Shown here one piece after another: positions 1 through 64,000 of a stretch of DNA of 64,000 nucleotides (positions are counted from its first letter, which is position 1; the number at the start of each line of letters is the position of its first letter). This DNA comes from a virus. The notes beneath the pieces are model-generated. The model was not told the DNA's origin. It did not search any database and saw only the letters and a list, made by a program, of their open reading frames with translations. The DNA lies in the IMG/VR virus record IMGVR_UViG_3300021960_000019. One strand, given 5' to 3'. A program made the translations under genes and the position numbers.

Positions 1-2
1 TA

Positions 3-3000
3 TATTATACCAGTGATGAGGGTGTAATATCTACTACGGTCGGTGGTGGTTCAAAACTTGGTACTGCTATCAACGCAACCTCACTTGCACTAGATTTTAC
101 CGATGAACTTGTGAGTGCAGATTTGGCAACATACGCAACAAAATCATATGTTGCATCACAAGTTCCAAGCCTTACTGGATATGCAACTGAGAATTATGTG
201 GATACAGAAATTGCAAACCTTGTAGATTCTGCTCCGGCAACTCTTGACACTCTCAATGAATTGGCAGCAGCATTAGGTGATGATGCAAACTTCAGCACAA
301 CAATCACCAACCAAATCGCGGCAAAGGCCGATGCATATAGTACTGTATCAGTAACAACTTCTAGTGGAAAATTCTATATTGATGGTGAACAACAATCAAT
401 AGCAACTTTACAGCCAGGAAGAACTTATCGTTTCGATCAGTCAGCTGCATCAAATAACTCACACCCACTTAGATTTTCTGAAGTCGAGGATGGAACACAT
501 GCTGGTGGCGGTGCAACAGAATACACAACAGGTGTAACTGTCAATGGTACTGCTGGTAATGCAGGTGCATATGTTGAGATTGCGGTTACGAATGCTACTC
601 CAAGGTTGTATTATTACTGTGCGAATCACACAGGCATGGGCGGCAAAGTCAGTGTTGGTAAAGAATTGTTTGTTGAACGTATCACATCAGATACGTGGAT
701 AACGGGTCCTATCCAAACTACTTCAGTGAATGTGGGTACTGGTGGACAAATCAATGCGGCACTTGCGACATTGGACTTTACTAATACTACGGTAAATTTT
801 AGTGGTGCAACTATAGCTGGACTTTCAAATTCAGATGTTGGTTTGGCAAATATTGCAGATAATGCTCAGGGAGTGGTTGTTACTGGTAAGGTTGCTGCTG
901 GCAGTTTAGACTTAGGTACTGGTGGTTCTATCAACGCGCAACTTGGAACATTAGACTTTACTCATACTACAGTAAATTTTAGTGGTGCAAACGTAGGTGG
1001 ACTTGGCGATACCATTCAAGATGAAGTAGATTTTCATCTGAATAAAGATAATTCTGCTGGACAGACTATCATATCGGATGGACAAGTACTAAGTTGGAAT
1101 GCCACAGGTGGATTGCAAGGTACAGGTGATTACGAGTGGGTTGCGAGTGCTACTGGTGGGAGTGTAGAAATTAGTGCAACTGCACCATCAAGTCCAAGTC
1201 ACGGAGATATGTGGTTTGATTCTACAAACCTATTAATGTACATATATTATAATGATGGAACATCTTCTCAGTGGGTTCAATCAGGTGGTTCATCTGGTGC
1301 AAATGCAGAAATTACCAATTCAGAAAATCCGCCTAGCGCGCCGGCCGAAGGTGAATTATGGTTTGATACATCAAACTTAATATTGTATGTATATTATAAT
1401 GATGGAACATCTTCTCAGTGGGTTCAAACTAGTGGATTTTCGTCAACTTCTGGTTTAGATGTTTCTGATTTAACAGATACAACAAATCTTCTCTTTGATG
1501 GTCAATATTCAAGTCTTACTGGGGCTCCCACATCATCTACTGCTGGTGCATTAGGTACACTTACAAAAACATTTACACAGAATGAAGAAGCCGAAATAAC
1601 ACTCTCAGAGACTATCTCTCCAGTGCCAAATGTAAGTGTGTTCAAAGAAGTGCCGCAAGGTGGATTGACATCCAAAGGAAATTGGGATGTTAACGCAAAC
1701 GCAACCAATTATGAGTTTTTTGATGAGAAACCAATTTCTTACACTAGTACAACATTAACACCAAGTGCGACAGGCGATGGTACTTTTACGAGTAGTAATC
1801 CTACAGTAGTTGGTTATGATATATCAGGAATATCAAGTGTAGGAGACTATGAAACAGCCACACCAGTGTCACAAGTACCTAGTCCACCTCCAAATGGATA
1901 TACACTTGCAGATTTTGTTATAAGTCCAGATGGCACAAAGATTATAATTGTGTCAGCACAACGTATGCACGAATTTACAATGAGTACTGCATATGACATA
2001 ACTAGTGCATCTTGGACGCAAAGATATGATTATGATGCATATAACCCTTCTACTTGGGGGGGATATGGATTTTTTGAATTAGGAGATAGTGGTAGTAAAT
2101 TATACATGGCGGATTGGTCAAATCATAAAATTGACCAATTCACATTATCAACACCATATTCTCTTGGAAACGGCGCTTCAGATGTTTCGTTCTCTGGCCA
2201 AGTAACTGGTATGAATAACAGTGGATCGAACCAAACACAAAATGGTATGTATGTAAAAGATAGTACTACTGTCTTTATAATGAAAGACGATGTTAGTGGC
2301 AACCAGGCTATAATCGAAGAATGGATTATGTCAACCGCTTGGGATATCACCACACTCAGTTATAACAATAAAACTAAAAGTATAACGGGGCAACGTGGAA
2401 CTGATATGACCTTTTCGTCAGATGGTTTGACTATGTTTATATCAGATGTGTTTGGTAGTGGAACTCTGAAATATTTTAGTCTAGGTACAGCGTGGGATAT
2501 TAGCACAATTAATACTACAGGAACTACATTTACAAACCCTGCATTAACAAATTCAACACCTCAGGCTATTAACTTTTCCAAGAGTGGTACTAAATTATAT
2601 ATGGCAGATGGAACTAAAATATATGAACAAGATACTGGTTATGGTGAAGTATTTTCATCTACAGATGTAGGTAAGAGAGTTGTAGGTAACTCTGGATCTA
2701 CTATAATTACATCTACTGCTGGCGCATATAAGTCAGTAACAGCATTTGCAGACACTTCTGCAATTTCTTCTTGGCAACTATTTGGTACTGAAGGTAAGGC
2801 TGATGGATCTGGTATTGAATTAAGTGGTTTTCAGAATGGATATGATATTGCAAATGCGAGTTATGACAATGTAAGTTTTAGTCTACAAGCACAAGATTCG
2901 GCATCAGCACCACAGAATACATTTACTGGTCCAAAGTCACTAAGATTTAACAATGACGGCACAAAAATGTATTTTGTTGCCGGCAACTCATTAGATCATA

Positions 3001-5108
3001 TTTTTGAATACGATCTTTCAACTGCATGGGATTTGAGTAGTGCATCATATAATAACTCAAATCTTGTTGTAACTTCACAGACCAGTCAACCTGCTGGTAT
3101 TGAATTTAGTTCAGATGGAACTAAATTGTTCTTGATTGACACGGATCAAGACAAAATTTGGAAATATAATCTTTCGACTGCATGGGATTTAAGTTCTGCT
3201 TCATATAGTAATAACCAAACTCCAGGCGATATATTACGAAATCTAGATTCCAAACCTGGCGGATTGGTTATAAATTCAGATGGTACAAAAATTCTTTGGT
3301 TGGGAATGAGTAATGAGAGAGTTTATCAAATGACACTTTCTACTGCATATGATCTCAGTACTGCAAGTATGGACACTAAATTGAATGGCCTTGATGCTGC
3401 ATACGTTGATGTTAGTGCTCACGGAACATCGATGACCGATATTAACATTAGTTCAGACGGTAAAAAACTATTTTTAGTTAATGGCTACGGAACTACAGGA
3501 ATATTTCAATATGACCTCGCAAATCCATATGAAATAAACGATGGTTCTACTAATTCAAATCAAGGAACTGCATCATATAACAACATATCTTTTTCATTCC
3601 CACAAGATGGAAGGCCTTCTTCTGTAGCATTTGATACTCTTGGAACCAAGATGTATGCTGTAGGATTGGACAATGATACAGTCTATCAATATTCTACTGG
3701 TGAAGTTGCAACTCCATACTCTCAATACTTTCCAGCACTGACTACCACAGGTGGTCAAATCAATTCATCATCGTGGGCTGATCTCGATTCTATGGTTGCA
3801 GATGAAACCAAGAATGATGGTGATGTTTTCTACGCAGTTTCTACAGATGACAGAACATCTTGGGGTGTTATCAAGGATGGAGATGGTGTTAGAAAGATTG
3901 CAAGAAACAACTCTGGCACTTGGCAGTATAATAATGATGCTGGAACTTCTGTTAATATATCTTATGATATAGCCAACGCCGTATCTGATAGTGTAAGTTA
4001 TACGCCAAGCAATCCAGCGTTTAGTTCTGTAATGGCTTATACATTTAATTCAGACGGCACAAAATTGTACTCTGTTGTTCAAGGAAGCCCGTGGCAACAC
4101 GAACTCTCAACGGCATTTGACATATCTACTGCTAGTTCTATAGGTTATAATTATACAGCAGATATACAAGAAAGCAATGCCCGATTTGTCACTTTTAATC
4201 CAGCAGGAACTAAAATGTATCTTGGTGGAGTTGTTAATAATACCATATATCAATATAGTCTCACTGGCGCATTCGATCTTTCCGGCTCATCAGTGTCTAG
4301 AGATACAAGCAAGACATTCACTATTACTAATAATTCTCCTGGCACAGCGAGCGTCAGTTTGAATGGAATGATATTTAATAATGATGGTACAAAAATGTAT
4401 ATCACTAACTCCGATAGGATTGAGCAATATAGCCTATCAACTGCTTACGATATATCAACTGCTAGTTATGACTCTATAAATGTTGTTGTTGCCACGGGCG
4501 ATTTTCCAACCGACACCAAATTTAACAGCGATGGAACTAAACTATTTATTATAGGTTCAGTTACTGATTCAGTTCATCAATATAGCCTTTCAACCGCATA
4601 TGATTTAAGTACAATTTCTTATGATAGTATTAGTTTTAGCGTATCAGGAACCATCTCCAATCCTAGAAGTTTAAACTTTAATAATGATGGTTCAAAAATG
4701 TATATCAGTCATCTGAGTGGTGGGGCGATATATCAATACACTACTAGCGGAACCCAAATTGTGTATGATACATCAGAAACTTGGGTAGATGGTACAAACA
4801 ACAACGAACACGCAACACTCCAAGAAGCTCTTGGCGCTCAGTCATTCAACAGAATGGACAAGGCACAACTCCAAGCAGTCACAGATCCAAACCACTATGT
4901 TCTTGGAGACACATTAGACTTAATGATTGCGCCATATGCGGCATCTGGCACATCTCCACTATCAGATGGTGTTACTATTGGATATCAGGCAGATGCATTG
5001 ATAAAACAAGCAATCAATGGTACTGATTATGAAGCAGAGTTTCCAGCAACAAACAAAGTAAAGATCAAATCTCTTGCAGCACAAAACTTAAAAATAAGAA
5101 TAATATAA
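3..5108 (+). CDS. Large virion structural/tail fibre protein, 5'-truncated; cupredoxin-like domain, GDxWFD repeats and beta-propeller-type repeats
   Basis: Frame is open from nt 3, upstream of the track start at 111. S/T/G-rich, contains the fibre-typical motif APATLDTLNELAAALGDD and repeated (Y/F)xLSTA(W/Y)DxS blades, and lies just upstream of gp13. Confidence 0.8.
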   Translation, partial: YYTSDEGVISTTVGGGSKLGTAINATSLALDFTDELVSADLATYATKSYVASQVPSLTGYATENYVDTEIANLVDSAPATLDTLNELAAALGDDANFSTTITNQIAAKADAYSTVSVTTSSGKFYIDGEQQSIATLQPGRTYRFDQSAASNNSHPLRFSEVEDGTHAGGGATEYTTGVTVNGTAGNAGAYVEIAVTNATPRLYYYCANHTGMGGKVSVGKELFVERITSDTWITGPIQTTSVNVGTGGQINAALATLDFTNTTVNFSGATIAGLSNSDVGLANIADNAQGVVVTGKVAAGSLDLGTGGSINAQLGTLDFTHTTVNFSGANVGGLGDTIQDEVDFHLNKDNSAGQTIISDGQVLSWNATGGLQGTGDYEWVASATGGSVEISATAPSSPSHGDMWFDSTNLLMYIYYNDGTSSQWVQSGGSSGANAEITNSENPPSAPAEGELWFDTSNLILYVYYNDGTSSQWVQTSGFSSTSGLDVSDLTDTTNLLFDGQYSSLTGAPTSSTAGALGTLTKTFTQNEEAEITLSETISPVPNVSVFKEVPQGGLTSKGNWDVNANATNYEFFDEKPISYTSTTLTPSATGDGTFTSSNPTVVGYDISGISSVGDYETATPVSQVPSPPPNGYTLADFVISPDGTKIIIVSAQRMHEFTMSTAYDITSASWTQRYDYDAYNPSTWGGYGFFELGDSGSKLYMADWSNHKIDQFTLSTPYSLGNGASDVSFSGQVTGMNNSGSNQTQNGMYVKDSTTVFIMKDDVSGNQAIIEEWIMSTAWDITTLSYNNKTKSITGQRGTDMTFSSDGLTMFISDVFGSGTLKYFSLGTAWDISTINTTGTTFTNPALTNSTPQAINFSKSGTKLYMADGTKIYEQDTGYGEVFSSTDVGKRVVGNSGSTIITSTAGAYKSVTAFADTSAISSWQLFGTEGKADGSGIELSGFQNGYDIANASYDNVSFSLQAQDSASAPQNTFTGPKSLRFNNDGTKMYFVAGNSLDHIFEYDLSTAWDLSSASYNNSNLVVTSQTSQPAGIEFSSDGTKLFLIDTDQDKIWKYNLSTAWDLSSASYSNNQTPGDILRNLDSKPGGLVINSDGTKILWLGMSNERVYQMTLSTAYDLSTASMDTKLNGLDAAYVDVSAHGTSMTDINISSDGKKLFLVNGYGTTGIFQYDLANPYEINDGSTNSNQGTASYNNISFSFPQDGRPSSVAFDTLGTKMYAVGLDNDTVYQYSTGEVATPYSQYFPALTTTGGQINSSSWADLDSMVADETKNDGDVFYAVSTDDRTSWGVIKDGDGVRKIARNNSGTWQYNNDAGTSVNISYDIANAVSDSVSYTPSNPAFSSVMAYTFNSDGTKLYSVVQGSPWQHELSTAFDISTASSIGYNYTADIQESNARFVTFNPAGTKMYLGGVVNNTIYQYSLTGAFDLSGSSVSRDTSKTFTITNNSPGTASVSLNGMIFNNDGTKMYITNSDRIEQYSLSTAYDISTASYDSINVVVATGDFPTDTKFNSDGTKLFIIGSVTDSVHQYSLSTAYDLSTISYDSISFSVSGTISNPRSLNFNNDGSKMYISHLSGGAIYQYTTSGTQIVYDTSETWVDGTNNNEHATLQEALGAQSFNRMDKAQLQAVTDPNHYVLGDTLDLMIAPYAASGTSPLSDGVTIGYQADALIKQAINGTDYEAEFPATNKVKIKSLAAQNLKIRII
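1243..1427 (+). repeat. 38-bp exact direct repeat (1243-1280 and 1390-1427) encoding YYNDGTSSQWVQ
   Basis: TATATTATAATGATGGAACATCTTCTCAGTGGGTTCAA read twice; 25 nt of it recur at 53465-53489. Confidence 0.9.
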
Positions 5109-5127
5109 AACAACAAACTTAAAAACA

Positions 5128-5135
5128 TATAAATA
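5128..5135 (+). promoter_or_regulatory. T4-type late promoter TATAAATA (gp13)
   Basis: Exact gp55 consensus in the intergenic gap. Confidence 0.85.
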
Positions 5136-5160
5136 GTCGTATAAACCAAGAGGTACGACT

Positions 5161-5907
5161 ATGGCAATTGTTACAACTAGGACTGAATTCAAAAATTATT
5201 GTCTAAGAAAACTAGGCTCACCAGTAATACAAGTTAATGTTGCTGATGAACAGGTTGAAGATAGAATTGATGATGCCTTTGAATATTATAGAGATTATCA
5301 TTATGACGCAGTAGAGGATGTTTTTTTAAAGCATCAAATTACTGCAGATGATATTACAAATAAATGGATTCCTATTCCAAACACTATTATTGGAGTTAAA
5401 CAAGTTTTACCATTATACGAAAGTGGTAAAACTGCTATGAATATGTTTGATGTTAGATATCAAATGTTTTTAAATGATATCTATAATCTTTCAAGTACAG
5501 AAATGTTAACATATGAATTAACACAATCTCACATTCAAATGGTTAATGATATGTTAGATGGTCGTCCACAAATTAGATATAATCGACATCTAAATAAGTT
5601 GAATATAGATATTGATTGGTCAGATGCAATTTCTGAAGGTGAATATATTATTGTAGAAGCGACAAAAGTTATTGACCCAGACACATATCCAGATGTTTGG
5701 AACGATAGGTGGTTAAAAAGATATGCAACAGCACTTATTAAAAAACAATGGGGGGAAAATCTTTCCAAGTATGAAGGCGTTACAATGCCTGGTGGAGTTA
5801 CTTTTAATGGACAAAGAATTATCGATGAAGCATCAGAGGAAATCACTAGACTTGAAGAAGAAATGAGTTTAAGTTATGAACTTCCAGTTGATATAATGAT
5901 CGGGTAA
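5161..5907 (+). CDS. gp13: Neck protein gp13
   Basis: YCLRKLGSPVIQVNV and KKQWGENLSKY..PGGVTFNG motifs; synteny. Confidence 0.9.
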   Translation: MAIVTTRTEFKNYCLRKLGSPVIQVNVADEQVEDRIDDAFEYYRDYHYDAVEDVFLKHQITADDITNKWIPIPNTIIGVKQVLPLYESGKTAMNMFDVRYQMFLNDIYNLSSTEMLTYELTQSHIQMVNDMLDGRPQIRYNRHLNKLNIDIDWSDAISEGEYIIVEATKVIDPDTYPDVWNDRWLKRYATALIKKQWGENLSKYEGVTMPGGVTFNGQRIIDEASEEITRLEEEMSLSYELPVDIMIG

Positions 5908-5911
5908 TATT

Positions 5912-6769
5912 ATGGCGACTAACCAATATTTTAATACAACATCTGTTACTTCTGAACAAAGTTTGGTGGAAAATCTTGTAGTAGAGTCCATTCAAATTCA
6001 TGGGCAAGATTTTTACTATATTAAAAGAGATTTGGTTAATGCAGACACAGTGTTTAACGAAGATACATTATCAAAATATGAAACTGCATGGCAAATTGAA
6101 ATGTATATAGAAGATACTGATGGATTTCAAGGAGAAGGCGATTTCCTTTCTAAATTTGGACTTGAAGTTAGAGATCAACTTAATGTTGTCGTATCCAAAA
6201 AAAGATTTGCAGAAGAAAAACCAGATTATGATACTCCCAGAGAAGGTGATTTAATATACTGGCCATTAGTAGATAAAATATTTGAGATTCAATTTGTAGA
6301 AGATGAGGCCTCGTTTTATCAATTAGGTAAAATTTATGTATATAGATTACAAACAGAAGTCTGGGAATATTCGCACGAATCTATAAATACTGGAATTGAC
6401 GAAATTGATGATATTGTAGATACTCATATGTTCTCTGTTGATATGACGTTGGGTACAGGTGCTGGGGATTACACAGTTGGTGAACAAGTATATCAAGGAA
6501 GTACATTAGAAACTGCAGATGCAAAAGGACAGGTTGTTACATGGAATGCCGGCACTAAAGTTTTAAAGGTAAATCATCTCACTGGCGACTTTACAAGTAA
6601 TGTCAACGTTATAGGAGCTCAGTCTAATACTTCTTATTTATTGGGTGCAACACAGGAGTTGATATATACACAAGATAGAACTGTGGATAATGATATATTT
6701 ACTACATCAGCACAGGCAGATGATATTATTGACTTTTCAGTAACAAATCCATTTAGTGAGGGTTATTAA
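5912..6769 (+). CDS. gp14: Neck protein gp14
   Basis: EQSLVENLVVESIQIHG, FLSKFGL, PREGDLIY and C-terminal DFSVTNPFSE; synteny. Confidence 0.9.
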   Translation: MATNQYFNTTSVTSEQSLVENLVVESIQIHGQDFYYIKRDLVNADTVFNEDTLSKYETAWQIEMYIEDTDGFQGEGDFLSKFGLEVRDQLNVVVSKKRFAEEKPDYDTPREGDLIYWPLVDKIFEIQFVEDEASFYQLGKIYVYRLQTEVWEYSHESINTGIDEIDDIVDTHMFSVDMTLGTGAGDYTVGEQVYQGSTLETADAKGQVVTWNAGTKVLKVNHLTGDFTSNVNVIGAQSNTSYLLGATQELIYTQDRTVDNDIFTTSAQADDIIDFSVTNPFSEGY

Positions 6770-7494
6770 TGTTAGGTAAAGTACCACAGTATAGAAGTAC
6801 CATTAGAAATTATGTAATTGCATTTGGTGAAATATTTAATGATATCACCATTGAAAGAAAAGATTCTACTGGAGCTGTAGAAAAATATATTAAAGTTCCT
6901 TTGTCATATGGGCCTACAGAGAAATTTTTAAGTAGATTAGAGGCAAATTCATCCAATAATGAAGTCGCAATAGTATTGCCTAGAATGTCATTTGAAATAG
7001 CGGGGATTTCATACGATCCTACTAGAAAAAGAAATAAACTTCGTGGTGTAAGAAAACCAAAAGAGTTAGGAAGTACATCTAGTGATTTTATTTATAACCC
7101 TGTACCATATGATATAGATTTTACATTATCGTTAATGGTTAAAAATGCAGAAGATGGAACACAAATTTTAGAACAAATACTTCCATTTTTTACACCATCT
7201 TTTAACGTACCAATAAAAGAAGTTGCTGAATTTGATGTTGTCAATGACACACCATTCATATTAAATTCAGTAGATGTGCAAGATGATTATGAGGGAGATT
7301 ATCTTACTAGAAGATCTTTAATTTGGAGTTTAGGATTTACAGTCAAAGGACACATTTGGGGTGGTTCGGGTTCTAAGGATGTTATCAATACCGCAATTAC
7401 TAATATTTCTGAAATAGATGGTAATGAAACTCGACAGTTGAGTACTGCAACAGTACCTAATGATTTTGGTTTCGGAGCAGACCTTCCAGAATAA
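6769..7494 (+). CDS. gp15: Tail sheath stabiliser/terminator gp15
   Basis: KVPLSYGP, LPRMSFE and QILEQILPFF motifs; synteny. Confidence 0.9.
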   Translation: MLGKVPQYRSTIRNYVIAFGEIFNDITIERKDSTGAVEKYIKVPLSYGPTEKFLSRLEANSSNNEVAIVLPRMSFEIAGISYDPTRKRNKLRGVRKPKELGSTSSDFIYNPVPYDIDFTLSLMVKNAEDGTQILEQILPFFTPSFNVPIKEVAEFDVVNDTPFILNSVDVQDDYEGDYLTRRSLIWSLGFTVKGHIWGGSGSKDVINTAITNISEIDGNETRQLSTATVPNDFGFGADLPE

Positions 7495-7946
7495 TGGAGA
7501 ATGATATGAGTGATAAAGAAATAGATTCAAAATTAAATGAAGTTTTAGAAGTGAAAGATGATGATTATCATCCCATAGAAATTCAGTCTAATACAGAACT
7601 GGAATATATAGACACGTCAGAAGAAAGAAATCATGATATTAAGAATGATTACGAATTTCGTAGAGAAAAATTATATCAATTAGTTTCAAAAGGCGAAGAT
7701 GCATTAGAAAATCTTTTAGTACTTGCAAAAGAATCAGATCACCCAAGAGCATATGAAGTTTTTGGACAACTCATGAAAGCAAATATGGATGCTGTTAAGG
7801 ATTTAACGGATCTGCAAAAAGATATGAATAAAATAGAAAATGAAAAAGGTGGCAAAGGCCCGAATAAAGTTGTTAATAATAATTCAGTATTCGTAGGTAA
7901 TACCAATGAGTTGTTAGAGATGTTAAAGGGTAAAAATAGAGAATGA
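7494..7946 (+). CDS. gp16: Terminase small subunit gp16
   Basis: HPRAYEV and NNSVFVGNT motifs; directly upstream of gp17. Confidence 0.9.
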   Translation: MENDMSDKEIDSKLNEVLEVKDDDYHPIEIQSNTELEYIDTSEERNHDIKNDYEFRREKLYQLVSKGEDALENLLVLAKESDHPRAYEVFGQLMKANMDAVKDLTDLQKDMNKIENEKGGKGPNKVVNNNSVFVGNTNELLEMLKGKNRE

Positions 7947-9553
7947 GTGAATTCTATAACAACAATCCGAATTTAAAAGCTGCTGGAATTAATATAGAAT
8001 GGACAGAAGAGCAGGCCAAAGAATATGTAAAGTGTATGGATGATCCTGTTTACTTTATTAAAACATATATGAAAATTGTTAATGTTGATACTGGACTTGT
8101 AAATTTTGATCTTTATCCTTTTCAAGAAAATATGGTTCAAAACTTTTACGATAATAGATTTACTATTTGTAAAATCGGTAGACAGTCTGGTAAGTCAATT
8201 ACATGTATTGCATTCTTTTTACACTACATATTATTTAATAAAGATGTTTCTGTTGCACTACTTGCAAACAAACTTGCAACCGCGAGAGAATTATTGGGTA
8301 GATTACAGATGGCATATGAACATCTACCTAAATGGTTACAGCAAGGGGTTGTTGTTTGGAATAAAGGTAATATAGAATTAGAAAATGGTGCAAAAGTTAT
8401 GGCCGCCGCGACATCATCTAGTGCAATTCGTGGTGGTTCTTTTAACATTCTTTTCCTAGACGAATTTGCATTTGTTCCGAACGAACTTGCAGAAGAATTT
8501 TTTAACTCAGTTTATCCTACAATTTCATCTGGACAATCTACAAAAGTTATTATTGTATCTACTCCACAAGGTATGAATCATTTTTATAAACTATGGAGTG
8601 ATGCAACGGAAGGTAGAAATACGTATGTACCTATAGAAGTACATTGGTCAGAAGTGCCGGGCAGAGATGAAAACTGGAAGGCAATGACAATAAAGAATAC
8701 AAGTGAACAACAGTTTAAACAAGAGTTTGATACAGAGTTCCTTGGTTCAACCAACACACTTATTAATACTGCAAAATTAAAAAATCTAGTATTTAAAAAT
8801 CCTAAGAAAAAGAATAATGGAGTTTTATACTACGACTTACCAAGAGAACAACATCAATATTTTTTAACTGTTGATGTTGCAAGAGGTCGTGGGGGTGATT
8901 ATTCTGCATTTTCAGTATTTGATGCATCAGAAATGCCGTTTAAACAAGTTGCAACATTTAGAAACAATGAAATTCCGCCCCTAGTTTTTCCAAATATTAT
9001 TAAAAATGTTGCTAGACTATATAATGATGCATATATTTTGGTTGAAATAAATGATGTCGGACAACAAGTCAGTGACATTCTTTATCATGAACATGAGTAT
9101 GAGAATATGATTACTGTACAAACAGACCCAAGAAAAGGACAAAGTATATCTGGTGGGTTTGGTAAGTCTTATACAATAGGAATTAGAACAACAAAGGCAA
9201 CGAAGAAAACAGGTTGTTTTAACCTAAAAAGTTTAATAGAAGAAGATAAACTATTAATTGCAGATTTTGAAACTATAAATGAACTTTCATCATTTGTCTC
9301 TAAAGGACATAAGTTTGAGGCAGAAGCCGATAGGACAGATGACATGGTAGATACTTTGATATTATTTTCGTGGATGACTACAGAAGTTTATTTTAAGGAT
9401 TTATGTGATAAGGATACAAGACAAGAAATATACGAAGAAAGACTACGTATGTTGGAAGAAAATATGTTGCCTTTTGGTTTTGTCCATTCTGGCGCAGAGA
9501 TTGAGACTTTTGTAGACTCAGATGGCGATAGATGGTTTGGTAACGATCATTAA
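7943..9553 (+). CDS. gp17: Terminase large subunit gp17
   Basis: Walker A GRQSGKS, Walker B LFLDEFAF, nuclease DVARGRGGDYS and DDMVD. Confidence 0.97.
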   Translation: MSEFYNNNPNLKAAGINIEWTEEQAKEYVKCMDDPVYFIKTYMKIVNVDTGLVNFDLYPFQENMVQNFYDNRFTICKIGRQSGKSITCIAFFLHYILFNKDVSVALLANKLATARELLGRLQMAYEHLPKWLQQGVVVWNKGNIELENGAKVMAAATSSSAIRGGSFNILFLDEFAFVPNELAEEFFNSVYPTISSGQSTKVIIVSTPQGMNHFYKLWSDATEGRNTYVPIEVHWSEVPGRDENWKAMTIKNTSEQQFKQEFDTEFLGSTNTLINTAKLKNLVFKNPKKKNNGVLYYDLPREQHQYFLTVDVARGRGGDYSAFSVFDASEMPFKQVATFRNNEIPPLVFPNIIKNVARLYNDAYILVEINDVGQQVSDILYHEHEYENMITVQTDPRKGQSISGGFGKSYTIGIRTTKATKKTGCFNLKSLIEEDKLLIADFETINELSSFVSKGHKFEAEADRTDDMVDTLILFSWMTTEVYFKDLCDKDTRQEIYEERLRMLEENMLPFGFVHSGAEIETFVDSDGDRWFGNDH

Positions 9554-9564
9554 ATCATATTTTT

Positions 9565-9572
9565 TATAAATA
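9565..9572 (+). promoter_or_regulatory. Late promoter TATAAATA (gp18)
   Basis: Exact consensus, intergenic. Confidence 0.85.
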
Positions 9573-9640
9573 AATTATGAAACATACAAAAAGAGTTGAT
9601 TTTAACAAAACTAAAACTATTAATATAGAGGAGATGAAAA

Positions 9641-11938
9641 ATGCCATTCCAAGTAAGTCCAGGCGTTAATGTTTCAGAAATTGATCTCACTACTTCTACT
9701 CCATCAGTTGCAACGTCAATTGGTGCATTGGTAGGAAAATTCTCATGGGGGCCCGTGGGCGAAATTGTGAATATCAGTACTGAAACAGAATTAGTTAAGT
9801 ATTTCGGCAAACCAACATCTGAAAATTATCAGTCTTGGTTTACTGCCGCGAATTTTCTTGCATATGCAAGTTCTCTTAGAGTAAATAGAGTAATTGGTGC
9901 CGGTGCATTAAACTCTGTTGCTGGTATTGCAGGATCATCTACTCCTGTTGATGCTACGGAAGATTTCGTCGGAGTCGCGGAAGCAACCGATAACCTTGTA
10001 GGTGTCGGTGCTACAACCCAAAATGAAACTGGTGACGGTACAACTGCATCAATTACGTTAAGTGCAACACCAGCCGGTACTGTATCAGTATCTGTTGATG
10101 GTGTAACTTTAACACCCGATGTACAATATACTATTAGTGGTACAACATTAGATTTTGCAGCTGGTACTGCGCCATATGGTGCTCCTGCCAATGCAGATGC
10201 TATTGTAATTACTGTTACAGCAAAAACTGTATTTACACTTTCTAGAGATGCATTTGGTGAAACAGTTGCAGTAACTGTAGCTGGTGCAGCAGATACAAAT
10301 ATTTCTGTTGATGGTACATCACTTACATTTACATCTGCGCCTGCTGATGGTGCAGCAATCGTTGCAACTATCCCTGCAAGAACAAAATTTGAAATTGCAG
10401 AGACAGTTGATTCAACTGATACCGTTGGAGTAACAGTAGATGCAGCAGACAAAACAGTAACAACAGATTATTCTGTAAGTGGTCAAGTAGTAACTTTCGT
10501 TACTGCGCCTGCAGATGGTGCAGCGGTACAAATTAAAGTATTCGGTACACCAACTGTTAACTATACATATACACCAGTATTAATTAAGTCAGAAGATGAT
10601 ATCACATTTGATAGCGGTCAAGGTAATGGTGCAGTATTTGCTGCGCGTTGTGCCGGTTCAGATGGGGATAAATTTAAGACTTACATGGTTGATGCCGCAA
10701 CATTTTCAGAATTACCGGCAAATCTAAAATCATTGTTTAATACTGCACCAGATACTGGTGAAGTTCATGTATTAGTTGTACAAAGAAACACAAATGGTTC
10801 AGAAACAGTACTTGAAAGATATGAGTATTTGTCAAAAGCATCTAACGGTAAAGCCGAAGATGGTAAAAACATGTACTATAAAGAAGTAATTAACCTTTCA
10901 TCTGAATATGTATGGGTAATTAACCACCCTGCAGATGGTACAGATTGGGGTTCAGAGGAAACAATATCTAAACCACTTTCTTCGTTTACTTCACTTGCAG
11001 CTGCAGAAGTTTCAACATTTAGTGGTGGTAATAACGGTGTTGCACCTACTGCCGCCGAAGCGATTGCTGGATATGATTTGTTTGCTGACCCTGAGTTAGT
11101 TGACGTTTCACTAGTAATGAGTGGAGAATGGGCAGATGCTGCAAATGGTAACACTGTATTACAACATATCGTACAAAATATTTGTGAGGTAAGAAAAGAT
11201 TGTGTTGCACTATTATCACCACGTTATGTGGATGTTAAGTCTGGTTCTGCACAAAATGTAATTTCATTCTTTAACACAACTGTTGGTGCTTATAGTAACT
11301 ATGCATTTGTTGACTCAAACTTCAAGTATCAATACGATAAATATAATGATGTATATCGTTGGGTTCCATTTAACGGTGATATTGCTGGTTTAATGGCACG
11401 TACAGACGCAGAAAGAGACACATGGTTCTCTCCTGCTGGATTTAATCGTGGTGTCATCAAAAATGTTATCAAAGTTGCATGGAATCAGAATAAGACGGAT
11501 AGAGATGATTTATATAAAGCATCGATTAACCCTGTTGTTACATTCCCTGGCCAAGGCACAATTCTTTATGGTGATAAAACATTCACTAATAAACCAAGTG
11601 CATTTGACAGAATTAATGTACGTAGATTGTTTATCGTACTTGAAAAATCTATCGCAACTGCATCTAAGTTTACATTGTTTGAATTTAACGATGAATTCAC
11701 AAGATCACAGTTTGTATCCTTGGTAGAACCTTTCCTTAGAGATGTTAAGGGTAGAAGAGGTATCTATGACTTCTTAGTTGTCTGTGATGAAACTAACAAC
11801 ACTTCCGAAGTTGTTGATAGAAATGAATTTATCGGAGACATCTATATTAAACCAGCACGTTCAATCAACTACATTCAACTTAACTTTGTTGCAGTACGCA
11901 CAGGAGTGAGTTTTGAAGAAGTTGTTGGTCAAGCTTAA
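9641..11938 (+). CDS. gp18: Tail sheath protein gp18 with inserted repeated beta domains
   Basis: SPGVNVSEIDLT, WFSPAGFNRG, FDRINVRRLF and IKPARSINYIQLNF. Confidence 0.97.
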   Translation: MPFQVSPGVNVSEIDLTTSTPSVATSIGALVGKFSWGPVGEIVNISTETELVKYFGKPTSENYQSWFTAANFLAYASSLRVNRVIGAGALNSVAGIAGSSTPVDATEDFVGVAEATDNLVGVGATTQNETGDGTTASITLSATPAGTVSVSVDGVTLTPDVQYTISGTTLDFAAGTAPYGAPANADAIVITVTAKTVFTLSRDAFGETVAVTVAGAADTNISVDGTSLTFTSAPADGAAIVATIPARTKFEIAETVDSTDTVGVTVDAADKTVTTDYSVSGQVVTFVTAPADGAAVQIKVFGTPTVNYTYTPVLIKSEDDITFDSGQGNGAVFAARCAGSDGDKFKTYMVDAATFSELPANLKSLFNTAPDTGEVHVLVVQRNTNGSETVLERYEYLSKASNGKAEDGKNMYYKEVINLSSEYVWVINHPADGTDWGSEETISKPLSSFTSLAAAEVSTFSGGNNGVAPTAAEAIAGYDLFADPELVDVSLVMSGEWADAANGNTVLQHIVQNICEVRKDCVALLSPRYVDVKSGSAQNVISFFNTTVGAYSNYAFVDSNFKYQYDKYNDVYRWVPFNGDIAGLMARTDAERDTWFSPAGFNRGVIKNVIKVAWNQNKTDRDDLYKASINPVVTFPGQGTILYGDKTFTNKPSAFDRINVRRLFIVLEKSIATASKFTLFEFNDEFTRSQFVSLVEPFLRDVKGRRGIYDFLVVCDETNNTSEVVDRNEFIGDIYIKPARSINYIQLNFVAVRTGVSFEEVVGQA

Positions 11939-11946
11939 AAAAGTAT

Positions 11947-11954
11947 TATAAATA
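11947..11954 (+). promoter_or_regulatory. Late promoter TATAAATA (gp19)
   Basis: Exact consensus, intergenic. Confidence 0.85.
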
Positions 11955-11985
11955 AAAGTAAATAGATTAACAAGGAGAAAACAAA

Positions 11986-12510
11986 ATGGCATTCGATATC
12001 TCTGCATTTAAGTCCAACTTAACCGCTGGAGGTGCAAGACCGAATCTATTTGAGGCAGTTGTGAATAATCCAATTAACGCAGCTGCCGATTCAACATTTA
12101 GATTTGTTTGTCGCGCAGCTCAATTGCCTGGATCCACAATTCCTGCTATCGATGTACCATACTTTGGTCGTCAAGTAAGAATTGCCGGAAACAGAACATT
12201 TGAACCATGGACTGTAACAATTATTAATGACGAGAATTTTTCAGTCAGAAATACTTTGGAACAGTGGATGGCGAATATTAATTCACATGAGGCTAATATT
12301 CAACTCGCAGCTCAAACCGCTTATAAGTCAGATTCAGAAGTAAAACATTATGCTAAAGATGGTTCTACAATTGCAACATACCGCTTTTATGGTTTATTCC
12401 CAACCGAATTGGGTGCAATTGAATTATCTTGGGATGCAAACGATCAGATTGAAGAATATACTGTGACATTTGCATATGATTATTGGAATCACGATGGTGT
12501 GACTACTTAA
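11986..12510 (+). CDS. gp19: Tail tube protein gp19
   Basis: GGARPNLFE, AAQLPGS and GNRTFEPWTVTIIND. Confidence 0.95.
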   Translation: MAFDISAFKSNLTAGGARPNLFEAVVNNPINAAADSTFRFVCRAAQLPGSTIPAIDVPYFGRQVRIAGNRTFEPWTVTIINDENFSVRNTLEQWMANINSHEANIQLAAQTAYKSDSEVKHYAKDGSTIATYRFYGLFPTELGAIELSWDANDQIEEYTVTFAYDYWNHDGVTT

Positions 12511-12538
12511 TCTAGCTATTGAGTGAGGTGAAATATAC

Positions 12539-14095
12539 ATGGCTGTTAAATTATTTGGGTTCGAATTAAGAACCCCTGCAGAACAAAAAAGAGAGCTGAA
12601 ATCTTTTGTACCGAAAGATAGTACAACAGATGACGGCTCTCTTACTGTTCAATCTGGTTTCTATGGAACATATTTAAATCTGGAAAATACTGCAAAGTCT
12701 GATGCAGAATTAATAGATAGATATAGAGATATGTCTATTCATCCAGAAGTAGATTCTGCAATCGATGATATTGTAGCAGAATCTATCGTAAACGATTCAG
12801 ACGATTATCCAATTAAAATTGATACAAAAAATCTAGATGTTACTGTAACAGTAAAGAAAAAGATTGAAGATGAATTCAAATCTATTTTAAAACTACTTAA
12901 ATTTAAAGAAAATGGTTATGATATTTTCAAGAGTTGGTATGTTGATGGTAGAATTTACTATCATATTATTATCGATAATTCAAAACCAAAAGAAGGTATC
13001 AAAGAACTACGTAGGGTAGACCCACGAAAAATTAAAAAAATTCGTGAAGTAGAAAAGAAAGAGAAGTCCGTAAATGGAACTGAAGTACCATTAGTATCTG
13101 GTATGAAAGAATATTACATCTTTAATGACAAAGGTGTTGTTTCTGGAGACCAAGCATCTGGTATTCCAATTACAGTAGACTCAATCTGTTATGTTTCATC
13201 TGGTTTAAAGGATGCAAAAAGACAACATTCTATTGGACACCTACATAAAGTAATTAAACCACTAAACCAATTGAGATTGGTAGAGGATTCGGTTGTTATT
13301 TATCGTTGGACAAGAGCTCCAGAACGTAGAGTTTTCTATATTGATGTAGGAAACTTACCAAAACAAAAAGCAGAACAATATCTCTCTGATATTATGACTA
13401 AGTATAAAAACAAAATCGTTTATGACGGTAGTACTGGTGAAGTGAGAGATGACAGAAAACATCTTTCTATGTTAGAAGATTTTTGGTTCCCACGTAGAGA
13501 AGGTGGACGCGGCACAGAGATTGAGACACTGCCAGGCGGGTCTAATCTTGGTGAGATGGATGATGTAATATATTTCCAAAAGAAATTATACAAGTCACTC
13601 AATGTGCCTATATCAAGACTTGAACCAGAAAATAGTATTCAACTTGGTAGAGCGACAGAAATATCTAGAGATGAATATAAATTTAATAGGTTTATCGTAA
13701 GACTAAGAAATACATTCAGTAATCTATTTTTAGACTTGATGAGAAAACAACTTATTTTGAAAGGTGTTATAACACCAGATGAATGGGAAAATATGAGTGA
13801 AGATTTAATCTTAGATTACACTCAAGATTCTTATTATACAGATGTTAAAAATACTGAAATGTTAAGAGATAAAATTACATTGATTGGCGAAATGGAAGGT
13901 ATGATTGGCAAATACTATTCGGAAGAATGGGTTAAACGAAACATACTAAAAATGAATGACGAAGAAATCAATGACATGGAAAAACAATTAAAGAAAGAGG
14001 CAGAGACTGCCGAACCTGAACCACAAGAAACTGATGGGGATGATAGTGATGACGGTGGAGAACAAGACAATTCTCAGAGTCAATTTGAATTTTAG
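12539..14095 (+). CDS. gp20: Portal protein gp20
   Basis: RAPERRVFYIDVGNLPK and EDFWFPRREGGRGTEIETLPGG. Confidence 0.97.
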   Translation: MAVKLFGFELRTPAEQKRELKSFVPKDSTTDDGSLTVQSGFYGTYLNLENTAKSDAELIDRYRDMSIHPEVDSAIDDIVAESIVNDSDDYPIKIDTKNLDVTVTVKKKIEDEFKSILKLLKFKENGYDIFKSWYVDGRIYYHIIIDNSKPKEGIKELRRVDPRKIKKIREVEKKEKSVNGTEVPLVSGMKEYYIFNDKGVVSGDQASGIPITVDSICYVSSGLKDAKRQHSIGHLHKVIKPLNQLRLVEDSVVIYRWTRAPERRVFYIDVGNLPKQKAEQYLSDIMTKYKNKIVYDGSTGEVRDDRKHLSMLEDFWFPRREGGRGTEIETLPGGSNLGEMDDVIYFQKKLYKSLNVPISRLEPENSIQLGRATEISRDEYKFNRFIVRLRNTFSNLFLDLMRKQLILKGVITPDEWENMSEDLILDYTQDSYYTDVKNTEMLRDKITLIGEMEGMIGKYYSEEWVKRNILKMNDEEINDMEKQLKKEAETAEPEPQETDGDDSDDGGEQDNSQSQFEF

Positions 14096-14104
14096 GAGTG
14101 AATT

Positions 14105-14308
14105 ATGAGTGAACAGGAAGAAAATATAAATACTACTAATACAGATATCGTTGATAACATTGTATTAGGCAACGTATCAGATGCTAAGGATGATATTACA
14201 TCAATGTTAAATCAAAAGATTGCAGCTGAAATTGAAGATCATAAAAGAATTTTTGCTGCATCGATTTTTCAAGATGTTGAACCAGAAACTTTAGAAACGG
14301 AAGAGTAA
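14105..14308 (+). CDS. Small acidic prohead core protein (gp67-like)
   Basis: Lies between portal and protease; acidic, 67 aa. Confidence 0.6.
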   Translation: MSEQEENINTTNTDIVDNIVLGNVSDAKDDITSMLNQKIAAEIEDHKRIFAASIFQDVEPETLETEE

Positions 14309-14309
14309 T

Positions 14310-14576
14310 ATGTTATCTTTTGGAGACTATTTAGAAAACGACTTAGACGAAGCAATCAAACGCAAGGTTGTGATCCGCAACGGCAAGCGAAAAATTAAAT
14401 ATGTCTCTGACAGGCCGGGATATACGGTAAAAGATAAACGCGAAGTTAAAATTGGTGCTGGTGATGCAGTTAAGATGAGTATCAGGAATAAAAAATCAGC
14501 TAGAAAACGTGCCGGAAAAGTATCTATTGCAAATACAAAAAGAGCACGCTCTAACGTAAAGAGGACAGGACTATGA
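14310..14576 (+). CDS. Basic prohead core protein (gp68-like)
   Basis: Lies just before gp21; K/R-rich; N-terminus MLSFGDYLE resembles a capsid-targeting peptide. Confidence 0.6.
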   Translation: MLSFGDYLENDLDEAIKRKVVIRNGKRKIKYVSDRPGYTVKDKREVKIGAGDAVKMSIRNKKSARKRAGKVSIANTKRARSNVKRTGL

Positions 14577-15214
14577 AACTCATTACCGAAATCGTAGAAG
14601 ATATTAACATTGTAGAAGAAAAAAATGGAAAAGGTCTTTACATTGAAGGCGTTTTTTTACAATCCAATGTTAAAAATAGAAATAATAGAGTATATCCAAC
14701 AGAAGTTTTACAACAAGAAGTAAACAGATATACAGAGAGTTATATTAATAAGAACCGAGCGTTTGGTGAATTAGGACATCCAGACGGACCAACAATCAAC
14801 CTAGAAAGAGTATCCCATATGATTAAGGATCTCAAACTAGAAGGTGATAATTTCATTGGTAAGGCAAAAATTATGACTGAGACACCATATGGTGCGATTG
14901 TTAAAAACCTTATTAGTGAAGGGGCACAACTTGGTGTATCATCTCGCGGAATGGGTACAGTGAAAAAAACAGGTGATGCAAATGTGGTACAGGGTGATTT
15001 TTATCTTGCAACCGCAGCGGATATCGTTGCAGATCCATCTGCACCAGATGCCTTTGTAAATGGTATTATGGAAAATAAAGAATGGATTTGGGATAACGGT
15101 ATTATTCGTGAAGCTGCTATCGACTCCTATGCGAAGGAATTGAAAGAAGCGAAAAGTAAACAACTTGAAGAAGTAAAGATTAATTTATTTAAAAATTTCT
15201 TGTCAAGTTTATAA
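14573..15214 (+). CDS. gp21: Prohead protease gp21
   Basis: GELGHP, GVSSRGMG and DIVADPSAPDAFV. Confidence 0.97.
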   Translation: MKLITEIVEDINIVEEKNGKGLYIEGVFLQSNVKNRNNRVYPTEVLQQEVNRYTESYINKNRAFGELGHPDGPTINLERVSHMIKDLKLEGDNFIGKAKIMTETPYGAIVKNLISEGAQLGVSSRGMGTVKKTGDANVVQGDFYLATAADIVADPSAPDAFVNGIMENKEWIWDNGIIREAAIDSYAKELKEAKSKQLEEVKINLFKNFLSSL

Positions 15215-15217
15215 TAT

Positions 15218-15225
15218 TATAAATA
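15218..15225 (+). promoter_or_regulatory. Late promoter TATAAATA (gp22)
   Basis: Exact consensus; the 18-mer AATATTATAAATAAATAT (15213-15230) is identical to the one before gp23 (16340-16357). Confidence 0.85.
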
Positions 15226-15280
15226 AATATGATTATACCAGATTACAGGTAAAAATAAGTAACCTTATAGGAGACCAAAA

Positions 15281-16339
15281 ATGGCAGATAAAGATTTAGA
15301 AATTCAAGAAACAGAATCTGTTGTTGAAGAAACTGTCGCTGAAGAAACTACTAACGATGTGGTCGAAGAGGCAGTTGAAGAAATTACAGAAACTGACAGT
15401 GTTACAACTGAAGAAGTTCTAGCCGAAGACGATCTCGAAGAGGCAAAATCAAAATCTGAATCAGATGATGACGAAGATGATGATGCCGATGACGAGGAAG
15501 ATGAGGATGAGGATGATAAACCATTCCCACCCAAAAAAGAAGGCTGGAAAAAAGGTAAGAAAGTGGCAAAGGAAGATATTGATGTAAAAGAACACATCGA
15601 TGCGATGCTTTCTGGTCAAGATTTAACAGAAGACTTCAAAGATAAGGCTCAAACAATTTTTGAAGCCGCAGTTCTTGACAAAATCAATGAGGAAGTAGAC
15701 CGCATGGAAGATCAATATGCGGAAACACTTGAAGAAAACCTTGTTGAAATTCGTTCAGAGATTTCAGAAAAAGTTGATGAGTACTTGACTTATGTTGCTA
15801 AAGAATGGTTAGAAGAAAATAAACTAGCCGTTGAGAACGGTTTAAGACTTGAAATTATGGAAGGTTTCATTAAAGGTCTTAAAACAGTATTCACCGAAAA
15901 CTATATTGACATTCCAGAGGAAAAGGTTGACCTTTATGCTGAGTCAGTAAAGAATTTGGATGATACACAATCTAAACTTAATGAAGAAATTGAAAAGAAT
16001 GTAAAACTTTCTCGTAGACTCGAAGAATCTACGAAAGAGATTGCACTTAATTCAGTAACTGAAGAATTAACTTTAACCCAAAAGGAAAAAGTTCGTTCGT
16101 TGAGTGAAGGTGTAGAGTTTGTTTCTACTGAGGATTATACTGACAAACTAAACATCATTAGGGAAAACTATTTCCCACAAGATGGTGCAGAAGTTGCAAG
16201 TGAAATTCTTGATGAAAGTGAAACTGAAACTGCGGTAGAAGATTCTCCTGTTGTTATTCAAGAGGAAGCTTCCAAACAAACTGTAACTAGTGCGATGGAT
16301 TTCTATGCAAACACATTGTCACGATTTGCTAAAAAATAA
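15281..16339 (+). CDS. gp22: Prohead scaffold protein gp22
   Basis: Acidic coiled coil with FKDKAQTIFEAAV and VDEYLTYVAKEW; synteny. Confidence 0.93.
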   Translation: MADKDLEIQETESVVEETVAEETTNDVVEEAVEEITETDSVTTEEVLAEDDLEEAKSKSESDDDEDDDADDEEDEDEDDKPFPPKKEGWKKGKKVAKEDIDVKEHIDAMLSGQDLTEDFKDKAQTIFEAAVLDKINEEVDRMEDQYAETLEENLVEIRSEISEKVDEYLTYVAKEWLEENKLAVENGLRLEIMEGFIKGLKTVFTENYIDIPEEKVDLYAESVKNLDDTQSKLNEEIEKNVKLSRRLEESTKEIALNSVTEELTLTQKEKVRSLSEGVEFVSTEDYTDKLNIIRENYFPQDGAEVASEILDESETETAVEDSPVVIQEEASKQTVTSAMDFYANTLSRFAKK

Positions 16340-16344
16340 AATAT

Positions 16345-16352
16345 TATAAATA
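16345..16352 (+). promoter_or_regulatory. Late promoter TATAAATA (gp23)
   Basis: Exact consensus, intergenic. Confidence 0.85.
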
Positions 16353-16407
16353 AATATTGAAGTTATCTAACTTAAATTAAATCAGAAAGTAAACTTAAAA
16401 GGAGACT

Positions 16408-17763
16408 ATGATGTATACAGAAATGCATTTGTCAGATCAATTACAGGAGAAGTGGAAGCCAGTGATTGAGCACCCAGATCTTCCAGAGATCAAGGACTCT
16501 TACAAAAAAGCGGTAACTGCTATGCTCCTTGAAAACCAAGAGAAAGCGGCACGTGAAGAGCATGCCATGCTGAACGAGGTTAATGTTGTTGGTGCAGGAA
16601 TGTCACCAACAGCGGGAGAAGGTGAAATTGCAGGTATGGACCCAGTTCTTATCTCGCTAGTTCGCCGTGCAATGCCGAATTTAATGGCCTACGATGTACT
16701 TGGAGTACAACCAATGTCAGGACCAACTGGACTTATCTTTGCGATGCGTTCACGTTATGACAACCAATCTGGTACAGAATCATTTTTCAATGAAGCTGAT
16801 ACCGCCCATTCTGCAACAGGTTCACATGCAGACACTGACCCATTTGCTGGTGCAGTCATCGCCTCTGGCGCTCTTGACGAAACTGGTGGAACTTTTGCAT
16901 CAGGTGCTGGTGGTTCAACTGCCAATCTTGAAACATTAGGTTCAGGTGCATCAAACCCAATGGGTACTGGTGGACATTTCAACCAAATGGCATTCTCAAT
17001 TGAGAGAATCACTGTGACCGCAAAGTCACGTGCCCTCAAAGCAGAATACACAATGGAACTTGCACAAGACTTAAAAGCAGTACACGGTCTTGATGCAGAG
17101 TCCGAACTCTCAAACATCTTGTCAACAGAAATCATGACTGAGATTAACCGCGAGGTTATCCGCACAGTTTATGCTTCTGCTGTACTTGGTGCCCAGAATC
17201 AAACAACCACAGGTATTTTTGACTTAGATGCAGATGCCGATGGACGTTGGTCTGTTGAGAAGTTTAAAGGACTTCTTTTCCAAATCGAACGTGAGTCTAA
17301 TGCAATCGCAAAAGCTACTCGCCGTGGTAAAGGTAACATGTTAATCTGTTCATCTGACGTTGCATCTGCTCTTGCAATGGCTGGTGTACTTGATTACAAC
17401 CCTGCACTACAAAACAACATCACTGCTGATGACACTGGACAAACTTTTGCCGGTGTACTTAACGGTAAAATGCGCGTGTACATCGATCCATATTTCGATG
17501 CTGCTGGTGCATATGAAGTTGCATGTGTGGGTTACAAAGGTACTTCACCATATGATGCGGGTCTTTTCTATTGCCCATACGTACCATTACAAATGGTTCG
17601 TGCAGTAGGTGAAAATACCTTCCAACCAAAAATCGGTTTCAAAACACGCTACGGTATTGTTGCGAACCCATTTGCTGAAGGTTCAACTGCTGGTAACGGT
17701 GCTATAACTGCCCGTACAAACCAGTACTACCGTATCTTCCGTATCGACAACTTAATGTCATAA
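16408..17763 (+). CDS. gp23: Major capsid protein gp23
   Basis: GVQPMSGPTGLIFAMR, ELAQDLKAVHGLDAE and FQPKIGFKTRYG. Confidence 0.98.
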   Translation: MMYTEMHLSDQLQEKWKPVIEHPDLPEIKDSYKKAVTAMLLENQEKAAREEHAMLNEVNVVGAGMSPTAGEGEIAGMDPVLISLVRRAMPNLMAYDVLGVQPMSGPTGLIFAMRSRYDNQSGTESFFNEADTAHSATGSHADTDPFAGAVIASGALDETGGTFASGAGGSTANLETLGSGASNPMGTGGHFNQMAFSIERITVTAKSRALKAEYTMELAQDLKAVHGLDAESELSNILSTEIMTEINREVIRTVYASAVLGAQNQTTTGIFDLDADADGRWSVEKFKGLLFQIERESNAIAKATRRGKGNMLICSSDVASALAMAGVLDYNPALQNNITADDTGQTFAGVLNGKMRVYIDPYFDAAGAYEVACVGYKGTSPYDAGLFYCPYVPLQMVRAVGENTFQPKIGFKTRYGIVANPFAEGSTAGNGAITARTNQYYRIFRIDNLMS

Positions 17764-17791
17764 TAATAATTATAATAGACATTATACTATT

Positions 17792-17819
17792 AGAGGGGGT
17801 TTCGACCCCCTCTTTTTTT
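17792..17819 (+). terminator. Rho-independent terminator after gp23
   Basis: AGAGGGGGT-TTCG-ACCCCCTCT followed by a T run. Confidence 0.92.
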
Positions 17820-17820
17820 A

Positions 17821-17828
17821 TATAAATA
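17821..17828 (+). promoter_or_regulatory. Late promoter TATAAATA (gp3)
   Basis: Exact consensus immediately after the terminator. Confidence 0.8.
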
Positions 17829-17847
17829 TAATGAAAGGAGATGTGAT

Positions 17848-18366
17848 ATGTTAACTACATCAGATAATTTTAACAGATTTAATCAACATTCATTTAGTTT
17901 AACAATTCCGAAATTACCATCTGTAACGGATTATGCACAATCTACTGCAATCCCAGGCATGACTTTAGGTGAAGCACTTACCGGCACACCTTTTGTAGAC
18001 AGAAAAGAGCCTGGCGATAAAATTATATTTTCTGTTTTATCCATCACATGTGTTGCAGATGAAGAACTAAAGTTATGGAAAGAATGTTTTGATTGGATAT
18101 CATCTCTTGGTTTTCCAGAAAGTTATTCTCAATACGGCAGACTTTCGCAAGGTAATACTATTGTTTCTGGAGAAGATGCCTTCTGTGATGGTGTACTCAC
18201 AATATATAACAACCAACAATCACCAATTTTGCGTATAAATATAAGAGATATGTTTCCAATCGCAGTAAGTGAAATAAACCTTGCAACAAATGATAGTGGA
18301 GATGAATCAACATCTTTTGTCATCGACTTACAATACAGGAGTTATGAGGTCGATATTATTATTTAA
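17848..18366 (+). CDS. gp3: Tail completion protein gp3-like
   Basis: IPGMTLG, PGDKIIF, DEELKLWKE and FPIAVS; usual position after gp23 in marine T4-like phages. Confidence 0.8.
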   Translation: MLTTSDNFNRFNQHSFSLTIPKLPSVTDYAQSTAIPGMTLGEALTGTPFVDRKEPGDKIIFSVLSITCVADEELKLWKECFDWISSLGFPESYSQYGRLSQGNTIVSGEDAFCDGVLTIYNNQQSPILRINIRDMFPIAVSEINLATNDSGDESTSFVIDLQYRSYEVDIII

Positions 18367-18380
18367 ATTATGGAGTTGTA

Positions 18381-18821
18381 ATGACAGATAAATTAAAAGA
18401 CTTGATTGAAGAATCAAAAGAAGATATCCAAATCAATTTCCTTGAACTCATTAACGAATTAAACAGAATTCCTACACAGGTTGGTAAGTGGTTAACATAT
18501 CATCAAGTGCAGAGACAAAAAATGATCTTAATCGAAACAGATTATAAAAAAATGGTTGCACTTAAAACCAAATTCTATATGGGTAAAATGGATGATGATG
18601 AAAGAGAGAAATATGGATGGCCATTAGAGGGCACAAAAGTTCTCAAGACAGATTTGCATATGTGGTTAGATTCTGATGACGAATTAATTAAAGAAAAACA
18701 CAAATATAAAATGCAAGAACAAATAGTATCTTTTATAGAAACTACTATTAATAGTATTCAAGATAAAAAATGGTCTATAAAAAATTATATTGAATGGAAA
18801 AAGTGGACTGAAGGTGGGTAA
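18381..18821 (+). CDS. uvsY: Recombination mediator UvsY
   Basis: FYMGK, KVLKTD..WLDSDDEL and WSIKNYIEWKK; precedes uvsW. Confidence 0.85.
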   Translation: MTDKLKDLIEESKEDIQINFLELINELNRIPTQVGKWLTYHQVQRQKMILIETDYKKMVALKTKFYMGKMDDDEREKYGWPLEGTKVLKTDLHMWLDSDDELIKEKHKYKMQEQIVSFIETTINSIQDKKWSIKNYIEWKKWTEGG

Positions 18822-20350
18822 TGGATACAGTAGTATCAGTAAATAGATTAAATGATGTTTACGCAGAAATAGATTCAAACGAATTTTTTGCACTCAAAGA
18901 ACTGGTAGAGTATTTTACTTTTAAAGTACCAGGCGCAGAATTTATGCCGACATATAGAAATAAAGTATGGGATGGGAAAATTCGTCTACTTAATCCTAAC
19001 TCAAGAAAACTTTATCTTGGTCTTGTACCATTGGTGGAAAAATTCTGTTCTTCAAACAATTATAAATTCGAATATCCAAATTCATACCCAAAAATACCCA
19101 TATCATCTAAAGAATTAGAATCATTTACAAAACTAGTAAATCCACATTCTGGAGGTAAACCGATTGGATACAGAGATTACCAGATTGATGCAATTAAATC
19201 ATCTATAAACAAAGAGAGAATATTGTTAGTATCTCCAACTGCATCTGGCAAATCTCTCATAATCTATTCACTAGTTAGATTTTACAACATGCATCCAAAT
19301 GTAAAGGGTAAACAAATTTTAATTATTGTACCAACAACATCTCTTGTTGAACAAATGTATGGGGATTTCAAAGATTATGGCTGGGATGTTGAAAGATATT
19401 GTCATAAAATATATCAAGGACAAGATAAGAGAACTAATAAAAAAGTAGTTATATCTACTTGGCAATCAATATATAAAATGGGTAGAGAATATTTTGACCA
19501 ATTTGGTGCAGTTATAGGCGATGAATGTCATTTATTTAAGGCAAATTCTTTAAATAAAATTATGGAAAAAATGGTTAACTGTAGATATAGAGTCGGCACG
19601 ACAGGTACACTAGACGGCACTAAAACTCATAAGTTAGTTTTAAATGGATTATTTGGTGATGTAGAACAAGTAACAACAACTAAAAAATTGATTGACAATA
19701 AAACACTTTCTGATTTTAAAATTAAATGTCTTGTTTTAAAATATAGTGACGAAGATAGAAAGTTTTGTAAAAAACATTGGAGTTCGGAACCTAATGCGGG
19801 CCCAATGAAATATTCAGATGAAATAGATTGGTTAATTACAAATCAACAAAGACAAAGGTTTATCACCAATCTTGCAGAATCATTGGATGGCAACACTCTA
19901 GTTTTATTTAATCAGGTAATAAAACAGGGTAAACCGTTACATGAGTCAATACAAAAAAAGGTGGCAGATGGAAGACCTGTTTTCTATGTATCGGGGGAAG
20001 TTAAAACCATAGAAAGAGAAGAAGTTAGAAAAATTACAGAAATTTCTGACAACGCAATTATTGTTGCATCTTATGGTACATTCTCTACTGGCATTAATAT
20101 TAAAAAACTTCACAACGTTGTTTTTGCATCACCATCAAAAAGTAGAGTTAGAAATTTACAATCGATTGGTAGGGCCCTTAGAAAAGGAAATGGGAAAACT
20201 TCTGCAGTTCTATATGATGTTGTAGATGATTTAAAATATAAGACATATCTTAATTTTGCCATGAGACACTTTTATGAACGCATAAATATATACAATGAGG
20301 AAAACTTTGACTTTTCCATCCATGAAATAAATATGTATAAGGAAGATTAA
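18821..20350 (+). CDS. uvsW: SF2 helicase UvsW
   Basis: SPTASGKS, DECH and QSIGRALR. Confidence 0.95.
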   Translation: MDTVVSVNRLNDVYAEIDSNEFFALKELVEYFTFKVPGAEFMPTYRNKVWDGKIRLLNPNSRKLYLGLVPLVEKFCSSNNYKFEYPNSYPKIPISSKELESFTKLVNPHSGGKPIGYRDYQIDAIKSSINKERILLVSPTASGKSLIIYSLVRFYNMHPNVKGKQILIIVPTTSLVEQMYGDFKDYGWDVERYCHKIYQGQDKRTNKKVVISTWQSIYKMGREYFDQFGAVIGDECHLFKANSLNKIMEKMVNCRYRVGTTGTLDGTKTHKLVLNGLFGDVEQVTTTKKLIDNKTLSDFKIKCLVLKYSDEDRKFCKKHWSSEPNAGPMKYSDEIDWLITNQQRQRFITNLAESLDGNTLVLFNQVIKQGKPLHESIQKKVADGRPVFYVSGEVKTIEREEVRKITEISDNAIIVASYGTFSTGINIKKLHNVVFASPSKSRVRNLQSIGRALRKGNGKTSAVLYDVVDDLKYKTYLNFAMRHFYERINIYNEENFDFSIHEINMYKED

Positions 20351-20779
20351 ATGTCAGAAATTGAAGCCGAATACAGAATTGTAAAATTTGTCAACGGAGA
20401 TGATGTTATTTCTGAAATTAGAGGCCTTGAAGATACAACAAATGATGTTATCTTTTTGGTAGATGCATATCAAATCCAAACGTTTCAAGTACCTACATCC
20501 GAAACCCAAACAGTCGCACTAAGAAAGTGGGCTCCATACACAGACGATATCACTGTACCTGTTAGTTTAAGAAATGTTATTTCTATCTCAAGTGTAAAAA
20601 ACGATCTACTACAATACTACATCAATATTGCCGAACAACAACGTGATTCTGGTGAACCGTTCATGGACGATATCGAGGAGTGTGGAGTACAAGAACTAGT
20701 AGATGCGGAAGAAACGGATTCTCTAACTCAAGATACATTGATAGAGATGTTGAAGGCAAGGAAAAGTACAGTTCATTAA
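20351..20779 (+). CDS. Conserved hypothetical protein (possible Sm-like fold)
   Basis: IVKFVNGDDVIS..LRKWAPY pattern; usual slot between uvsW and gp55. Confidence 0.65.
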   Translation: MSEIEAEYRIVKFVNGDDVISEIRGLEDTTNDVIFLVDAYQIQTFQVPTSETQTVALRKWAPYTDDITVPVSLRNVISISSVKNDLLQYYINIAEQQRDSGEPFMDDIEECGVQELVDAEETDSLTQDTLIEMLKARKSTVH

Positions 20780-20829
20780 TGTATCTAAATGAACTATATT
20801 AATATCCTTATTATCAATGGTCACTGACC

Positions 20830-20857
20830 ATTATACACCTTGTCAAGATAAAGTCAA
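20830..20857 (-). promoter_or_regulatory. Sigma70-like promoter facing leftwards (antisense)
   Basis: Minus strand reads TTGACT-N16-TATAAT. Confidence 0.5.
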
Positions 20858-20870
20858 TACTTTTTTTGAC

Positions 20871-20899
20871 TTGACAACAAAAAAATTTTATGGTATAGT
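20871..20899 (+). promoter_or_regulatory. Sigma70-like early promoter for gp55
   Basis: TTGACA-N17-TATAGT with a TGn extended -10. Confidence 0.85.
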
Positions 20900-20926
20900 G
20901 TATTAACTTTTTAAGGTGAATTAATT

Positions 20927-21469
20927 ATGAAAAAGAAAAAACAACATTACGTAGACAACAAGAAGCTTCTGGTAGCTATGACTGAGTTCAAAGAATCAGT
21001 AGAATCTGCAAAACTCAATGAGACACCTAGGCCTAGAGTACCGCCATACATTGGTGAAAGTATAATGAAAATTGCAGAACATCTATCATATAGACCCAAT
21101 TTTATCAATTACACATATAAAGAAGATATGATTTGTGATGGTATTGAAAATTGTCTTTTATATATTGACAATTTCGACCCAGAGAAAAGTAAAAATCCTT
21201 TCGCGTATTTCACTCAAATTATATACTATGCATTTATCCGTAGAATTCAAAAAGAAAAGAAACAGATGTATGTTAAGTATAAGTCTTTAGAAAATTCTGA
21301 TGTGGTTGATGAGATTATGCAAACTAGTGATGGTAATCCTATGAAAAATAATTATTTGGATTTTATTCAAAATAATCTTGGTGACTTTCTTTCAGATTTT
21401 GAAGAAACACAAAGAAATAAAAAGAAAAAACGAGGTAGAAAACCAAAGGTCGAGAGTACTGGAGAATAG
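20927..21469 (+). CDS. gp55: Late sigma factor gp55
   Basis: HYVDNK, IAEHLSYRPNFINY and NPFAYFTQIIYYAFIRRIQKEKKQ. Confidence 0.95.
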   Translation: MKKKKQHYVDNKKLLVAMTEFKESVESAKLNETPRPRVPPYIGESIMKIAEHLSYRPNFINYTYKEDMICDGIENCLLYIDNFDPEKSKNPFAYFTQIIYYAFIRRIQKEKKQMYVKYKSLENSDVVDEIMQTSDGNPMKNNYLDFIQNNLGDFLSDFEETQRNKKKKRGRKPKVESTGE

Positions 21470-21474
21470 TATAT

Positions 21475-22527
21475 ATGAAAGTCGCTTTGATTACAGACAC
21501 CCACTTTGGTGCTAGGGGTGATAGTATTTTATTTTATGATTATATGATGGAATTTTATAATAATGTATTTTTTCCAGAATTAGAAAAAAGAAATATAGAT
21601 ACAGTCATTCATCTTGGAGATGTTGTTGATAGACGTAAATTTATCAATTTTAATATCTTAACCAGAATGAAAAAAGAGTTTCTTGGAAGATTGCAAGAAA
21701 TGAATATAACTACCCATATGCTGGTAGGAAATCATGATACATATTTTAAAAATACAAATTCAGTCAATGCAATGAAAGAATTGATTGATGCATCACATCC
21801 TAATGCTCCTATCATATATGAAGAAGTAGAAAACATAAAGTTATCAGATGGTACTGATATTCTTATGTTGCCATGGATCAATTCAGAAAACTATAAATCA
21901 TCTCTTTCTGCAATCAAAAAAACTAAGTCTAAAATTTGTTTTGGACATTTAGAACTTGCAGGCTTTGAAATGATGAGGGGTCTTAAATGTGAAGATGGAA
22001 TGGACATGAAACATTTTGAAAAATTTGATTTGACATGCTCTGGTCACTTTCATACAAAATCTAATCAGGGAAACTTACATTATCTTGGTACTGCATATGA
22101 GTTATTTTGGAGTGATTTTAATGACAGAAAAGGATTTCATATTTGGGATACAAAAACCAATGAATTAGAACATATCATCAATCCATATAAAATGTTTAAT
22201 AAAATATGGTATGATGATAATACAAAAGTTACCGAAGATTTTTCGCATTTAAAAGACAAATATGTAAAGATAATAGTTAAAGAAAAAAGTAACGCATTTC
22301 ATTTTGAACAACTTGTAGATCAGATGTATCAAGTTGGAGTCGGAGACCTTGCAATTGTCGAAGATGAGATTGATATTGATTGGGAAGATACTACCGATGA
22401 AGATCATGCAGAAGATACAATCGCTCTTTTGTCAAAATATATTGATAATTATGAATTAGAGGTTGACAAAACTAAATTAAAGGTTATAATGCAAGAACTG
22501 TATTCTGATGCACTGAGGGGAGAATGA
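21475..22527 (+). CDS. gp47: Recombination nuclease gp47 (Mre11/SbcD-like)
   Basis: DTHFG, GDVVD, GNHD and GHFH metallophosphoesterase motifs. Confidence 0.95.
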   Translation: MKVALITDTHFGARGDSILFYDYMMEFYNNVFFPELEKRNIDTVIHLGDVVDRRKFINFNILTRMKKEFLGRLQEMNITTHMLVGNHDTYFKNTNSVNAMKELIDASHPNAPIIYEEVENIKLSDGTDILMLPWINSENYKSSLSAIKKTKSKICFGHLELAGFEMMRGLKCEDGMDMKHFEKFDLTCSGHFHTKSNQGNLHYLGTAYELFWSDFNDRKGFHIWDTKTNELEHIINPYKMFNKIWYDDNTKVTEDFSHLKDKYVKIIVKEKSNAFHFEQLVDQMYQVGVGDLAIVEDEIDIDWEDTTDEDHAEDTIALLSKYIDNYELEVDKTKLKVIMQELYSDALRGE

Positions 22528-22531
22528 TTCG

Positions 22532-23767
22532 TTGATGTATAGTTATGAGTCCTTTATGAAGGACTGTTTTGGTGAATATGATAAACCTACAATAGAACAG
22601 TTTAGAGATGAATCTAGGTTGATATACAATGCTGGAGAAGTTACGTTACGAGATTTTTCTAATAAGTTAGATGATAGTGATTATAGAAAACATTCTTTCG
22701 ATAACTGGTCAGAAATTCTACATCACGCATATATCACAAATTTTGAAAATATGATGAAGAAATGGTTTATTGCACATGCAGAATGTAATAATCCAGATAA
22801 GTTTCTTCGTTTCAATGTCGAGCCATCCAGATATAATATAGAAGATGGATTTATCATAGATGGACGAAAAGAAATCACAAGTGGTAGATTATTAAGAAAT
22901 ATATCATATAAAGGTATATACAAAGAAACAGGAAAAATTAATTCCAATGAAAAGGATACGATGTTAGGTGTCTTTGATAATATTATTAACAATAAATTTA
23001 GTGTGTCTGCTTTACTTACACCGAAAGTCTCTGACTTCCTCTCGTCAGGAAATTATGATAGTCTTTTTGCAATGCTTCGCGGCACCGCTAATCGTGCTTC
23101 TGTTTTTAATCCATACACTTATTCGTGGATATTAAAAAATGTATTTCCAGATGGTAAAAAACTTTTATCTCCAGTGATGAGTTGGTGTACTCCAGTGATT
23201 GGTGTTGCAAATTCTAATTATGATGAATTAGTTGCAATTGATGTAATTCCAGATGTTGTGAATAAGGCTAAAGAACTACACACTTATAGTGAAAATATGA
23301 GAAATACCTTTTTTGGTGATGATTCAAAATCTGGTACTTTCTTTTGTTGTCCATCAGAAAAACTTGATGAGAGGTACAAATTTAGTGAAACATATAAAGA
23401 ATATTTTGATTTGGTGTTTTTTTCGCCCCCATATTATAATTTGGAAGTTTATACTGGAGGAGAACAATCCCACGAATCATGGCAAACCTACGAAGAATGG
23501 TTAGATGGATACTGGCGTCCTACAGTAGAATTATGTCATCGTTGTCTTAAAGATGGTGCGACTTTTAGTTTTGTAATTGTTGAAGATTATTCAGAGTTGA
23601 ATAAAAAACGCATTCCTATTAGTGCTGATATGAAAAGAATTGCATCAGAATATTTTACTTATGATAAACTGATACATATTTCGTGGGGGGGTTTTAGTGC
23701 AGCCAAAAATTCTAATGAAAAAAGAAAAAACTTGTTAGAAAATGTACACATACTAAAAAAGGTATAA
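22532..23767 (+). CDS. Putative amino-DNA methyltransferase with atypical SAM-binding motif
   Basis: DLVFFSPPYYNLEVY catalytic motif; motif I region reads LLSPVMSWC; C-terminal half parallels the 26457 protein. Confidence 0.7.
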   Translation: MMYSYESFMKDCFGEYDKPTIEQFRDESRLIYNAGEVTLRDFSNKLDDSDYRKHSFDNWSEILHHAYITNFENMMKKWFIAHAECNNPDKFLRFNVEPSRYNIEDGFIIDGRKEITSGRLLRNISYKGIYKETGKINSNEKDTMLGVFDNIINNKFSVSALLTPKVSDFLSSGNYDSLFAMLRGTANRASVFNPYTYSWILKNVFPDGKKLLSPVMSWCTPVIGVANSNYDELVAIDVIPDVVNKAKELHTYSENMRNTFFGDDSKSGTFFCCPSEKLDERYKFSETYKEYFDLVFFSPPYYNLEVYTGGEQSHESWQTYEEWLDGYWRPTVELCHRCLKDGATFSFVIVEDYSELNKKRIPISADMKRIASEYFTYDKLIHISWGGFSAAKNSNEKRKNLLENVHILKKV

Positions 23768-23768
23768 T

Positions 23769-25496
23769 ATGATTGAATTTCAAACAATTAGATGGAAGAA
23801 TTTTCTATCTACAGGAAACAACTTTACTTCAGTAGATTTAAATAGATCACCAACTACGTTAATTCTTGGAACGAATGGTGCAGGAAAATCAACTATTCTA
23901 GATGCATTGACATTTGGACTTTTTGGTAGGCCTTTTAGAAAAATTAATAAACCACAATTGGTAAATTCGGTAAATGAAAAAGATTGTTTAATTGAAATAG
24001 AGTTTAAAATTGGTAGTAAGACATATAAAGTAAAACGTGGTATAAAACCCAATGTATTCGAAATTTGGAATACCTACAGTGGAGTTATGATTAATCAGGA
24101 CTCTAAGGCAAAAGATTATCAGAAATATCTAGAAGAAAATATATTAAAATTGAATTATAAATCATTTACTCAAACAGTAATTTTGGGTAGTGCAACATTC
24201 GTGCCGTTTATGCAACTAAGTGCAGCTGACCGTAGAGATATTATTGAAGATTTATTAGATATTAAAATCTTTACGACAATGAATGATATGTTGAAAATAA
24301 AACAGATTGAACTTAAAGATGAACTATTTGAGAATGATAAGAATAGAGAATTAACTGATCAGAAAATAGATATGCAAGAAAGATATATTGAATCTGCTGA
24401 CGCAAATAAACAAAAGGCTGTTCAAGAACATAAGGGAAAAATTGCATTAAAGACTATGGAAATCAATAGTCATATATCTGATGTAGAGGTATTTGGAAAA
24501 CAGGTAGAAGATTTAAATGAAAGTATAAGTGATTTTTCTAAAATTAAAAAGAAACAATCTAAACTGGACAATATTGAAAGTCAGTTAATGTCTAGTTCTA
24601 AAAAACACACTAAAGACATTAAGTGGTTTGAAAGTATAGATTCTTGTCCAACTTGTAAACAGTCTGTCACAGAAAATCATAAAAAGAATATGATTAGTGA
24701 TAAGAAGGAAAAAGTTGGTGAAATTGAAAATGCAATCACTGCACTATCTGCAGAGTTTAAGTCTGTTAATCTCCGCATGAATAAAATTACATCTATACAA
24801 GAAAATATATCTAATATAAATTCACAAATCGCAGAAAAGAATACAGTTGTTAGAATGTTACAAAAACAAGTTTCAGAACTAACAAATGAAATAGGTGTTA
24901 TGGAAAATGACGATTCCGCATCGGTCACTAAGTTGAATAAAGAATTAAAAGACTTAAAGAAAACATTAAGTGAACACAATAAGATTAGAGAAGAACTTTT
25001 AACAAAAAGAGAATATTATACAGTATCTTCTGTTTTGTTAAAAGATACTGGTGTAAAAACATCTATCATCAAGTATTATTTACCAAAGATGAATAAATTG
25101 ATTAATAAATATTTACAAGAGATGGATTTTTATGTCAACTTTACTATGGATGAAAAATTTAGTGAAAACATAAAATCTAGAGGTAGAGAAAACTTTTCTT
25201 ATGCATCATTTTCTGAAGGTGAAAAGATGCGTATTGATCTTGCACTACTCTTTACTTGGAGAGCAATTGCAAAGATGAAAAATAGTGTTAACACTAATTT
25301 ATTAATCCTCGACGAAGTATTTGATAGTAGTTTAGATAATTCTGGTACAGATGAGTTTCTTAAACTATTAAATACATTAGGTGGTAATAATGTTTTTGTT
25401 ATTAGTCATAAAGGCGAAATACTTTATGATAAATTCCGTAGTGTGATTAAGTTTGATAAGGTTAAAAACTTTAGCCAGATTGTTGAGGAAAAATGA
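23769..25496 (+). CDS. gp46: Recombination ATPase gp46 (Rad50/SbcC-like)
   Basis: GTNGAGKST, CPTC hook, FSEGEKMR and LILDEVFD. Confidence 0.96.
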   Translation: MIEFQTIRWKNFLSTGNNFTSVDLNRSPTTLILGTNGAGKSTILDALTFGLFGRPFRKINKPQLVNSVNEKDCLIEIEFKIGSKTYKVKRGIKPNVFEIWNTYSGVMINQDSKAKDYQKYLEENILKLNYKSFTQTVILGSATFVPFMQLSAADRRDIIEDLLDIKIFTTMNDMLKIKQIELKDELFENDKNRELTDQKIDMQERYIESADANKQKAVQEHKGKIALKTMEINSHISDVEVFGKQVEDLNESISDFSKIKKKQSKLDNIESQLMSSSKKHTKDIKWFESIDSCPTCKQSVTENHKKNMISDKKEKVGEIENAITALSAEFKSVNLRMNKITSIQENISNINSQIAEKNTVVRMLQKQVSELTNEIGVMENDDSASVTKLNKELKDLKKTLSEHNKIREELLTKREYYTVSSVLLKDTGVKTSIIKYYLPKMNKLINKYLQEMDFYVNFTMDEKFSENIKSRGRENFSYASFSEGEKMRIDLALLFTWRAIAKMKNSVNTNLLILDEVFDSSLDNSGTDEFLKLLNTLGGNNVFVISHKGEILYDKFRSVIKFDKVKNFSQIVEEK

Positions 25497-26140
25497 ACAG
25501 TTTGATGTGTAAAGACTATAGAGAAGTAATCGAGGATTATTCATATGATTACATTTTTACTAGTCCGCCAGATTTTGAGGAAATTGGGTCTGATCCAGGC
25601 AAGCCCGAAGATTACCAAGATTTCCTTATTGAAGTTTTTTCGAAAGCGACACCGAAAAAAGGATTAATTACTGTTGCATTTACAGACAGAAAATACAAAG
25701 GAACTATTGTACCAAAATCATCCATCTTAAAACATTCTATGATGGCAATTGGATATAAATTGCAAACACATAAAATATGGGTTAAATCAACTAAGGTAGA
25801 TTTGTTTAGATTGACATACGGTAATGTACTTACATTCGGTAAAGGTAAAACAAAACAGAATTTAGAAAAAGAATTTAAACCAGATGTGTGGATGGACGGT
25901 ACAGATAAATATAAGAAATTTGCATATGGAATGCCCGTAAATGTACCCAGAAGATGCATTCTTAATTATACTGCAGAAAATGATGTAGTATATGACCCAT
26001 TTATGGGTAGTGGTACAACTGCTGTTGCAGCACATAGGACAAATAGACAATATATTGGTTCTGAGTTGAGTTCGGAATTTCACCAACTATCAATTGAAAG
26101 AATTAATGAAGAAGGAACAAGAATGGATCAATTTCTATGA
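25493..26140 (+). CDS. N4C/N6A DNA methyltransferase, beta-class motif order
   Basis: FTSPPD near the N-terminus and VYDPFMGSGTT near the C-terminus. Confidence 0.8.
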   Translation: MNSLMCKDYREVIEDYSYDYIFTSPPDFEEIGSDPGKPEDYQDFLIEVFSKATPKKGLITVAFTDRKYKGTIVPKSSILKHSMMAIGYKLQTHKIWVKSTKVDLFRLTYGNVLTFGKGKTKQNLEKEFKPDVWMDGTDKYKKFAYGMPVNVPRRCILNYTAENDVVYDPFMGSGTTAVAAHRTNRQYIGSELSSEFHQLSIERINEEGTRMDQFL

Positions 26141-26460
26141 CTTTAACAGGTGCATCCCAAAACATGCCATTTAATGTAGATATGGCATTGAAAGCTCAAC
26201 AATATGGGCATCCAAACGTTTATCCGAATTCTGAATACATAAAACCACCATTAGAAAAGAAAAAACTGAGAGTGGTTGACCCTGCAACTAGAACTGAAAT
26301 CAGTATTCAGAGATTTAAAGATATGCAAGAAAGAGTCGATGAACTGAGAGAAACATTACAGACTAATAAAAATGGCTTGACATATGATCGGGTTTCTGGT
26401 AATATAGAGGTTAAATCAGAAAAGATAGATCAAGGTCAAGTTGTGGATATTAGTGTATGA
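26137..26460 (+). CDS. Hypothetical protein
   Basis: Start and stop overlap both neighbours (ATGA coupling). Confidence 0.6.
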   Translation: MTLTGASQNMPFNVDMALKAQQYGHPNVYPNSEYIKPPLEKKKLRVVDPATRTEISIQRFKDMQERVDELRETLQTNKNGLTYDRVSGNIEVKSEKIDQGQVVDISV

Positions 26461-27788
26461 ATGAGCAAGAACAAGTATTATATAATTATTTAGAGCAGTG
26501 TAAGAATTCAGATGGATTACCAGTTTTTGACAATCCATTGTTTTCTCATCTTACAGGCGAGTATGGTAGAGAGATGTTTCGTAAAGTACTTGCGGAATAT
26601 ATTACAACCGAAAAACCACCATTTCCGTTTAAAGAATTTAAATATGAAGATATGGTCAAATCTTTTAGAAAACTAAAAAAGACTGATTATTCCGATTATA
26701 TCCAACCACAAGACCAAGTACAAAAAGAAGTCATGGAAAAGTATGATGACTATAAGTATTCGTATGCAGATCATGGTTTGGGTATGGTTGATGTACCATC
26801 TACTTTCAATGAAGTAAGTGATTATTTTCACAATAAAGGACGTATGGCCTGTGGGTCGTATGGGTTTACTTCTCCAGTTGATAGGTGGAACAGTGGAGAC
26901 AACATTTGGGGTGTGCTAGGCCCCATCTGGCGCGGAGTAAACGATAGTTGGGAGTTGACACCCAAACAGTACTTAATGGCATTTAGACTTGGTACATACA
27001 TTGCCACGCAGTTTAAACCCATGGTCGCAAAAGTGTTTTATGAAATGACTTCTGCGAAAAGAGTTCTTGATACATCAATGGGTTGGGGAGATAGACTTGC
27101 TGGTTTCTTTGGGTCTAATGCAACACATTATATTGGATGTGATCCAAATCCAAATACTTTTGCAATCTATAAAATACAGGCAGAAGAATATTCTAAATTG
27201 ATTGGTAATAAGTATACCATCACAGAGAAAGAAGATTATTTTGCATTGTATGGTGATAAAAAATCATGTGTATTTTATCGTAGTGGTGCAGAGAATTTAC
27301 CATGGGATGAAATAACAGATATTGATTGTGCATTTACATCACCACCATATTTTTCTACAGAAAGATATAATGAAGGTGGTGAACATTCCGAAGATCAATC
27401 TTGGTCTAAGTTTAATGAATACAATGCATGGAGAGATGAATTTTACTTACCAGTTTCTACAAATTCATATAATTCATTACGTGAAGGTGGACATATGATG
27501 GTTAATATCATGGATCCGAAAATCAAAGGTAAAAGATATTATTCTGGTGATGAATTGGTCGACGAATTAAAAGATTCGTTTTTAGGACAAATTGGTATGC
27601 GAATCATGCAACGTCCACAGGGTAAAGCTGTCTTTTCTGATGAAAATGGTGACTTTGACAAAGAAAAAATGAATAATTTTATGAATAAACTTTACATGGA
27701 AAATGTGTGGACTTTTCGTAAGGGAAACAATGACTTAGACTTGTTTAGACACAAGAGAGTTGTAAGTTTGGATAGTTTCTTTTCATAA
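26457..27788 (+). CDS. Amino-DNA methyltransferase, alpha-type motif order
   Basis: VLDTSMGWGDRL (motif I), YIGCDPN and FTSPPYFSTERY (motif IV). Confidence 0.85.
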   Translation: MNEQEQVLYNYLEQCKNSDGLPVFDNPLFSHLTGEYGREMFRKVLAEYITTEKPPFPFKEFKYEDMVKSFRKLKKTDYSDYIQPQDQVQKEVMEKYDDYKYSYADHGLGMVDVPSTFNEVSDYFHNKGRMACGSYGFTSPVDRWNSGDNIWGVLGPIWRGVNDSWELTPKQYLMAFRLGTYIATQFKPMVAKVFYEMTSAKRVLDTSMGWGDRLAGFFGSNATHYIGCDPNPNTFAIYKIQAEEYSKLIGNKYTITEKEDYFALYGDKKSCVFYRSGAENLPWDEITDIDCAFTSPPYFSTERYNEGGEHSEDQSWSKFNEYNAWRDEFYLPVSTNSYNSLREGGHMMVNIMDPKIKGKRYYSGDELVDELKDSFLGQIGMRIMQRPQGKAVFSDENGDFDKEKMNNFMNKLYMENVWTFRKGNNDLDLFRHKRVVSLDSFFS

Positions 27789-27792
27789 TTGC

Positions 27793-27821
27793 TTGACATT
27801 ACCATCGTAATACTGTATTCT
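27793..27821 (+). promoter_or_regulatory. Sigma70-like early promoter
   Basis: TTGACA-N17-TATTCT; GCTTGACATT is shared with the promoters at 30101 and 36733. Confidence 0.8.
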
Positions 27822-27851
27822 TCTAGTATAAGTTGATTCGAAGGAGTAAAA

Positions 27852-30086
27852 ATGTCTAAGGTATTCCACACAAAAGAGTCAAAGTCTCTTCTCGCAAAAC
27901 TCATGTCCGAAGAAAATATTACGGTTCGTCATGAGAAAATCGAGACTGCATACTTTGATGTCAAAAATCGTGTACTCGCATTGCCTATCTGGCAAGATAT
28001 GAGTAATGATCTATACGACCTTTTGGTTGGTCACGAGGTAGGACACGCTCTATACACTCCAGAAGAAGGTTTGTTGGAGGCAGTTGCTCGTTCAAATCAA
28101 TCATTTGTTAATGTTATTGAGGATGCTCGTATTGAAAAACTCATGAAACGTAAGTTTGCTGGGTTGCGTACCTCTTTCATCAAAGGATATCAAGATTTAG
28201 AAGAACGTAATTTCTTTGAGATGAATGGTGTTTCTCCCGATAAAGTTGCCTTTATTGACCGTATCAACTATTTCTTTAAAACTGTAACTGCAAACCAACT
28301 ACTCGCTCGGGATTGGTTTTCTGACGAAGAAATGGTTTGGGTAGACCGCATTTCTGCCGCAGAAACATTTCAAGAAGTTGATGATATTGCTGCAGATTTG
28401 TTTGCATATCTAAAAGAGAAACAAGAAAATCAACAGGAACAAGAACAGGAACAGCAGAGTCAATCTTCATCTGATGGTGAACAAGATAACAATTCTGAAC
28501 AGTCTATGCCTTCACAAGGTAGTGAAGATCAACAGAATGATACTGACGGTTCTGGTGATGCAGATAGTGATGATGCATCAGAAGAAGATGGAGAAGATGA
28601 AACTAGTAACAAAAAAACTGAATCTAAAGAAGATACTGATGAATCTGAGGAAGAAGAAAAAAGTGAAAAGTCTGGTCAAAAAGAAGTAGACGAAAAGCTT
28701 CAATCACAAAGTGAACAAGATGGTTCTATACTAGGTGGTAAAGAAGGTGGTACTGGTGGTACTGCGATTGATGAACTCAAATCAAATACTGATGATGCAA
28801 TGTCTCGTAATTCGCAAAACCTAGTTGATAGAAATGCTCGTGAAATTACTTATGTCAATAAAGTTAACAATGATGTTTTCAATCGCCATGTTAACGATTG
28901 GACAGTTGTTGTTGGTGAATTGGAATCTCAAATAGGTACAGTATCTGATATGATGCCGGATTTCAACTCTGATAACAAAAATGCAATTTCTTACTTAGTA
29001 AAAGAATTTGAAATGAAGAAGTCTGCTGATGCTCATGCTCGGTCTATGACTGCAAACTCTGGACAAATTAATGCGAGTAAATTGTGGAGTTATCAGATTA
29101 ATGAAGATATCTTTAAAAAGAAAACAGTTTTGCCTGATGGTAAAAATCATGGTATGATTATGTTTGTTGATTGGTCGGGTTCTATGCATGGTAGTCTTTA
29201 TTCTACAGTGCGCCAGACTGTGACACTTGCAATGTTTTGTCGCCGTGTTGGTATTCCGTTTGAAGTTTATGGTTTTAATGATAATGGACGCAATGGTAAC
29301 ACAGACCAAATTGATAATAACAATGTTGGGGATATTATTATTGATAAAAGTTTAAATCTTCGTAATTATATTTCACATCGTATGAATGCTAATCAATTCA
29401 AAACTGCCTGTAACTTGATTTTGAATGTTGCACACAAAATTGATAACGACTACTGGAGTCAGACGTTTGTAAAAGATGGATTGTCTGGAACTCCTTTGAA
29501 TGCCGCACTATGGTGTGCAGACGAAATCATCTATCGTTTTCGCCGTGAAAATGGTTTGCAAAAAGTAAACCTAGTTGTACTTACTGATGGTGAAAATGGT
29601 GGTTGGGATCAATATGTACAAGACTACGGTAGTGCAAAACATGTAACATCATTCATGACATATCGCCGTACTAAAGTTGTTATGACCGATAAACAAACCA
29701 ATAAAGTTTTCACAAATAATGACGAAGATAGTACAAATTTCATTCTGCGTTTCCTACGTGAAAAACATAACATTAACGCAATTGGGTTTTATCTTGTTGG
29801 TTCTCGCCGTAGTGACGCTCGAAATGCAGTACAAAACTATGTTGCAAAAAATTACAATGATGTAACACCATTGGTTCGTCAACTTCGGAAGGATAATTTT
29901 CTTGTTAGTAAATCTACTGGTTATAATGAATATTATATTGTTAACGCAGTTGATGCAAAATCAACTGAACTTGAAGTTAATTCAGATATGACAAAAGGTC
30001 GGATTGCAAAAGCATTCGCCGCCCATAGTTCATCAAAGAAATCTAATCGCCAACTTTTGAATAAATTTGTCGATTTAGTTAAATAA
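27852..30086 (+). CDS. CobT-like protein: zincin HExxH domain, acidic linker, vWA domain
   Basis: HEVGH..EDARIE, D/E/Q/S-rich linker, MIDAS DWSGS and LTDGE. Confidence 0.85.
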   Translation: MSKVFHTKESKSLLAKLMSEENITVRHEKIETAYFDVKNRVLALPIWQDMSNDLYDLLVGHEVGHALYTPEEGLLEAVARSNQSFVNVIEDARIEKLMKRKFAGLRTSFIKGYQDLEERNFFEMNGVSPDKVAFIDRINYFFKTVTANQLLARDWFSDEEMVWVDRISAAETFQEVDDIAADLFAYLKEKQENQQEQEQEQQSQSSSDGEQDNNSEQSMPSQGSEDQQNDTDGSGDADSDDASEEDGEDETSNKKTESKEDTDESEEEEKSEKSGQKEVDEKLQSQSEQDGSILGGKEGGTGGTAIDELKSNTDDAMSRNSQNLVDRNAREITYVNKVNNDVFNRHVNDWTVVVGELESQIGTVSDMMPDFNSDNKNAISYLVKEFEMKKSADAHARSMTANSGQINASKLWSYQINEDIFKKKTVLPDGKNHGMIMFVDWSGSMHGSLYSTVRQTVTLAMFCRRVGIPFEVYGFNDNGRNGNTDQIDNNNVGDIIIDKSLNLRNYISHRMNANQFKTACNLILNVAHKIDNDYWSQTFVKDGLSGTPLNAALWCADEIIYRFRRENGLQKVNLVVLTDGENGGWDQYVQDYGSAKHVTSFMTYRRTKVVMTDKQTNKVFTNNDEDSTNFILRFLREKHNINAIGFYLVGSRRSDARNAVQNYVAKNYNDVTPLVRQLRKDNFLVSKSTGYNEYYIVNAVDAKSTELEVNSDMTKGRIAKAFAAHSSSKKSNRQLLNKFVDLVK

Positions 30087-30100
30087 TTCGCCTAAAACGC

Positions 30101-30129
30101 TTGACATTGCCATGTAAATATGGTTCAAT
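30101..30129 (+). promoter_or_regulatory. Sigma70-like early promoter
   Basis: TTGACA-N17-TTCAAT with TGn. Confidence 0.65.
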
Positions 30130-30178
30130 AGTAAAGTAAGAAGTGAATGATTCTGTGAAACCCTGTAAAGGATATATT

Positions 30179-31327
30179 ATGAAAAACTTAGAAGCCCGTA
30201 AGCAGTTCTGTGAACTTGCAATGGATACTTATGGTACTGATACTTTGTCACGTACTCAAATCAACAATCTCGCTAAGGTACATCAGTTGCCCGACCCTGC
30301 ATGGTTGAAGTCTGATAAGTATCGTGTTGCTCGCGGTAAATATCAGATGCCTTCTGATGAAACAACTAACATATCAGCCCCAGTGACAACGGCGCCTTCT
30401 AACAATGTAGTTAACATGCAAGTTGATTTGTCTTATACTGAAAACTTGGTTCCTGCAAAAGACCCCAGTTTTGTAAAGTTTGGTAATTTTGAAGATCTCA
30501 AAACTATCATTTCATCTAACATGTTTTATCCAGTTTTTATTACTGGTTTGTCTGGTAACGGCAAAACATTCGGTACGCAACAAGCTTGTGCTCAGTTGAA
30601 ACGTGAATGTATTGTAGTACCTATTACTGTTGAAACTGATGAGTCGGACCTTCTAGGTGACAAAACTCTGATTGATGGTAATGTTTCTTTTGTGCCCGGA
30701 CCTGTTATCCGCGCAATGGAACGTGGTGCAGTTTTGGTATTGGATGAAGTCGATCTTGCATCCAACAAAATTATGTGTTTGCAATCGATTGTTGATGGTA
30801 AAGGTGTTTACCTCAAGAAAGATAATCGGTTTGTTGAACCTGCGCCTGGATTTACTATTGTCGCAACTGCAAATACAAAAGGTAAAGGTTCTGACGATGG
30901 ACGTTTTGTAGGTACTAACGTTATGAACGAAGCGTTTCTGGAACGTTTCAAGATTACTTTCGAACAAGAATATCCTAATCAAACTGTCGAGAAAAAAATC
31001 TTGACTAAAGTATTGGATACTTTCGGAATGGAAGATGATTCATTCATTATGAACCTGACCGTATGGGCACAAACTATTCGGAAAACTTTCGAAGATGGTG
31101 GTATTGATGATGTTATCTCTACTCGCCGTTTGGTTCATATCATTGAAACATATGCGATTTTTAAAGACCGTGTAAAGTCAATTGAATTGTGTACTAATCG
31201 TTTTGATGATGATACAAAATCATCTTTCGTAGACCTTTATCAGAAAATTTCTGATGATGGTGTATCAACAGAAGAAGTTACTGGTGTTGACCTAGACAAA
31301 GCCGATGGTGAAGAAATCCCATTTTAA
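30179..31327 (+). CDS. CobS/MoxR-like AAA+ ATPase
   Basis: GLSGNGKT, LVLDEVD, ATANTKGKG and NEAFLERF. ATG at 30179 has an AAGGA RBS (track start 30143). Confidence 0.9.
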   Translation: MKNLEARKQFCELAMDTYGTDTLSRTQINNLAKVHQLPDPAWLKSDKYRVARGKYQMPSDETTNISAPVTTAPSNNVVNMQVDLSYTENLVPAKDPSFVKFGNFEDLKTIISSNMFYPVFITGLSGNGKTFGTQQACAQLKRECIVVPITVETDESDLLGDKTLIDGNVSFVPGPVIRAMERGAVLVLDEVDLASNKIMCLQSIVDGKGVYLKKDNRFVEPAPGFTIVATANTKGKGSDDGRFVGTNVMNEAFLERFKITFEQEYPNQTVEKKILTKVLDTFGMEDDSFIMNLTVWAQTIRKTFEDGGIDDVISTRRLVHIIETYAIFKDRVKSIELCTNRFDDDTKSSFVDLYQKISDDGVSTEEVTGVDLDKADGEEIPF

Positions 31328-31337
31328 GGAGTAAGAA

Positions 31338-31634
31338 TTGATAGACTACAAATTTAATGAAGATGTGCTGCTGGATGAAATCCGGCAGTATATCGATAAC
31401 ACTTATAAAGGCCACTATTCAAAAACCACTTACCAATCGACCGAAGTTATTATGGGTCGAGGCCATGGTGAGGGTTTTTGTATGGGCAATATTGACAAGT
31501 ATTCTAATCGTTATGGAAAAAAAGGTGATGAAGATGATTGGAGAAAAGACTTGATTAAAATAGTTCACTATGGTATACTAGCACTATACAATCACGATAT
31601 AACTTATGGAGACAATGAAAATGAAAATCAGTGA
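31338..31634 (+). CDS. DUF3310-like protein (T7 gp1.7-related)
   Basis: HY..GFCMGNIDKYSNRYGKKG..DLIKIVHY pattern. Confidence 0.7.
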   Translation: MIDYKFNEDVLLDEIRQYIDNTYKGHYSKTTYQSTEVIMGRGHGEGFCMGNIDKYSNRYGKKGDEDDWRKDLIKIVHYGILALYNHDITYGDNENENQ

Positions 31635-32316
31635 ATCGACCCAACTAGTTTTGCGAAATTTCGCAAACATCAATCAATCGCTTTTGTTAAAGCCAGGAAA
31701 CAGAATTAGTACAATGTCTGTTATGAGAAACATTCTTGCATCGGCAGATGTAGAAGAAACGTTTCCAGTAGAGTTTGGTATTTACGATTTACCTAGATTC
31801 TTGGGTAACTTGTCTATATATCCAGAGTTGGAATTTAATGATAAGTATGTACTTATGTCAAACGGATCAAAAACATATAAATTTATGGCATCAGATCCAT
31901 CTATCATTGTACATCCAACAACAACATTTGCGATGGATGATTCAGAACATAATGCACCAGATGCAAAAGAGGCCCCAGAGTATGATATTGATGTCACTCT
32001 TACTGGACCTGCTTTGTCAACTATTGCAAAAGTTGCGTCAATAAACTCTTTACCAGATTATGCATTGATGACCGAGGATGGTGTAATTAACTTTGTTGCT
32101 CTGGATAAAAAATCTGATACATCTGATCTTGCGAAAGAACCTGTTGGTAAATCTGATGCAGATTTTAAAATGTTTTTCCGCGCTGAAAACTTGAAACTTG
32201 TAGAGGGTGATTACAATGTACGTGTATCACGCCATAAGATTTCTACTTTCCGCCATCAAACAAAGGCCCTGCAATATTGGGTAACTCTTGAACAGGATTC
32301 GGAGTACAATGGGTAA
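31606..32316 (+). CDS. gp45: Sliding clamp gp45 (start may be 31615 or 31621)
   Basis: LRNFANINQSL and FGIYDLPRFL; synteny. Confidence 0.93.
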   Translation: METMKMKISESTQLVLRNFANINQSLLLKPGNRISTMSVMRNILASADVEETFPVEFGIYDLPRFLGNLSIYPELEFNDKYVLMSNGSKTYKFMASDPSIIVHPTTTFAMDDSEHNAPDAKEAPEYDIDVTLTGPALSTIAKVASINSLPDYALMTEDGVINFVALDKKSDTSDLAKEPVGKSDADFKMFFRAENLKLVEGDYNVRVSRHKISTFRHQTKALQYWVTLEQDSEYNG

Positions 32317-33254
32317 TGAAAGAACAATTCCTATGGGTCGAGAAATATCGGCCACAATCTATTGATGATTGTATTCTGCCAGAAGAATTAAAAGATACAT
32401 TCAAAGAGTTTGTGGATAATAAAGACTTGCCTAACCTGTTATTGACAGGTGGGCCCGGCGTAGGTAAAACTACAGTTGCAAAGGCTCTGTGTCTAGAAAT
32501 GGGCATGGATCATCTTCTAATAAATGGTTCGGAGGAGGGTGGTATTGATACCCTCCGAAATACTATTAGAAATTACGCATCCACTGTGAGTTTTTCGAGT
32601 CAGGGTAAAGTTGTGATTCTAGATGAGGCGGATTATCTTAATCCACAGTCTACACAGCCTGCATTGCGTGGTTTCATTGAAGAATTTGCAGGCAACTGTA
32701 GATTTATTTTGACTTGTAATTTCAAAAACCGCATAATCGAACCGTTGCACTCACGATGTTCTGTAATTGAATTTAAAATAAAAAAATCTGATAAACCCAG
32801 ACTTGCTGCAAGTTTTGGTAAAAGGGTTTGTGGTATTTTGGATGATGAGAACATTAAATACCAAAAAAGTGTAGTTGGTCAGGTAATGATGAAATACTTT
32901 CCTGATTGGAGAAGGGTATTAAACGAACTACAACGTTATTCTGTTGGTGGTACAATTGATTCTGGTATTTTTGAAAATCTTGGTGAGATATCTTTAGACA
33001 GTCTGGCAAATTCACTCAAAAATAGAGACTTTACTGAAATGCGTAAATGGGTTGCAGAAAACTCTGACAACGACCCAAATCAACTTTTTAGAAAGATTTA
33101 TGATGGCATGTATGACTACCTTGAACCAAATTCGATTCCAGATGCAGTACTTATTATTGCACAATATCAATATCAATCTGGATTTGTTGCAAATACTGAT
33201 ATTAATCTTGTTGCATGTCTTACAGAGATGATGGTTAGTTGTCAGTGGAAATAA
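32316..33254 (+). CDS. gp44: Clamp loader ATPase gp44
   Basis: WVEKYRP, GGPGVGKTT, ILDEAD and PLHSRC. Confidence 0.96.
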   Translation: MKEQFLWVEKYRPQSIDDCILPEELKDTFKEFVDNKDLPNLLLTGGPGVGKTTVAKALCLEMGMDHLLINGSEEGGIDTLRNTIRNYASTVSFSSQGKVVILDEADYLNPQSTQPALRGFIEEFAGNCRFILTCNFKNRIIEPLHSRCSVIEFKIKKSDKPRLAASFGKRVCGILDDENIKYQKSVVGQVMMKYFPDWRRVLNELQRYSVGGTIDSGIFENLGEISLDSLANSLKNRDFTEMRKWVAENSDNDPNQLFRKIYDGMYDYLEPNSIPDAVLIIAQYQYQSGFVANTDINLVACLTEMMVSCQWK

Positions 33255-33257
33255 CAA

Positions 33258-33722
33258 ATGTCAAAAAAACATTTCAAAAAACTTCTTAAAAATGTAGATT
33301 TTTCTGCAAACTATGGCGCAGCCGGAGGGAGAACTTTTACTCTACTGCGCGATGCTGGATACACTGAAAACCAAATTTCTAATAAATTTAATGGTCACGA
33401 TAATAGTATCAGCTGGGAAGATTTGAGAGATATTTTTGAATTTCAAAATAGATTGTGTTATTATCTTTCTTGGAAAATAGATTTAGATGAATTGTATGTA
33501 CCATATTCTCCCTTTGCCCCTTCGGTAGATAGAATTGATAATTCTAAAGGATATGATTTAGATAATATTGTTATATGTACTAGATTTGCAAACTTGGGAA
33601 TGAGTGCATACAACCATCCTAATTTCAGAGAAAGATTGCAGTATGAAATGGATAATAGAGAAAACATATTTGTTGAAAGATACAAAAAGCAACCAAAGTT
33701 TGGATTGGACAATTTTTTATGA
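33258..33722 (+). CDS. HNH/His-Me-finger-like endonuclease
   Basis: PSVDRIDNSKGY..NIVICTRFAN motif; inserted between gp44 and gp62. Confidence 0.65.
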   Translation: MSKKHFKKLLKNVDFSANYGAAGGRTFTLLRDAGYTENQISNKFNGHDNSISWEDLRDIFEFQNRLCYYLSWKIDLDELYVPYSPFAPSVDRIDNSKGYDLDNIVICTRFANLGMSAYNHPNFRERLQYEMDNRENIFVERYKKQPKFGLDNFL

Positions 33723-34105
33723 GTTATGATTTATTTAAAGACTATATCCCAGCAATATCAAACACTAAATTAGATTTAATGAATAGTGGTGATGAACTGT
33801 GGGAAAAAAATTATCCAGCATTTATGGTAAATAAAACATTTTCACATTTTCAAGATACAATTTTATATGCACAGGAGATGAATCGACGCCCCCACCTAGA
33901 CAATAAGCTTCAGTTTGACTATTTACTAAATACAATTAGACCGATGAAAAGATTTTCAAGATGGCCTAAAAAGATTGCTCATGATGATTTAGAATATGTT
34001 AAAGAATATTATGGGTATAATGATGTAAGAGCTGAAGAGGCTCTTAGTTTACTTAATGATGAACAAATAAAAATAATAAAACAAAAGTTGAACAAAGGTG
34101 GATAG
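33719..34105 (+). CDS. gp62: Clamp loader small subunit gp62
   Basis: YPAFMVNK, QFDYLLNTIRP and VKEYYGYN; synteny. Confidence 0.9.
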   Translation: MSYDLFKDYIPAISNTKLDLMNSGDELWEKNYPAFMVNKTFSHFQDTILYAQEMNRRPHLDNKLQFDYLLNTIRPMKRFSRWPKKIAHDDLEYVKEYYGYNDVRAEEALSLLNDEQIKIIKQKLNKGG

Positions 34106-34107
34106 TT

Positions 34108-34503
34108 ATGGGGAATACAGATGTAGAAAGTCTGGTTGAGGTACGCCTCTCAGACCAAGAGGATTTCTTAAAAATTAGAGAAACATTAACACGAATTGGT
34201 GTTGCCTCTAGAAAAGATCGAAAACTATATCAGTCATGCCATATTTTACATAAACAAGGAAAGTATTACATTGTACACTTCAAAGAATTGTTTAAGTTGG
34301 ATGGGAAAGATTCAGATTTTTCCGAAAACGACAGGGCAAGAAGAAATACTATCGTAAACTTACTTAAAGAGTGGGCATTAATTGATGTAGTAAGAGAAGA
34401 TGATTACGAGGCTGCACCATTGTCTCAGATAAAAATTTTATCACACAAAGAAAAAGATGGTTGGGAATTAGTTCCTAAGTATAATATTGGAAGAAAACGT
34501 TAA
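34108..34503 (+). CDS. regA: Translational repressor RegA
   Basis: DFLKIRETLTRIGVAS and LYQSCHILHKQGKYYIVHFKELF. Confidence 0.96.
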   Translation: MGNTDVESLVEVRLSDQEDFLKIRETLTRIGVASRKDRKLYQSCHILHKQGKYYIVHFKELFKLDGKDSDFSENDRARRNTIVNLLKEWALIDVVREDDYEAAPLSQIKILSHKEKDGWELVPKYNIGRKR

Positions 34504-34510
34504 ATAATTT

Positions 34511-35035
34511 ATGGAATTTGTTATGGAAAATTTGAATGTTGGTTGCTATAAAGTAACCGAAAACGCACACTTACCAGAATATGGAACTGAACAGGCTGCA
34601 TGTTTTGACTTGAAGGCAAGTTTACAAGATGTAGAAACTGTATCTGTCTTTGGTTATTCAAATTCAAAATCAAAAAGAACTGTAAAGAATAATAGTGTAA
34701 CACTATATTCTAATGAAAGAGTATTAGTTCCTACTGGAATAATTTTTGACTTGAATTTTGGACAATCTCTTAGAATTCATCCAAGATCTGGACTTGCATG
34801 GAAAACTGGTATAACTTTATTAAATTGCGAAGGTGTGGTCGATGCAGATTATGTTGACCCTACTTTTGTGATGTTATACAACATCTCTGATGTACAATTT
34901 AAAATTACTGATGGTGATAGAATTGCACAGGCAGAAATTATTACTGCAAGTCCTAGAATGAATTTCGATGTTATATCGGAAAAACCTGTTATTAAAACTG
35001 ACCGTAAAGGCGGTTTTGGTTCAACAGGAGTATAA
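34511..35035 (+). CDS. dut: Trimeric dUTPase
   Basis: AACFDL, RSGLA, GVVDADY, GDRIAQ and RKGGFGSTG. Confidence 0.93.
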   Translation: MEFVMENLNVGCYKVTENAHLPEYGTEQAACFDLKASLQDVETVSVFGYSNSKSKRTVKNNSVTLYSNERVLVPTGIIFDLNFGQSLRIHPRSGLAWKTGITLLNCEGVVDADYVDPTFVMLYNISDVQFKITDGDRIAQAEIITASPRMNFDVISEKPVIKTDRKGGFGSTGV

Positions 35036-35072
35036 TTTTTTTTGTTTTTATTAATAAAAGTGAAAAAAGTTT

Positions 35073-35080
35073 TATAAATA
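35073..35080 (+). promoter_or_regulatory. Late promoter TATAAATA (hsp20)
   Basis: Exact consensus, intergenic. Confidence 0.75.
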
Positions 35081-35082
35081 AT

Positions 35083-35141
35083 ATTGGAGTTGCCGATAGG
35101 GGCTCCAATTTTAACCTTGCTAAATATAATAGGAGGAAAAT
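35083..35141 (+). promoter_or_regulatory. ROSE-like RNA thermometer in the hsp20 leader
   Basis: 5' hairpin ATTGGAG..CTCCAAT, then CCTTGCT (35115-35121) able to pair with the SD AGGAGG (35131-35136) leaving a bulged G. Confidence 0.7.
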
Positions 35142-35600
35142 ATGGTTAGGTTTACAACAGGACAATTAGATCCATTTCTACGTAGTAGTATCGGGTTCGA
35201 TCATTTATTTAGAGAATTGGATAGGGATGCGACAAGAACGCAACAATCCTATCCACCATACAATATTATTAAAGAAACAGATGAAAAATACCGCATTGAG
35301 GTGGCTGTTTCTGGATTCTCTGAGAATGAATTGAATGTCGAAGTAAAAGAAAACACTTTGACAGTTAGTGGAGTTAAAGAAAAGGAAACTGAAATCGAAT
35401 ATCTACATAAAGGTATTGGTGGAAGAAACTTTGAAAGAACTTTTACACTGGCAACCGACCTCGTAGTAAAAAGTGCCGATATTCAAAACGGCATTCTTGT
35501 AATTGGAATGGAATTATTAATTCCAGAACACAAGAAACCAAGAACCATCAAAATCAATGGTGAAGAATCTACTTCAGAACCAGAGTTATTGGTTGAATAA
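35142..35600 (+). CDS. hsp20: Small heat shock protein (Hsp20/IbpA-like)
   Basis: IGFD, YPPYNI, IEVAVSGF, YLHKGIGGRNFERTF and NGIL. Confidence 0.95.
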   Translation: MVRFTTGQLDPFLRSSIGFDHLFRELDRDATRTQQSYPPYNIIKETDEKYRIEVAVSGFSENELNVEVKENTLTVSGVKEKETEIEYLHKGIGGRNFERTFTLATDLVVKSADIQNGILVIGMELLIPEHKKPRTIKINGEESTSEPELLVE

Positions 35601-35653
35601 ATATTATAAGGTGGGGGGAAACCCCCACCAAACAACATGTAAAGGTGATAGTA

Positions 35654-35833
35654 ATGGAAACGCACGATCAAATTATTGCTGTAATTGAGCAATACAAACT
35701 AGAAAATCAAAAATTCGCAAGTGGTAATAAAAGTGCTGGCATTCGTGCCAGAAAATCACTTATGGAACTTAATAAATTGACTAAAGTTCGCCGAGCTGAA
35801 ATCCAAGAAGAAAAGGAATGGATTGTCAAATGA
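35654..35833 (+). CDS. Histone H1-like (Hc1/HctA N-terminal-like) small protein
   Basis: FASGNKSAGIRARKSLMELNKL..RRAEIQ; ATG at 35654 (track start 35645). Confidence 0.65.
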   Translation: METHDQIIAVIEQYKLENQKFASGNKSAGIRARKSLMELNKLTKVRRAEIQEEKEWIVK

Positions 35834-36141
35834 GCGATAAAATTCTTTATCGCACCAAGAGAGGTAAATCTGGAAAGATTGGAGATTTAGAATTTCGTCC
35901 AGCACTTCCCAATGACCAACTCATGGGCGCGATTATGAATAATAAAGTACTTATGTCAAATGGAAATCCACAAGTAATTATGCAAAAAGTTATAGATATG
36001 GAGTGGAGATGGTTTGAACGTAGGATTATTAAATTTTGTGGAAACACAGAAGAATCTCATGCATTACAACATGCATTGAGAGAACACATTAAAAAAGAAA
36101 AAAAATGGATCGCAAAAGGAGCAAAAGCAGATGCAATTTAA
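35830..36141 (+). CDS. Hypothetical protein
   Basis: ORF coupled to its neighbours; ATGA overlap at 35830. Confidence 0.55.
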   Translation: MSDKILYRTKRGKSGKIGDLEFRPALPNDQLMGAIMNNKVLMSNGNPQVIMQKVIDMEWRWFERRIIKFCGNTEESHALQHALREHIKKEKKWIAKGAKADAI

Positions 36142-36388
36142 TTATGTTACAAGCCCATTTATGAGGGCATTAATTCGAAAATATGAATTTGAAAGAGATG
36201 AAGCAATCGCAAATCTACATGCATTTTTCGAAAATGGTGTAGGTGTGGGAGATCATGCAAATATTGTTTCAAGTATGGATGAGCAAGTATCTAAGTTAGA
36301 AGCTGCAGAGGGTAAACTAAAATCATTGATTACACATTTTGCAGCACAACCATCTGCGCCTGTCGAAGAACCATCAAATGAGTCTTAA
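36131..36388 (+). CDS. Hypothetical protein
   Basis: Helical, with a GVGVGDH motif of a kind common in marine phages. Confidence 0.6.
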   Translation: MQFNYVTSPFMRALIRKYEFERDEAIANLHAFFENGVGVGDHANIVSSMDEQVSKLEAAEGKLKSLITHFAAQPSAPVEEPSNES

Positions 36389-36728
36389 ATCTGTAAAACT
36401 TGTACGTTTAATATCTGGTGAAGAACTTTTGGGTGAAGTTACCGTACTTGATAGTGGTAATGTTAAACTCAAAAATTCTTGTCAGGTTGCAACATCATAT
36501 GCAGATCCTACATCTGCTACAGCAAGAATAGGCCTCGCACCATTTTTACCGTATACAAACGCAAAAGATGGTGTAGAGGTACAACAGAATTATATTGGAT
36601 TTATTACAGAACCTGTTACAGAACTTTTAAATGAGTATAGTAAAGTATTTGGTAGTGGATTAGTATTACCAGATAATGCATTGAAGGCTGCAACTTCTAC
36701 ATCAAATCATGGATTTGTGAAGGCATAA
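36378..36728 (+). CDS. Conserved hypothetical protein (possible Sm-like fold) upstream of gp43
   Basis: VKLVRLISGEELLG..GLAPFLPY..YSKVFGSGLVLP; likely start 36378. Confidence 0.7.
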   Translation: MSLKSVKLVRLISGEELLGEVTVLDSGNVKLKNSCQVATSYADPTSATARIGLAPFLPYTNAKDGVEVQQNYIGFITEPVTELLNEYSKVFGSGLVLPDNALKAATSTSNHGFVKA

Positions 36729-36732
36729 TAGC

Positions 36733-36761
36733 TTGACATTTTGTATCATTAATGGTACTAT
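36733..36761 (+). promoter_or_regulatory. Sigma70-like promoter for gp43
   Basis: TTGACA-N17-TACTAT with TGn. Confidence 0.85.
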
Positions 36762-36798
36762 AACAACTAATACGATTTAATAATGACTGTGGTGGTAA

Positions 36799-39336
36799 AT
36801 GCGTTTTTATACAAATGTACAATGTGTCGGTAATAAAATATTCCTCAGAGAATACGACAATGGAAAGCGTAGGGAAGTAAAACTAGATTACTCTCCTACT
36901 CTTTTTGTATCTGGTGGTAGTGGTAAATCCAAATATAAAACTTTGCATGGAGAAAGTGTTGAGCCTATTAGACATGGTTCAATACGTGATGCAAGAGAAT
37001 TTATCAAAAAGTATGACGATATAGAAAATATGAAAATCTATGGTCATACACAATTCATCTATCCATTTATTGGTGATGAGTATCCAAGTGAAATTCAGTA
37101 TGATGAATCAAAGATAAACATTTGCAATATCGATATCGAAGTTGAGTGCGAAAATGGTTTTCCAGAACCAACTCTTGCAAACGAAATTGTTAACGCAATC
37201 ACAATGAAAATGAAAGATCAATATATTGTTCTTGGATTGGGTGATTGGGAAAACAAAAGTCCAGAAACACAACATCTTAAAATTAAATACTATAAGTTTA
37301 CTGATGAACTTGCACTCTTGCGTAGTTTTTTGGAAATTTGGACACATGCAAAAATCGATATTGTTACTGGTTGGAATGTGAACCAGTTTGATATGACGTA
37401 TCTTGTCAATCGTATTGGTAAAACTCTTGGTGATGATGAAGTCAAAAGATTGTCCACATGGGGGATTGTCAGGAAAATAGAAAAGAATATTCGTGGTCAG
37501 ATGCAGACACAAGTACAGATCAGTGGATTATCTATTATTGATTATCTTGATTTGTACAAAAAGTTTACATATGTAACTAGAGAAACGTATCGATTAGATC
37601 ATATTGCATATGTCGAGTTGGGTCGGAAAAAACTTGACCACTCTGAATTTGCAAATATGCATTTATTCTATAAACAAGATTATCAAAAGTTTATTGATTA
37701 TAACATTATCGACGTTGAGTTGGTCGATAAACTTGAAGATAAACTTAAACTAATGGAATTACTTATTACCATTGCATATCAGTCTAAAGTAAATTATGAC
37801 GAAGTATTCTCACCTATTAAGGTGTGGGATTCCATTGCATTTCATGAATTGCGTAGAAGTAAAACTGTAATTCCGCCTCGTAATAATAATACTAAATCGG
37901 AAGCTTATGAGGGTGCATATGTAAAAGACCCAACTGTTGGTAAACATGAATGGGTTATGTCATTTGATTTAAACAGTTTGTATCCACACTTAATTATGCA
38001 GTATAATATTTCACCAGAAACATTGTATGACAAAGAAAGAGTCAACACATCTGTTGAGAAACTATTGAATCAAGAAACGGATTTATCTAGTTTGCAGCGC
38101 AGTAATATGACTGTGTGTCCAAGTGGGGTTCTTTTCAATAAAGATAAACGTGGGTTTCTGCCCAAGTTGATGCAAAGTATGTATGATGATCGTACTACAT
38201 ATAAGAAGTTGATGTTAAAGACCAAACAAGATAAGATTGATGGTAAGGGCGACCCTGTTGAATTGGACAAGAAGATTGCTCAGTTAAACAACAAACAAAT
38301 GGCCGCAAAGATTTTGTTAAACTCTGCTTATGGTGCTTTGGGAAATCAGTACTTTAGATACTTTGATATCAGACAGGCAGAATCTATCACTTTGTCTGGA
38401 CAACTTTCAATTCGATGGATCGAAGAGAAAGTAAATATATACATGAATAAAATTTTAAAAAACGATGAGGATAAAAATTATGTCATTGCAAGCGATACGG
38501 ATTCAATTTACGTTGCTCTTGGTGACTTGGTTGACAAGTTTGTTAAAATCAAGGAAGGTGAGTCAAAATCAGAAGAAACACGAAGGAAAGTTGACTTTCT
38601 TGATAAGGTTGCCCAAGAGAAGTTTGAACCATATATCGATAAGTGTTATCAAGATCTTGCTACGTATGTAAATGCATACGACCAGAAGATGCAGATGGCC
38701 AGAGAGGTTATTGCCGATAGTGGTATCTGGACTGCAAAGAAAAGATACATTCTCAATGTTTGGGATAACGAAGGTGTTAGATATAAATCACCAGAACTTA
38801 AAATCATGGGTTTGGAGGCAGTTCGTTCATCAACACCAGAATCTTGTAGAAATATGATTAAGAAATCACTTGAACTTATTCTGCGTAGTAACAACGATAG
38901 TTTGATTGAATTTATTGAACAGTTTAGACAAGATTTCAAAACATATGAAGTTGATGATGTTGCATTTCCTAGAAGTGTAAATGGACTTACTAAATATCAT
39001 GACCCCGTTCTCACATACAAAAAAGGTACACCAATTCATGTAAAGGGTGTATTATTCTACAACCAACTAGTCAAAAAACATAAACTAGAAATGCAGTATC
39101 CGCCTATAAAAGACGGTGAAAAAATTAAGTTTTGTTATCTAAAAGAACCAAACCCATTGCAAAATAATACTATTGCAATTGCGGCCGGTACATTACCCAA
39201 AGAATTTGAGTTGGATAAGTTTCTTGATTATGATACACAATTTGAAAAGGCATATCTCGAACCAATTAAAACTATTGCGGAAACAATTGGTTGGGAAATA
39301 GAAAAGAAAATAACATTAGACAGTTTTTTTAATTAG
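36799..39336 (+). CDS. gp43: Family B DNA polymerase gp43
   Basis: Exonuclease DIEVE, SFDLNSLYP, KILLNSAYGALG and DTDS; C-terminal TLDSFFN clamp peptide. Confidence 0.98.
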   Translation: MRFYTNVQCVGNKIFLREYDNGKRREVKLDYSPTLFVSGGSGKSKYKTLHGESVEPIRHGSIRDAREFIKKYDDIENMKIYGHTQFIYPFIGDEYPSEIQYDESKINICNIDIEVECENGFPEPTLANEIVNAITMKMKDQYIVLGLGDWENKSPETQHLKIKYYKFTDELALLRSFLEIWTHAKIDIVTGWNVNQFDMTYLVNRIGKTLGDDEVKRLSTWGIVRKIEKNIRGQMQTQVQISGLSIIDYLDLYKKFTYVTRETYRLDHIAYVELGRKKLDHSEFANMHLFYKQDYQKFIDYNIIDVELVDKLEDKLKLMELLITIAYQSKVNYDEVFSPIKVWDSIAFHELRRSKTVIPPRNNNTKSEAYEGAYVKDPTVGKHEWVMSFDLNSLYPHLIMQYNISPETLYDKERVNTSVEKLLNQETDLSSLQRSNMTVCPSGVLFNKDKRGFLPKLMQSMYDDRTTYKKLMLKTKQDKIDGKGDPVELDKKIAQLNNKQMAAKILLNSAYGALGNQYFRYFDIRQAESITLSGQLSIRWIEEKVNIYMNKILKNDEDKNYVIASDTDSIYVALGDLVDKFVKIKEGESKSEETRRKVDFLDKVAQEKFEPYIDKCYQDLATYVNAYDQKMQMAREVIADSGIWTAKKRYILNVWDNEGVRYKSPELKIMGLEAVRSSTPESCRNMIKKSLELILRSNNDSLIEFIEQFRQDFKTYEVDDVAFPRSVNGLTKYHDPVLTYKKGTPIHVKGVLFYNQLVKKHKLEMQYPPIKDGEKIKFCYLKEPNPLQNNTIAIAAGTLPKEFELDKFLDYDTQFEKAYLEPIKTIAETIGWEIEKKITLDSFFN

Positions 39337-39342
39337 GAGAAT

Positions 39343-40377
39343 ATGATGAGTCTTATGAATAAAATTAGAAAGAACACTACCTTCAAGGATGGGAGAGTTG
39401 ATGTTTTATCAGAGTCAAAGTTTCTGAATCAAAAAGACATGACCTCAACAAGTATCCCTGCAGTAAATATTGCATTGTCTGGATCGCCAGATGGTGGATT
39501 CACTTCAGGACTTACTATGATTGCCGGGCCAAGTAAACACTTTAAGACTGCATTTGGTCTTTTGATGATGAAATCTTATTTGGATAAAAATCCAGATGGC
39601 GTTGCATTGTTTTATGATTCGGAGTTTGGTACGCCGCAGGCATATTTCGATACTTTCCAAATCGATACTAGTAGAGTTATTCATGTGCCTGTTACAAACC
39701 TAGAAGAATTAAAATTTGATATTATGTCACAACTATCAGACATTGAAGTTGGCGATAAGTTGTTTATCGTAATAGATTCTGTAGGAAATCTTGCATCGAA
39801 GAAAGAAGTTGACGATGCGGAATCTGGTAAGTCTGCAGCAGACATGACACGAGCAAAACAATTCAAGTCTTTGTTTAGAATGGTAACACCACATCTATCA
39901 ATGAAAGATATCCCTATGGTTGCGATTAACCATACATACGACTCACAGGGTATGTTCCCCACTAAAGTCGTTTCTGGGGGTACTGGCATGTACTACAGTG
40001 CAGATACTATATGGATCATTGGTAGACAACAAGAAAAAACTGGTACAGAAATCTCTGGATATAACTTTATCATCAATGTAGAAAAATCTCGATATGTACG
40101 AGAAAAATCTAAAATTCCTGTGTCGGTAAGACATGAAGGTGGTATGGATACTTGGAGTGGTCTACTTGATATGGCATTAGATGCTGGGTGTATAAGTCAA
40201 TCTGGTGCGTGGTATCAATTAGTTGATTTGGAATCTGGAGAAGTACAGGATAAAAAATATCGATCCAAAGAATTTACTGGAAAAGAGTTTTGGACACCTA
40301 TTTTAGAAAGTAATCATTTTAAGAAATATTTGAAAGAAAGATATGTAGTAGGTAATAGTGCGATTATGGAGGAATAA
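39343..40377 (+). CDS. uvsX: RecA-like recombinase UvsX
   Basis: GPSKHFKT, YDSEFG, DSVGNLASKKE and SGGTG. Confidence 0.96.
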   Translation: MMSLMNKIRKNTTFKDGRVDVLSESKFLNQKDMTSTSIPAVNIALSGSPDGGFTSGLTMIAGPSKHFKTAFGLLMMKSYLDKNPDGVALFYDSEFGTPQAYFDTFQIDTSRVIHVPVTNLEELKFDIMSQLSDIEVGDKLFIVIDSVGNLASKKEVDDAESGKSAADMTRAKQFKSLFRMVTPHLSMKDIPMVAINHTYDSQGMFPTKVVSGGTGMYYSADTIWIIGRQQEKTGTEISGYNFIINVEKSRYVREKSKIPVSVRHEGGMDTWSGLLDMALDAGCISQSGAWYQLVDLESGEVQDKKYRSKEFTGKEFWTPILESNHFKKYLKERYVVGNSAIMEE

Positions 40378-40701
40378 ATGGCACTATTTGCATCGAAGTA
40401 TGTATATAAGCAAAGACTAGATATTTGTAAAGGGTGCGATCAATTTCAAAAGATGGCACTACTTTGCAAATCGTGTGGTTGTTTTATGCCTGCCAAGGCA
40501 AAGATTGCGAATATAAGGTGTCCAGAAGATAAGTGGGTAGAAGTTTATGGTACTGAAGAAAAAGAACCAGAGACAGTAACCCTCTTAAAATCTGTACAAA
40601 CAGAAACATATCAAGAAAAAACAAGTAGACTTATGAATACTGCAAAAAATCTTAGGATAGAGGCAGATAAATTAGAGAAAGAGGCGAAAGGAATATTATG
40701 A
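40378..40701 (+). CDS. Cys-rich hypothetical protein
   Basis: RLDICKGC..CKSCGCFM..CPEDKW. Confidence 0.65.
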   Translation: MALFASKYVYKQRLDICKGCDQFQKMALLCKSCGCFMPAKAKIANIRCPEDKWVEVYGTEEKEPETVTLLKSVQTETYQEKTSRLMNTAKNLRIEADKLEKEAKGIL

Positions 40702-41009
40702 CCGACACTGTTACTGAACAAACTTTTACCATGATGCAAACCGAAAATGAAGAAGATGGGTATGCAATCAAAATTAATGAAGGCCAATTTCTTAATGTGA
40801 TTTATACAATTGGTTCTGTAAAGATCCATGAAGAAGGTGATGAGGCAAGATTAGAGTTTGATTTTACTCCAATAAAGGGTAACATTATGTGGCCAGTAGA
40901 AAAGTTATATGAAAACGAAAAATTACAAGAACTTGCTGGACAAATCCTAAAATATATGTTAGAAGTATCAGTCAATGATGCACTTAACAATGTAAACACG
41001 CAGGCCTAA
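40698..41009 (+). CDS. Hypothetical protein in the gp40 position
   Basis: Lies between uvsX and gp41, where T4 has gp40; sequence identity not established. Confidence 0.55.
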   Translation: MTDTVTEQTFTMMQTENEEDGYAIKINEGQFLNVIYTIGSVKIHEEGDEARLEFDFTPIKGNIMWPVEKLYENEKLQELAGQILKYMLEVSVNDALNNVNTQA

Positions 41010-42389
41010 ATGGAAATTACAGAACTTATAATTTTAAAGAATTTGATTCACAATGATGAGTATTGTCGCAAGGCAATGCCTTTCATACAGAATGAGTATT
41101 TCGTAGATGAAAAAAACAAGGTTATATTTAATGCAATATATGACCATGTAGACAAATATAATACTGCACCATCTACAACAACTTTGACTGTAACACTAGA
41201 TGAAATGCAAGTCAGTGATATGGTACATAAAGAGTGTACTGAAACTATTTCTGTTATGAACCAATTAGAAGATGTTAGTTCTGATTGGTTGGTAGATACA
41301 ACAGAGAAATGGTGCAAAGACCGAGCGTTATATCTTGCTATCATGGAATCAATTCAAATTATTGATGGAAATGACAAGACACAAGATAAAGGTTCATTAC
41401 CTAAAATTTTATCTGATGCACTTGCAGTTTCTTTTGATAATAATATCGGACACGATTTTATAGAAGATTTTGAATCTAGATTTGAATTCTATCAAAGAGT
41501 GGAAGAAAGAATTCCTTTTCATTTGGATATGTTGAACAAAATCACCAAAGGTGGTTTGGTTAACAAATCTCTTAATATTGCACTTGCTGGTACTGGTGTC
41601 GGTAAATCTTTGTTTATGTGTGATGTCGCAGCAAACCATTTGATGATGGGTAAGAATGTTTTGTATATTACTTTGGAGATGTCCGAAGAAAAAATTGCAG
41701 AACGTATTGATGCAAACCTTTTAAATGTACCTATATCTCAAGTTGAGAGTATGCCGAAAGACTTGTTTGAAAAAAAGATTGAAAAATTAAGACAAAAAAC
41801 AACTGGAAAACTTATTGTAAAAGAGTATCCAACTGCTTCTGCAAATGCAAATCATTTCAGACATTTAATACAAGAACTTGCACTCAAAAAGAATTTTGTG
41901 CCAGATATTATATACATTGATTATCTCAACATATGTACGTCATCTCGCATTAAACAGGGTGGTAGTGTTAATTCATACACATATATTAAATCTATTGCAG
42001 AAGAAATACGTGGACTTGCAGTAGAGAATAATTTGCCTATCGTTAGTGCAACACAAACTACACGTAGTGGATATACCAACTCTGATGTTGGACTAGAAGA
42101 TACGTCAGAGTCATTCGGTTTGCCTGCAACTGCAGATTTGATGTTTGCTTTAATTAGTACAGAAGAATTACAGGAATTAGATCAGATACTTGTAAAACAG
42201 TTGAAAAATCGATATAATGATCCAAATGTAAATAAAAGATTTGTAGTTGGTATCGATAGACCTAAAATGAGACTATACGATGCAGAAGATGCAGCCCAAG
42301 ATGAATTGATTACAGAACAACAAGATAGTACATTTAAATCAAACTTTGGACAAAGAAAGAAATTAGGAAGTGTAGAGATAAAAATATGA
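41010..42389 (+). CDS. gp41: Replicative helicase gp41
   Basis: AGTGVGKS, YITLEMSEE, IDYLNI, SATQTTR and KQLKNRY. Confidence 0.97.
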   Translation: MEITELIILKNLIHNDEYCRKAMPFIQNEYFVDEKNKVIFNAIYDHVDKYNTAPSTTTLTVTLDEMQVSDMVHKECTETISVMNQLEDVSSDWLVDTTEKWCKDRALYLAIMESIQIIDGNDKTQDKGSLPKILSDALAVSFDNNIGHDFIEDFESRFEFYQRVEERIPFHLDMLNKITKGGLVNKSLNIALAGTGVGKSLFMCDVAANHLMMGKNVLYITLEMSEEKIAERIDANLLNVPISQVESMPKDLFEKKIEKLRQKTTGKLIVKEYPTASANANHFRHLIQELALKKNFVPDIIYIDYLNICTSSRIKQGGSVNSYTYIKSIAEEIRGLAVENNLPIVSATQTTRSGYTNSDVGLEDTSESFGLPATADLMFALISTEELQELDQILVKQLKNRYNDPNVNKRFVVGIDRPKMRLYDAEDAAQDELITEQQDSTFKSNFGQRKKLGSVEIKI

Positions 42390-43027
42390 GTGAAGAATTT
42401 ACAGAAGAACAGACAGTTTTAGAAACTGAAGATACATTCGAAATGGTACAACCAAGTGGTGCAAAGTCATTTATTTGTATGTATGATAATGCATTAGAAG
42501 ATGATATGTGCGACAAGTTGGTTGAACTTTTTGATAAATCAGAAGAATATCATAAAGTAACAGAAACTGAAGGGTTTCGTAAGTTTACTGAATTAAATAT
42601 ATTCAATAGTGAACTTTTGGAAAAAGAACCAGAGTTTAATAGACTCGGATTTAGAATGTTGGAAAAGGTGCAAGAATATACCGAATCATATCGTAGATTT
42701 TGGAATATTGAACATTTTCCAACCCAGGCATCTAATGAAGAAATTAGAATGAAAAAGTACACTGCAAATGCGGAGACAGAAGAACATTTTGGTTATCATT
42801 CTGATGTTGGAGATTATGCCTCCGCAAAGAGATTTTTGGTAGTTATGTTTTACCTTAATGACGTTGAAGAAGGTGGCCAGACTATTTTTCCAGAATATCA
42901 ACTTGCCGCAAAACCAACAAAGGGTAGTCTTATGGTGTTTCCACCATTCTGGACTCATCCTCATCTTGCAGAAGCACCTAAAAGTAACGACAAATATATC
43001 ATTAGTACGTATTTGCACTATCTATAG
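42386..43027 (+). CDS. 2OG-Fe(II) oxygenase (prolyl-4-hydroxylase-like)
   Basis: HSD, FYLNDVEEGGQT, FPPFWTHPH and KYIIST. Confidence 0.88.
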   Translation: MSEEFTEEQTVLETEDTFEMVQPSGAKSFICMYDNALEDDMCDKLVELFDKSEEYHKVTETEGFRKFTELNIFNSELLEKEPEFNRLGFRMLEKVQEYTESYRRFWNIEHFPTQASNEEIRMKKYTANAETEEHFGYHSDVGDYASAKRFLVVMFYLNDVEEGGQTIFPEYQLAAKPTKGSLMVFPPFWTHPHLAEAPKSNDKYIISTYLHYL

Positions 43028-43040
43028 TATACTTTTTTAC

Positions 43041-43074
43041 TTGACAATCCTTGCCTAATAGTTTTTAATAAATA
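43041..43074 (+). promoter_or_regulatory. Sigma70-like promoter overlapping a late-like AATAAATA
   Basis: TTGACA-N17-TTTAAT; AATAAATA at 43067-43074. Confidence 0.55.
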
Positions 43075-43102
43075 TGAACTAACAGAGCAAGGATTGATTC
43101 TA

Positions 43103-44506
43103 ATGGCATATAATCTAAGATTAAATGACGCAAAAGACACTAAACTAGTTCCCGCAACACGCCCTAGGCGAAAAGATATAGTTGGAATACAACAGTATAT
43201 CAACGAAACATATAGAAGTCCAATTATCTTAGATCCTAAAGGTAATTATACTACTATTAAAATTCCTAGAAGTGTTTCTAAGAATATCACTATCCCAAAT
43301 CTCAAACGTGCATTAACAAAAGCTGGTTGTAACATCAGTCAATTAAATATTACATTTGGTGATGGTTCTGGTAAAACCAAAGGTGGCATGGATGCATCTG
43401 AAACCAAGTTTCAAGAAAATGCCACACTAGAGTTTTGCAAACAAATGATTGAAAAAAATAAAAAACCTACATTTAATACAATTAAAAATATCTACAAAAA
43501 AGTGGATGATGATTGGATGGAAAGTTTTGAGGCAACCGCTCAGGCATTAAAAGACTATGTGAAACGAGGTGGATATGAATATAGTAGAGATACAGGAGTC
43601 ATGCCAGTAATTGAAAAACTCGCATCACAATATTGTGGAGTTACTAAAAAAGATGCTTGGAACCCAATGGATATTGTTATTATTCGTAGTTCTAAGAAAT
43701 TTAAAATTATGAAGGAGTTGAATGAAGTGAGAAAATTTAATGATAAAGATGCCGCACTAGATTACTTAAATTCTAAAATGAGATATTATGCCCATGATAA
43801 AGATTTGTTGGGAATCTCTTTAAAGAAAGTAAACCCTAAGAAAAGAATTAAAACTGAATGGAGTGACCCTAAAATAATCAGACAACAAGAATCTCCAAAC
43901 ATCAAAATTATTCAGAGTGGGATAAATTTTGATTGGACACTTCAAAGTAATGGAGAATTCAAAACTGGAGAACTTTCCTTTCAATTGGATATTAATGGAA
44001 ACTTAGTTACGATGCAGAAAAGATCCTTTTCTGGTGGAGTGCGAGAGAAAAACCAAATAGACATGACTGCAAAGGGTGCATCTGCAAAATTGGGTAAAGT
44101 ATCTGGACCTCTTGCTGTAGACCCTTTCTTAAAACTATACTCTATGTCACGGTTTGATATGAAAAATATGCCAAGAATGGGATCATTCACTCAAAATGAA
44201 ATTGATTATTGGGTACACTTATATAAAAAGGTTTACTTGAAGAAAATTGATAGACAGAATATCAATTTTGGACCTGCAAAAAATCCGACTATATTTAAAA
44301 ACACTTTAACAGCCGCAATTGAATTGGAACAAGATATCGCAAGAACTGCATCACAACTAAGTTCGAAATTACAGTCTCTTTATTTCTTAAATTTGTTGGT
44401 ACAAATTGACGAAAAGGGTGGTATTAAAGATTTCTTTGAAGTGATGTATTATGGTGCAAAAAAACAATATGAAAGTGCCGGTGTGTTTTTGAAAATATCC
44501 GATTAA
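43103..44506 (+). CDS. Hypothetical basic protein, possible PD-(D/E)xK restriction-type nuclease
   Basis: TKFQE, WNPMDI and GISLKK spacing; ATG at 43103 follows AAGGA. Confidence 0.55.
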   Translation: MAYNLRLNDAKDTKLVPATRPRRKDIVGIQQYINETYRSPIILDPKGNYTTIKIPRSVSKNITIPNLKRALTKAGCNISQLNITFGDGSGKTKGGMDASETKFQENATLEFCKQMIEKNKKPTFNTIKNIYKKVDDDWMESFEATAQALKDYVKRGGYEYSRDTGVMPVIEKLASQYCGVTKKDAWNPMDIVIIRSSKKFKIMKELNEVRKFNDKDAALDYLNSKMRYYAHDKDLLGISLKKVNPKKRIKTEWSDPKIIRQQESPNIKIIQSGINFDWTLQSNGEFKTGELSFQLDINGNLVTMQKRSFSGGVREKNQIDMTAKGASAKLGKVSGPLAVDPFLKLYSMSRFDMKNMPRMGSFTQNEIDYWVHLYKKVYLKKIDRQNINFGPAKNPTIFKNTLTAAIELEQDIARTASQLSSKLQSLYFLNLLVQIDEKGGIKDFFEVMYYGAKKQYESAGVFLKISD

Positions 44507-44546
44507 AAAAATACATAAATAATAGTTTAACAACAGGAAAAGTAGG

Positions 44547-45800
44547 ATGATGGAATCCTTTAATGAATTTTTGACAGAAGATAAGGGTGGTAAGAACCTG
44601 CATCTCGAACATATTGAAGATGAAATCATCAATTATGGAATTAGTGGTGGTAGGGCTTCAATAAATTTCTTACGTTCGTTGAGAGATATGTTATCTGGTT
44701 CTTCTACCAAACAAGTTAATATGACTGTTAAGTGGGATGGTGCTCCAGCAATCTTTGCTGGAGTTGACCCATCTGATGGAAAATTCTTTGTTGCAAAGAA
44801 AGGAGTATTTAATATAACTCCAAAACTTTACAAAACTAAAGAGGAAATAGATAATGATCTCTCAGGCAACCTTAATTCAAAATTTAAAGTCGCGTTGGAA
44901 GAACTTTCGAAATTGGGTATCACTAATGTTTTACAAGGTGATCTTATGTATACCGATGATGTAGAAACTAAAACTATAGATGGGATTAATTACTACACAT
45001 TTCAACCGAATACAATTGTATATGCAGTACCAGTAGCTTCTGAATTGGGCAAAACCATCAAAAAGTCAAAATTGGGAATTGTTTGGCATACTACATATAC
45101 AGGTAATGAGTTACAGGGTATGACTGCATCCTTTGGTGCTGATATTAGTAAGTTAAGAAAACCATCTACTGTGTGGATGGACGATGCTACATACAAAGAT
45201 GTTTCTGGAAGTGCAAAATTTACTAAAAAAGAAACTTCTGAAATTACTAAAATACTATCATCTACTGGAAAAAGGTTTCAAAAAATTAAAACCTCAGATT
45301 TTAATAAATTTCAAAAGATGCAAATAGATGTAATGAAGGGAACATTATCTGGCGCATCATTTAAAACATATTTAAACTCTTTTATTAGAAAAGGTGAGTC
45401 ATTTGACTCGACGAAGGCAAAAAGATTTGACTATCCTATGTACGTAAAGAAATATTTTGATGAAAAAATTATAGTCAAATTGAAAACTGAAAAGTCTCGA
45501 ACTGCTAAGGCAGAATTGAGAGACCAATTAGTTAAAGATTTAATAAAGTATAATTCTATGATAATTCAACTAATAGAATTTATGTCTGGAATTGTAAACG
45601 CAAAAATGATTATTGTCAAAAAACTTGACAAAGTACAACAATTAACAAAAACTTTCATTCGTACATCGAATGGATATAAAGTAACAAATGCAGAAGGTTA
45701 CGTTGCTATTGATAATAATGGTAAATCTGCAGTAAAATTAGTGGATAGATTAGAATTCAGTTATAATAATTTCACAGCAGCTAAGGCATGGGATAAATAA
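44547..45800 (+). CDS. ATP-dependent ligase-fold protein (RNA-ligase-like) with capsid-targeting-like N-terminus
   Basis: KWDG (motif I), LQGDL (III), EGYVA (IV) and VKL (V); begins MESFNEFLTE; CATAAATA upstream at 44514-44521. Confidence 0.65.
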   Translation: MMESFNEFLTEDKGGKNLHLEHIEDEIINYGISGGRASINFLRSLRDMLSGSSTKQVNMTVKWDGAPAIFAGVDPSDGKFFVAKKGVFNITPKLYKTKEEIDNDLSGNLNSKFKVALEELSKLGITNVLQGDLMYTDDVETKTIDGINYYTFQPNTIVYAVPVASELGKTIKKSKLGIVWHTTYTGNELQGMTASFGADISKLRKPSTVWMDDATYKDVSGSAKFTKKETSEITKILSSTGKRFQKIKTSDFNKFQKMQIDVMKGTLSGASFKTYLNSFIRKGESFDSTKAKRFDYPMYVKKYFDEKIIVKLKTEKSRTAKAELRDQLVKDLIKYNSMIIQLIEFMSGIVNAKMIIVKKLDKVQQLTKTFIRTSNGYKVTNAEGYVAIDNNGKSAVKLVDRLEFSYNNFTAAKAWDK

Positions 45801-46157
45801 ATGTTTACATATAGAGCAACAATATTAAGATGGGTTGACGGTGATACCGTTGATGTGGATATTGATCTAGGTTTTGGGGTATGGTTACGAAAACAACGTG
45901 TAAGGTTGTTTGGAATTAACACTCCAGAAAGTCGTACTAGAGATTTGGAAGAAAAGGAGCGTGGACTTGCTGCAAAAGAATTTGCAAAAAGTTGTGCGCC
46001 AGTTGGTACATCAGTTACTATTCAAACTACTAAGGGTAAAGAGACAGGAAAATACGGTCGTATCCTTGGTACTATAATGGTAAATGAAGATCAATCAGTA
46101 AATCAAATGTTAATTGAAAACGGACATGCAGTAGAGTACTTTGGAGGAAAAAGATGA
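45801..46157 (+). CDS. Thermonuclease (SNase-like)
   Basis: VDGDT, VRLFGINTPE and GKYGRILG. Confidence 0.88.
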   Translation: MFTYRATILRWVDGDTVDVDIDLGFGVWLRKQRVRLFGINTPESRTRDLEEKERGLAAKEFAKSCAPVGTSVTIQTTKGKETGKYGRILGTIMVNEDQSVNQMLIENGHAVEYFGGKR

Positions 46158-46465
46158 CTAATCATATAAATGCATGGCAAAAGATGATTGAAAATCTAAA
46201 TGACAGATTTGACCCATCTTCTGACATAGAAGAAGATTTTGTACAGCCTTTAGTTGAAGATCATGAGGCAGATATGGCACTCACTGAGTTAAAATCTATT
46301 TCTGATAAGGCATTACAACTGGCAGAAGAAATTGAAAAGAAGAAAAATGCAATGGGTGGTGAATTAGAACTTGCTGCATGGTGTCAATCCAAAATCACCA
46401 AATGCAATGATTATATGAACAGTGTATATGATTACATGATGTATTCTGGTGATGAGAATAGTTAA
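46154..46465 (+). CDS. Hypothetical protein (candidate internal head protein)
   Basis: EDHEADMA..AWCQSKIT..DY module; coupled ORF. Confidence 0.6.
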   Translation: MTNHINAWQKMIENLNDRFDPSSDIEEDFVQPLVEDHEADMALTELKSISDKALQLAEEIEKKKNAMGGELELAAWCQSKITKCNDYMNSVYDYMMYSGDENS

Positions 46466-46758
46466 TGAAATCTTTTGGTTATTTCATATCTGAGGGTGTT
46501 AAACTCAAACTCATTCGTGGCAAAGACATGGATGTTTTGAAGATGTGGAATAAGGGTGATAAAAAGTGGGTTGAACTTAGGGGTAAGAGTGGATTTGAAA
46601 CGAAGTATGATCCAAAAGACCCACTGCATAAGGCAATCACCGCACTTGGAAAGTCTGCAAGTATATCAGACTTTATGAATGGTGATGAAGTAAGTATTAA
46701 TCCAAAACATGCAGATGGTAAAAAGGCACTAAAGATGATTAAAGGACTGATGAGGTGA
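46465..46758 (+). CDS. Candidate internal head protein
   Basis: Begins MKSFGYFISE. Confidence 0.65.
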   Translation: MKSFGYFISEGVKLKLIRGKDMDVLKMWNKGDKKWVELRGKSGFETKYDPKDPLHKAITALGKSASISDFMNGDEVSINPKHADGKKALKMIKGLMR

Positions 46759-47360
46759 AAAGTTTTAATACATTTTTAGTTGAGGCCTCAGGTAAAGGAC
46801 TAACAATCTTTGACATAGATGAAACTATGTTTATAACTAAGGCAGAAGTAAAGGTTGTTAAAGATGGAAAAGTTGTTAAAAAATTAAACAATCAGGAATT
46901 TAATACATATAAGAAAAAATCTGGAGAAGTGTTTGATTTTGGGGAGTTTAAAAGTGCAGAAGTGTTTAATAAAACTTCAACACCGATTGCCAGAATGATT
47001 AATAAAGTAAAGGTAATACTGAAAAATGCAACTAAGGCTGGTTCAAAGGTTATTATTGTAACGGCAAGACCAGATTTTGATGACAAAAAATTATTTCTTG
47101 ATACATTTAAAAATCAAGGGATTGATATAGATAAAATTTTTGTGGAACGCGCTGGAAATTTAGGTTCTGGTCCTGCTGCGGATAATAAGAAAGTTATTTT
47201 TAAAAAGTACTTAGATACAAAAATATATAAAAGAATTAGACTGTTTGATGATGCAAATTCAAACTTAAAAATGTTTCTAAGTTTACAAAAAGAATATCCA
47301 GAAGTATCTTTTGAGGCATTTCTGGCAAAACATAATGGATCAGTTAAGAGGGTAAGATGA
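46755..47360 (+). CDS. HAD-family phosphatase (Pnkp 3'-phosphatase-like) with capsid-targeting-like N-terminus
   Basis: IFDIDET, IVTAR, K and LFDD motifs; begins MKSFNTFLVE. Confidence 0.75.
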   Translation: MKSFNTFLVEASGKGLTIFDIDETMFITKAEVKVVKDGKVVKKLNNQEFNTYKKKSGEVFDFGEFKSAEVFNKTSTPIARMINKVKVILKNATKAGSKVIIVTARPDFDDKKLFLDTFKNQGIDIDKIFVERAGNLGSGPAADNKKVIFKKYLDTKIYKRIRLFDDANSNLKMFLSLQKEYPEVSFEAFLAKHNGSVKRVR

Positions 47361-47704
47361 AAAGTTTTAACAGAGTAGAAGAAATTGACCAGATTTGCGA
47401 AGAATGCAATCTATATGAAGATTTAGAATTGATTGAATCTGAATATCAAGGTAAAAAAGTTACATTAAATAAACCTAGTAGATCCCAAGATGGAAAGAAA
47501 AAGTTTTATGTGTATGTAAAGAATGAAAAGGGTAATGTTGTTAAAGTTGGATTTGGTGACCCTAATATGGAAATCAAAAGAGATGATCCTGCAAGGAGAA
47601 AATCTTTCAGAGCAAGACATAACTGCGACAATCCTGGCCCTAAATGGAAAGCTAGATATTGGAGTTGTTATCAATGGCGTGGTGGAGCAAAAGTAAAGGA
47701 CTAA
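47357..47704 (+). CDS. Conserved small basic viral protein
   Basis: KKFYVYV..KVGFGD..RRKSFRARHNC..ARYWSC; begins MKSFNRVEE. Confidence 0.7.
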   Translation: MKSFNRVEEIDQICEECNLYEDLELIESEYQGKKVTLNKPSRSQDGKKKFYVYVKNEKGNVVKVGFGDPNMEIKRDDPARRKSFRARHNCDNPGPKWKARYWSCYQWRGGAKVKD

Positions 47705-47712
47705 ATAGTAGT

Positions 47713-48141
47713 ATGACAAACGAATACAAATATGAAGATGTAGATTTTGGATTTACTGCAGTAGATGAAGATGAATTACGTAGTCTCTCTGGTGGTGATG
47801 AATCTGTAGAAAAAGTAACACAAGTCGCAGAGGCGACTAGTGCAGAACTACGTGGACTTGACGGCAAACTCTCAGAATTAATTGAAATGCAAAGAGATGT
47901 TATGTCTGAATTAATTGCATCTAAAAGTTTGTATGAAGAAAAGAGTAGTGGACTTGATATTTCTAAGGAAGTATTAGAAGATAAGTTATTAAAGTTGGAA
48001 AGACTTATTATGCCATTATTGCAAAACCTATTAAAGAATAAAGATAAAGAATATATTTTCTGGCCGAATAGAGAACCTATCATCAAAGCGCAAATGGAAA
48101 AAGTCTTAGAAATTACGAGGGATAACGATGGCGAAGGATAA
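47713..48141 (+). CDS. Hypothetical coiled-coil protein
   Basis: DFGFTAVDEDEL and PLLQNLLKNKDKEYIFWPNR; likely start 47713, after ACTAAATA. Confidence 0.65.
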   Translation: MTNEYKYEDVDFGFTAVDEDELRSLSGGDESVEKVTQVAEATSAELRGLDGKLSELIEMQRDVMSELIASKSLYEEKSSGLDISKEVLEDKLLKLERLIMPLLQNLLKNKDKEYIFWPNREPIIKAQMEKVLEITRDNDGEG

Positions 48142-50338
48142 AATTGTTTTTACGTTTGGTAGATTTAATCCTCCAACTACTGGACACGAAAAGTTAATTG
48201 AAAAGGTTGCTGCAGTCGCTAAAAAAGAGGCCGCAGATTTTATGGTCTTTCCAAGTCATTCTCAAAATCCAAAAAAAGATCCTCTTGATTTTAAGACCAA
48301 AGTCAGATTTATGAAAAAGATGTTTCCAAAATATTCAAGAAATATCATTTCAAATAATAAAGCAAAAACTGCAATTAATGTTGCAACAATTTTATATGAA
48401 ATGGGATATAAAGAATGTGCAATGGTTGTCGGTGGAGATAGAGTTACAGAGTTTAAAACTTTATTAAACAAGTATAATGGTGTTGAAGGCAGACACGGAC
48501 TTTATGATTTTAAGGGTGGTATTAAGATATATTCCGCAGGGGAAAGAGACCCAGATGCAGAAGGTGTTACTGGTATGTCTGCATCTAAGATGAGAGCTGC
48601 TGCAGCTGCAGATGATTATGATAGTTTTAAAAACGGTTTACCATCAAAGTTTGAAAGGACTGATGGTAAAAAATTATACACTGCGATCAGAAAGGCAATG
48701 AAAGTTGAAAATACCGAATTTGGATTGTGGTTGGGTGATGCAGAATTATTCTCAGAATTTATGAATTCTGGTTTCATTGATACTATAGGAGAGTCATCTA
48801 ATGATGAGGTCTTTGATATGATTTATGAAAAGGTATCTCAAAAACAAGTTGGAGATTTAGAGAAGTTTGCAGATAAATTACTTGCAAAATTTAACATTGA
48901 TGTTACATTTACGAAACACTTTGCAGATAGAATGAATGATTCTAGAAACTCTCCAGATATTAAAATTGCAGAGTTGCAAAAATTATTTAAAAAGATACAA
49001 AAAAATAAAGGTAAGAATATCTTATCAAATCCTGATATAGAGGCTGTACTAAAAGATATCTCAACTGACTTAAATTTGCCTGTAGTTATCAACTACAATA
49101 ATGGTGAATTTGAATTGGTTACAAAAACTATTATGAGAAAGAAAAATTTTAGTACTTCTAGTAAAGTTATGAAATATGAAGAAAACGAAATGAAAGATTT
49201 TTCTAGTTTTATATCAGAAAGAAAAACTGCCCAAGACCCAGATGTAAAAGACAAAGAAGGCACTCAACCTAAAAAGTATTATGCAAAAGATGCTGATGGT
49301 GATGATATGTCTAAGGGTACGAAAGAAAAGCGTGCAGCACATTTCAAGAAACAGGCAGACAAACCAGATGGTGATGATAAGTCATATAAACCAGCGCCAG
49401 GTGATGCAAATGCAAAAACTAAACCATCTAAACATACGAAAAAATATAAAGATATGTTTGGTGAGCAGATTGACGGACTAAGAAAAAAGGCAGATAAGTC
49501 TGGTATGCCATACAGTATACTTAAAAAGGTATATGATAGAGGTATGGCTGCATGGAAATCTGGACATAGGCCAGGCACTACTCCACAACAATGGGCATTT
49601 GCAAGAGTCAATTCTTTTGTTACGAAATCATCTGGTACATGGGGTGGTGCAGATAAAGATCTTGCTGCAAAAGTAAAAAAAGAAAGTGTTGAAGAAGATA
49701 GAGATTATAAAAAAGAACGTGAAAACTATCATGGCACTCCAGAACAGATGGAAAAAAATCGTGCCAGAAAACGTGCAAGATATGCAATGGAAAAGGCCGG
49801 TAAAGCAAAACGTGGTGATGGTAAAGATGTACATCACAAAGACAATAATCCATTAAACAATGATCCAAAAAATCTATCATTAGTAACTCAACACTATAAT
49901 AGAAAAGAACCTAGAATGAGAGAAGAACTTTCGCTAGATAAAATAGATGAAATTACTAGTAAAAGACGAATGCAACTGATAAACAAAATCAAAAAATCTG
50001 GTGTTGTCAAAAAAGGTTCTATGTCAAAAGATACCAAAGATAAAAAAGAAAATAATGGCCCATGCTGGCCTGGCTATAAACAAGTCGGTATGAAAATGAA
50101 AAATGGAAAAGAAGTACCAAATTGTGTACCAGAGGAAACAGTGCATGAATCATTGTCTGGTGCAGAAAATCCACCAAAATTACCAAAGGCCGGTGGTGGA
50201 GAGTTTGGTACTAAAACTTTAAGAGACACTTATTTGAAAGATACTCCTTTTATGGAATTAGTTATGACGCCGAATGAATTAAAAAATTATCGCAATATAA
50301 TTGATATTATAAATATAGAGAAAACCAAGGGAAATTGA
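48128..50338 (+). CDS. Multidomain protein: HIGH-type nucleotidyltransferase, several small modules and an HNH module
   Basis: FGRFNPPTTGH, VGGDR and MSASKMR; RGMAAWKSGHRPG..QQWAFARVNSF module; DVHHKDNNPLNN..NL..N HNH; CWPGY..PNCV. Confidence 0.8.
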   Translation: MAKDKIVFTFGRFNPPTTGHEKLIEKVAAVAKKEAADFMVFPSHSQNPKKDPLDFKTKVRFMKKMFPKYSRNIISNNKAKTAINVATILYEMGYKECAMVVGGDRVTEFKTLLNKYNGVEGRHGLYDFKGGIKIYSAGERDPDAEGVTGMSASKMRAAAAADDYDSFKNGLPSKFERTDGKKLYTAIRKAMKVENTEFGLWLGDAELFSEFMNSGFIDTIGESSNDEVFDMIYEKVSQKQVGDLEKFADKLLAKFNIDVTFTKHFADRMNDSRNSPDIKIAELQKLFKKIQKNKGKNILSNPDIEAVLKDISTDLNLPVVINYNNGEFELVTKTIMRKKNFSTSSKVMKYEENEMKDFSSFISERKTAQDPDVKDKEGTQPKKYYAKDADGDDMSKGTKEKRAAHFKKQADKPDGDDKSYKPAPGDANAKTKPSKHTKKYKDMFGEQIDGLRKKADKSGMPYSILKKVYDRGMAAWKSGHRPGTTPQQWAFARVNSFVTKSSGTWGGADKDLAAKVKKESVEEDRDYKKERENYHGTPEQMEKNRARKRARYAMEKAGKAKRGDGKDVHHKDNNPLNNDPKNLSLVTQHYNRKEPRMREELSLDKIDEITSKRRMQLINKIKKSGVVKKGSMSKDTKDKKENNGPCWPGYKQVGMKMKNGKEVPNCVPEETVHESLSGAENPPKLPKAGGGEFGTKTLRDTYLKDTPFMELVMTPNELKNYRNIIDIINIEKTKGN
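50308..50315 (+). promoter_or_regulatory. Late promoter TATAAATA
   Basis: Exact consensus about 25 nt upstream of the 50340 ATG. Confidence 0.75.
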
Positions 50339-50339
50339 A

Positions 50340-52310
50340 ATGACCAATAATATTTTCACACAAAAGAAAGAAGTTCTTGACCTAATCCAAAATATTATGG
50401 AGAATTCAGATACGGCCGAGATTCTAGAAGAAAAGTATAAACTGTATCACAAAGATTTTTCTAGTGCTATGAAACATGCATACGATACTGTTAAGAAAAT
50501 GGGATACGAAGTAGACCCAGAGAGTATTAATGATAAAGTTGCATTTGGACCTAGAAAACCTTCAAGTGGTAAAACAAATAGTTATAGATTAGATTTACTC
50601 AAAAAAGGTAAACCCCAGAAAAAGGGTGTGCAAATTCAAGTTTACAACATGGATAATAAAAGTTATGAATTGAATATGTACCTTGAAGAAGTTGAACTTG
50701 CAGAGGCTACTGGTGGTTTAAAGATGTTAGGTGCCGCCGATGAATTAGAAAAGTATGCCAAAAAATATGGTGGTATGGACAAAAAAGATTTTCTTAAAGT
50801 TGCAAAACTGATGAGAAAAGGTATGTCTGATAAAGTTGTCGGAATGACTAATAACTTAGATACTGAACCTAGAGAAAAAATTGTTGATGTTGTTGCAAAT
50901 CACATTGGTGTTAAATCTACAGAAAAAATGTTTGGTGTAAAATTCTTACATAGAAAAGAATCTGTTGAAAATAAAGAAGTTTCTGAAAACAAAAGTCTCA
51001 TCAAAGACTATGAAAAGTATATGTCGCAAAGTGGTAAGAAATCCCACAATGCATTTGATTACTTAATGTCTATGCCAAAGTATAAGCGTATGTCAAAAGA
51101 CCAGATGACAAAAATCATCGGTGATGCGAAACGCAAAGGCATCTTCAAAGAAGAAGGTGAACTTGATGAAAACAAAAAGGCTGCATTGCAAAAGAAACTC
51201 GCAAAAACCGCACAGTCATCCAAATCAGGAAAAGATAAAGTAACTCTGAAAAAGGCTCCTTGGGATAAAAAGGAAGAACTTTCACCAAAACAAAAGAAAA
51301 TTGACGCAAATAATAATGGTAAAGTTGACGGGGAGGATCTTGCCAAGTTAAGATCTAAAAAAGAAGAAGTACTTTCTCAAATTAAAAACCTTATTTTAGA
51401 CGAAGGTAGAAAACAAGTTCTTGCACATGGTGGTAAAGGACAATATAAAGTAGTTAGTACTGATGGTGCTGTTGATGTTGTTTTCAAAGGTAAAGTAGTA
51501 GGTAAAGGTGACTATGATAGAGGTGCAGATTCTTTCTTTATCAGTATGAAGGGGCAAAAAGGACAAAAATCTTTTGATGACGCTCAAGATATCGCCGATT
51601 ATTTTGCAAAAAACAAAATTAAAGAAGAAGTTGAATTGCAAGAGTATTCTGCACTACCAACTGTCGAAACTTTAAAGAAAATGCATGATGAAGGTAAAAC
51701 TAAAAAACAAATCATGGCTGCATACTCAGGATGTGATTCAGTAAAATTAGAAAAACTCTATGCACAACATTGTACCGAAGAATTAGAAGAAAAGTTTTCT
51801 CCAAAAGAAATTAAGATGGCAATTGGTGTTGCATCAGATAAGAGATATGCTGGTGGTAACATGACAGGTGCAGTAAAGGCAATCGATAAAATTAAAAAAG
51901 GATTATCTAATCATCCACAAGTCTCTGCAGTATTAAAAAGACAAAACGAAGATAATGTACAAGAGTCAGAATGTGATTGTTGCAATGAAGATCCTTGTAA
52001 CTGCCCTGCAGACTGTAAATGTCGTAAATCCGAAGAACTTTCTCCAAAACAAAAGAAAATCGATAAAAATAAAAATGGTAAAATTGATGGATCGGACTTG
52101 GCAAATTTGAGAAAGAAGAATGAAGATTTTGATGTTGAATCATTAATAGAATCATCTGATAAAAAAGATGCAAAAGAAATGGCAGATTTGGTGAAAGAAT
52201 TAGAACCAAAAATCAAAATGACTGAACTTAAAAAACAAGTTTACGATATGGCCATGGAAAAATATAACAATAAAACAAGAGCGAAGAAAATCGCATCTAT
52301 GATTAAATAA
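50340..52310 (+). CDS. Lys/Glu-rich modular protein (candidate internal polyprotein) with two EF-hand-like loops
   Basis: Basic modules separated by E-rich linkers; EELSPKQKKID-xNxNGKxDGxDLA occurs twice. Confidence 0.7.
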   Translation: MTNNIFTQKKEVLDLIQNIMENSDTAEILEEKYKLYHKDFSSAMKHAYDTVKKMGYEVDPESINDKVAFGPRKPSSGKTNSYRLDLLKKGKPQKKGVQIQVYNMDNKSYELNMYLEEVELAEATGGLKMLGAADELEKYAKKYGGMDKKDFLKVAKLMRKGMSDKVVGMTNNLDTEPREKIVDVVANHIGVKSTEKMFGVKFLHRKESVENKEVSENKSLIKDYEKYMSQSGKKSHNAFDYLMSMPKYKRMSKDQMTKIIGDAKRKGIFKEEGELDENKKAALQKKLAKTAQSSKSGKDKVTLKKAPWDKKEELSPKQKKIDANNNGKVDGEDLAKLRSKKEEVLSQIKNLILDEGRKQVLAHGGKGQYKVVSTDGAVDVVFKGKVVGKGDYDRGADSFFISMKGQKGQKSFDDAQDIADYFAKNKIKEEVELQEYSALPTVETLKKMHDEGKTKKQIMAAYSGCDSVKLEKLYAQHCTEELEEKFSPKEIKMAIGVASDKRYAGGNMTGAVKAIDKIKKGLSNHPQVSAVLKRQNEDNVQESECDCCNEDPCNCPADCKCRKSEELSPKQKKIDKNKNGKIDGSDLANLRKKNEDFDVESLIESSDKKDAKEMADLVKELEPKIKMTELKKQVYDMAMEKYNNKTRAKKIASMIK

Positions 52311-52322
52311 GGGAGACTGTTA

Positions 52323-52625
52323 ATGTCTATTAAGAAACCAAGTTATGCCCCTGATGCCGTTGCTACAAATCGCGGTTGGGAATCGCCGAAAGGTGAACTA
52401 CTCGTATCTCATAGGGGATTGAAAGATAAACTAGGAGCATCAGCACCGGCACCCAAAAAGTCGAAACCCGCCCCAAAACCAGAAGTTGTTGAGGATGCAG
52501 GACCAGATTTTGCCAGTATGTCTAAAGATGAATTAGAATCGTGGGCAAGAGAAAATCTTGATGTAGAACTAGATAAAAGACAATCAAAGAAAAGTCTTAT
52601 TGAAGAAATTAAAGAATTAATGTAA
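52323..52625 (+). CDS. Hypothetical protein with C-terminal HeH/Rho-N-like helical motif
   Basis: MSKDELESWARENLDVELDKRQSKKSLIEEI. Confidence 0.6.
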   Translation: MSIKKPSYAPDAVATNRGWESPKGELLVSHRGLKDKLGASAPAPKKSKPAPKPEVVEDAGPDFASMSKDELESWARENLDVELDKRQSKKSLIEEIKELM

Positions 52626-52656
52626 TCTCCTATTTGGGGCCCTTGGTGAATATTGA

Positions 52657-53046
52657 ATGTTTGAGAATTTAACTGAAGCGAACGTGAGCTTATATCAAAT
52701 GAAATCTTATGAAAATCCTAGTTGTCATACTATGGATGAATTCATGGATGATATGAAGCGGATTAAATATATAAAAAGATTGTTTTATAGGTATCATACT
52801 AAAAATCAACTTAAAGAAAGATTGATATTAAATCATCTGATAGTATTGTATAATGTGTTGGGTAACGAACCTTGCACAAGAATTCTATTTTTAAAAATAG
52901 ATAAAGAACAGTATTATATTTTAGTTAGTTTCTTAACCTTTATTAACAAGTTGCCTAGTGTAGTAAATGGAATTGAGAGTGGAAATATTCATACAGAGGA
53001 CATTCCAGTAAAAAAAGAAATTATTGAAGTTTTGCAACAAATTTAA
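52657..53046 (+). CDS. Conserved T4-like hypothetical protein
   Basis: EFMDDMKRIKYIKRL..ERLILNHLIVLYNV. Confidence 0.75.
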   Translation: MFENLTEANVSLYQMKSYENPSCHTMDEFMDDMKRIKYIKRLFYRYHTKNQLKERLILNHLIVLYNVLGNEPCTRILFLKIDKEQYYILVSFLTFINKLPSVVNGIESGNIHTEDIPVKKEIIEVLQQI

Positions 53047-53048
53047 AT

Positions 53049-53056
53049 TATAAATA
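53049..53056 (+). promoter_or_regulatory. Late promoter TATAAATA heading the fibre array
   Basis: Exact consensus, intergenic. Confidence 0.85.
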
Positions 53057-53082
53057 ATAGAAAAGATTATTGGAGTTTTTAA

Positions 53083-55335
53083 ATGGCAGATACTAGATTA
53101 TCCAGTTCGATATCATCACTCAGACAGAAACTATTAGATCAAATTCCGTCGGCAAATCCTGAACAATTAAAAAGAATTGCAAGGTCTGCAAGAAACCTTG
53201 GGCACACTCAAGATACTGATATTGAAGATGCAATCAATACAAGAGCAAATACTCTTATTGTAACTGCAGATGCAACAGAATCTGAAGCTATTGCTGCCGC
53301 GATCAATCAAGTTGACGATTCAATAAATCCAAATATTACTGCATCTGGTACAACCGCAACAGCTGCTGGTACAAATATTGTCACTTCTGACTCTGCGCCT
53401 GGTAATCCCGAAGATGGTGATTTATGGTTTAAAACAGATGAGATGAATTTATATATTTATTATGATGATGGAACATCTTCTCAGTGGGTACAATCAAACG
53501 CACCAACAGTTAGTGGTGGTTCTGGTGATATATCAGACTTGACAGACAGTACTGGACTATTAGGTTCTGGTGGTGCTACTGTCTATGCAGATATGGCGGC
53601 ACTAATAGCCGCTACTGGAATGTCTTCTGGCGATCTTGCTTTGGTTACTGCAAATAATAATATGTATGTATATAATGGATCTGGTTGGTATAAGATTGCT
53701 ACAGTACAAAACGATTCACCTAGTGCAATCACTGGAGTGAATGGAACTTATTCGTTGGCAAAGGACGGAACACCTACGGTTATCACAGCAGTTTCTACAG
53801 ACCCCGAAGGATTCACTCTCATATGGAGTTATGCAGTCACTTCTGGTTCTTTAGGAACAACTGCAACTGTTTCACAAAATGAAAATGTATTTACAATTAC
53901 ACCTAGTACTGATAGTGCTAATGCTGGAACATTTGGGTTGACATTTTCGGTTACTGATGGAGTCAACGGTGCAGTTAATGCAATTAGTACATTTACTTTA
54001 ACATTTTCTATAGATTGGTCATCTGGGTCGTTACAGCATAGTCATCGTGCCTGGGGATGGGATGCTACAAGTCAGGGCAGTGATATAGCATTATCCGAAG
54101 ATGGAGATAAAATGATTGTGGGCAATCCATCATCTGGCAACAACAATGAAGGTACTTGGTCTATATTCACAAGGTCTGGTACTAATTGGGGGAGTCCAAC
54201 TCATATCGCACACACTGATAATTATGAAAACGGTAGGTTAGGAACATCAGTTGCTATGGACGCAACTGGTTCGAGAGTAGCGATTTCTGCTTTGTATGGT
54301 AGTACTTCAGGAAATACTTCAAATAAGGCGGGAAATGTAATAATATATACACTAAGTGGTACAACTGCAACAAGAGAAGCTGTTATAGTTGCTGATACAA
54401 ATTATTTATATGCATTAAATTATCCCACTTATGGTGGATGTATAAGTATGGATAAATTAGGAGAAAGAATAATTGTTGGTCATGCAGGAGCCACTGCAGG
54501 AAATCGAACTAATCGTGGACAAGCACACATATATAAGAGGACTGGAACAACGTGGGCAAAAGAACAAACTTTGGAAAGCGATTACAATTATGATTACCAA
54601 GGAAATGGAGTAGCAATTTCTGGTGATGGTAATACTGTTTTTGTGACAAGGGGCGCTGGTGGCGGAAATTCCAATGAGAGGGCCCAAACGGCCGCACCAT
54701 CTGTTAAAATATACACAAGAAGTGGAACGAGTTGGAGCCTTCAAACAGAAATAGATTCTCCGGCGGGTATCTATCAGAACAATCGATTTGGTGGTATATC
54801 GACGGGCGGGATTGGGTCAATATCATGCACTAATGATGGTAATATTCTAGTGATTGGTGATGGTGGGGCATCAAGCAACGGCTCGAACAATAATAAGCAT
54901 GGAAAGGCATGGGTGTTTACAAGAACTGGCACTTCATGGGATTCTGGAGTAGCATTAACTCCATCTAGCTCGTTGGGTACGAGGGATGGATTTGGAACAA
55001 GAGTTACAATAGATGACAATGGAACTGTTATTGTTGTAGGTAAACCACAAGCGGAAAATAGCCAATATTTAGATGGTGGTGAGTTTCATGTTTTTCAGAA
55101 AAACGAATCGGGAAGTTTTGTGGAAGTAGATAAAATATCAAATCCAGACGATCTCAGTTCTGTATCAGGCACTGAAGGACCACAGGACGGCGCGAAATTT
55201 GGGCAAGGCCTTGCTATATCTGGCAATGCGGAATATCTAGGTGTCGGGGCCCCAATCCATTTCTATTACGTGAGTGGCAACCCCACTGGTTATCATGGCG
55301 ATCACTACGGCAAAACTTATGTTTATATACCTTAA
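53083..55335 (+). CDS. Fibre/receptor-binding-type protein with FG-GAP-like propeller
   Basis: MADT helical N-domain, GDLWF module, Ig-like domain, and repeated G..VA(I/L)SxDG and RxGTxW blades. Confidence 0.7.
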   Translation: MADTRLSSSISSLRQKLLDQIPSANPEQLKRIARSARNLGHTQDTDIEDAINTRANTLIVTADATESEAIAAAINQVDDSINPNITASGTTATAAGTNIVTSDSAPGNPEDGDLWFKTDEMNLYIYYDDGTSSQWVQSNAPTVSGGSGDISDLTDSTGLLGSGGATVYADMAALIAATGMSSGDLALVTANNNMYVYNGSGWYKIATVQNDSPSAITGVNGTYSLAKDGTPTVITAVSTDPEGFTLIWSYAVTSGSLGTTATVSQNENVFTITPSTDSANAGTFGLTFSVTDGVNGAVNAISTFTLTFSIDWSSGSLQHSHRAWGWDATSQGSDIALSEDGDKMIVGNPSSGNNNEGTWSIFTRSGTNWGSPTHIAHTDNYENGRLGTSVAMDATGSRVAISALYGSTSGNTSNKAGNVIIYTLSGTTATREAVIVADTNYLYALNYPTYGGCISMDKLGERIIVGHAGATAGNRTNRGQAHIYKRTGTTWAKEQTLESDYNYDYQGNGVAISGDGNTVFVTRGAGGGNSNERAQTAAPSVKIYTRSGTSWSLQTEIDSPAGIYQNNRFGGISTGGIGSISCTNDGNILVIGDGGASSNGSNNNKHGKAWVFTRTGTSWDSGVALTPSSSLGTRDGFGTRVTIDDNGTVIVVGKPQAENSQYLDGGEFHVFQKNESGSFVEVDKISNPDDLSSVSGTEGPQDGAKFGQGLAISGNAEYLGVGAPIHFYYVSGNPTGYHGDHYGKTYVYIP

Positions 55336-55920
55336 TTTTAAATAGTACGAAAAGGATAATACTATGGCAATCAATTTTCCAAATTCACCAACAAATGGCC
55401 AAGCATTTGATGTTGGGTCTATGACATTTGAATATAATTCCACTAAAGCAAGATGGGAAATTGTCGCTGGCACAACTAATACAGATATTTCCGATTTAAC
55501 AGACACTGGTGGACTATTAGGTTCTGGTGGTGCAACTGTTTATGCAGACCTGCCAGCATTAATTGCTGTAACTGGAATGTCTTCTGGTGATCTTGCTTTG
55601 GTTACTGCAAATAATAATATGTATGCATATAATGGATCTGGTTGGTGGAAAATTGCAACACTTGAAAACAATTCTCCAACTGCAATCACTGGAGTAAATG
55701 GATCTTATTCACTAGAATCTGATGGAACACCTACAGTGATTACAGCAGTATCCACAGACCCCGAAGGGTTCCCCCTAACATGGAGTTATGCAGTCACATC
55801 TGGTTCTCTTGGTACAACAGCAACTGTTTCACAAAATGAAAATGTATTTACTATAACGCCAGGCACAAACGATCCATCAGATGCTGGTACATTTACTCTA
55901 ACATTTAGTGTTACTGATGG
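53527..55920 (+). repeat. About 435-bp imperfect direct repeat (53527-53960 and 55484-55920) shared by two adjacent fibre genes
   Basis: Long identical runs, e.g. GGACTATTAGGTTCTGGTGGTGC, GATCTTGCTTTGGTTACTGCAAATAATAATATGTATG and GCAACTGTTTCACAAAATGAAAATGTATTTAC. Confidence 0.9.
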
Positions 55921-56833
55921 TAGTTCTGGTGCGACATCCGTGGCCTCAGCATTTAGTCTTAACTTTCTACCGATTAATGGTGAGGTCACAAACGTATCTG
56001 GACTAAGTGCAGCTGCATATGGTGATTATTTAATTAAAAAACTAACCTCTGGGAGTGGTAGTTTCACAATTCCAACTACAGCCAAGTACGACTTATTAAT
56101 GGTCGGCGGTGGTGGCGGTGGTGGTGATGGTAATGCTGCCGGTGGCGGCGGTGGCGCTGGTGGAATGGTCGAAGGGTTTGAGGTAACTTTGCCGGCTGGT
56201 AATTATACCATTTCAGTTGGTGCCGGTGGATCTGGTGCAACATCCAATGATGGCAGTGGGAGTACTGGTGGAAATACAGTATTAACAAATACTACTACTG
56301 GAGACTCTATGACTGCCTTGGGTGGTGGTGCTGGTAGAGGTTGGAGTGGTAATTTGGCAACTTCTAACGGTGGTTCTGGTGGTGGTGATACAGGGCCCGA
56401 CAATTCTTCTGGTACATCTATCGCACAAGCAAAAGGAGCATTTACCGCATTTGGTGGTGAATCATTCCATGAATATGGTAATAACGGCGGCAACAAATGG
56501 GGCAACGATTATGGAGGCGGCGGTGGCGGCGCAGGCAGCGCGGCTGGCACTCAGGGCGCATCCGGCGATCCAAGAGCTAATTCGATAGAGACAGGTAGTG
56601 CTCAATACTATGCAGAAGGTGCTACTGGCGCCACTTTTCAAGGTACTTCTCATGCAACCACTAGTTATGGACTTGGTGGTAATGGTGGGAAATACGGTAA
56701 TTCTTCCACTGAGATAGCACCGACCAATGGAACAAATGGAACTGGATCTGGTGGTGGAGGCAAGACTGATTCGTATCTCGACGCGAATGTCGGCCAAGGT
56801 GGCAGTGGTATTTTTGTATTACGACATGTATAA
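55364..56833 (+). CDS. Fibre-type protein with glycine-rich C-terminal domain
   Basis: MAINFPNSP N-terminus, shared Ig-like block, VGGGGGGG..GGGGAGG repeats and terminal GGSGIFVLR. Confidence 0.7.
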   Translation: MAINFPNSPTNGQAFDVGSMTFEYNSTKARWEIVAGTTNTDISDLTDTGGLLGSGGATVYADLPALIAVTGMSSGDLALVTANNNMYAYNGSGWWKIATLENNSPTAITGVNGSYSLESDGTPTVITAVSTDPEGFPLTWSYAVTSGSLGTTATVSQNENVFTITPGTNDPSDAGTFTLTFSVTDGSSGATSVASAFSLNFLPINGEVTNVSGLSAAAYGDYLIKKLTSGSGSFTIPTTAKYDLLMVGGGGGGGDGNAAGGGGGAGGMVEGFEVTLPAGNYTISVGAGGSGATSNDGSGSTGGNTVLTNTTTGDSMTALGGGAGRGWSGNLATSNGGSGGGDTGPDNSSGTSIAQAKGAFTAFGGESFHEYGNNGGNKWGNDYGGGGGGAGSAAGTQGASGDPRANSIETGSAQYYAEGATGATFQGTSHATTSYGLGGNGGKYGNSSTEIAPTNGTNGTGSGGGGKTDSYLDANVGQGGSGIFVLRHV

Positions 56834-56860
56834 TCAATAGAACTAAAGGATAAAATATAG

Positions 56861-57484
56861 ATGGCCGATACAAACTTGAACACTTCTATTGCTTCAGTCA
56901 AATCTAAAATTCTTAATGATTTGCCAACTGCAACTATAGAAGAAGTTACTCAACTTGCAAGAGGTGCTAGAGCTGCTGGACTAGACGAAGATGCTACAGT
57001 AGAAACTGCATTAAATTCCAGAGTCAATACTTTGGTATCGGGGGCATCCGCTGAAGATTTGAGGAAACTTTCTGTCGCATTAAGACAACTCAGAAATCCT
57101 GGCTTAACAGTTGCATCTTCGATTAGTAATACAGATGGCTTGACAGAAGGCACAACTAATGTATACTATACTAATGCAAGAGTGCAATCTCATCTAGGAA
57201 GTTTTTCTGGTAATATCTTACCAGATGCAAATGATACATATGATATTGGTTCTGCAGAATATAAAATTAGAGATTTATATGTAAGTGATAATTCTATACA
57301 TATTGGAGATAAGACTTTAAGTAGAGACAATGTGGACAGAAGTATGGAGGTTTTTGATGAATTGCCACCATCTTCACCCACAGATATTGGTAACAAGGGT
57401 GATGTTCGTATAGATTCTGATTATATGTACGTATGTAAAGACCTAAATAGTTGGGTAAGAATTCCTATAGATAAAACGTGGTAA
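56861..57484 (+). CDS. Short fibre/adaptor protein
   Basis: MADT helical N-domain; ILPDANDTYDIGS..IRDLY fibre motif; GNKGDVRIDSDYMYVC..W. Confidence 0.65.
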   Translation: MADTNLNTSIASVKSKILNDLPTATIEEVTQLARGARAAGLDEDATVETALNSRVNTLVSGASAEDLRKLSVALRQLRNPGLTVASSISNTDGLTEGTTNVYYTNARVQSHLGSFSGNILPDANDTYDIGSAEYKIRDLYVSDNSIHIGDKTLSRDNVDRSMEVFDELPPSSPTDIGNKGDVRIDSDYMYVCKDLNSWVRIPIDKTW

Positions 57485-57489
57485 AATAA

Positions 57490-60231
57490 ATGGCAGATAG
57501 TAATCTAGACACATCATTAAGTGCAGTATCTTCTGCAATACTTTCACAAATTCCTACTGCGACTATAGACGAGTTGGTTAATTTATCTAGAGCGGCACTG
57601 CAAATTGGTGAAAGTGAAAATGCAACTATAGAAACTGCAATAAATGCAAGAGTCAATACTCTAGTATCTGGTGCAACTGCGACAGAATTAAAAAAACTTG
57701 GTGATGTTATCAATAGAATGAAAACAACACCAGTTACGACAACTGCAGATTCTGGTAGTTCAGGACCGACTGCGGCAGTAACAACTTCAGATACTGCACC
57801 TTCTGCACCAAGTGATGGTGATTTGTGGTGGAACTCTAGTAATGGTGGATTATATCTTTATTACAATGATGGAAGTAGTACACAATGGGTAAGTGTTAGA
57901 GGAGCAACTGGGCCTGCTGGCGCTGATGGTGCCGATGGCGCTGATGGTGTTGGTGGGGGTTCATCTGTAACAACTTCAGATACAGCACCAACAAGTCCTA
58001 ATTCTGGCGATCAATGGTTTGACACCACTTCTGGTACTCTGTATGTCTACTATAACGATGGAACTAGTTCACAATGGATTGGTGTTTCTGGACCTTCTGG
58101 AGCAGATGGTGCTGATGGCGTTGATGGTGCAGATGCATCAAATCCTAGTCCTACTATAACATCAATTTCTCCAACGTCATACGATGGAACAACTGGTACA
58201 AGCATTACAATAATCGGTACAAATTTTGATATAGGTACTATAGTGTCGTTCATAGATTCTGGCGGAAATGAATATAATGCATCAACAACCTCTGTCATAA
58301 CTCAAGGAGAACTTACTGCTGTGACACCTCAGGCATTTACGGCCGCAGATGGTCCGTTGGATTTGAAGGTAACAACAGGTGGCGGACAAAATACGACTAC
58401 AACAGATGCAATCCAAACTGGAGGGTCTCCGATATGGACTACTGCCGCTGGACAACTTGGTTCATCATTATATAAAGATACAATTGGAGTCTCATTGCCG
58501 ATTGTTGCAACTGATCCAGAAGGACAATTTGTATCATATACAGTAAACAGTGGAGCATTAGTGCCAGGCCTCAGTCTTGGTGGTGGAACAGGTTTAATCA
58601 CTGGAGATGTTACGTCTGCAAGTATTACGGCAACAACAAATTATTCCTTTACTGTAAATGCCAGTGATACATCAGGAAACGCAACTCCCAGAACATTTTT
58701 TATTAATGTTTTAAATGAGTTTGGAACTTACTTCACTAGAAATTCTACATACAAGTGGACATATTCACAAAATGTTACTAGGGCATCAGAGTTATATACT
58801 GACCTAGCAGCCAATACCGATGGAGCACCTGAGTTTAGAACCAATTTATTATCAGATAATACTTCCGCTACAGGTGATGCACTAAAATATGCTTACGGTG
58901 CATATATTAAATTTAATATGTTGGTTGGCCCATCTAGTACACCTAAAACGGTTATAGGATTTGTAAATAGAAACTCATCAAATAATAATTGGTCATTATC
59001 GCCATTTGATTACGGTGACGCACCAAATATTGATAATAATTATAGAAATTTTATGTTTATCAATAGTAATTCAAGTACTAGTACAACTTCTGATTGGTCA
59101 AATACTAGTAATGGTAACGGAAGATTAATACACCTTGTCTCTGTAGATGATAATGATTGTAGTTTTATGAGGGCAGATGGAGCAGCAATTATACACGGTG
59201 GCCAAGGGGCCACTAATCAAGCAGAACCAACATATGTATATCAGCCAAATACAGACTACTCATCAAATGCGTCTAATATCACCGCCCATGCTGGAGCAAC
59301 AAGCGTTCCAACTCAAGCTGCAAATTGGCCTGGTGGAGGTGCAGCAATTGGAATGCATCCTTGGTTACAACAAGTAAAAGCATCCACTTCAGCGCCGTGG
59401 GCTGGTATTTCATCTTATGATGTGACAAATAGACAAAGTAGTTATAGTGGCTATACAGGTGGCAACACCGGCACTCAAAGGTTTGCAGTAGTATCATTTA
59501 TGGGAATAGGTGGAGAAGTAGTATTTGAATATTTTGGTGGCAATGTTGCTTATTATGTTTCAGTAATATTGCCAAATGGATATGTACATAGGTTTGCAAG
59601 ACAAACTATAACTTCTCCTTCTAATATTCCATTAGTATTTACAAATAACCCAAACGAACGAAATAATACTATAACTTCTGTTAATGATGGATTTAGTGAA
59701 GCCATGATGCAGAAAAGTGACTCATCAACTGGTGCAATTACCTTCAATGTAAATTGGACTAATGGCACATTGGAAAATGTTACAAATATAACATTATCTA
59801 CAGTGAATAAAATCCAGACTGAAGAAGATATTTATGGTGATCCTATACATCTTGTTCTTGGGAGTCCTTGGTTTCACAAATACTACAACAATTCGCCGCA
59901 TGGATCCACTTTTCTTCATTCTTGGGCAGATGGAATTCCACTCTCCAATCATGAAAATTGGAAAAGTACTAACAATTATGGTAGATGGATGGGCGAAAAT
60001 ATTTATACATACTATAAAAGTAGTAGTCGAGTGTTGCATTATAGCAACGCGCAAGGCGGCCAACAGACAGGATTAGATTTATTTTCAATGATAGGTCCAC
60101 AAAATTATGTGTACTTGGGTGATTGGGGTCATGATAATGAAGGAATGTTTGGTCAAAGTGGTATTGGCCAAGACTCGCAATTTACTTTTTCACGAACTAA
60201 TATTAGACTTATTCCCTCAGATTGGTATTAA
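57490..60231 (+). CDS. Fibre-type protein with GDxW modules, short collagen-like repeats and IPT/Ig-like domains
   Basis: MADS N-domain, GADGADGADG, PTITSISP..ITIIGTNF and ATDPEG. Confidence 0.7.
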   Translation: MADSNLDTSLSAVSSAILSQIPTATIDELVNLSRAALQIGESENATIETAINARVNTLVSGATATELKKLGDVINRMKTTPVTTTADSGSSGPTAAVTTSDTAPSAPSDGDLWWNSSNGGLYLYYNDGSSTQWVSVRGATGPAGADGADGADGVGGGSSVTTSDTAPTSPNSGDQWFDTTSGTLYVYYNDGTSSQWIGVSGPSGADGADGVDGADASNPSPTITSISPTSYDGTTGTSITIIGTNFDIGTIVSFIDSGGNEYNASTTSVITQGELTAVTPQAFTAADGPLDLKVTTGGGQNTTTTDAIQTGGSPIWTTAAGQLGSSLYKDTIGVSLPIVATDPEGQFVSYTVNSGALVPGLSLGGGTGLITGDVTSASITATTNYSFTVNASDTSGNATPRTFFINVLNEFGTYFTRNSTYKWTYSQNVTRASELYTDLAANTDGAPEFRTNLLSDNTSATGDALKYAYGAYIKFNMLVGPSSTPKTVIGFVNRNSSNNNWSLSPFDYGDAPNIDNNYRNFMFINSNSSTSTTSDWSNTSNGNGRLIHLVSVDDNDCSFMRADGAAIIHGGQGATNQAEPTYVYQPNTDYSSNASNITAHAGATSVPTQAANWPGGGAAIGMHPWLQQVKASTSAPWAGISSYDVTNRQSSYSGYTGGNTGTQRFAVVSFMGIGGEVVFEYFGGNVAYYVSVILPNGYVHRFARQTITSPSNIPLVFTNNPNERNNTITSVNDGFSEAMMQKSDSSTGAITFNVNWTNGTLENVTNITLSTVNKIQTEEDIYGDPIHLVLGSPWFHKYYNNSPHGSTFLHSWADGIPLSNHENWKSTNNYGRWMGENIYTYYKSSSRVLHYSNAQGGQQTGLDLFSMIGPQNYVYLGDWGHDNEGMFGQSGIGQDSQFTFSRTNIRLIPSDWY

Positions 60232-60310
60232 GGCAAAAAACAATAAGATGACGTATTCATACACAATTTTTTTATTAAATATATAATAAGAACTAAAGGA
60301 ATTTCTATAA

Positions 60311-62785
60311 ATGGCAATTAATTTTCCAGATAGTCCAACAAATGGCCAGGTGGCAACGGTAGGTGGCAAGAATTACACATACAATTCTACGAAGAATACT
60401 TGGACTCCGACACAGGTAACGGAAGCAGACTTATCTACTGTAGGATCTACAACAGTAGTTGCCACGCATGATTTATTGCCATCATCCCCAAGTGCCGGTG
60501 ACATGGCATTAGTATCTAGTGTTAATAAGATGTATGTTTATTTTTTAAGTGGGTGGTGGTTAATGTCATCACTACAAAATGCATCTCCTAGTGGTATCAC
60601 TGGAAATGCAGCAATATATGACTTGGCTGCGGATGGTACTCCAACAACAGTCACACTAAGTTCTTCTGACCCAGAAGGATTTCCAATTGTTTGGTCACAT
60701 AGCGTCATCTCAGGTTCGCTTGGGGGTACAACAGTAACTAATGTTAATAATGTATTTACTATTACACCAAGCACAGACGCTGCAGACGCTGGTACTTTTA
60801 CTTTAAGGTTTGCCGCATCTGATGGTCAAGGTGGTGAGTCTGGTTCACAATCTCAGTTTACATTAGATTTTGTATTTATAGTTGCAAATAGTAGATATAC
60901 TACTCTGTTAGCGACAGCAACTGGTACGTCAGACAACAACAACATTACTGATACATCTTCGAATAATCATAGCATTACCGTAAATGGCGATGCCTACGCT
61001 GGTACGTTCAGCCCTTACAGAAGTAGAGGTTATTCTACTTATTTTGAAGATACTGCTGCTAATGTATTATACGCATCTCCTTCAAGTGATTTTGCGTTTG
61101 GTACTGGTGCATTTACAATTTCGGTTTGGGTGAAATTATTACATCAATATCTCGGAACTATATTTGATACCAATGATGGTATTAATCCTGGCGTCATGAT
61201 GTCAGTAAATAATATTACTTTTTATACCTATTCAAATACTTGGTTAAGTAGTACGTCAACCTCAAGTCAAGATGTTTGGCAACATTTCTGTTGGACTCGT
61301 GATGGATCAGGTAATAATAAAGTATTCGTTAATGGTACACAAGCTACAACTTTTACAGATAGTACTAATTACACTTCACAAAATTTCAAAATGGGCGAGG
61401 AACAAAACGGTACTAGTGACTTAAAGGCTTATATAAAAGACTTACATATAGTAAAAGGTTATGCATATGAACCAGATTCAACGTATGCCGATGGTGCTGC
61501 CGAACCTACAACTGGAACTGTGTTTTTGGGTTGCGGATTACCTTATCATGGAGATAAAAGTTCTTCTCCTAAAACACTTACAATAGCAAATTCTGGTATA
61601 TCTATAGTTAATGATACACCACACGACTACATAGAATACTCAGTAACTGATCACGGTGGGTCCATAGTGATAAACAGCACAAGTGCTTGGGTGCAGTCTA
61701 CAGTAACAGCTCCATCGTCTGGAAGTTTTGCGGTTGAATGTTGGGTGTATTGGGATGAATTTCCAAACACTTCTAATGGCAACAACCAGTCTATAATTTC
61801 CTTCAAAGGTTCAGACAATTATGACGGCGTAAGGCTGATGTACCAAAACCCCTCAGCTGGCGGATTTGCTGTTTATGCAAACGACTCTTGGTTTATGACA
61901 CCATCAAGCAATAAGGCGCTACAGGTAAAAACTTGGTATCATGCAGCTATTACTTATGATGGTACAAATCTACGATTATTTGTGAACGGATCTTTACAAA
62001 ATACTGAAGCATTTAGTACTAATCTCACTAATGCCGATCTTCGTATAGGTAATGATGGGTGGTGGCGCATGGGCCTTGGCAAAGTATCCGATGTTAGGTA
62101 CACCAGAGGATCTGCTGTTTACACTTCAAGCTTCACTCCACCAACTGCCCCTCTATCTTCAACTGGCACAGAACTACATATCAAAGGCACTGACGCTTCT
62201 ATTATAGATAAATCTCAAGGCGCTAACTTAAAGCTGGTAGGTAATACTACTGGATCAACTACTCAGGCTAAGTTTGCTAGTACTAAGTCAATGTATTTTG
62301 ATGCTTCTGGAGATTATATTTCTATTTCAGATGATGAAGCATATGGTTTTGGTACAGGTGATTGGACAATCGAGACTTGGCTGTATTGCACAAAAACTGG
62401 TGGGTTTAACGCAATATTTGACACACGAGTTGGTGCGGGTACTGAGACAGGTAGTTTTGGCCTTGGTATGTATAATACTGGACGAGTTCAAATGTTCTCA
62501 GGTGGGATATTTTACTACCCAACCGACACTTTAAGTTTTAATACTTGGCAACATTTGGCTATAGTTAAAAACTCTGGAACAACTACAATGTACTTTAACG
62601 GTACAGCCGCAAGTTCAACGTATTCAGACTCTAGAAATTATGGATCAAGTCAACCTGTTCAGATTGGCAAGGATGATACAACTTCAAATTACTTTGGGGG
62701 GTATATGCAAGACTTCCGTATCACTAAAGGTTTAGCAAGATACACCGCAAACTTTACACCACCAACTGCTTCATTAGAAGGATAA
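60311..62785 (+). CDS. Fibre-type protein with LamG/concanavalin-A-like domains
   Basis: MAINFPDSP N-terminus; repeated FGTG.(F/W)TI..W, W.H.A, and RITKGLARYTANFTPP. Confidence 0.8.
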   Translation: MAINFPDSPTNGQVATVGGKNYTYNSTKNTWTPTQVTEADLSTVGSTTVVATHDLLPSSPSAGDMALVSSVNKMYVYFLSGWWLMSSLQNASPSGITGNAAIYDLAADGTPTTVTLSSSDPEGFPIVWSHSVISGSLGGTTVTNVNNVFTITPSTDAADAGTFTLRFAASDGQGGESGSQSQFTLDFVFIVANSRYTTLLATATGTSDNNNITDTSSNNHSITVNGDAYAGTFSPYRSRGYSTYFEDTAANVLYASPSSDFAFGTGAFTISVWVKLLHQYLGTIFDTNDGINPGVMMSVNNITFYTYSNTWLSSTSTSSQDVWQHFCWTRDGSGNNKVFVNGTQATTFTDSTNYTSQNFKMGEEQNGTSDLKAYIKDLHIVKGYAYEPDSTYADGAAEPTTGTVFLGCGLPYHGDKSSSPKTLTIANSGISIVNDTPHDYIEYSVTDHGGSIVINSTSAWVQSTVTAPSSGSFAVECWVYWDEFPNTSNGNNQSIISFKGSDNYDGVRLMYQNPSAGGFAVYANDSWFMTPSSNKALQVKTWYHAAITYDGTNLRLFVNGSLQNTEAFSTNLTNADLRIGNDGWWRMGLGKVSDVRYTRGSAVYTSSFTPPTAPLSSTGTELHIKGTDASIIDKSQGANLKLVGNTTGSTTQAKFASTKSMYFDASGDYISISDDEAYGFGTGDWTIETWLYCTKTGGFNAIFDTRVGAGTETGSFGLGMYNTGRVQMFSGGIFYYPTDTLSFNTWQHLAIVKNSGTTTMYFNGTAASSTYSDSRNYGSSQPVQIGKDDTTSNYFGGYMQDFRITKGLARYTANFTPPTASLEG

Positions 62786-62792
62786 TATAAAG

Positions 62793-64000
62793 ATGGCAAT
62801 TAATTTTCCAGATAGTCCAAGTGATGGGGATACTCACGAAGGATATGCGTATAATGCTACGACAGGTACGTGGGAAATCACTGTTGCGCCTATTAATGGT
62901 CCTATTACTGGTCATGTATTACCAGATACAACATTAACATACGATTTAGGTTCTGCAGATAAGAAATTTAGAGATATCTATCTATCATCTGGTACAATTT
63001 ATCTTGGAGATGAAAATTTATCAATTACAGATGGTCAACTTACAAGTTCTGCATCTATTGCTTCACCAGATTTAGATGTATCACTAATTCCAGAAAATAT
63101 GGAATTGGTTGTGAATGCAAACGAAGGTGGCCATGGAATGAATTGGTTTTGGACTTGGGGAGAAACTTTGTTATATGGTAGAGGTTCAGTTACAAATTCA
63201 AGTTCAGAAACGGAAGTACCACTCTATAGAGAAGGAACATATACCTTTGTAAACTTTGCATATACACAATATGGAGATATGACACAGACACATGCCGGTT
63301 ATTTAAAATCAGTTTTAGGAGCGGGTACAGATAATATAATTCCAGGCGTAACAAGCACTACAGAAGATCGTTTTAATTCGGTGGCTGGCGGAAACACACA
63401 GGTGCAGAAACATGTATGGACTATTCCATCCGATTTTTCAGCATCTGATATCACCTTAGTTGCGCCATCTATTTCTATGAATGTTTCTACAAATTCTGGT
63501 GCATATGATATAGATATTGTCCATGGTACAGATATTGAAGCAGTTTATCGTGGCGGAACTTATACGTTTAATTTAAATGTTACAGGACATCCATTTTATT
63601 TAACAACAGATGATGGCACAAACTGGACACAAGGTGGTTATGTTGGAGAATATACAAACGGTGTCTCTGGGTCTAGAACAGAAGTCGGCACTCTCACGTT
63701 TACAGTTCCCAATGATGCTCCTGATACACTATATTATCAGTGTGCAAATCATAGCGGAATGAAAGGTACAATTCATGTAAAAGATTTAGAAGTTGATGTG
63801 TTGGGTGACGCAGACAATTCTATTAGGATTTACTTTCAACACACACAATTTGGACATAAGACATCGTTTTTGATCAAAGACAAGCCAGTAATACCAACTA
63901 CTGCATGTTTAATGTATGATGGAACAAAATTTGTACCAACTCATATGAATGACTATCTTAATTCTCATGCAGAAGTTGAAACAAAAATAGGACAAATTGC
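62793..64000 (+). CDS. Fibre-type protein, 3'-truncated, with cupredoxin-like motif (not in the ORF track)
   Basis: Manual translation: MAINFPDSPSDG..VLPDTTLTYDLGSADKKFRDIY..GHPFYL..LYYQCANHSGMKG; no stop seen before the window end. Confidence 0.8.
   Translation, partial: MAINFPDSPSDGDTHEGYAYNATTGTWEITVAPINGPITGHVLPDTTLTYDLGSADKKFRDIYLSSGTIYLGDENLSITDGQLTSSASIASPDLDVSLIPENMELVVNANEGGHGMNWFWTWGETLLYGRGSVTNSSSETEVPLYREGTYTFVNFAYTQYGDMTQTHAGYLKSVLGAGTDNIIPGVTSTTEDRFNSVAGGNTQVQKHVWTIPSDFSASDITLVAPSISMNVSTNSGAYDIDIVHGTDIEAVYRGGTYTFNLNVTGHPFYLTTDDGTNWTQGGYVGEYTNGVSGSRTEVGTLTFTVPNDAPDTLYYQCANHSGMKGTIHVKDLEVDVLGDADNSIRIYFQHTQFGHKTSFLIKDKPVIPTTACLMYDGTKFVPTHMNDYLNSHAEVETKIGQI

Follow-up and report, generated by a model that had tools for sequence, protein, structure and literature searches.

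A flank-conditional loss of CCGG and CCNGG in a marine T4-like phage, with an SPPY methyltransferase as candidate writer of a putative GCC mark

The modification slot beside gp46

The window is the whole 64,000-nt stretch of IMG/VR record IMGVR_UViG_3300021960_000019 analyzed here. A search of INPHARED found no close cultured relative of this phage. All the genes given with coordinates below are on the + strand. The landmarks framing a variable modification slot are gp47 (21475-22527) and gp46 (23769-25496), together spanning 21475-25496. Directly after gp46 is encoded P1 (25493-26140), a 215-aa beta-class N6/N4 DNA methyltransferase with the invariant motif IV SPPDF and a motif I of FMGSGT. 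It is followed by a 107-aa ORF (26137-26460), which has no family match but is 96% conserved in the relative L086, and then by P3 (26457-27788), a 443-aa class-I methyltransferase with motif I LDTSMGWGDR, motif IV SPPY at residue 295, and the C-terminus SLDSFFS. Between gp47 and gp46 lies P2 (22532-23767), a 411-aa paralogue of P3 at ~25% identity, with SPPY at residue 298. The pairing of motif IV with a SAM-binding motif I by which N6/N4 amino methyltransferases are recognized is found in P3 and P1, while the motif I of P2 is degenerate.

P1 scores 88.4 bits against PF01555, and its nearest solved chains are a DNA cytosine-N4 methyltransferase (8s9m/8s9n), DpnA, and CcrM. P3 reaches 28.1 bits against a cut-off of 26.7, a marginal match that is typical of its family, in which 45 of 51 members match PF01555 weakly; P2 has no match above the Pfam gathering threshold. 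P3 has no sequence match in PDB or NCBIfam, and tblastn against cultured phages gives distant matches only, at 24-31% identity to phages of Vibrio, Bacteroides, and Staphylococcus. The P3 structure model has a pLDDT of 94, and its neighbors by Foldseek and VIA-align share only the generic class-I methyltransferase fold. The best neighbors with an (N/D)PPY-type motif are RNA m2G enzymes at Z ~14, and the fold is as close to RNA m2G methyltransferases as to DNA enzymes.

The P3 tail, SLDSFFS, resembles the C-terminal peptide of the gp43 DNA polymerase, TLDSFFN (39313-39333), with which it shares the core LDSFF, and it is conserved in P3 homologues, the A2 consensus ending in SLDSFF. This suggests a clamp-binding-like tail, by which P3 may ride the sliding clamp and mark newly made DNA.

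The window and ~97-100 kb more of the same species, reached by walking upstream, were surveyed, giving ~156-160 kb of the ~203-kb genome, and no DNA methyltransferases besides P1, P2, and P3 were found in it. PF00145 has no match among 59 of the 61 window ORFs. The C5-methyltransferase (C5-MT) of relatives, which matches PF00145 in G001, G002, and G019, finds no tblastn match either in the window or in the additional ~100 kb of the species, nor was it found in five contigs of clades Y and X. A TET/JBP partner was sought in five C5-MT-bearing relatives and none was seen, although control genomes likewise gave no match, which makes this negative uninformative.

CCGG and CCNGG are kept beside GCC or GGC

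The earlier note had claimed, from reading the sequence by eye, that CCGG and CCNGG survive almost solely when overlapped by GCC or GGC. Exact counts bear this out over the entire window (1-64000, no strand assigned): a G at -1 or a C at +1 is present at 33 of 34 CCGG sites, 30 of 30 CCWGG sites, and 5 of 5 CCSGG sites. The sole unflanked CCGG (30696-30699) is within GCCCGGA, where the overlapping CCCGG is itself G-flanked; the earlier note had rightly picked it out as a partial exception.

For a null we shuffled synonymous codons within genes, with 300 replicates. Unflanked CCGG is then expected 29.1 +/- 4.6 times and is observed once (Poisson tail ~7e-12), unflanked CCWGG is expected 23.3 +/- 3.4 times and is never observed (~8e-11), and unflanked CCSGG is absent against 6.4 expected, making 1 observed against ~59 expected for the three together. 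Flanked sites are over-represented by the same shuffle (37 against 21.7), and double-flanked sites (13 against 3.6) more so than single-flanked ones (55 against 35.8). Depletion of short words against a protein- and codon-preserving null is what restriction-site avoidance looks like, and these words display it. The footprint is very strong and far beyond chance.

The rule is symmetric between strands, and it is true in every reading frame and at the one intergenic site. Pro-Gly codon pairs had been put forward as a place to see it, and all 29 Pro-Gly dipeptides in the window conform: glycine is GGC in 19 of them (baseline 12.8%), and the preceding codon ends in G in 18 (baseline 12.6%). The base 5' of GCC has no constraint, with T the most frequent. 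GGCC (73 observed, 48 expected) and CGCG (30 observed, 32 expected) occur freely, as had been noticed by eye, and GGCC is if anything enriched. A scan of all 4-6 bp palindromes found the flank-conditional pattern in CCGG and CCNGG alone. AGCT (57 observed, 130 expected) and GATC (129 observed, 200 expected) are depleted regardless of flank.

GCGC and CGCG

A similar rule had been claimed for GCGC, with exceptions at 38097 and 48088. The counts and both exceptions stand, in that the window has 13 unflanked GCGC of which 11 overlap CGCG, but the rule is not robust. The deficit is limited to WGCGCW (2 observed, 11.5 expected), and 3.4 of that expectation belongs to TGCGCA, leaving 2 against 8.1 for the remainder (P ~0.013, uncorrected). 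TGCGCA itself is avoided widely, with 0 observed against ~21.5 expected summed over five contigs (the window, G014, G016, G018, and G001). In the sister clade, clade Y, CGCG and TGCGCA are wholly lost, yet AGCGCA and AGCGCT are at expectation, so the apparent GCGC rule there results from the total loss of CGCG and TGCGCA. We do not use GCGC as independent evidence, as TGCGCA avoidance, CGCG purging in clade Y, and small window counts explain it.

The suggestion that the phage separately modifies CGCG is also unneeded. In the window CGCG and CGCGC contexts are found about as often as expected, and the sister clade has purged CGCG completely. The case for the middle base pair of GCC as the marked one leaned on GCGC and fails with it, so either C of GCC could be the modified one.

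Distribution among relatives

Beyond the window the footprint continues through the further ~100 kb of the species, with flanked and unflanked counts of 60 and 0 for CCWGG, 13 and 0 for CCSGG, and 80 and 7 for CCGG. G014, G016, and G018 together have 45 and 0 for CCGG and 72 and 0 for CCWGG, and the 127 kb of G001 have 89 and 1 for CCNGG.

The comparison set was ~60 deduplicated IMG/VR clusters of relatives, and association counts use those with at least 3 CCWGG. A candidate writer in the locus means P3 at 55% or more, the paralogue P2, or a C5-MT at 70% or more. Clusters with such a gene number 21 with the footprint and 0 without, against 4 with and 24 without among the clusters lacking one (Fisher 4e-10, not corrected for phylogeny and ignoring shared ancestry). 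The comparison of relatives with and without methyltransferases, which the earlier note had proposed, thus finds the footprint tracking the candidate genes.

At least 571 IMG/VR contigs bear P3. In ~21 independent clusters, and in five genomic contexts, the footprint goes with P3 homologues of at least 57% identity. P1 adjoins P3 in two different contexts, and P3 and footprint are found together in two uvsX groups that lie deeply apart. Two lineages without the footprint, L302 and L314, nest beside the window. Neither P3 nor C5-MT is found in the long non-footprint contigs G003, G004, G005, G021, and G022 (74-115 kb). Sister lineages with the footprint have a C5-MT/CmoX-like cluster in the same slot after gp46. 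GGCC separates the same two groups: phages with neither gene have no footprint and have mostly purged GGCC, while footprint phages retain it (353 observed against 247 expected in footprint clusters, 144 against 311 in the others).

The purged set differs between related phages. CCGG is flank-conditional, absent, or free depending on lineage, CGCG and GGWCC are purged in some lineages only, and the words in these purged sets include AGCT, GATC, GGWCC, CGCG, TGCGCA, GGGAC, and GAAGAC, with AGCT purged everywhere.

The correspondence with P3 has departures in both directions. In the L013 group the footprint is accompanied by P1 and P2 without P3. In the L073 group the slot is empty and the footprint is present all the same, though only 16% of that genome is covered. 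CCGG is wholly absent in several P3-bearing lineages, which means that rescue of CCGG by the putative mark is not universal. G024:C28, a 118.7-kb phage contig with a P3 homologue at 53-58% identity, has CCWGG free (76 unflanked, 74.6 expected) and CCGG fully purged with GCCGG included, which is compatible only if CCWGG is under no pressure there or the specificity differs. The 4.7-kb contig L208 has an intact P3 yet has two unflanked CCWGG and two unflanked CCGG. G024:C28 and L208 count against a simple one-to-one link between P3 and the footprint.

Specificity of the putative mark

Several specificities other than GCC were considered. A general GpC shield is rejected for clade Y, where in G014 a preceding G does not rescue CGCG (0 G-CGCG, 8.9 expected) or CGWCG (0 G-CGWCG, 9.4 expected), and AGCT is purged too. 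The RGCY motif known from SMRT sequencing of marine myoviruses is rejected as well, the base before GCC being unconstrained and most commonly T. Specificity of the GC(C/T) type fits as far as GCC goes; GCG is excluded in clade Y and AGCT is purged here, with shielding by GCT suggested only in G015 (at CTGCAG) and G001 (at CTCGAG). The earlier note considered a 3-bp shield unusual, which does not agree with the publication of marine phage enzymes for GC(C/T) (PMC8256090) and GC (PMC12783734).

Proposed mechanism and alternatives

The counts show the footprint, how it is spread among relatives, and which genes go with it; from them we infer that a mark exists, and likewise its chemistry, the base that carries it, the gene that writes it, and which host nucleases it meets. 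Hosts of the lineage would cut CCNGG, CCGG, and GGCC, as judged from the purges. The phage would mark one cytosine in the GCC triplet, probably as N4-methylcytosine. With GCC marked, overlapping restriction sites would carry the modification on one strand or both and so withstand cleavage, and selection would have removed all copies of the sites that the mark does not cover. At sites forced by the protein, as Pro-Gly always forces CCNGG, either a G would have been fixed in front or the GGC glycine codon fixed behind. GGCC would need no purging because it always contains GCC. The writer here is most likely P3, perhaps together with the adjacent P1, and P3 may be tethered to the sliding clamp by its tail, marking nascent DNA. 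Sister lineages would gain the same shield from the C5-MT/CmoX-type cluster in the same slot.

Purging of unshieldable targets plus a shield at GCC, as the earlier note had proposed, is the best reading of the footprint and of its gene tracking. That note had nominated the SPP(Y)-type methyltransferases, and among relatives the best-tracking candidate is indeed an SPPY enzyme, the otherwise uncharacterized P3, which we regard on sequence grounds as the best candidate for writer of the putative GCC mark. For the whole of the explanation, with host targets purged, a phage GCC mark as the shield, and P3 as the likely writer, our belief somewhat exceeds our doubt.

The alternative that survives best accepts the shield and assigns the writing to P1, to P2, or to a cytosine-modifying gene, of C5-MT/CmoX type or other, in the ~47 kb of the ~203-kb genome that lies outside the survey. 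We give it a distinctly smaller share of belief. P3 is missing from relatives that share the footprint and whose gp46 slot holds a C5-MT with CmoA-like and Asn-synthase-like genes. P2 goes with the footprint in the L013 group, where it is accompanied by P1 only. P1 alternates with the C5-MT in relatives and sits exactly in its slot. The failure of PF00145 and of tblastn with the C5-MT, in the window, ~100 kb more, and the five clade-Y/X contigs, tells against a C5 enzyme here. Homologues of P1 argue against it as the writer: those at 41-47% identity are accompanied by the footprint only if they lie beside P3 and not if paired with a distant P3-like gene, and those standing alone at 37-53% have no footprint.

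That a host methyltransferase writes the mark during infection, with the phage genes merely correlating with host range, we consider improbable. The footprint is lineage-structured, and lineage-specific purged sets do suggest different hosts, but the footprint follows P3 or C5-MT over deeply divergent groups and different gene contexts, phage-encoded enzymes for GC(C/T) or GC are documented, and in every lineage the host would have to mark GCC and also restrict CCNGG.

At least as improbable is an account with no modification at all, in which host nucleases intrinsically cut only sites without a G before or a C after. Cleavage rates of several type II enzymes do depend on flanks, and sequence alone cannot separate a site not recognized from a site blocked. 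Against this, one rule would have to apply to three cores (CCGG, CCWGG, and CCSGG), enrichment is greater for double- than for single-flanked sites, GGCC tolerance co-varies with the footprint, and the pattern follows the presence of methyltransferase genes.

That codon-pair, translational, or mutational bias yields the pattern as a by-product is very unlikely, for while strand-specific codon-junction biases are strong here (AGC 278 against 563 expected; GCAGGT 2 against 30, but ACCTGC 6 against 5.4; CAGCAG 10 against 33, but CTGCTG 25 against 10), the flank rule is strand-symmetric in all frames and between genes, is absent from related phages of similar composition and codon use, and has CCGG and CCWGG components that change independently between lineages.

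Implications

If the purge-and-shield explanation with P3 as writer is true, a genome sequence alone discloses both a modification motif and the host restriction specificities that it defeats, and a mark on a few percent of cytosines is enough to protect an entire genome after the sites it leaves uncovered have been purged. A methyltransferase family without an assigned function, whose members number thousands in marine viromes, would gain a testable GCC specificity, and the position after gp46 in marine T4-like phages would be a slot in which modification genes are hot-swappable. A 3-bp m4C enzyme would be a useful footprinting reagent. A wider extension is speculative, and we would lean against it at present: that P3-type proteins are a very large family of replisome-tethered, GCC-specific m4C methyltransferases, whose sparse and mostly one-strand mark defeats several host restriction classes and has altered codon choice across the genomes of abundant uncultured marine myoviruses, C5-MT/CmoX clusters being interchangeable alternatives in the same slot.

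Comparison with known systems

Chlorella virus M.CviPI (GC) and M.CviJI (RGCB) are C5 enzymes whose 2-4 bp marks shield many sites by overlap. The overlap-protection logic is the same as the one proposed here. The putative shield here needs no purine before the G, and so is not RGCY.

Phage C5-methyltransferases from TET clusters in marine metaviromes methylate GC(C/T) (Burke et al. 2021, PMC8256090), a short mark by marine phage enzymes that matches the putative GCC shield; that paper is without a description of a genomic footprint. The differences are that no PF00145 or TET gene was found in the window or ~100 kb more, and that the candidate here is of the amino-methyltransferase (SPPY) class. 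Synechococcus phage S-B43, a T4-like marine phage like this one, makes 5-carboxymethylcytosine with CmoA, CmoX, and CmoY, and its CmoX, a C5-MT homologue, modifies a GC motif with a product that blocks HhaI (PMC12783734). Relatives of the window hold a similar set, a C5-MT, a CmoA-like class-I methyltransferase, and an Asn-synthase-like gene, with the same footprint. In contrast, the slot in the window holds P1, the 107-aa ORF, and P3, and the clade Y shield is not a general GC one. For marine myovirus-like genomes, SMRT sequencing is reported in the main text of Hiraoka et al. 2022 (PMC8919816) to find m4C dominant, at the motifs RGCY, CCNGG, CCWGG, and GGWCC with methyltransferase genes unmatched; GCC is absent from the motifs in that main text, which connects the marks neither with P3-type genes nor with the avoidance of sites.

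Palindrome avoidance as known in phages resembles the present case in the depletion of short type II-like targets, in lineage-specific sets, relative to a codon-preserving null. It differs in that here a site is avoided or kept according to its flanking base, with enrichment of the flanked copies. No prior description of flank-conditional restriction-site avoidance was found in a literature search that was not exhaustive. Flank-conditional avoidance with enrichment of the flanked copies appears new, as does the candidate N4-type writer bearing a polymerase-like, putatively clamp-binding tail.

Flank-conditional loss of CCGG and CCNGG

Exact counting in the window places a G before or a C after 33 of 34 CCGG sites, 30/30 CCWGG and 5/5 CCSGG. 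The sole unflanked CCGG lies at position 30696 in the context GCCCGGA, the same partial exception reported in the earlier note. As a null we used a within-gene synonymous-codon shuffle that preserves the proteins and codon usage. Unflanked copies fall far below it (CCGG 1 vs 29.1 expected, CCWGG 0 vs 23.3, CCSGG 0 vs 6.4), and flanked copies rise above it; for the combined sites, 13 are double-flanked vs 3.6 expected, 55 single-flanked vs 35.8, and 1 unflanked vs 56. Exact counts thus confirm the note's claim that these sites survive almost only when overlapped by GCC or GGC. Since Pro-Gly always encodes CCNGG, the site is irremovable there, and 29/29 Pro-Gly dipeptides obey the flank rule, either by the GGC Gly codon (19/29, against a baseline of 12.8%) or by a preceding codon ending in G (18/29, baseline 12.6%). 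In a scan of all short palindromes the flank-conditional behavior was limited to CCGG and CCNGG; AGCT and GATC are below expectation regardless of flank. Beyond the window, roughly 100 kb from this species gives flanked/unflanked counts of 60/0 for CCWGG, 13/0 for CCSGG and 80/7 for CCGG.

The window has 35.1% G+C over 64 kb and 61 ORFs, all on the + strand, with 97% coding. It encodes a T4-like myovirus gene set: structural genes gp13-gp23, UvsY/UvsW, gp55, gp47, gp46, CobS, gp45/44/62, RegA, gp43, UvsX, gp41 and tail fibers. No close cultured phage was found in INPHARED, and the species recurs in many marine metagenome assemblies, with contigs up to 200-203 kb. MAG-binned contigs of the phage group carry a Porticoccaceae label (118.7 kb, G024:C28 = NZEU01000035.1) and a Flavobacteriaceae label (156.7 kb), which could be mis-binning or a weak host hint. 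A 62-aa protein (35645-35833), kept in relatives, matches the chlamydial histone H1-like Hc1 family (PF07432, E = 8e-12), and a 736-aa protein (48128-50338) fuses a cytidylyltransferase-like domain, DUF5824 and an HNH_3 nuclease motif. Outside the window, the same species encodes an unusual auxiliary cluster (L346:3869-9939) of CsgF-, CsgG-, curlin-repeat-like and FecR-like genes with a 680-aa CHASE2-guanylate/adenylate cyclase protein.

What the flank supplies

CCGG and CCNGG begin with CC, so any 5' G creates GCC. The base preceding GCC is unconstrained, with T commonest, which rules out RGCY as the motif of the putative shield. A general GpC mark is ruled out in clade Y, the sister clade that includes contig G014, because GCG gives no shielding there: neither G-CGCG nor G-CGWCG is rescued. 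AGCT, which presents GCT on both strands, is purged in the window, favoring GCC over GCY for this phage. In two relatives GCT seems, from site counts, to shield: CTGCAG in G015 is observed 4 vs 4.9 expected when GCT-flanked and 0 vs 7.9 unflanked, and CTCGAG in G001 4 vs 3.8 and 0 vs 8.0. GGCC stands at 1.4x expectation in footprint clusters and 0.46x in the remaining clusters, as an internal GCC mark predicts. GGCC-based six-base palindromes also exceed expectation in the window (AGGCCT 10 vs 2.5, GGGCCC 8 vs 2.2, CGGCCG 5 vs 0.9).

The earlier note had extended the rule to GCGC. Its counts are as stated, but the flank rule is not robust there: the deficit is restricted to WGCGCW (2 vs 11.5 expected in the window) and is partly avoidance of TGCGCA, an FspI/AviII-type site, which accounts for 3.4 of that expectation. 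Summed over the window, G001, G014, G016 and G018, TGCGCA is observed 0 times vs ~21.5 expected; G015 retains it (4 vs 5.1). In the sister clade the apparent GCGC rule is total loss of CGCG and TGCGCA, with AGCGCA and AGCGCT at expectation. With 2 vs 8.1 remaining in the window after subtracting TGCGCA, GCGC is therefore discarded as evidence. The proposed separate CGCG mark goes with it, as does the argument that modification has to fall on the middle base of GCC. Overall, the earlier interpretation is partly supported.

Other words are biased too. In the window GGGAC (0 vs 21; complement GTCCC 0 vs 9) is missing from both strands and GAAGAC (3 vs 21; GTCTTC 2 vs 8) is scarce on both, a pattern resembling avoidance of type IIS targets of the BsmFI and BbsI kinds. 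On the coding strand GCAGGT is at 2 vs 30 but ACCTGC at 6 vs 5.4, and CAGCAG, also the EcoP15I word, is at 10 vs 33 but CTGCTG at 25 vs 10; both asymmetries probably arise at the level of codon pairs or RNA. At codon junctions AGC is at 278 vs 563 even outside AGCT, GCT more weakly so (324 vs 414), and TGC is above expectation, in the window, G001, G014-G018 and likewise most relatives.

Distribution and candidate writer

The comparison drew on ~300 IMG/VR loci surrounding gp46, P1, P3 and UvsX; five long contigs were added to these. P3 is a 443-aa SPPY methyltransferase (26457-27788, +) with a paralogue, P2 (22532-23767, +); P1 is a 215-aa SPPDF methyltransferase (25493-26140, +). The CCWGG rule spans the entire clade at 61-96% gp46 identity and several distant lineages, and is absent from many others. 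CCGG varies independently between lineages, being flank-conditional, absent or free: G001 (127 kb) has 89 flanked and 1 unflanked CCNGG with CCGG free, G014, G016 and G018 together have 45/0 CCGG and 72/0 CCWGG, and many P3 lineages purge CCGG even if G-flanked.

The gene order is gp55-gp47-[P2]-gp46-[slot]-peptidase-CobS-gp45, and the slot is filled either by a C5 methyltransferase (C5-MT, PF00145) accompanied by genes for a class-I methyltransferase and an Asn-synthase-like protein, or by P1, sometimes joined by P3. P3 occurs in at least 571 IMG/VR stretches and as 3,425 representatives in a 1.84-billion-protein library, in five gene contexts. Unflanked CCWGG is zero in every one of the ~21 deduplicated clusters whose P3 is ≥57% identical. 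Among clusters with at least three CCWGG, those with a candidate writer in the locus divide 21 footprint to 0 without, and those lacking one 4 to 24 (Fisher 4e-10, which ignores phylogeny). Of the four footprint clusters with no candidate writer in the locus, the loci of L073, L291 and L235 do not cover one or both of the places where P3 is known to lie, and L030 clusters with P3-only phages in the UvsX tree. In that tree P3 with footprint occurs in two deeply separated groups, and non-footprint lineages nest beside the window. Neither P3 nor C5-MT was found in long non-footprint contigs, and P1 homologues at 41-47% coincide with the footprint only if adjoining P3. Two cases break a strict one-to-one correspondence: G024:C28 has a P3 homologue (53-58% identity) with CCWGG free and CCGG fully purged, and L208 has an intact P3, yet a few unflanked sites. 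Because a footprint requires both shield and restriction pressure, neither is fatal to the P3 link.

In the L013 group the footprint occurs alongside P1 and P2, and P3 is absent. In such P1-bearing, P3-less relatives the slot (L013:12403-13527) encodes DruA-like (PF14236), 424-aa unknown and weak GT1-like proteins, which may be a further modification module. A distant P3-like gene (23-31% identity) is common in the gp46 slot of non-footprint phages (L116, L119-L123, L031, L034, L035, L051, G024:C28:62491-63318); the family may have diversified to other specificities, e.g., whole-site CCWGG methylation.

The AlphaFold model of P3 (pLDDT 94) is a class-I methyltransferase, motif I then SPPY, with an N-terminal domain of ~200 residues. 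This motif order is that of gamma-type amino-methyltransferases, PF01555 is exceeded only marginally, and fold searches give generic matches, the best (N/D)PPY-type being RNA m2G enzymes. In T4-type phages the gp43 polymerase tail binds the gp45 clamp. P3 ends in SLDSFFS and gp43 in TLDSFFN, sharing an LDSFF core that is retained across P3 homologues, which points to candidate action on replicating DNA. P1 falls clearly among the beta-class N6/N4 DNA methyltransferases; its SPPDF motif is unusual and invariant. The survey for other writers covered about 156-160 kb of the ~203-kb genome. Walking ~97 kb upstream from the window revealed genes for the baseplate and tail, gp32, gp59, PhoH and a curli-like cluster, and Pfam tables and tblastn found no methyltransferase there.

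Comparison with known systems

A non-exhaustive literature search found no description of a flank-conditional purge or of an SPPY-type candidate writer with a clamp tail. Marine myovirus-like genomes carry predominantly m4C at short motifs (PMC8919816). Phage C5-MTs acting at GC(C/T) have been described (PMC8256090), and CmoX of phage S-B43 modifies a GC motif (PMC12783734); the CmoX/CmoA/CmoY architecture matches the C5-MT, class-I methyltransferase and Asn-synthase-like slot of the relatives.

Follow-up and report, generated by a model that had tools for sequence, protein, structure and literature searches.

Three DNA methyltransferase (MTase) genes, M22532, M25493 and M26457, lie around gp47 and gp46 in a marine T4-like phage, within the 64-kb stretch of DNA analysed here (the window); we show that all three are intact and under selection. 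We favour, with a probability only slightly above one half (about 0.55), the reading that these encode three separate orphan MTases, M26457 methylating GCC while docked on the sliding clamp and M25493 and M22532 having other targets. They would probably serve to shield freshly synthesised phage DNA against restriction by the host.

Three amino-methyltransferase genes in the gp47/gp46 locus

All features described here lie on the + strand. The gene for the gp47-like (Mre11/SbcD) recombination nuclease subunit (21475–22527; Pfam Metallophos, E 4.7e-12) has its stop codon 4 nt upstream of M22532 (22532–23767), which encodes a 411-aa amino-MTase and, as originally predicted, splits gp47 from the gene for the gp46-like (Rad50/SbcC) subunit (23769–25496; Pfam AAA_23, SMC_N and AAA_29). 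M25493 (25493–26140) follows and encodes a 215-aa beta-class DNA amino-MTase (PF01555) with motif IV before motif I; a 107-aa ORF (26137–26460), which overlaps the stop and start codons of its neighbours, separates it from M26457 (26457–27788), encoding a 443-aa amino-MTase with canonical motifs (PF01555, 28.1 bits). The 107-aa ORF has no significant Pfam, PHROG or NCBIfam match; a 77% identical copy is present in contig L239, and none was found in contigs L082 and L161. The three MTase genes share their strand with replication and recombination genes and abut or overlap their neighbours tightly, and they are probably co-transcribed with them.

The translations bear out the motifs quoted in the original prediction: DTSMGWG (motif I, 27069–27089) and SPPY (motif IV, 27339–27350) in M26457, SPVMSWC (23168–23188, aligned with DTSMGWG) and SPPY (23423–23434) in M22532, and SPPDF (25562–25576) and DPFMGSGTT (25994–26020) in M25493. 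When the pattern [DNS]PP[YFWHD] was run on all 135 stop-to-stop frames of at least 80 aa in the window, it was confined to these three ORFs, the only ones in the 64 kb with amino-MTase motifs, and the cluster is therefore real and no chance scatter of short motifs; the C5-MTase motif PCQ was absent from all 135 frames by the same kind of search. Since no cognate endonuclease gene adjoins the MTases, their neighbours being gp47, gp46, the 107-aa ORF and CobT/CobS, the three are orphan MTases and do not form a restriction–modification system.

That these are real amino-MTase genes, as had been proposed, is borne out by conserved motifs, PF01555 and PHROG matches, and MTase folds. Decay of the genes with variant motifs had been considered; those motifs turn out to be conserved, with SPPD invariant in the M25493 family and SPPY and residues of motifs II and III invariant in that of M22532. 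Measured against a 96%-identical strain, dN/dS is 0.063 for M22532, 0.073 for M25493 and 0.029 for M26457, in no case above that of gp46 or gp47; because of these values (0.03–0.07), none of the three genes is decaying. The families comprise 96, 535 and 1766 homologs, respectively (3425 representatives for M26457 in another count). All three families have an invariant motif IV; the Asp of motif II and the Glu of motif III are likewise fixed in those of M22532 and M26457. Motif conservation, together with confident AF2 models of M22532 and M25493, supports the prediction that all three genes encode catalytically competent amino-MTases.

The GCC footprint and its probable writer

In the window a 5' G or 3' C flanks 35 of 35 CCNGG sites, 33 of 34 CCGG sites and 37 of 50 GCGC sites, against a naive expectation of 32%. 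This flank bias is the strongest of 415 unbiased context tests (OR 6.8–8.1, p ~1e-13), reaches p values of 1e-28 to 1e-31 in relatives, and contrasts with 27–35% flanked sites in control contigs that are comparable in GC content and coding density. Any base may stand ahead of the G (counts: a 26, t 38, c 53, g 13). Depletion affects CCGG, CGCG and GCGC but spares GGCC, a site with GCC on each strand. The GCC footprint is thus real, and methylation of GCC would explain why CCNGG, CCGG and GCGC survive in this phage lineage only where the flank makes GCC or GGC.

We suggest that M26457 is the probable writer of this footprint, on the strength of gene distribution among related contigs. The footprint is found in every tabulated contig with a close M26457 homolog (the set comprising a group of at least 59% identity, further loci at 55–58% and dereplicated pools of at least 55%), although these contigs were retrieved by M26457 homology, so that the co-occurrence is partly built in, and no related contig exceeds 44% completeness. 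It persists in contigs of 44–65 kb that lack M22532 and retain M25493 and M26457, and in a contig of 66.6 kb in which no amino-MTase other than the M26457 homolog was found (CCNGG 23/24 flanked). Contigs with M26457 homologs of 45–55% identity show no CCWGG bias, but CCWGG is not depleted there, so that this carries no weight either way.

A rather unlikely alternative, though the strongest of those considered, is that the mark comes from M25493, or from an MTase outside the sequence seen, and that M26457 methylates something else. Contigs L001 and L002 carry M22532 and have no M26457 in the sequence seen, and their CCNGG sites are nevertheless all flanked (9/9); either those genomes have M26457 at another place, then, or the mark has a different writer. 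L001 shows no M25493 in that sequence either, and L002 carries M25493 (64%) and M22532 (66%), with the syntenic place free of M26457 and CCNGG 7/7 flanked, which leaves the assignment to M26457 probable and not proven; L002 is only 12 kb long, however, and an absent gene is the more likely there. M25493-family genes also adjoin M26457 in most footprint contigs with long enough flanks, and a short target could well fit so small an enzyme with scant room for a recognition domain. Against this, the 66.6-kb footprint contig has no M25493-family gene, and family members at 40–46% identity are seen both with and without the footprint.

The three genes have been gained and lost independently in relatives, where gene order varies. 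The idea of a multi-enzyme modification cassette accordingly holds as far as clustering goes and fails as to mutually dependent enzymes, since M22532 is absent where the other two are kept and M26457 stands alone in the 66.6-kb contig. Likewise, of the footprints that the locus had been thought to account for, GCC tracks the locus, and M26457 best, but CGCG is significant in the window only (11/13, p 8e-4) and has no assignable writer.

As to the chemistry, the cytosine that M26457 would methylate in GCC, a 3-bp word, is probably the middle one, with N4 as the probable position. An N4-cytosine-type SPPY motif IV, which is typical of such enzymes though not exclusive to them, is present and near-invariant in both the M26457 and the M22532 families. 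M.NgoMXV is a short-motif m4C MTase with the target GCCHR. Like it and the m4C MTases of marine myoviruses, which are SPPY-type and act on short GC-rich words, M26457 is proposed to read a short GC-rich target; the footprint differs in needing only G-C-C, and is neither RGCY nor obviously GCCHR. Marine myovirus MAGs bear mostly m4C marks at the short motifs RGCY, CCNGG, CCWGG and GCGC (PMC8919816).

M26457 and the polymerase-like tail

M26457 and M22532 fall into virus-only families annotated as 'putative N4-cytosine MTase' (PHROG 12517 and 498). Members of this type include Bacillus phage G gp294, a Bacteroides phage DAC16 ORF, giant-virus MAG genes and a Vibrio phage 2.058.O 'N-4 cytosine-specific DNA methylase'; we found no experimentally characterised member of these families. 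They share with our two proteins motif I before motif IV, the signature SPPY[FY]..E.Y....QS(W) and an N-terminal extension. Within them the M22532 clade is distinguished by a motif I that lacks its acidic residue and glycines, and the M26457 clade by a polymerase-type C-terminal tail. The N-terminal domain of M26457 is family-specific, and D205, G209, W210, G211, D212, R213, D229, P230, E279 and S295–Y298 are invariant in its family.

M26457 ends in SLDSFFS (27765–27785), and the gp43-like DNA polymerase of the same window (36799–39333; phrog_262, 1080 bits) ends in TLDSFFN (39313–39333). In T4, the gp43 C-terminus is EKASLDFLFG and the gp45-binding motif is LDFLF (PMC6212786). The M26457 tail is of this LDFLF type and matches the cognate polymerase, as in a T4-type gp45 clamp client; the T4 gp45 clients are the gp43 C-terminus, the ligase loop LDFLF, and gp33/gp55, and the M26457 tail is an acidic-hydrophobic peptide at the extreme C-terminus, nearly the same as that of the phage's polymerase. 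It is retained in nearly all close homologs of M26457: 90 of 120 fit its pattern, and the rest mostly carry similar endings (e.g. TLEAFL). Most likely, judging from a peptide match of 5–7 residues, M26457 docks via this peptide on the gp45 sliding clamp, the presumed partner being the gp45-like protein encoded at 31606–32316 (phrog_223, DNA polymerase processivity factor, E 2.3e-59); the peptide may have been copied from the polymerase tail. M25493 ends in RMDQFL (26120–26137), a weak resemblance to a clamp peptide, with LDGFL or LDEFL as the ending in its closest relatives; a clamp-type tail occurs in none of the 96 M22532 homologs.

A literature search for phage MTases acting as clamp clients yielded no paper. 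Methylation is coupled to replication by DNMT1–PCNA, and docking of M26457 on the clamp would do likewise by analogy. The more far-reaching proposal that M26457 rides the replisome, putting m4C on every GCC during synthesis, and that SPPD[F/Y] in M25493 is a re-tooled catalytic loop, is one that we regard as tentative and rather doubtful as a whole; on that proposal M26457 would be a phage counterpart of DNMT1–PCNA with a 3-bp target and would blunt several host restriction enzymes at once (those of CCNGG, CCGG, GCGC and GGCC types).

The variant enzymes M25493 and M22532

M25493 scores 88.4 bits against PF01555 (gathering cut-off 26.7), over profile positions 2–220 of 221, and has the permuted order of the beta class, with SPPDF at residues 24–28 and DPFMGSGTT at residues 168–176. 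Its AF2 model (pLDDT 93.4) matches TTHA0409 and the Adineta vaga N4CMT (2zie and 8s9m; Foldseek E 5e-16, TM 0.79) and also M.PvuII (1boo), CcrM (6pbd) and M.RsrI (1eg2). It shares order and fold with these enzymes and differs from them in three respects: family-wide SPPD[F/Y] in place of (S/D/N)PP(Y/F/W), a length of 215 aa, hardly enough to accommodate a recognition domain, and an N-terminal half whose sequence has diverged beyond alignment with any enzyme of solved structure. P25, P26 and D27 are invariant and S24 and F28 at least 90% conserved across 25 homologs with identities as low as 40%, and SPPDF, SPPDY or SPPDL occurs in 110 of 120 homologs among the matches listed. The canonical (D/N/S)-P-P-(Y/F/W) is thus replaced by a motif with Asp in fourth place and, in about 90% of members, F or Y in fifth. 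HMMER aligns the Asp as an insertion, and it does look like a single residue added ahead of the stacking aromatic. By its sequence M25493 is therefore a PF01555 variant at motif IV and not canonical there; should the loop prove re-tooled, it would mean altered substrate or chemistry. We suggest that M25493 is a minimal beta-class enzyme, for which CGCG is a weak candidate target.

M22532 matches phrog_12517 (E 1e-12) and phrog_498 (DNA MTase, E 5e-8) and consists of a family-specific N-terminal domain (residues ~1–175), presumably for target recognition, and a catalytic domain (~176–411). The suspected paralogy with M26457 is upheld for the catalytic half (BLASTP 26% identity over 161 columns, E 5e-8; hhalign probability 99.8%, E 1e-27, C-terminal ~235 residues only), and by these alignments the two proteins are paralogs in that half only, with unrelated N-terminal domains. 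In relatives without M22532, gp47 directly abuts gp46; such gene orders indicate that M22532 is a facultative insertion between the two in some lineages only. We suggest that it probably writes a further motif.

That M22532 is instead an RNA MTase (m2G/m6A type), or a partner or regulator of M26457 with weakened catalysis, we consider improbable. Its motif I follows the family pattern (S/T/C)-P-x-x-(S/G)-W-x, with P214 and W218 conserved, and departs from the canonical hh(D/E)xGxGxG-like loop: an acidic residue is found in 0 of 37 family members, and both glycines are gone in the close clade (SPVMSWC). In fold searches the catalytic domain of the AF2 model (pLDDT 91.5; class I MTase fold, Z 16.4) ranks the m2G tRNA/rRNA MTases Trm11, TrmN and Trm14 above DNA MTases, with Trm11-type matches mostly spanning residues ~88–411, and the want of a clamp tail would also fit. 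However, the Trm11 matches stand only 1–2 Z units above generic class I MTases, no THUMP domain was matched in Pfam at E <= 0.1, nor was another RNA-binding domain detected, and the family alignment indicates that a glycine-poor motif I is a trait of the large virus-only family to which M22532 belongs. Gamma-class DNA MTases such as M.TaqI, too, have a proline-containing, glycine-poor motif I. Conservation of motif IV counts against an inert partner: P299 and Y301 are invariant and S298 and P300 nearly so across 37 diverse homologs, SPPY[YF] occurs in 90 of 96 homologs, and Asp237 (motif II) and Glu276 (motif III) are invariant in a family diverged to 23% identity, unlike in inert paralogs. 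M22532 also occurs without M26457 in L001, L002 and many giant-virus contigs, and so is no obligate partner.

There is very little to commend the view, in line with the different cofactor or chemistry raised in the original prediction, that the three enzymes act sequentially or as a complex to make a non-methyl or hypermodified base: two of them have unusual motifs and rare M26457 relatives carry a fused PLP-dependent enzyme domain (P0420, P0380), but the genes come and go independently and in changing order, their neighbours (gp46, gp47, CobT and CobS) include no hypermodification genes, and a globally hypermodified genome would not need the heavy restriction-site avoidance seen here (observed versus expected, GGTACC 0 vs 17, GGGAC 0 vs 18, GATC 129 vs 277). 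Equally remote is an origin of the GCC-flank pattern in codon usage, mutation bias or the context preference of a host enzyme; GATC does show a milder 5' G enrichment (OR 1.6–2.2) that correlates with none of the MTases, but the low flanking in control contigs, the sparing of GGCC among GC-only tetramers and the all-or-none bias (99–100%) at three palindromes sharing only the GCC/GGC overlap count against such an origin.

Locus organization and independence of the three genes

The window derives from a marine T4-like myovirus; its nearest DNA matches, to cyanomyophages, Methylophilales phage Melnitz and uncultured marine viruses, reach 66–70% identity and cover gp46 and gp47 only. On the plus strand, gp47 (21475–22527) is followed by the gene for the predicted amino-methyltransferase (MTase) M22532 (22532–23767, +), which lies between gp47 and gp46 (23769–25496, +), then by that for M25493 (25493–26140, +), a 107-aa ORF of no family match (26137–26460, +), wedged with overlapping stop and start codons between M25493 and M26457, and the amino-MTase M26457 itself (26457–27788, +), with CobT-like and then CobS-like genes 3' of it (+). 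All genes from gp47 to the CobS-like gene are on the plus strand, their stops and starts abutting or overlapping, and the sliding clamp gp45 (31606–32316) and DNA polymerase gp43 (36799–39333) are encoded downstream of the MTase region. Across the whole window a (D/N/S)PP-type catalytic motif occurs in the three MTase ORFs only, and no C5-MTase motif was found; translation recovered, each in its place, the motifs quoted in the original prediction.

That prediction took the three genes for a multi-enzyme modification cassette, of which the obligate form is not borne out, the genes being present or absent independently and in varying order. In many relatives (loci L083–085 and L163–171) gp46 starts 6–12 nt after gp47 and is followed by M25493 and M26457; whole 44–65 kb contigs of this type carry exactly two PF01555-type genes and no M22532 homologue. 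Another subclade has the order reversed, with M26457 first and an M25493-like gene second. In the 66.6-kb viral contig G001 the M26457 homologue is the sole amino-MTase, and locus L002 reads gp47, M22532, gp46, M25493, with unrelated genes at the M26457 position. M22532 does split gp47 from gp46, as had been noticed, in the window and in L239, L082/L161, L001, L002 and L240; since it is present in only some lineages and gp47 adjoins gp46 in others, M22532 is a facultative insertion.

The possibility of decaying genes with unconserved variant motifs was also raised originally, and is ruled out by homologue alignments and by dN/dS against L239 (a strain 96–97% identical), since the values of 0.063 (M22532), 0.073 (M25493) and 0.029 (M26457) compare with 0.063 for gp47 and 0.080 for gp46. 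We conclude that the three genes encode independent, selected, orphan DNA MTases. The 107-aa ORF evolves faster (dN/dS 0.19) and was not found in L082/L161. Identity between L239 and the window is a mosaic (M22532 96%, M26457 97% and CobS 98%; gp46 84%, M25493 88% and the 107-aa ORF 77%), a divergence pattern that suggests recombination inside the locus.

Families, folds and core motifs

M25493 is a complete beta-class DNA amino-MTase (PF01555, 88 bits), the AF2 model of which (pLDDT 93.4) matches Thermus thermophilus TTHA0409 and the Adineta vaga N4-cytosine MTase in Foldseek at TM 0.79, with CcrM, M1.HpyAVI, M.PvuII and M.RsrI as lower matches. The 25 homologues aligned, down to 40% identity, all share P25, P26, D27 and E30, and at least 90% of them keep S24 and F28; among the 120 homologues listed, motif IV is SPPDF in 101, SPPDY in six and SPPDL in three. 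Two HMMER alignments, which are short, N-terminal and alone not significant, place the Asp of SPPDF as a one-residue insertion and the Phe opposite the canonical Tyr. The SPPD is no lesion, and we read SPPD[F/Y] as a re-tooling of motif IV across the family; a literature search on SPPD-type motif IV found no paper describing SPPD[F/Y].

The paralogy of M22532 and M26457 is confined to the catalytic half (hhalign E 1e-27, residues ~176–411 versus ~170–425, with a BLASTP match too), and hhalign gave no alignment of the N-terminal ~170 residues. Both belong to large, virus-only, uncharacterized families, with matches to PHROG 12517 ('unknown function') and 498 and 67 ('DNA methyltransferase'), and with Atlas clusters that are 77–100% viral (Uroviricota and Nucleocytoviricota) and carry automatic names including 'cytosine-N4-specific'; members also occur on giant-virus MAG contigs. 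Neither protein had a match in NCBIfam, or at E≤1 in a sequence search of solved structures. The M26457 family (1766 homologues in one search, 3425 representatives at 50% identity in another) keeps as invariant the canonical elements D..GWGDR (motif I), D-P of GCDPN (II), E of AE (III) and SPPY (IV). Throughout the M22532 family the acidic residue of motif I is absent, the pattern being (S/T/C)-P-x-x-(S/G)-W-x, with Ser in the window's clade and Gly at the same position in distant members; Asp237 (motif II), Pro274-Ser275-Glu276 (III) and FFSPPY (IV) are invariant or nearly so down to 23% identity. The AF2 model of M22532 (pLDDT 91.5) has a class I MTase fold, closest to the (D/N)PPY m2G RNA enzymes Trm11, TrmN and Trm14 (Z 16.4), with generic MTases slightly lower (Z 14–15); Pfam detected no THUMP domain. 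Its N-terminal ~90 residues had no structural match in searches with the whole model, a result that is no evidence of a new fold.

The 'altered' motifs are stable family traits and not damage. These two cases, the family-wide SPPD[F/Y] and a motif I poor in glycine and lacking its acidic residue, show that two 'defining' MTase motifs have conserved alternatives, which bears on motif-based annotation. Rare M26457 relatives are fusions: P0420 and P0380 carry a PLP-dependent enzyme domain, accompanied in P0420 by an LPG_synthase_C-like part, while P0389 carries another PF01555 MTase, and P0440 and P0442 each a LAGLIDADG homing endonuclease.

The GCC footprint and its candidate writer

The GCC footprint claimed earlier, a bias of surviving restriction-type sites towards a 5' G or a 3' C, is present in the window and in relatives of it. 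In the window 35/35 CCNGG, 33/34 CCGG and 37/50 GCGC sites are so flanked, against a naive expectation of 32% (P=1e-15, 1e-15 and 1e-9, respectively). When every short palindrome was tested, without preselection, for each of the four 5' bases (415 tests), 5' G on CCNGG/CCWGG gave the top signal, both in the window (OR 6.8–8.1, P~3e-13) and in related contigs, 29 after dereplication (P=1e-28 to 1e-31), with 5' G on CCGG also near the top. Flanked sites occur at normal density and unflanked sites vanish. The shared feature is the trinucleotide GCC/GGC overlapping the site, since no further base is required and position −2, 5' of the G, is unrestricted. That freedom rules out RGCY as the protective word; GpC and GCY are likewise rejected, since protection would extend to every GCGC site, and GCGC with a T 3' of it shows no enrichment. 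The simplest reading would be modification of the middle C, G-mC-C, because it alone of the GCC bases lies within all three site types. GGCC, which carries GCC on both strands, stands at 0.94–2.0 of expectation, and in the same contig classes CCGG stands at 0.12–1.35, CGCG at 0–0.85 and GCGC at 0.40–1.02; CCGG, CGCG and GCGC are strongly depleted in classes lacking M22532 or a close M25493 homologue. The companion CGCG footprint is significant in the window (GCGC 'rescue' in 11/13, P=8e-4) but weak in relatives.

We favour M26457 as the writer of the GCC mark, with a probability of about 0.55–0.6. The footprint occurs in every tabulated contig with a close M26457 homologue, these contigs having been fetched via M26457 homology and none being more than 44% complete, and is independent of M22532, being seen in contigs without it. 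In the pooled group of at least 59% identity to M26457, 85/86 CCWGG sites are flanked; at 55–58% identity one set of loci has the footprint, and some loci at 55–56% in another set are without it. Contigs with more distant M26457 homologues or with M25493-like genes only show no CCWGG depletion and so have no bearing on the assignment. That M25493 or an unseen enzyme writes the mark seems rather unlikely. L001 and L002, whose 17.5 kb contain no M26457, nevertheless have 9/9 CCNGG sites flanked, a caveat on M26457 as writer; G001 has a strong footprint (CCNGG 23/24, CCGG 2/2, GCGC 9/12) and no M25493-family gene in its 66.6 kb. A GCC pattern arising with no methylation cause is very improbable, and codon usage is not the cause, because control contigs of like GC content are 27–35% flanked.

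Links of other words to the remaining genes were also considered. A link of M25493-like genes to tolerance of GATC or CGCG was rejected: both words are wholly absent from contigs whose M25493 homologue is 42–43% identical. Tolerance of CGCG is confined to lineages with an M25493 homologue of at least 60% identity, a correlation confounded with lineage and host, either of which could equally explain it. A link of M22532 to any tetramer was likewise rejected: depletion of ACGT, GTAC and CCGG is somewhat milder in its presence, in tiny samples, and the CCGG link is contradicted by the near-complete flanking of CCGG in the window.

The phage combines avoidance of sites with putative methylation. 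Flank-independent avoidance in the window (observed/expected) affects GGTACC (0/17), GGGAC (0/18), GTGCAC (0/7), CTTAAG (0/7), GAAGAC (5/25), GATC (129/277) and CATG (158/276), and G001 (L100 plus L236–L238), which has the GCC-flank footprint, contains no GATC against 234 expected, no CGCG against 16, and GGCC at twice expectation. GATC sites surviving in the window and in group A and B contigs are enriched for GGATC/GATCC (OR 1.6–2.2, P to 6e-17), an enrichment that correlates with none of the three MTase families; a 'GATCC' motif without REBASE match has been reported (PMC8919816).

A polymerase-like, possibly clamp-binding tail on M26457

The C-termini of M26457 and of the DNA polymerase encoded in the window read VVSLDSFFS and KITLDSFFN, respectively. 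In T4, gp43 ends in EKASLDFLFG, of which LDFLF is the gp45-binding motif, used by T4 ligase too (PMC6212786), and the M26457 tail SLDSFFS resembles this client peptide. The strict tail pattern is found in 90/120 close M26457 homologues, most others having similar ends (TLEAFL, TLEAFF), and in 0/96 M22532-family proteins; the last residues of M25493 are RMDQFL, and those of its nearest relatives LDGFL or LDEFL, the tail being absent from most of that family. We infer from the tail that M26457 may bind the clamp; it would then act on DNA at the replication fork, a substrate for which the polymerase-type ending argues, and a link between M26457 and the 3-bp GCC protection mark is probable. A literature search on phage MTases and sliding clamps found no such case.

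Community SMRT sequencing of Pacific seawater described marine myovirus-like MAGs as rich in MTase genes, with modification predicted to be mostly m4C, and with the short m4C motifs RGCY, CCNGG, CCWGG, GGWCC and GCGC common to them in varying combinations; almost no viral MTase was matched to its motif (PMC8919816). M22532, M25493 and M26457 are good candidates for writers of such marks, and the locus offers three concrete, abundant, uncharacterized enzyme families open to testing, that of M26457 with a ready-made prediction (a GCC target and clamp docking by a defined 7-residue tail). Phage anti-restriction methylation is a known class; the new variants are SPPD[F/Y], the acid-less motif I, the clamp-tailed MTase and the GCC word. 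Should that prediction hold, a phage MTase tethered to the clamp and recognizing 3 bp would represent a new tactic against restriction and a potentially useful enzyme for dense m4C labelling. Elsewhere in the window, a 155-aa endonuclease VII/HNH-like protein (33255–33719, +; phrog_3322, phrog_1035) has a clamp-peptide-like tail, PKFGLDNFL, and is possibly another gp45 client.

Follow-up and report, generated by a model that had tools for sequence, protein, structure and literature searches.

The replication genes of an uncultured marine T4-like phage raise the question of why a DNA methyltransferase should end in the same peptide as the phage DNA polymerase. The window analysed here is the whole 64,000-nucleotide stretch of IMG/VR virus record IMGVR_UViG_3300021960_000019. 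It has 35% G+C, and its gp43 polymerase is ~52% identical to cyanophage polymerases. The replication block runs in the order gp55, gp47, MT411, gp46, MT215, a 107-aa ORF and MT443, followed by a large ORF of no matched family, a MoxR-type ATPase, gp45, gp44, an HNH-like gene, gp62 and regA, with gp43 further on. A complete gp45/gp44/gp62 clamp system lies in the same operon as MT443. The following features bear on the question:

20927..21469: late sigma factor gp55, without a clamp-type tail
22532..23767, + strand: MT411 (411 aa), a distant paralogue of MT443 without a clamp-type tail (hhalign against the MT443 profile: 92% probability, E 5e-7)
25493..26140, + strand: MT215 (215 aa), a small beta-class amino-methyltransferase (PF01555, E 9e-25) with the end RMDQFL at 26120-26137
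26377..26405, + strand: candidate sigma70-like promoter just upstream of MT443 (TTGACA, 17 nt, TG-extended -10; consensus scan)
26457..27788, + strand: MT443 (443 aa), an orphan amino-methyltransferase (PF01555, E 2e-6; AF2 model; class I SAM-MTase fold)
27735..27785, + strand: C-terminal appendage of MT443, residues 427-443 (D-x-F anchor, basic spacer, [ST]L[DE]xF[FL] at 27765-27782)
31606..32316, + strand: gp45 sliding clamp (profile matches to RB69 and T4 gp45, E 1e-35 to 1e-38; fold match)
32316..33254, + strand: gp44 clamp-loader ATPase subunit (PF21328 Gp44_lid, matched by the gene in this position on near-identical contigs)
33258..33722, + strand: HNH/endonuclease VII-like protein between gp44 and gp62 (PHROG 3322, E 1e-15) with the end GLDNFL at 33702-33719
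33719..34105, + strand: gp62 clamp-loader small subunit (PF16790, matched by the gene in this position on near-identical contigs)
36799..39336, + strand: gp43 family B DNA polymerase (PHROG 262) with the end TLDSFFN at 39313-39333

MT443 ends in SLDSFFS (27765-27785). A sequence-only reading of this DNA had drawn attention to this end and to those of gp43 (TLDSFFN), MT215 (RMDQFL) and the HNH-like protein (GLDNFL), and all four were found in place. Its observation that gp43 and MT443 have an identical LDSFF despite different codons was also correct, with the five codons differing at three synonymous positions. Among the 74 genes of the window, the strict pattern L[DE]xF[FL], no more than two residues from the stop, occurred in three (gp43, MT443 and the HNH-like gene) against 0.02 expected. 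A looser pattern added MT215, giving four against 0.05 expected (Poisson P ~1e-6); the expectation was taken from the pattern's internal rate, and the pattern was picked post hoc, after the data had been seen. The tail is a real, selected feature. The same reading was silent on the tail-less MT411 and gp55. The MoxR ATPase of the window has an end of another kind, an SSB-like DxPF.

MT443 has the hallmarks of the PF01555 methyltransferases, namely a motif I (DTSMGWG) and a motif IV of the form [SDN]PP[YFW] (catalytic FTSPPY) on a class I Rossmann fold, with a PF01555 match above the cut-off; DTSxGWG and FTSPPY were invariant in the alignment. The AF2 model (pLDDT 88.9) consists of a large N-terminal region and then the Rossmann fold, which ends near residue 424. 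Fold searches gave Z scores up to 14.6 (rmsd 3.1 over 187 residues), with the aligned part ending at residues 422-426. Beyond this point the pLDDT drops to 68, then 49, and residues 431-443 are of low confidence with a short helix at 438-441 (LDSF). A peptide that takes up its fold on a partner would be expected to show such low confidence with one short helix, and the model suggests that the tail is a flexible appendage outside the catalytic fold. The SPPY motif presumably points to N4-cytosine methylation, and Atlas clusters carry the automatic name N4-cytosine MTase; on these motifs and names, MT443 probably modifies cytosine N4 (m4C). PDB sequence and fold searches returned generic SAM-dependent methyltransferases only, with no specificity clue. 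The homologue search revealed no full-length MT443 homologue in any cultured phage, and no characterised close homologue was found. The candidate sigma70-like promoter suggests early expression of MT443, although such sites were no more frequent around the gene than in shuffled sequence in the consensus scan; the scan showed no T4 late promoter in front of it.

Conservation of the tail was examined in 50 MT443 orthologues. In their tails, the D-x-F anchor is invariant and is followed by a basic spacer that varies and by [TS]-L-[ED]-x-F-[FL] with x free, so that L-x-x-F-F is conserved while the residue after D/E and the spacer vary. The tail persists at 50% core identity and where the MT443 gene sits kilobases from gp43. 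Across related loci, the motif ended 70 of 83 distinct MT443 sequences and 52 of 57 distinct gp43 sequences, but none of 344 other core genes and only 11 of 450 unannotated ORFs. Two of these 11 were tested, and proved to be a Mom-like modifier and an amidotransferase-like protein. In a related 151-kb record (83% complete, ~210 ORFs) the motif was present on gp43 and the MT443 orthologue only, and likewise in a related record of 65 kb.

The tails of gp43 and MT443 also match within genomes. Position frequencies agreed across 29 cognate pairs, and the cognate pairs scored 23.3 against 20.2 +/- 0.8 for shuffled pairs (p 2e-4, naive permutation), a signal driven mostly by one clade with F-to-L in both tails. 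Covariation of the methyltransferase and polymerase tails, as the earlier reading had envisaged, is visible above shuffles but comes mostly from that clade, and deep examples of the pairing are few; we dropped the p-value as independent evidence. At the DNA level, the same codon was used at 87 of 203 identical tail residues (43%), no more than codon usage predicts, which excludes that the MT443 tail is a DNA copy of the gp43 3' end. By this codon measure, the resemblance of the two tails is maintained at the protein level.

The proposed partner of the tail is gp45, whose model gave TM scores of 0.83-0.84 to T4/RB69 gp45 (6DRT, 1CZD, 1B77). The peptide pocket of RB69 gp45 is formed by Y39, I107, F109, W199 and V217, plus R32 and K204 (PMC3012046). 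By alignment, these correspond in the window gp45 to L44 (Y39), F108 (I107), M110 (F109), W225 (V217) and K211 (K204), while W199 is replaced by S208 and R32 by M37. Four of the five hydrophobic positions are still hydrophobic, and the W199-to-S loss is offset by the V217-to-W change. The window gp45 is therefore predicted from the alignment to keep a hydrophobic peptide pocket, with its large aromatic residue relocated.

Orthologues of MT443 at 43-47% identity were found in small phages with a Sak annealing protein, a terminase and a portal. They end in QGSLF, QSTLF or QKDLF, and three also start with Q-[SN]-L-F. In four small-phage orthologues, the C-terminal pentapeptide has an invariant Q (position 1), L (position 4) and F (position 5), and the same three residues are the key binding positions of the bacterial beta-clamp pentapeptide. 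These ends appear to be of the bacterial beta-clamp type Q-x-x-L-F, a swap that rests on one clade. In the small-phage records, which are 22-27 kb long and 73-79% complete, no polB, polA, gp45 or beta clamp was detected. The portal of these phages shares 41.5% identity with the one in Pelagibacter phage HTVC106P, which has a 36.9-kb genome and no annotated polymerase. In a tree of the catalytic core, built without tails, the small-phage orthologues grouped with gp45-tailed members in a branch supported at 95/99. A position outside this branch was not rejected by an AU test (p 0.25), and transfer from T4-like to small phages would be one possible direction.

Further changes of the tail were seen elsewhere in the family. 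In one distant phage, the ending x-E-F-F-[EV] is common to three methyltransferases and the polymerase C-half, and in two others D-[LF]-F-[EY] or ELFA is found at the end of several genes. More distant phages thus appear to have lineage-specific tails common to the genes of one genome. One T4-like clade has gp45 and its gp43 tail is normal, but its MT443 ends ATLPI, SVLPI or ATLF, which would represent either tail loss or a switch to a host-clamp motif, the latter being possible because QATLPI resembles the Hda peptide QLSLPL. Of the 113 more distant members of the family, 47 end with the catalytic core and have no tail, 40 end in a hydrophobic pair and 26 carry other tails. The homologue of Vibrio phage 2.058.O, which adjoins a gp45-like gene, is also tail-less, and the tail is therefore dispensable for the family.

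The tails of the two other proteins have a narrower distribution. MT215, which has an altered catalytic motif (SPPDF), carries the tail in 7 of 11 distinct ends at identities of at least 68% but in 1 of 61 below, and is untailed in close relatives whose MT443 is tailed. The HNH tail is found in two homologues at 89-95% identity and is absent or vestigial at about 36-53%, and the HNH-like gene is missing from close relatives that retain MT443. The motif would be a portable linear module, easily gained and lost. From these distributions, with the MT215 and HNH tails confined to near relatives, the module is firm for MT443 and plausible for the other two. The sequence-only reading had the phage loading its methyltransferases on its own clamp and expected the tails to recur among homologues. 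Clamp docking of MT443 is well supported by comparison: its tail is conserved (33 of 37 orthologues made non-redundant at 80% identity), is shared genome-wide in the related records with gp43 only, lies outside the fold and gives way to a beta-clamp-type motif in phages seemingly without a replisome of their own. The MT215 and HNH tails reach the nearest relatives only, and the proposal is well supported for one of the three.

We consider it likely that MT443 carries a gp45-binding tail of the gp43/gp33/gp55/ligase type and methylates new phage DNA on gp45. As read from its residues and distribution, the tail has a high probability of binding the sliding clamp, and it is fairly probable that it serves replication-coupled methylation. 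L438, F441 and F442 of MT443 would insert into the gp45 pocket, and the enzyme would ride gp45 rings at or behind the fork, either sharing a trimer with gp43 or using leftover clamps. The new phage duplex would then be methylated, probably to m4C, with a speed and completeness beyond those of a freely diffusing enzyme, and methylation would be complete before host restriction enzymes or packaging reach the DNA. By analogy with T4 ligase, the effect would probably be localisation rather than activation: the ligase peptide binds gp45 with a Kd of ~11 uM, and its stimulation by the clamp is modest (PMC6212786). Because the one has a polymerase-type tail and the others a bacterial clamp peptide without a detectable polymerase, MT443 and its small-phage orthologues probably methylate while riding a clamp. 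Whether phage DNA methyltransferases are in general sliding-clamp clients, with one family swapping the gp45 motif for the host beta-clamp motif according to the replisome that copies the genome, in a convergent, DNMT1/PCNA-like and replication-coupled methylation of prokaryotic viruses, is an evenly poised question.

The sequence-only reading was right that the gp43 C-terminal peptide is a known gp45-docking motif, of the T4 gp43, gp33, gp55 and ligase type, and the motif is established and interchangeable among gp43, gp33 and gp55 (PMC2988020). MT443 shares with the gp45-binding peptides of T4/RB69 gp43, gp33 and gp55 and of T4 ligase (PDB 1B8H, 6DRT; PMC6212786, PMC2988020, PMC3012046) a short [ST]-L-acid-x-aromatic-hydrophobic C-terminal motif on a flexible linker, held in common with the polymerase in a genome that encodes gp45/44/62. 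It differs in that the client is a DNA methyltransferase, a class absent from the published gp45 partners that we found, and in that the motif is L-[DE]-x-F-F rather than of the LDFLF type (L-D-F-L-F); moreover, gp55 of this phage lacks it. Judged by its C-terminus, MT443 would be a new client class for a known motif.

The resemblance to DNMT1, whose PIP box binds PCNA (PMC9690074), is one of analogy and not homology: in both cases a short peptide is proposed to bring a DNA methyltransferase to new DNA through a trimeric clamp. However, DNMT1 is a C5 CpG maintenance enzyme of the class with a PC catalytic motif, whereas MT443 is an unrelated SPPY amino-methyltransferase with a C-terminal motif that lacks the glutamine of the PIP box (Q-x-x-h-x-x-a-a), and MT443 falls outside the DNMT1-like maintenance class on both counts. 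T4 alpha-glucosyltransferase is another phage DNA-modifying enzyme for which coupling to replication via gp45 has been proposed. An earlier in vitro report of that interaction was not reproduced, although the negative pull-downs had C-terminal His tags (bioRxiv 10.64898/2025.12.06.692756; PMC13216743); the link is contested, whereas MT443 has an explicit, conserved polymerase-type motif. Bacterial beta-clamp clients carry a Q-x-x-L-F pentapeptide or a Q-x-x-L-x-L hexapeptide (bioRxiv 10.64898/2026.05.27.728225), and the phage Mu C protein is also listed among them (PMC12867686). The small-phage orthologue end and the QATLPI variant resemble these peptides, but the likeness applies to relatives and not to the window MT443, and position 2 of the relatives is G, S or K instead of aliphatic. 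Finally, the plasmid single-strand methyltransferases M.EcoGIX and M.BceJIII (PMC7736820) are orphan mobile-element methyltransferases that act with a replication protein, as MT443 would, but their partner is Pol I, their substrate is single-stranded and they lack a defined clamp motif.

We then considered what methylation by MT443 could be for. The window contains no GGGAC, GGTACC or GTGCAC, and GATC and CATG are depleted. That restriction-like sites are still absent or depleted speaks against blanket protection by methylation. K-mer bias gave no MT443 target, RGCY sites being neither consistently enriched nor depleted, and no cognate restriction nuclease was found among the annotated neighbour genes. 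Short m4C motifs (RGCY, CCWGG, GGWCC) have been described in marine Myoviridae-like genomes, where they are rarely shared with hosts and are not linked to MT443, and the same authors argue for a minor anti-restriction role of marine viral methylation (Hiraoka et al.; PMC8919816).

The avoided sites and the minor role argued by Hiraoka et al. would both suit a tail that binds gp45 for something other than fork-coupled protection, such as localisation to replication centres or tracking on leftover clamps, with methylation serving regulation, repair-strand marking or packaging. T4 gp45 likewise leaves the chemistry of ligase unstimulated and only modestly aids multi-nick sealing (PMC6212786). We regard this possibility as unlikely. 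Other proteins with the tail belong to DNA-modifying enzyme types, in keeping with modification of new DNA, and since gp55 has no tail here, there is no evident sign in this lineage of late transcription tracked by the clamp.

Doubtful, too, is the strong form of tethering advanced by the sequence-only reading, in which methylation is confined to phage DNA, marks self from non-self and densely covers a very short motif. In T4, gp44/62 loads gp45 only on phage primer-template junctions, which would favour this form, as would the short m4C motifs that marine Myoviridae-like genomes rarely share with hosts. Against selective marking of phage DNA stand the beta-clamp-type tails, which would dock the orthologues that carry them on clamps of the host chromosome too, and MT411 has no tail at all. 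The window strongly avoids restriction-like sites, and self/non-self marking would call for a modification-sensitive nuclease, of which the annotated neighbours yielded none.

It is very unlikely that the hydrophobic end serves something other than a clamp, such as fold-back, oligomerisation, a degron or another replisome partner. The invariant D-x-F anchor ten residues upstream, which probably packs on the fold, could be taken in this sense, and acidic-aromatic C-termini do serve other partners, as the DxPF end of the MoxR ATPase suggests. Such a function, however, predicts neither the identity with the polymerase tail, nor the genome-wide exclusivity to gp43 and MT443, nor the replacement by Q-x-x-L-F in polymerase-less phages. 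That the tail is a neutral relic of the gene 43 3' end, copied on adjacent insertion, or a chance match is hardly credible: the MT443 gene does begin at the gp43 stop codon in many relatives, but there is no codon-level excess identity, the motif is kept in divergent cores and at a distance from gp43, and chance would give the 0.02 matches expected above.

The clamp-client reading of MT443 bears on how phages time DNA modification. Clamp-coupled DNA methylation is textbook knowledge in eukaryotes and, as far as our literature search reaches, is not established for phages or bacteria. In that literature, mostly papers outside subscription, binding to gp45 or the beta clamp was not reported for any DNA methyltransferase of a phage or bacterium, nor did we find confirmation that Mu Mom binds the clamp. 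If the tails bind, they would show how a lytic phage can complete the methylation of its many fast-replicating genomes ahead of restriction or packaging. In that case, the tail would also serve as a sequence tag in the search of viral genomes for unknown DNA-modifying enzymes, and two small proteins and a peptide would be enough to test when phage DNA is modified.

In a T4-like clade of orthologues of MT443, the 443-aa orphan amino-methyltransferase that ends in SLDSFFS, the C-terminus reads ATLPI, SVLPI or ATLF, with the gp43 polymerase tail there still of the usual type (related loci L046, L048, L049, L051-L062, L064, L163 and L164). The QATLPI end resembles the hexapeptide of Hda, so the motif may not have been lost in this clade but re-targeted to the beta clamp of the host. 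MT443 orthologues of small phages carry a Q-x-x-L-F end plus a Q-[SN]-L-F segment inside the first ten residues, so that a single orthologue possibly bears two clamp motifs. Both segments are found in the following loci:

L153, 10001-11437: small-phage MT443 orthologue
L154, 10001-11434: small-phage MT443 orthologue
L155, 5127-6563: small-phage MT443 orthologue

The orthologues assigned to 'bacterial and archaeal' genome bins (L157-L164) sit on T4-like phage contigs, a sign that the bins are contaminated with viral DNA and that these are not cellular genes. Their neighbours are mostly gp43, gp45 (the phage sliding clamp) or gp62 (clamp loader).

In distant jumbo-like phages, the tails are lineage-specific and common to several proteins at three loci:

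L149, 12244-15418: genes with a common tail
L173, 4979-11816: genes with a common tail
L150, 889-5682: genes with a common tail

The bearers are candidates for hypermodification enzymes that carry a clamp tag: an asparagine-synthase-like protein, a radical SAM enzyme, a PLP enzyme and a 136-138-aa protein encoded after a helicase.

We also noticed that the two other methyltransferases of the window depart from the usual motifs. SPPDF replaces SPPY in the 215-aa MT215 (25493-26140) and is kept by its homologues, and the 411-aa MT411 (22532-23767), a distant paralogue of MT443, has a degenerate motif I, SPVMSW. Both may have an unusual activity or product. Close relatives lack the HNH-like gene (33258-33722) that lies between gp44 and gp62. 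In its product D-R-I-D-N occupies the usual site of the catalytic His of HNH nucleases, so this nuclease may be mobile or inactive.

The MoxR-type AAA ATPase (30143-31327) has an acidic C-terminal tail with EIPF, a possible second docking mimic that resembles the bacterial SSB peptide DDIPF; its homologues end in EEPF, DCPF, EAPF or DIDF. In 53083-64000 a row of long virion- or fibre-like ORFs start with repeated N-termini, three of the MAINFP... type and three of the MAD.... type, a pattern typical of tail or head fibres with a modular build.

Restriction-like sites are strongly avoided across the window (1-64000), with no GGGAC against 18 expected, no GGTACC and no GTGCAC; GAAGAC, GAAGAG, GATC and CATG are depleted. 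This avoidance is a possible clue to the restriction systems of the host. Finally, gp55 (20927-21469) and its close homologues end in a basic tail, whereas T4 gp55 has a C-terminal clamp epitope that the window protein lacks. Clamp activation of late transcription through gp55 may be absent in this phage's lineage.

Follow-up and report, generated by a model that had tools for sequence, protein, structure and literature searches.

The window analysed here, a 64,000-nucleotide stretch of IMG/VR virus record IMGVR_UViG_3300021960_000019, is part of the genome of a T4-like marine myovirus; the isolates closest to it are Methylophilales phage Melnitz and Pelagibacter phage HTVC008M. Between positions 44547 and 50338 it carries genes whose products include several with a short peptide resembling the T4 capsid-targeting signal (CTS), referred to here as the leader or tag. 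The features of this locus are as follows, with a slash marking the predicted cut in each peptide.

43103..44506, + strand: phrog_1462 protein, 467 aa, untagged; in cyanomyoviruses the neighbour conserved on the upstream side of DUF6267
44514..44521, + strand: late-promoter-like CATAAATA, 33 nt upstream of 44547, the first tagged gene
44547..45800, + strand: DUF6267 protein, 417 aa (PF19782, E=5e-103, model from residue 17); leader (M)MESFNEFLTE at 44550-44579, predicted cut E/DKGG
45801..46157, + strand: SNase-type nuclease, 118 aa, without leader (PF00565, E=3e-13; phrog_452 endonuclease, E=6e-37)
46154..46465, + strand: acidic protein, 103 aa, pI 4.3, without leader; no family match in Pfam and PHROG profile searches
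46465..46758, + strand: basic protein, 97 aa, leader MKSFGYFISE/G (PSSM 10.8); mature pI 9.9
46755..47360, + strand: predicted HAD-superfamily phosphatase, 201 aa, GTG start, leader (M)KSFNTFLVE/ASGKG, DxDxT motif
47357..47704, + strand: basic protein, 115 aa (phrog_7595), degenerate leader MKSFNRVEE (PSSM -7)
47713..48141, + strand: acidic protein, 142 aa, pI 4.45, without leader; weak CdiI_ImmP match (E=0.003, below cut-off)
48128..50338, + strand: cytidylyltransferase fusion protein, 736 aa (Pfam and PHROG matches)
50308..50315, + strand: exact late-promoter consensus TATAAATA, 32 nt upstream of an untagged gene at 50340

In mature form the tagged proteins are basic, with pI 9.3-11.8, and the untagged ones next to them are acidic. 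The product of 46465 is like the T4 internal proteins in size and charge, and its orthologue in another locus (L020) begins MLGFTQYLSE. The HAD protein has its catalytic-type motif in the form FDIDET, and matches phrog_415 'polynucleotide kinase' (E=2e-7) and Acid_phosphat_B (E=2e-5, with 24.8 bits, under the 27-bit cut-off); leader residues F4, F/Y7, L/I8 and E10 are kept in 120 close homologues. Members of phrog_7595 elsewhere begin MKTFHELAINE or MKTFKEVAIDE, and this domain also occurs as a C-terminal fusion on Melnitz gp17. The 736-aa fusion protein is composed, in order, of a cytidylyltransferase/NMNAT-like domain (residues 1-200), a middle domain, the peptide MKDFSSFISE/RK, DUF5824, an HNH-like stretch and a tail. 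Its leader is internal (49190-49219, residue 355 of 736) and its N-terminus (MAKDK...) has none, the cytidylyltransferase domain itself being untagged at the N-terminus here; the start at 48128 coincides with the cut predicted in orthologues (...TE/AKDKG).

Late-type promoters had been predicted at 44514, 47700 and 50308. The last is exact and the first is near-consensus, with a 33-nt spacing like that of the exact TATAAATA sites before the window's structural genes; the site at 47700 is ACTAAATA only, 13 nt ahead of a start, and is not convincing. The tagged genes are thus preceded by a near-consensus late promoter only, and the sole exact one in the locus serves an untagged gene. A further site, AATAAATA at 43067, lies before the 43103 gene and was missing from the predicted set.

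The leader peptide and its T4 counterpart

All six peptides that the original prediction listed as T4-style tags are present in the sequence, at the coordinates given for them: MESFNEFLTE (44550), MKSFGYFISE (46465), (GTG)KSFNTFLVE (46755), MKSFNRVEE (47357), MKDFSSFISE (49190) and MLSFGDYLE (14310). Those at 44550, 46465, 46755 and 49190 are strong matches to the T4 CTS (MKTYQEFIAE), with the consensus M-[KE]-x-F-x-x-[FY]-[LI]-x-E and conserved positions at F4, aromatic/hydrophobic 7, L/I8 and E10. F4 and F7 are both present in the three N-terminal leaders at 44550, 46465 and 46755, and all four peptides end in a gp21-type L/I-x-E site (FLTE, FISE, FLVE and, at the internal site, FISE). The other two, at 47357 and 14310, fit only partly and are weak, as the prediction had in part said, because just the first four residues are in common with the motif.

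A motif scan of the kind originally proposed separates these groups clearly. A start-codon-anchored pattern finds the four strong sites and no others in the whole window, and as a control finds only ipII and ipIII in 49 kb of T4; shuffles give an expectation of 0 for the strict motif. With a PSSM trained solely on the tags of other phages, three N-termini among 62 gene starts score from 10.8 to 14.7 (44550, 14.7; 46755, 13.5; 46465, 10.8) and the next best is -0.4. The internal site at 49190 scores 22.3, the top value among 20,078 internal positions; 47357 and 14310 score about -7 each.

Per-position entropy in two families, HAD and DUF6267, is low at F4 and L/I8 (E10 was required in choosing these sets and is therefore a selection criterion). 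At position 7 the HAD family has F or Y and DUF6267 a mixture of F/Y/L/I, and positions 2, 3, 5, 6 and 9 are variable. The codons within the motif are not the same from gene to gene, and the likeness is therefore at the protein level. The leader is predicted to be disordered, residues 1-12 of the DUF6267 protein having pLDDT below 50 in an AF2 model with an overall value of 91.3.

Within the T4 CTS, residues 4 and 7 control targeting and residues 8 and 10 control processing, and gp21 cuts after L/I-x-E (PMC9026906). The predicted likeness to this signal thus holds at the functionally defined residues. The T4 sequences compared are MKTYQEFIAE/A for IPII and IPIII and MKTFKEF...ITE/A for IPI, which has a 19-residue propeptide; these proteins and Alt are processed by gp21. 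In both systems a leader some 10 residues long stands at the N-terminus of proteins that are unrelated to each other, position 4 being aromatic, 7 Phe, 8 Ile or Leu and 10 Glu; both also have small basic cargo proteins, a gp22-type scaffold and a protease of the Peptidase_S77 family. The window's leader, known here from sequence, differs in that its cargo is mostly larger enzymes (DUF6267, the HAD phosphatase and the cytidylyltransferase fusion), in that it also lies at internal fusion joints, and in that Glu is followed variously by D, G, A or R, whereas the T4 sites examined are all E/A. Giant phages (SPN3US and phiKZ-like) are reported likewise to load many unrelated inner-body and ejection proteins into the head by means of propeptides, which their prohead protease trims after a short Glu-ending motif, but with another member of the protease family, another motif and long propeptides.

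Profile search finds both companions of a T4-type CTS encoded in the window, next to a small basic protein:

14310..14576, + strand: very basic protein, 88 aa, at the gp68 position, starting MLSFGDYLENDLDE/A (MLSFGDYLE); mature part pI 11.8
14573..15214, + strand: gp21-type prohead protease (PF03420 Peptidase_S77, E=3e-35); own N-terminus MKLITEIVE/D
15281..16339, + strand: gp22-type scaffolding core protein (PF25623 T4_CASP, E=4e-68); 19 [LI]xE sites

The protease is presumed to read and cut the leader, and the scaffolding protein is its presumed docking partner. The 14310 product has an L-x-E site at residues 12-14 and, with what would be a longer, IPI-type propeptide, probably belongs to the internal head proteins.

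The DUF6267 protein and RNA ligases

DUF6267 is widespread in phages, its thousands of homologues forming more than 2,600 clusters at 50% identity. The 44547 product contains recognizable ligase motifs, namely K62 within KWDG (motif I), E383-G384-x-V386 (motif IV) and K397 (motif V), and K62, D64, G65, E383, G384, V386 and K397 vary little or not at all across 70 sequences at 38-66% identity. In a structural comparison with VIA-align the top seven matches are RNA ligases, among them T4 Rnl1 and Rnl2, with 176-201 residues aligned and Z-scores of 6.9-8.8, which are middling by that tool's scale. Foldseek gives E values of 0.09 or worse, and a sequence search of the PDB gives no match. The likely fold and chemistry of DUF6267 are those of an RNA-ligase-like nucleotidyltransferase. 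The arrangement recalls the T4 Rnl1 and Pnkp RNA repair pair, in that ligase motifs I, IV and V are present and the nearby HAD protein resembles the phosphatase part of PNK; it differs in the modest Z-scores (7.5-8.8), in that both enzymes here are predicted, and in that no kinase domain was found. T4 Rnl1 and Pnkp are not known to be packaged.

Leader-bearing proteins in relatives and in virions

The proposal that otherwise unrelated enzymes and peptides share one tag is borne out in that the carriers belong to unrelated families and the leader is modular in orthologues, which fall into three classes: some carry it, some lack it and start where the cut is predicted, and some have it at fusion joints. 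Among 150 DUF6267 representatives, 23 begin where the mature protein would, and a short extension precedes the domain in 94, 89 of which have [LIVMF]xE in it. In 26 of the 27 proteins in which DUF6267 is fused downstream of other domains, [LIVMF]xE lies no more than 14 aa from the domain, against a chance expectation of about 22%. The cytidylyltransferase family has the same three classes, with the leader N-terminal or at fusion joints in orthologues. Extending the motif scan to 80 related IMG/VR loci yields 64 tagged ORFs against a null of 1.4, and these add at least 17 further families, including RimK ATP-grasp, NT5C and an AAA-like protein. The leader is borne by more than 20 unrelated families. 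These findings support the conclusion that it behaves as a detachable module on unrelated proteins.

Virion proteomes of related cyanophages connect the leader with the particle. A genome-wide scan of S-CREM2 finds five strict-tag genes and the products of all five are in the published virion proteome, in which 52 of 221 proteins were detected by MS overall (P about 0.0006). Homologues of the 48128 cytidylyltransferase, from the same gene neighbourhood, have been found repeatedly in purified particles (S-SM1, S-SZBM1, S-SCSM1 and S-CREM2), and the cytidylyltransferase/NMNAT-like and kinase proteins reported from virions of these phages and S-CRM01 are comparable with the cargo described here, although the window's enzyme domain has no N-terminal leader. 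In the portions available, those proteome papers give no loading mechanism and do not mention the leader, which is identified here and is predictive of detection among S-CREM2 proteins. Four or five proteins from the syntenic S-SM1 locus are in virions (genes 188, 190, 191, 192 and 195), and the original description of a 'payload locus' is therefore apt. Proteins 188 and 191 have no recognizable tag yet are in the virion, and there are therefore other routes of particle entry.

The authors of the cyanophage proteomes themselves caution that co-purification with particles is possible for abundant late proteins, and two small, well-tagged proteins, S-SZBM1_191 and _192, are undetected in the shallow 30-protein proteome of S-SZBM1. 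Both points would suit an explanation in which the decapeptide is a shared docking helix for a different common partner (a chaperone, host enzyme or stability regulator, for instance), and virion detection reflects co-purification. We regard this as unlikely, given that the fit of the motif to the T4 CTS falls on precisely the four positions mapped for function and that it has the gp21 site at its end, that the strict tags of S-CREM2 are all detected and most of its non-structural proteins are not, and that fusion joints retain [LIVMF]xE. Untagged orthologues of the same enzyme also go undetected: untagged DUF6267 was not detected in the S-SZBM1 proteome and is absent from the available part of the S-SM1/S-PM2/Syn9 proteome table.

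Proposed loading, processing and delivery of the cargo

We consider it probable that the leader-bearing products of 44547-50338, together with the 14310 basic protein, are cargo with a T4-type capsid-targeting leader, loaded into the head, cut, and probably ejected. During head assembly the leader, mainly through F4 and the aromatic residue at 7, would dock each protein on the gp22-type scaffolding core, and the Peptidase_S77 prohead protease would then cut after Glu (L/I-x-E). The mature basic proteins would remain in the capsid with the DNA and probably exit with it at infection, the predicted cargo including the RNA-ligase-like DUF6267 protein, the PNK-phosphatase-type HAD phosphatase and the small basic protein. 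The internal leader of the cytidylyltransferase-DUF5824-HNH fusion may serve as a polyprotein cut site, making both halves cargo. Docking, cleavage, injection and a role in nucleic-acid end repair or counter-defence are inferred. Overall, what the original prediction observed is partly confirmed and its interpretation partly supported.

In a narrower reading, the leader would target proteins to the prohead core only, as parts for assembly or DNA condensation that are kept or degraded and constitute no payload. The T4 core proteins gp67, gp68 and gp22 are for the most part degraded, and the tagged proteins are basic, as are DNA-binding internal proteins. The cargo here, however, is chiefly enzymes (ligase-like, phosphatase and cytidylyltransferase) with no evident role inside a capsid, the cargo of relatives includes a kinase, a SAM hydrolase and an acetyltransferase, and T4 Alt and the internal proteins, loaded by the same route, are ejected; targeting without delivery is less probable again than docking to another partner. 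A third possibility is that no signal was selected and the shared starts came either from paralogy or from recombination spreading a mobile 5' cassette made up of promoter, ribosome site and first codons. It might be suggested by the adjacent, tightly packed genes and the shuffling of genes at such boundaries in T4-like phages (domain shuffling is seen here), but is already disfavoured and very improbable, since synonymous sites differ, upstream sequences have no obvious likeness on inspection, the mature parts are unrelated families, conservation is of particular residues and not bases, and the motif is also found within fusion proteins.

Returning to packaged and injected cargo as the preferred reading, the capsid of this phage probably holds a set of enzymes made in advance, because the T4 leader is on several unrelated enzymes and leader-bearing proteins are in the virions of related cyanophages. 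On this view, enzymes that act on nucleotides or on the ends of nucleic acids would reach the host ahead of phage gene expression, and the authors of the cyanophage proteomes likewise suggest that virion enzymes enter the host with the DNA. A broader proposal is made tentatively and as a possibility only: that the T4 address code is conserved in the abundant marine T4-like phages (Kyanoviridae and their pelagiphage and methylophage relatives), that a repair and counter-defence kit of DUF6267, PNK-type phosphatase and NMNAT-like cytidylyltransferase is injected with the DNA, and that leaders at joints make the prohead protease a polyprotein processor. If the code is so conserved, the packaged proteome becomes readable from sequence. 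For the 'cytidylyltransferase', kinases and other enzymes repeatedly reported in cyanophage virions the leader offers a concrete candidate loading mechanism, and it would allow the packaged protein sets of some very abundant ocean phages to be predicted from metagenomes.

Candidate capsid-targeting leaders in the window

All long ORFs of the window lie on the + strand, and by DNA its closest isolates are Methylophilales phage Melnitz (parts of which align at ~71% identity) and Pelagibacter phage HTVC008M; many Kyanoviridae cyanomyoviruses come next. A T4-type head module is present, and the tagged locus is a tight gene run (43103-52310) downstream of genes for a gp41 helicase and a 2OG oxygenase.

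Head module of the window
12539-14095, + strand, portal
between portal and prohead protease, two small ORFs
14573-15214, + strand, Peptidase_S77 prohead protease
15281-16339, + strand, T4_CASP scaffold
16408-17763, + strand, Gp23 capsid protein

The original prediction named six peptides resembling the T4 capsid-targeting sequence (CTS), and all are present. Four stand far above chance: those of a DUF6267 protein (44550), a 97-aa basic protein (46465) and a putative HAD phosphatase (46755), and one internal to a 736-aa cytidylyltransferase fusion (49190). The other two, MKSFNRVEE (47357) and MLSFGDYLE (14310), are weak. In shuffled sequence the expected count of the strict leader motif is 0, and the pattern anchored at a start codon finds 44550, 46465, 46755 and 49190 and no others in the 64 kb; applied as a control to 49 kb of T4, it returns ipII and ipIII alone, which are CTS genes defined experimentally. 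With a position-specific scoring matrix (PSSM) trained exclusively on leaders of other phages, the three N-termini score 14.7, 13.5 and 10.8 (next best among 62 gene starts, -0.4), and the internal site at 49190 scores 22.3, the highest of 20,078 internal positions; 47357 and 14310 score about -7, with only their first four residues in common with the leaders. The copies are encoded by differing synonymous codons, which argues for selection on the peptide.

According to the T4 record, IPII and IPIII begin MKTYQEFIAE/A (the slash marks the cut, predicted in other phages), and IPI begins MKTFKEF... and is cut after ITE. Residues 4 and 7 of the CTS mainly govern targeting and residues 8 and 10 processing, with gp21 cleavage following L/I-x-E (PMC9026906). 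In leaders of 78 distinct DUF6267 and 35 distinct HAD homologues, for which Glu at position 10 was the selection criterion, entropy is low at F4 and L/I8; the HAD leaders have F/Y at position 7 and the DUF6267 leaders F/Y/L/I, and positions 2, 3, 5, 6 and 9 vary freely. The CTS is known in close T4 relatives, and a review already proposes that it enables T4-like phages to load varied proteins (PMC9026906); a literature search over a limited sample found no paper tying it to cyanophages, pelagiphages or DUF6267. The window's prohead protease has a leader-like N-terminus of its own, MKLITEIVE/D (MKLIREEIE in S-CREM2, MKLITETIE in S-SZBM1), which fits the T4 review's suggestion that gp21 relies on its own propeptide for targeting.

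Three late-type promoters had also been proposed. The one at 50308 is exact (TATAAATA) and that at 44514 (CATAAATA) has structural-gene spacing, but the candidate at 47700 was unconvincing and was rejected. Scans of the window for sigma-70 promoters and for terminators gave results at chance level.

Behind the exact promoter lies a gene for a 656-aa protein (50340-52310) in which an EF-hand/dockerin-like calcium-binding stretch (ELSPKQKKID-N-NGK-DG-DLA) occurs twice. Related proteins of its family begin MTRY-x-x-TM-x-E/A, a possible leader variant with Y4, M8 and E10. Tail-fibre-like paralogues with repeated N-termini follow at 53083-62785, an arrangement that suggests duplication of fibre gene pairs.

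Repeated N-termini of the tail-fibre-like paralogues
53083, 56861, 57490, + strand, MADTRLSSSISSL, MADTNLNTSIASV, MADSNLDTSLSAV
55364, 60311, + strand, MAINFPNSPTNGQ, MAINFPDSPTNGQ

The leader as a detachable module

The leader is a detachable module. In the window's DUF6267 protein the Pfam model begins at residue 17, and residues 1-12 fall below 50 in an AlphaFold model with a pLDDT of 91.3. Of 150 representatives of DUF6267 (<=50% identity), 23 have their start at the mature end itself (M-x-KN-x-HLEH), 94 have a short extension, which contains [LIVMF]xE in 89, and 27 are fused behind other domains, with [LIVMF]xE no more than 14 residues from the DUF6267 domain in 26 of the 27 (~22% expected). 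The cytidylyltransferase family falls into the same three classes: many orthologues begin MKKFSEIIE/ARGD or MKSFNAFLTE/AKDKG, fused forms carry ...FKDITE/AKDKG at the joint, and the window protein starts with MAKDKIVFTFGRFNPP, exactly at its orthologues' predicted cut. The pattern is reversed in cyanophages such as Syn9, S-RIM2, S-SM1 and S-SZBM1, which have a tagged cytidylyltransferase and an untagged DUF6267 protein.

The leader is also portable. A scan of 80 related IMG/VR loci covered 695 kb, and 64 of the 873 ORFs there are tagged (null mean 1.4, maximum 5). At least 17 families not represented among those of the window are included, such as RimK-type ATP-grasp enzymes, a nucleotidase (NT5C) and an AAA-like protein. 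In isolates the leader is found on a SAM hydrolase, a kinase, an acetyltransferase and a small protein between terS and terL.

The window's separate gene at 47357-47704 corresponds to a C-terminal fused domain of the cytidylyltransferase protein in Melnitz (gp17; L001, the Melnitz sequence, 5610-7562), a difference that reads as domain shuffling when the two sequences are compared. Its homologue in HTVC008M (gp131; L002, the HTVC008M sequence, 7099-7500) begins at an internal M-V-KSFKEVEEID, and the start given in the annotation probably lies too far upstream.

The proposed cargo proteins

The DUF6267 family has invariant K62 (in KWDG), E383-G384-x-V386 and K397, corresponding to ligase motifs I, IV and V, and its top structural matches are RNA ligases (Naegleria, Z 8.8; trypanosome editing ligase, 8.0; T4 Rnl2, 7.6; Trl1 and T4 Rnl1, 7.5). 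Because these Z-scores are modest and Foldseek found no significant match for the model, we call the protein ligase-like and not a proven ligase; PDB sequence searches with the DUF6267 and HAD proteins found nothing. The putative HAD phosphatase is similar to the phosphatase portion of polynucleotide kinase, and a single profile, phrog_455, covers both DUF6267 and the cytidylyltransferase, which speaks for a functional connection of the two. In their mature form the tagged proteins are basic (pI 9.3-11.8), and the untagged small neighbours are acidic (pI 4.3-4.5). Taking T4 Rnl1 and Pnkp as models, we tentatively suggest that the cargo could act in RNA/DNA end repair or nucleotide-based counter-defence.

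Two small, untagged and strongly acidic proteins, at 46154-46465 (pI 4.3) and 47713-48141 (pI 4.45), interleave with the basic tagged ones and may inhibit or partner the adjacent enzymes. The first follows an SNase-type nuclease gene with overlapping stop and start codons, and the second has a below-threshold match to a CdiI immunity protein (E=0.003). The 467-aa phrog_1462 protein (43103-44506) lies upstream of DUF6267 as its conserved neighbour in many cyanomyoviruses, and the one hint to its function is a weak language-model match (Atlas) to restriction endonuclease families (score 0.84).

Virion association in relatives and proposed loading

The link to the virion is drawn from published proteomes of relatives rather than of this phage. 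Mass spectrometry of S-CREM2 virions detected 52 of 221 proteins (PMC10665884). An unbiased scan of the assembled S-CREM2 genome finds six gene starts that fit a relaxed leader pattern, and five of these products were detected (gp6, gp13, gp14, gp136 and gp154, the last with the leader MKNFSSFLTE), whereas the sixth, a 55-aa ORF whose position 4 is L, was not (hypergeometric P = 0.003 for the six relaxed matches, 0.0006 for the five strict). The relevant passages of the proteome papers place a cytidylyltransferase homologue in virions of S-SM1 (25 peptides), S-SZBM1, S-SCSM1 and S-CREM2; there the authors consider that it is possibly carried into the host, and offer no loading mechanism.

S-SM1 genes were matched to the proteome via gene-cluster numbers in GenBank notes. 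In the syntenic locus, genes 188, 190, 191, 192 and 195 each encode a virion protein, those of 188 and 191 being packaged without a recognisable leader; in the portions of the virion-protein table examined, the untagged DUF6267 protein (cluster 71) does not appear. S-SZBM1 is a partly supportive second test, as S-SZBM1_191 and _192 have good leaders yet are missing from its 30-protein proteome. S-CREM2 gp12, also detected in virions, and S-CRM01 g128 have a common N-terminus of ~17-22 residues (RW..WS.G...) followed by leader-like F-x-S-F-[IM]-x-E/AA, which may be a longer IPI-type propeptide. This analysis contributes the agreement of the tag with published virion proteomes and the on/off and fusion-joint behaviour of the leader.

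We consider it probable that the leader loads these proteins into the head: cargo would dock on the scaffold core via the leader, a gp21-type protease would cleave after Glu, and the trimmed cargo would stay with the DNA. It is unlikely that the leader instead serves a different docking function and that virion detection reflects co-purification, and less likely still that the tagged proteins are core-only components that are never delivered. A mobile 5' nucleotide cassette, or paralogy, as the source of the shared start is highly improbable and was rejected, since codons differ among the leader copies and the mature domains are unrelated. Under loading through the scaffold core, the leader inside the 736-aa fusion (48128-50338), at residue 355, would be a polyprotein cut site, with cleavage expected after FISE at residue 364; it may instead be an internal translation start, and no clear ribosome site was seen ahead of 49190. 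By analogy with the T4 internal proteins and Alt, the loaded cargo would probably be ejected.
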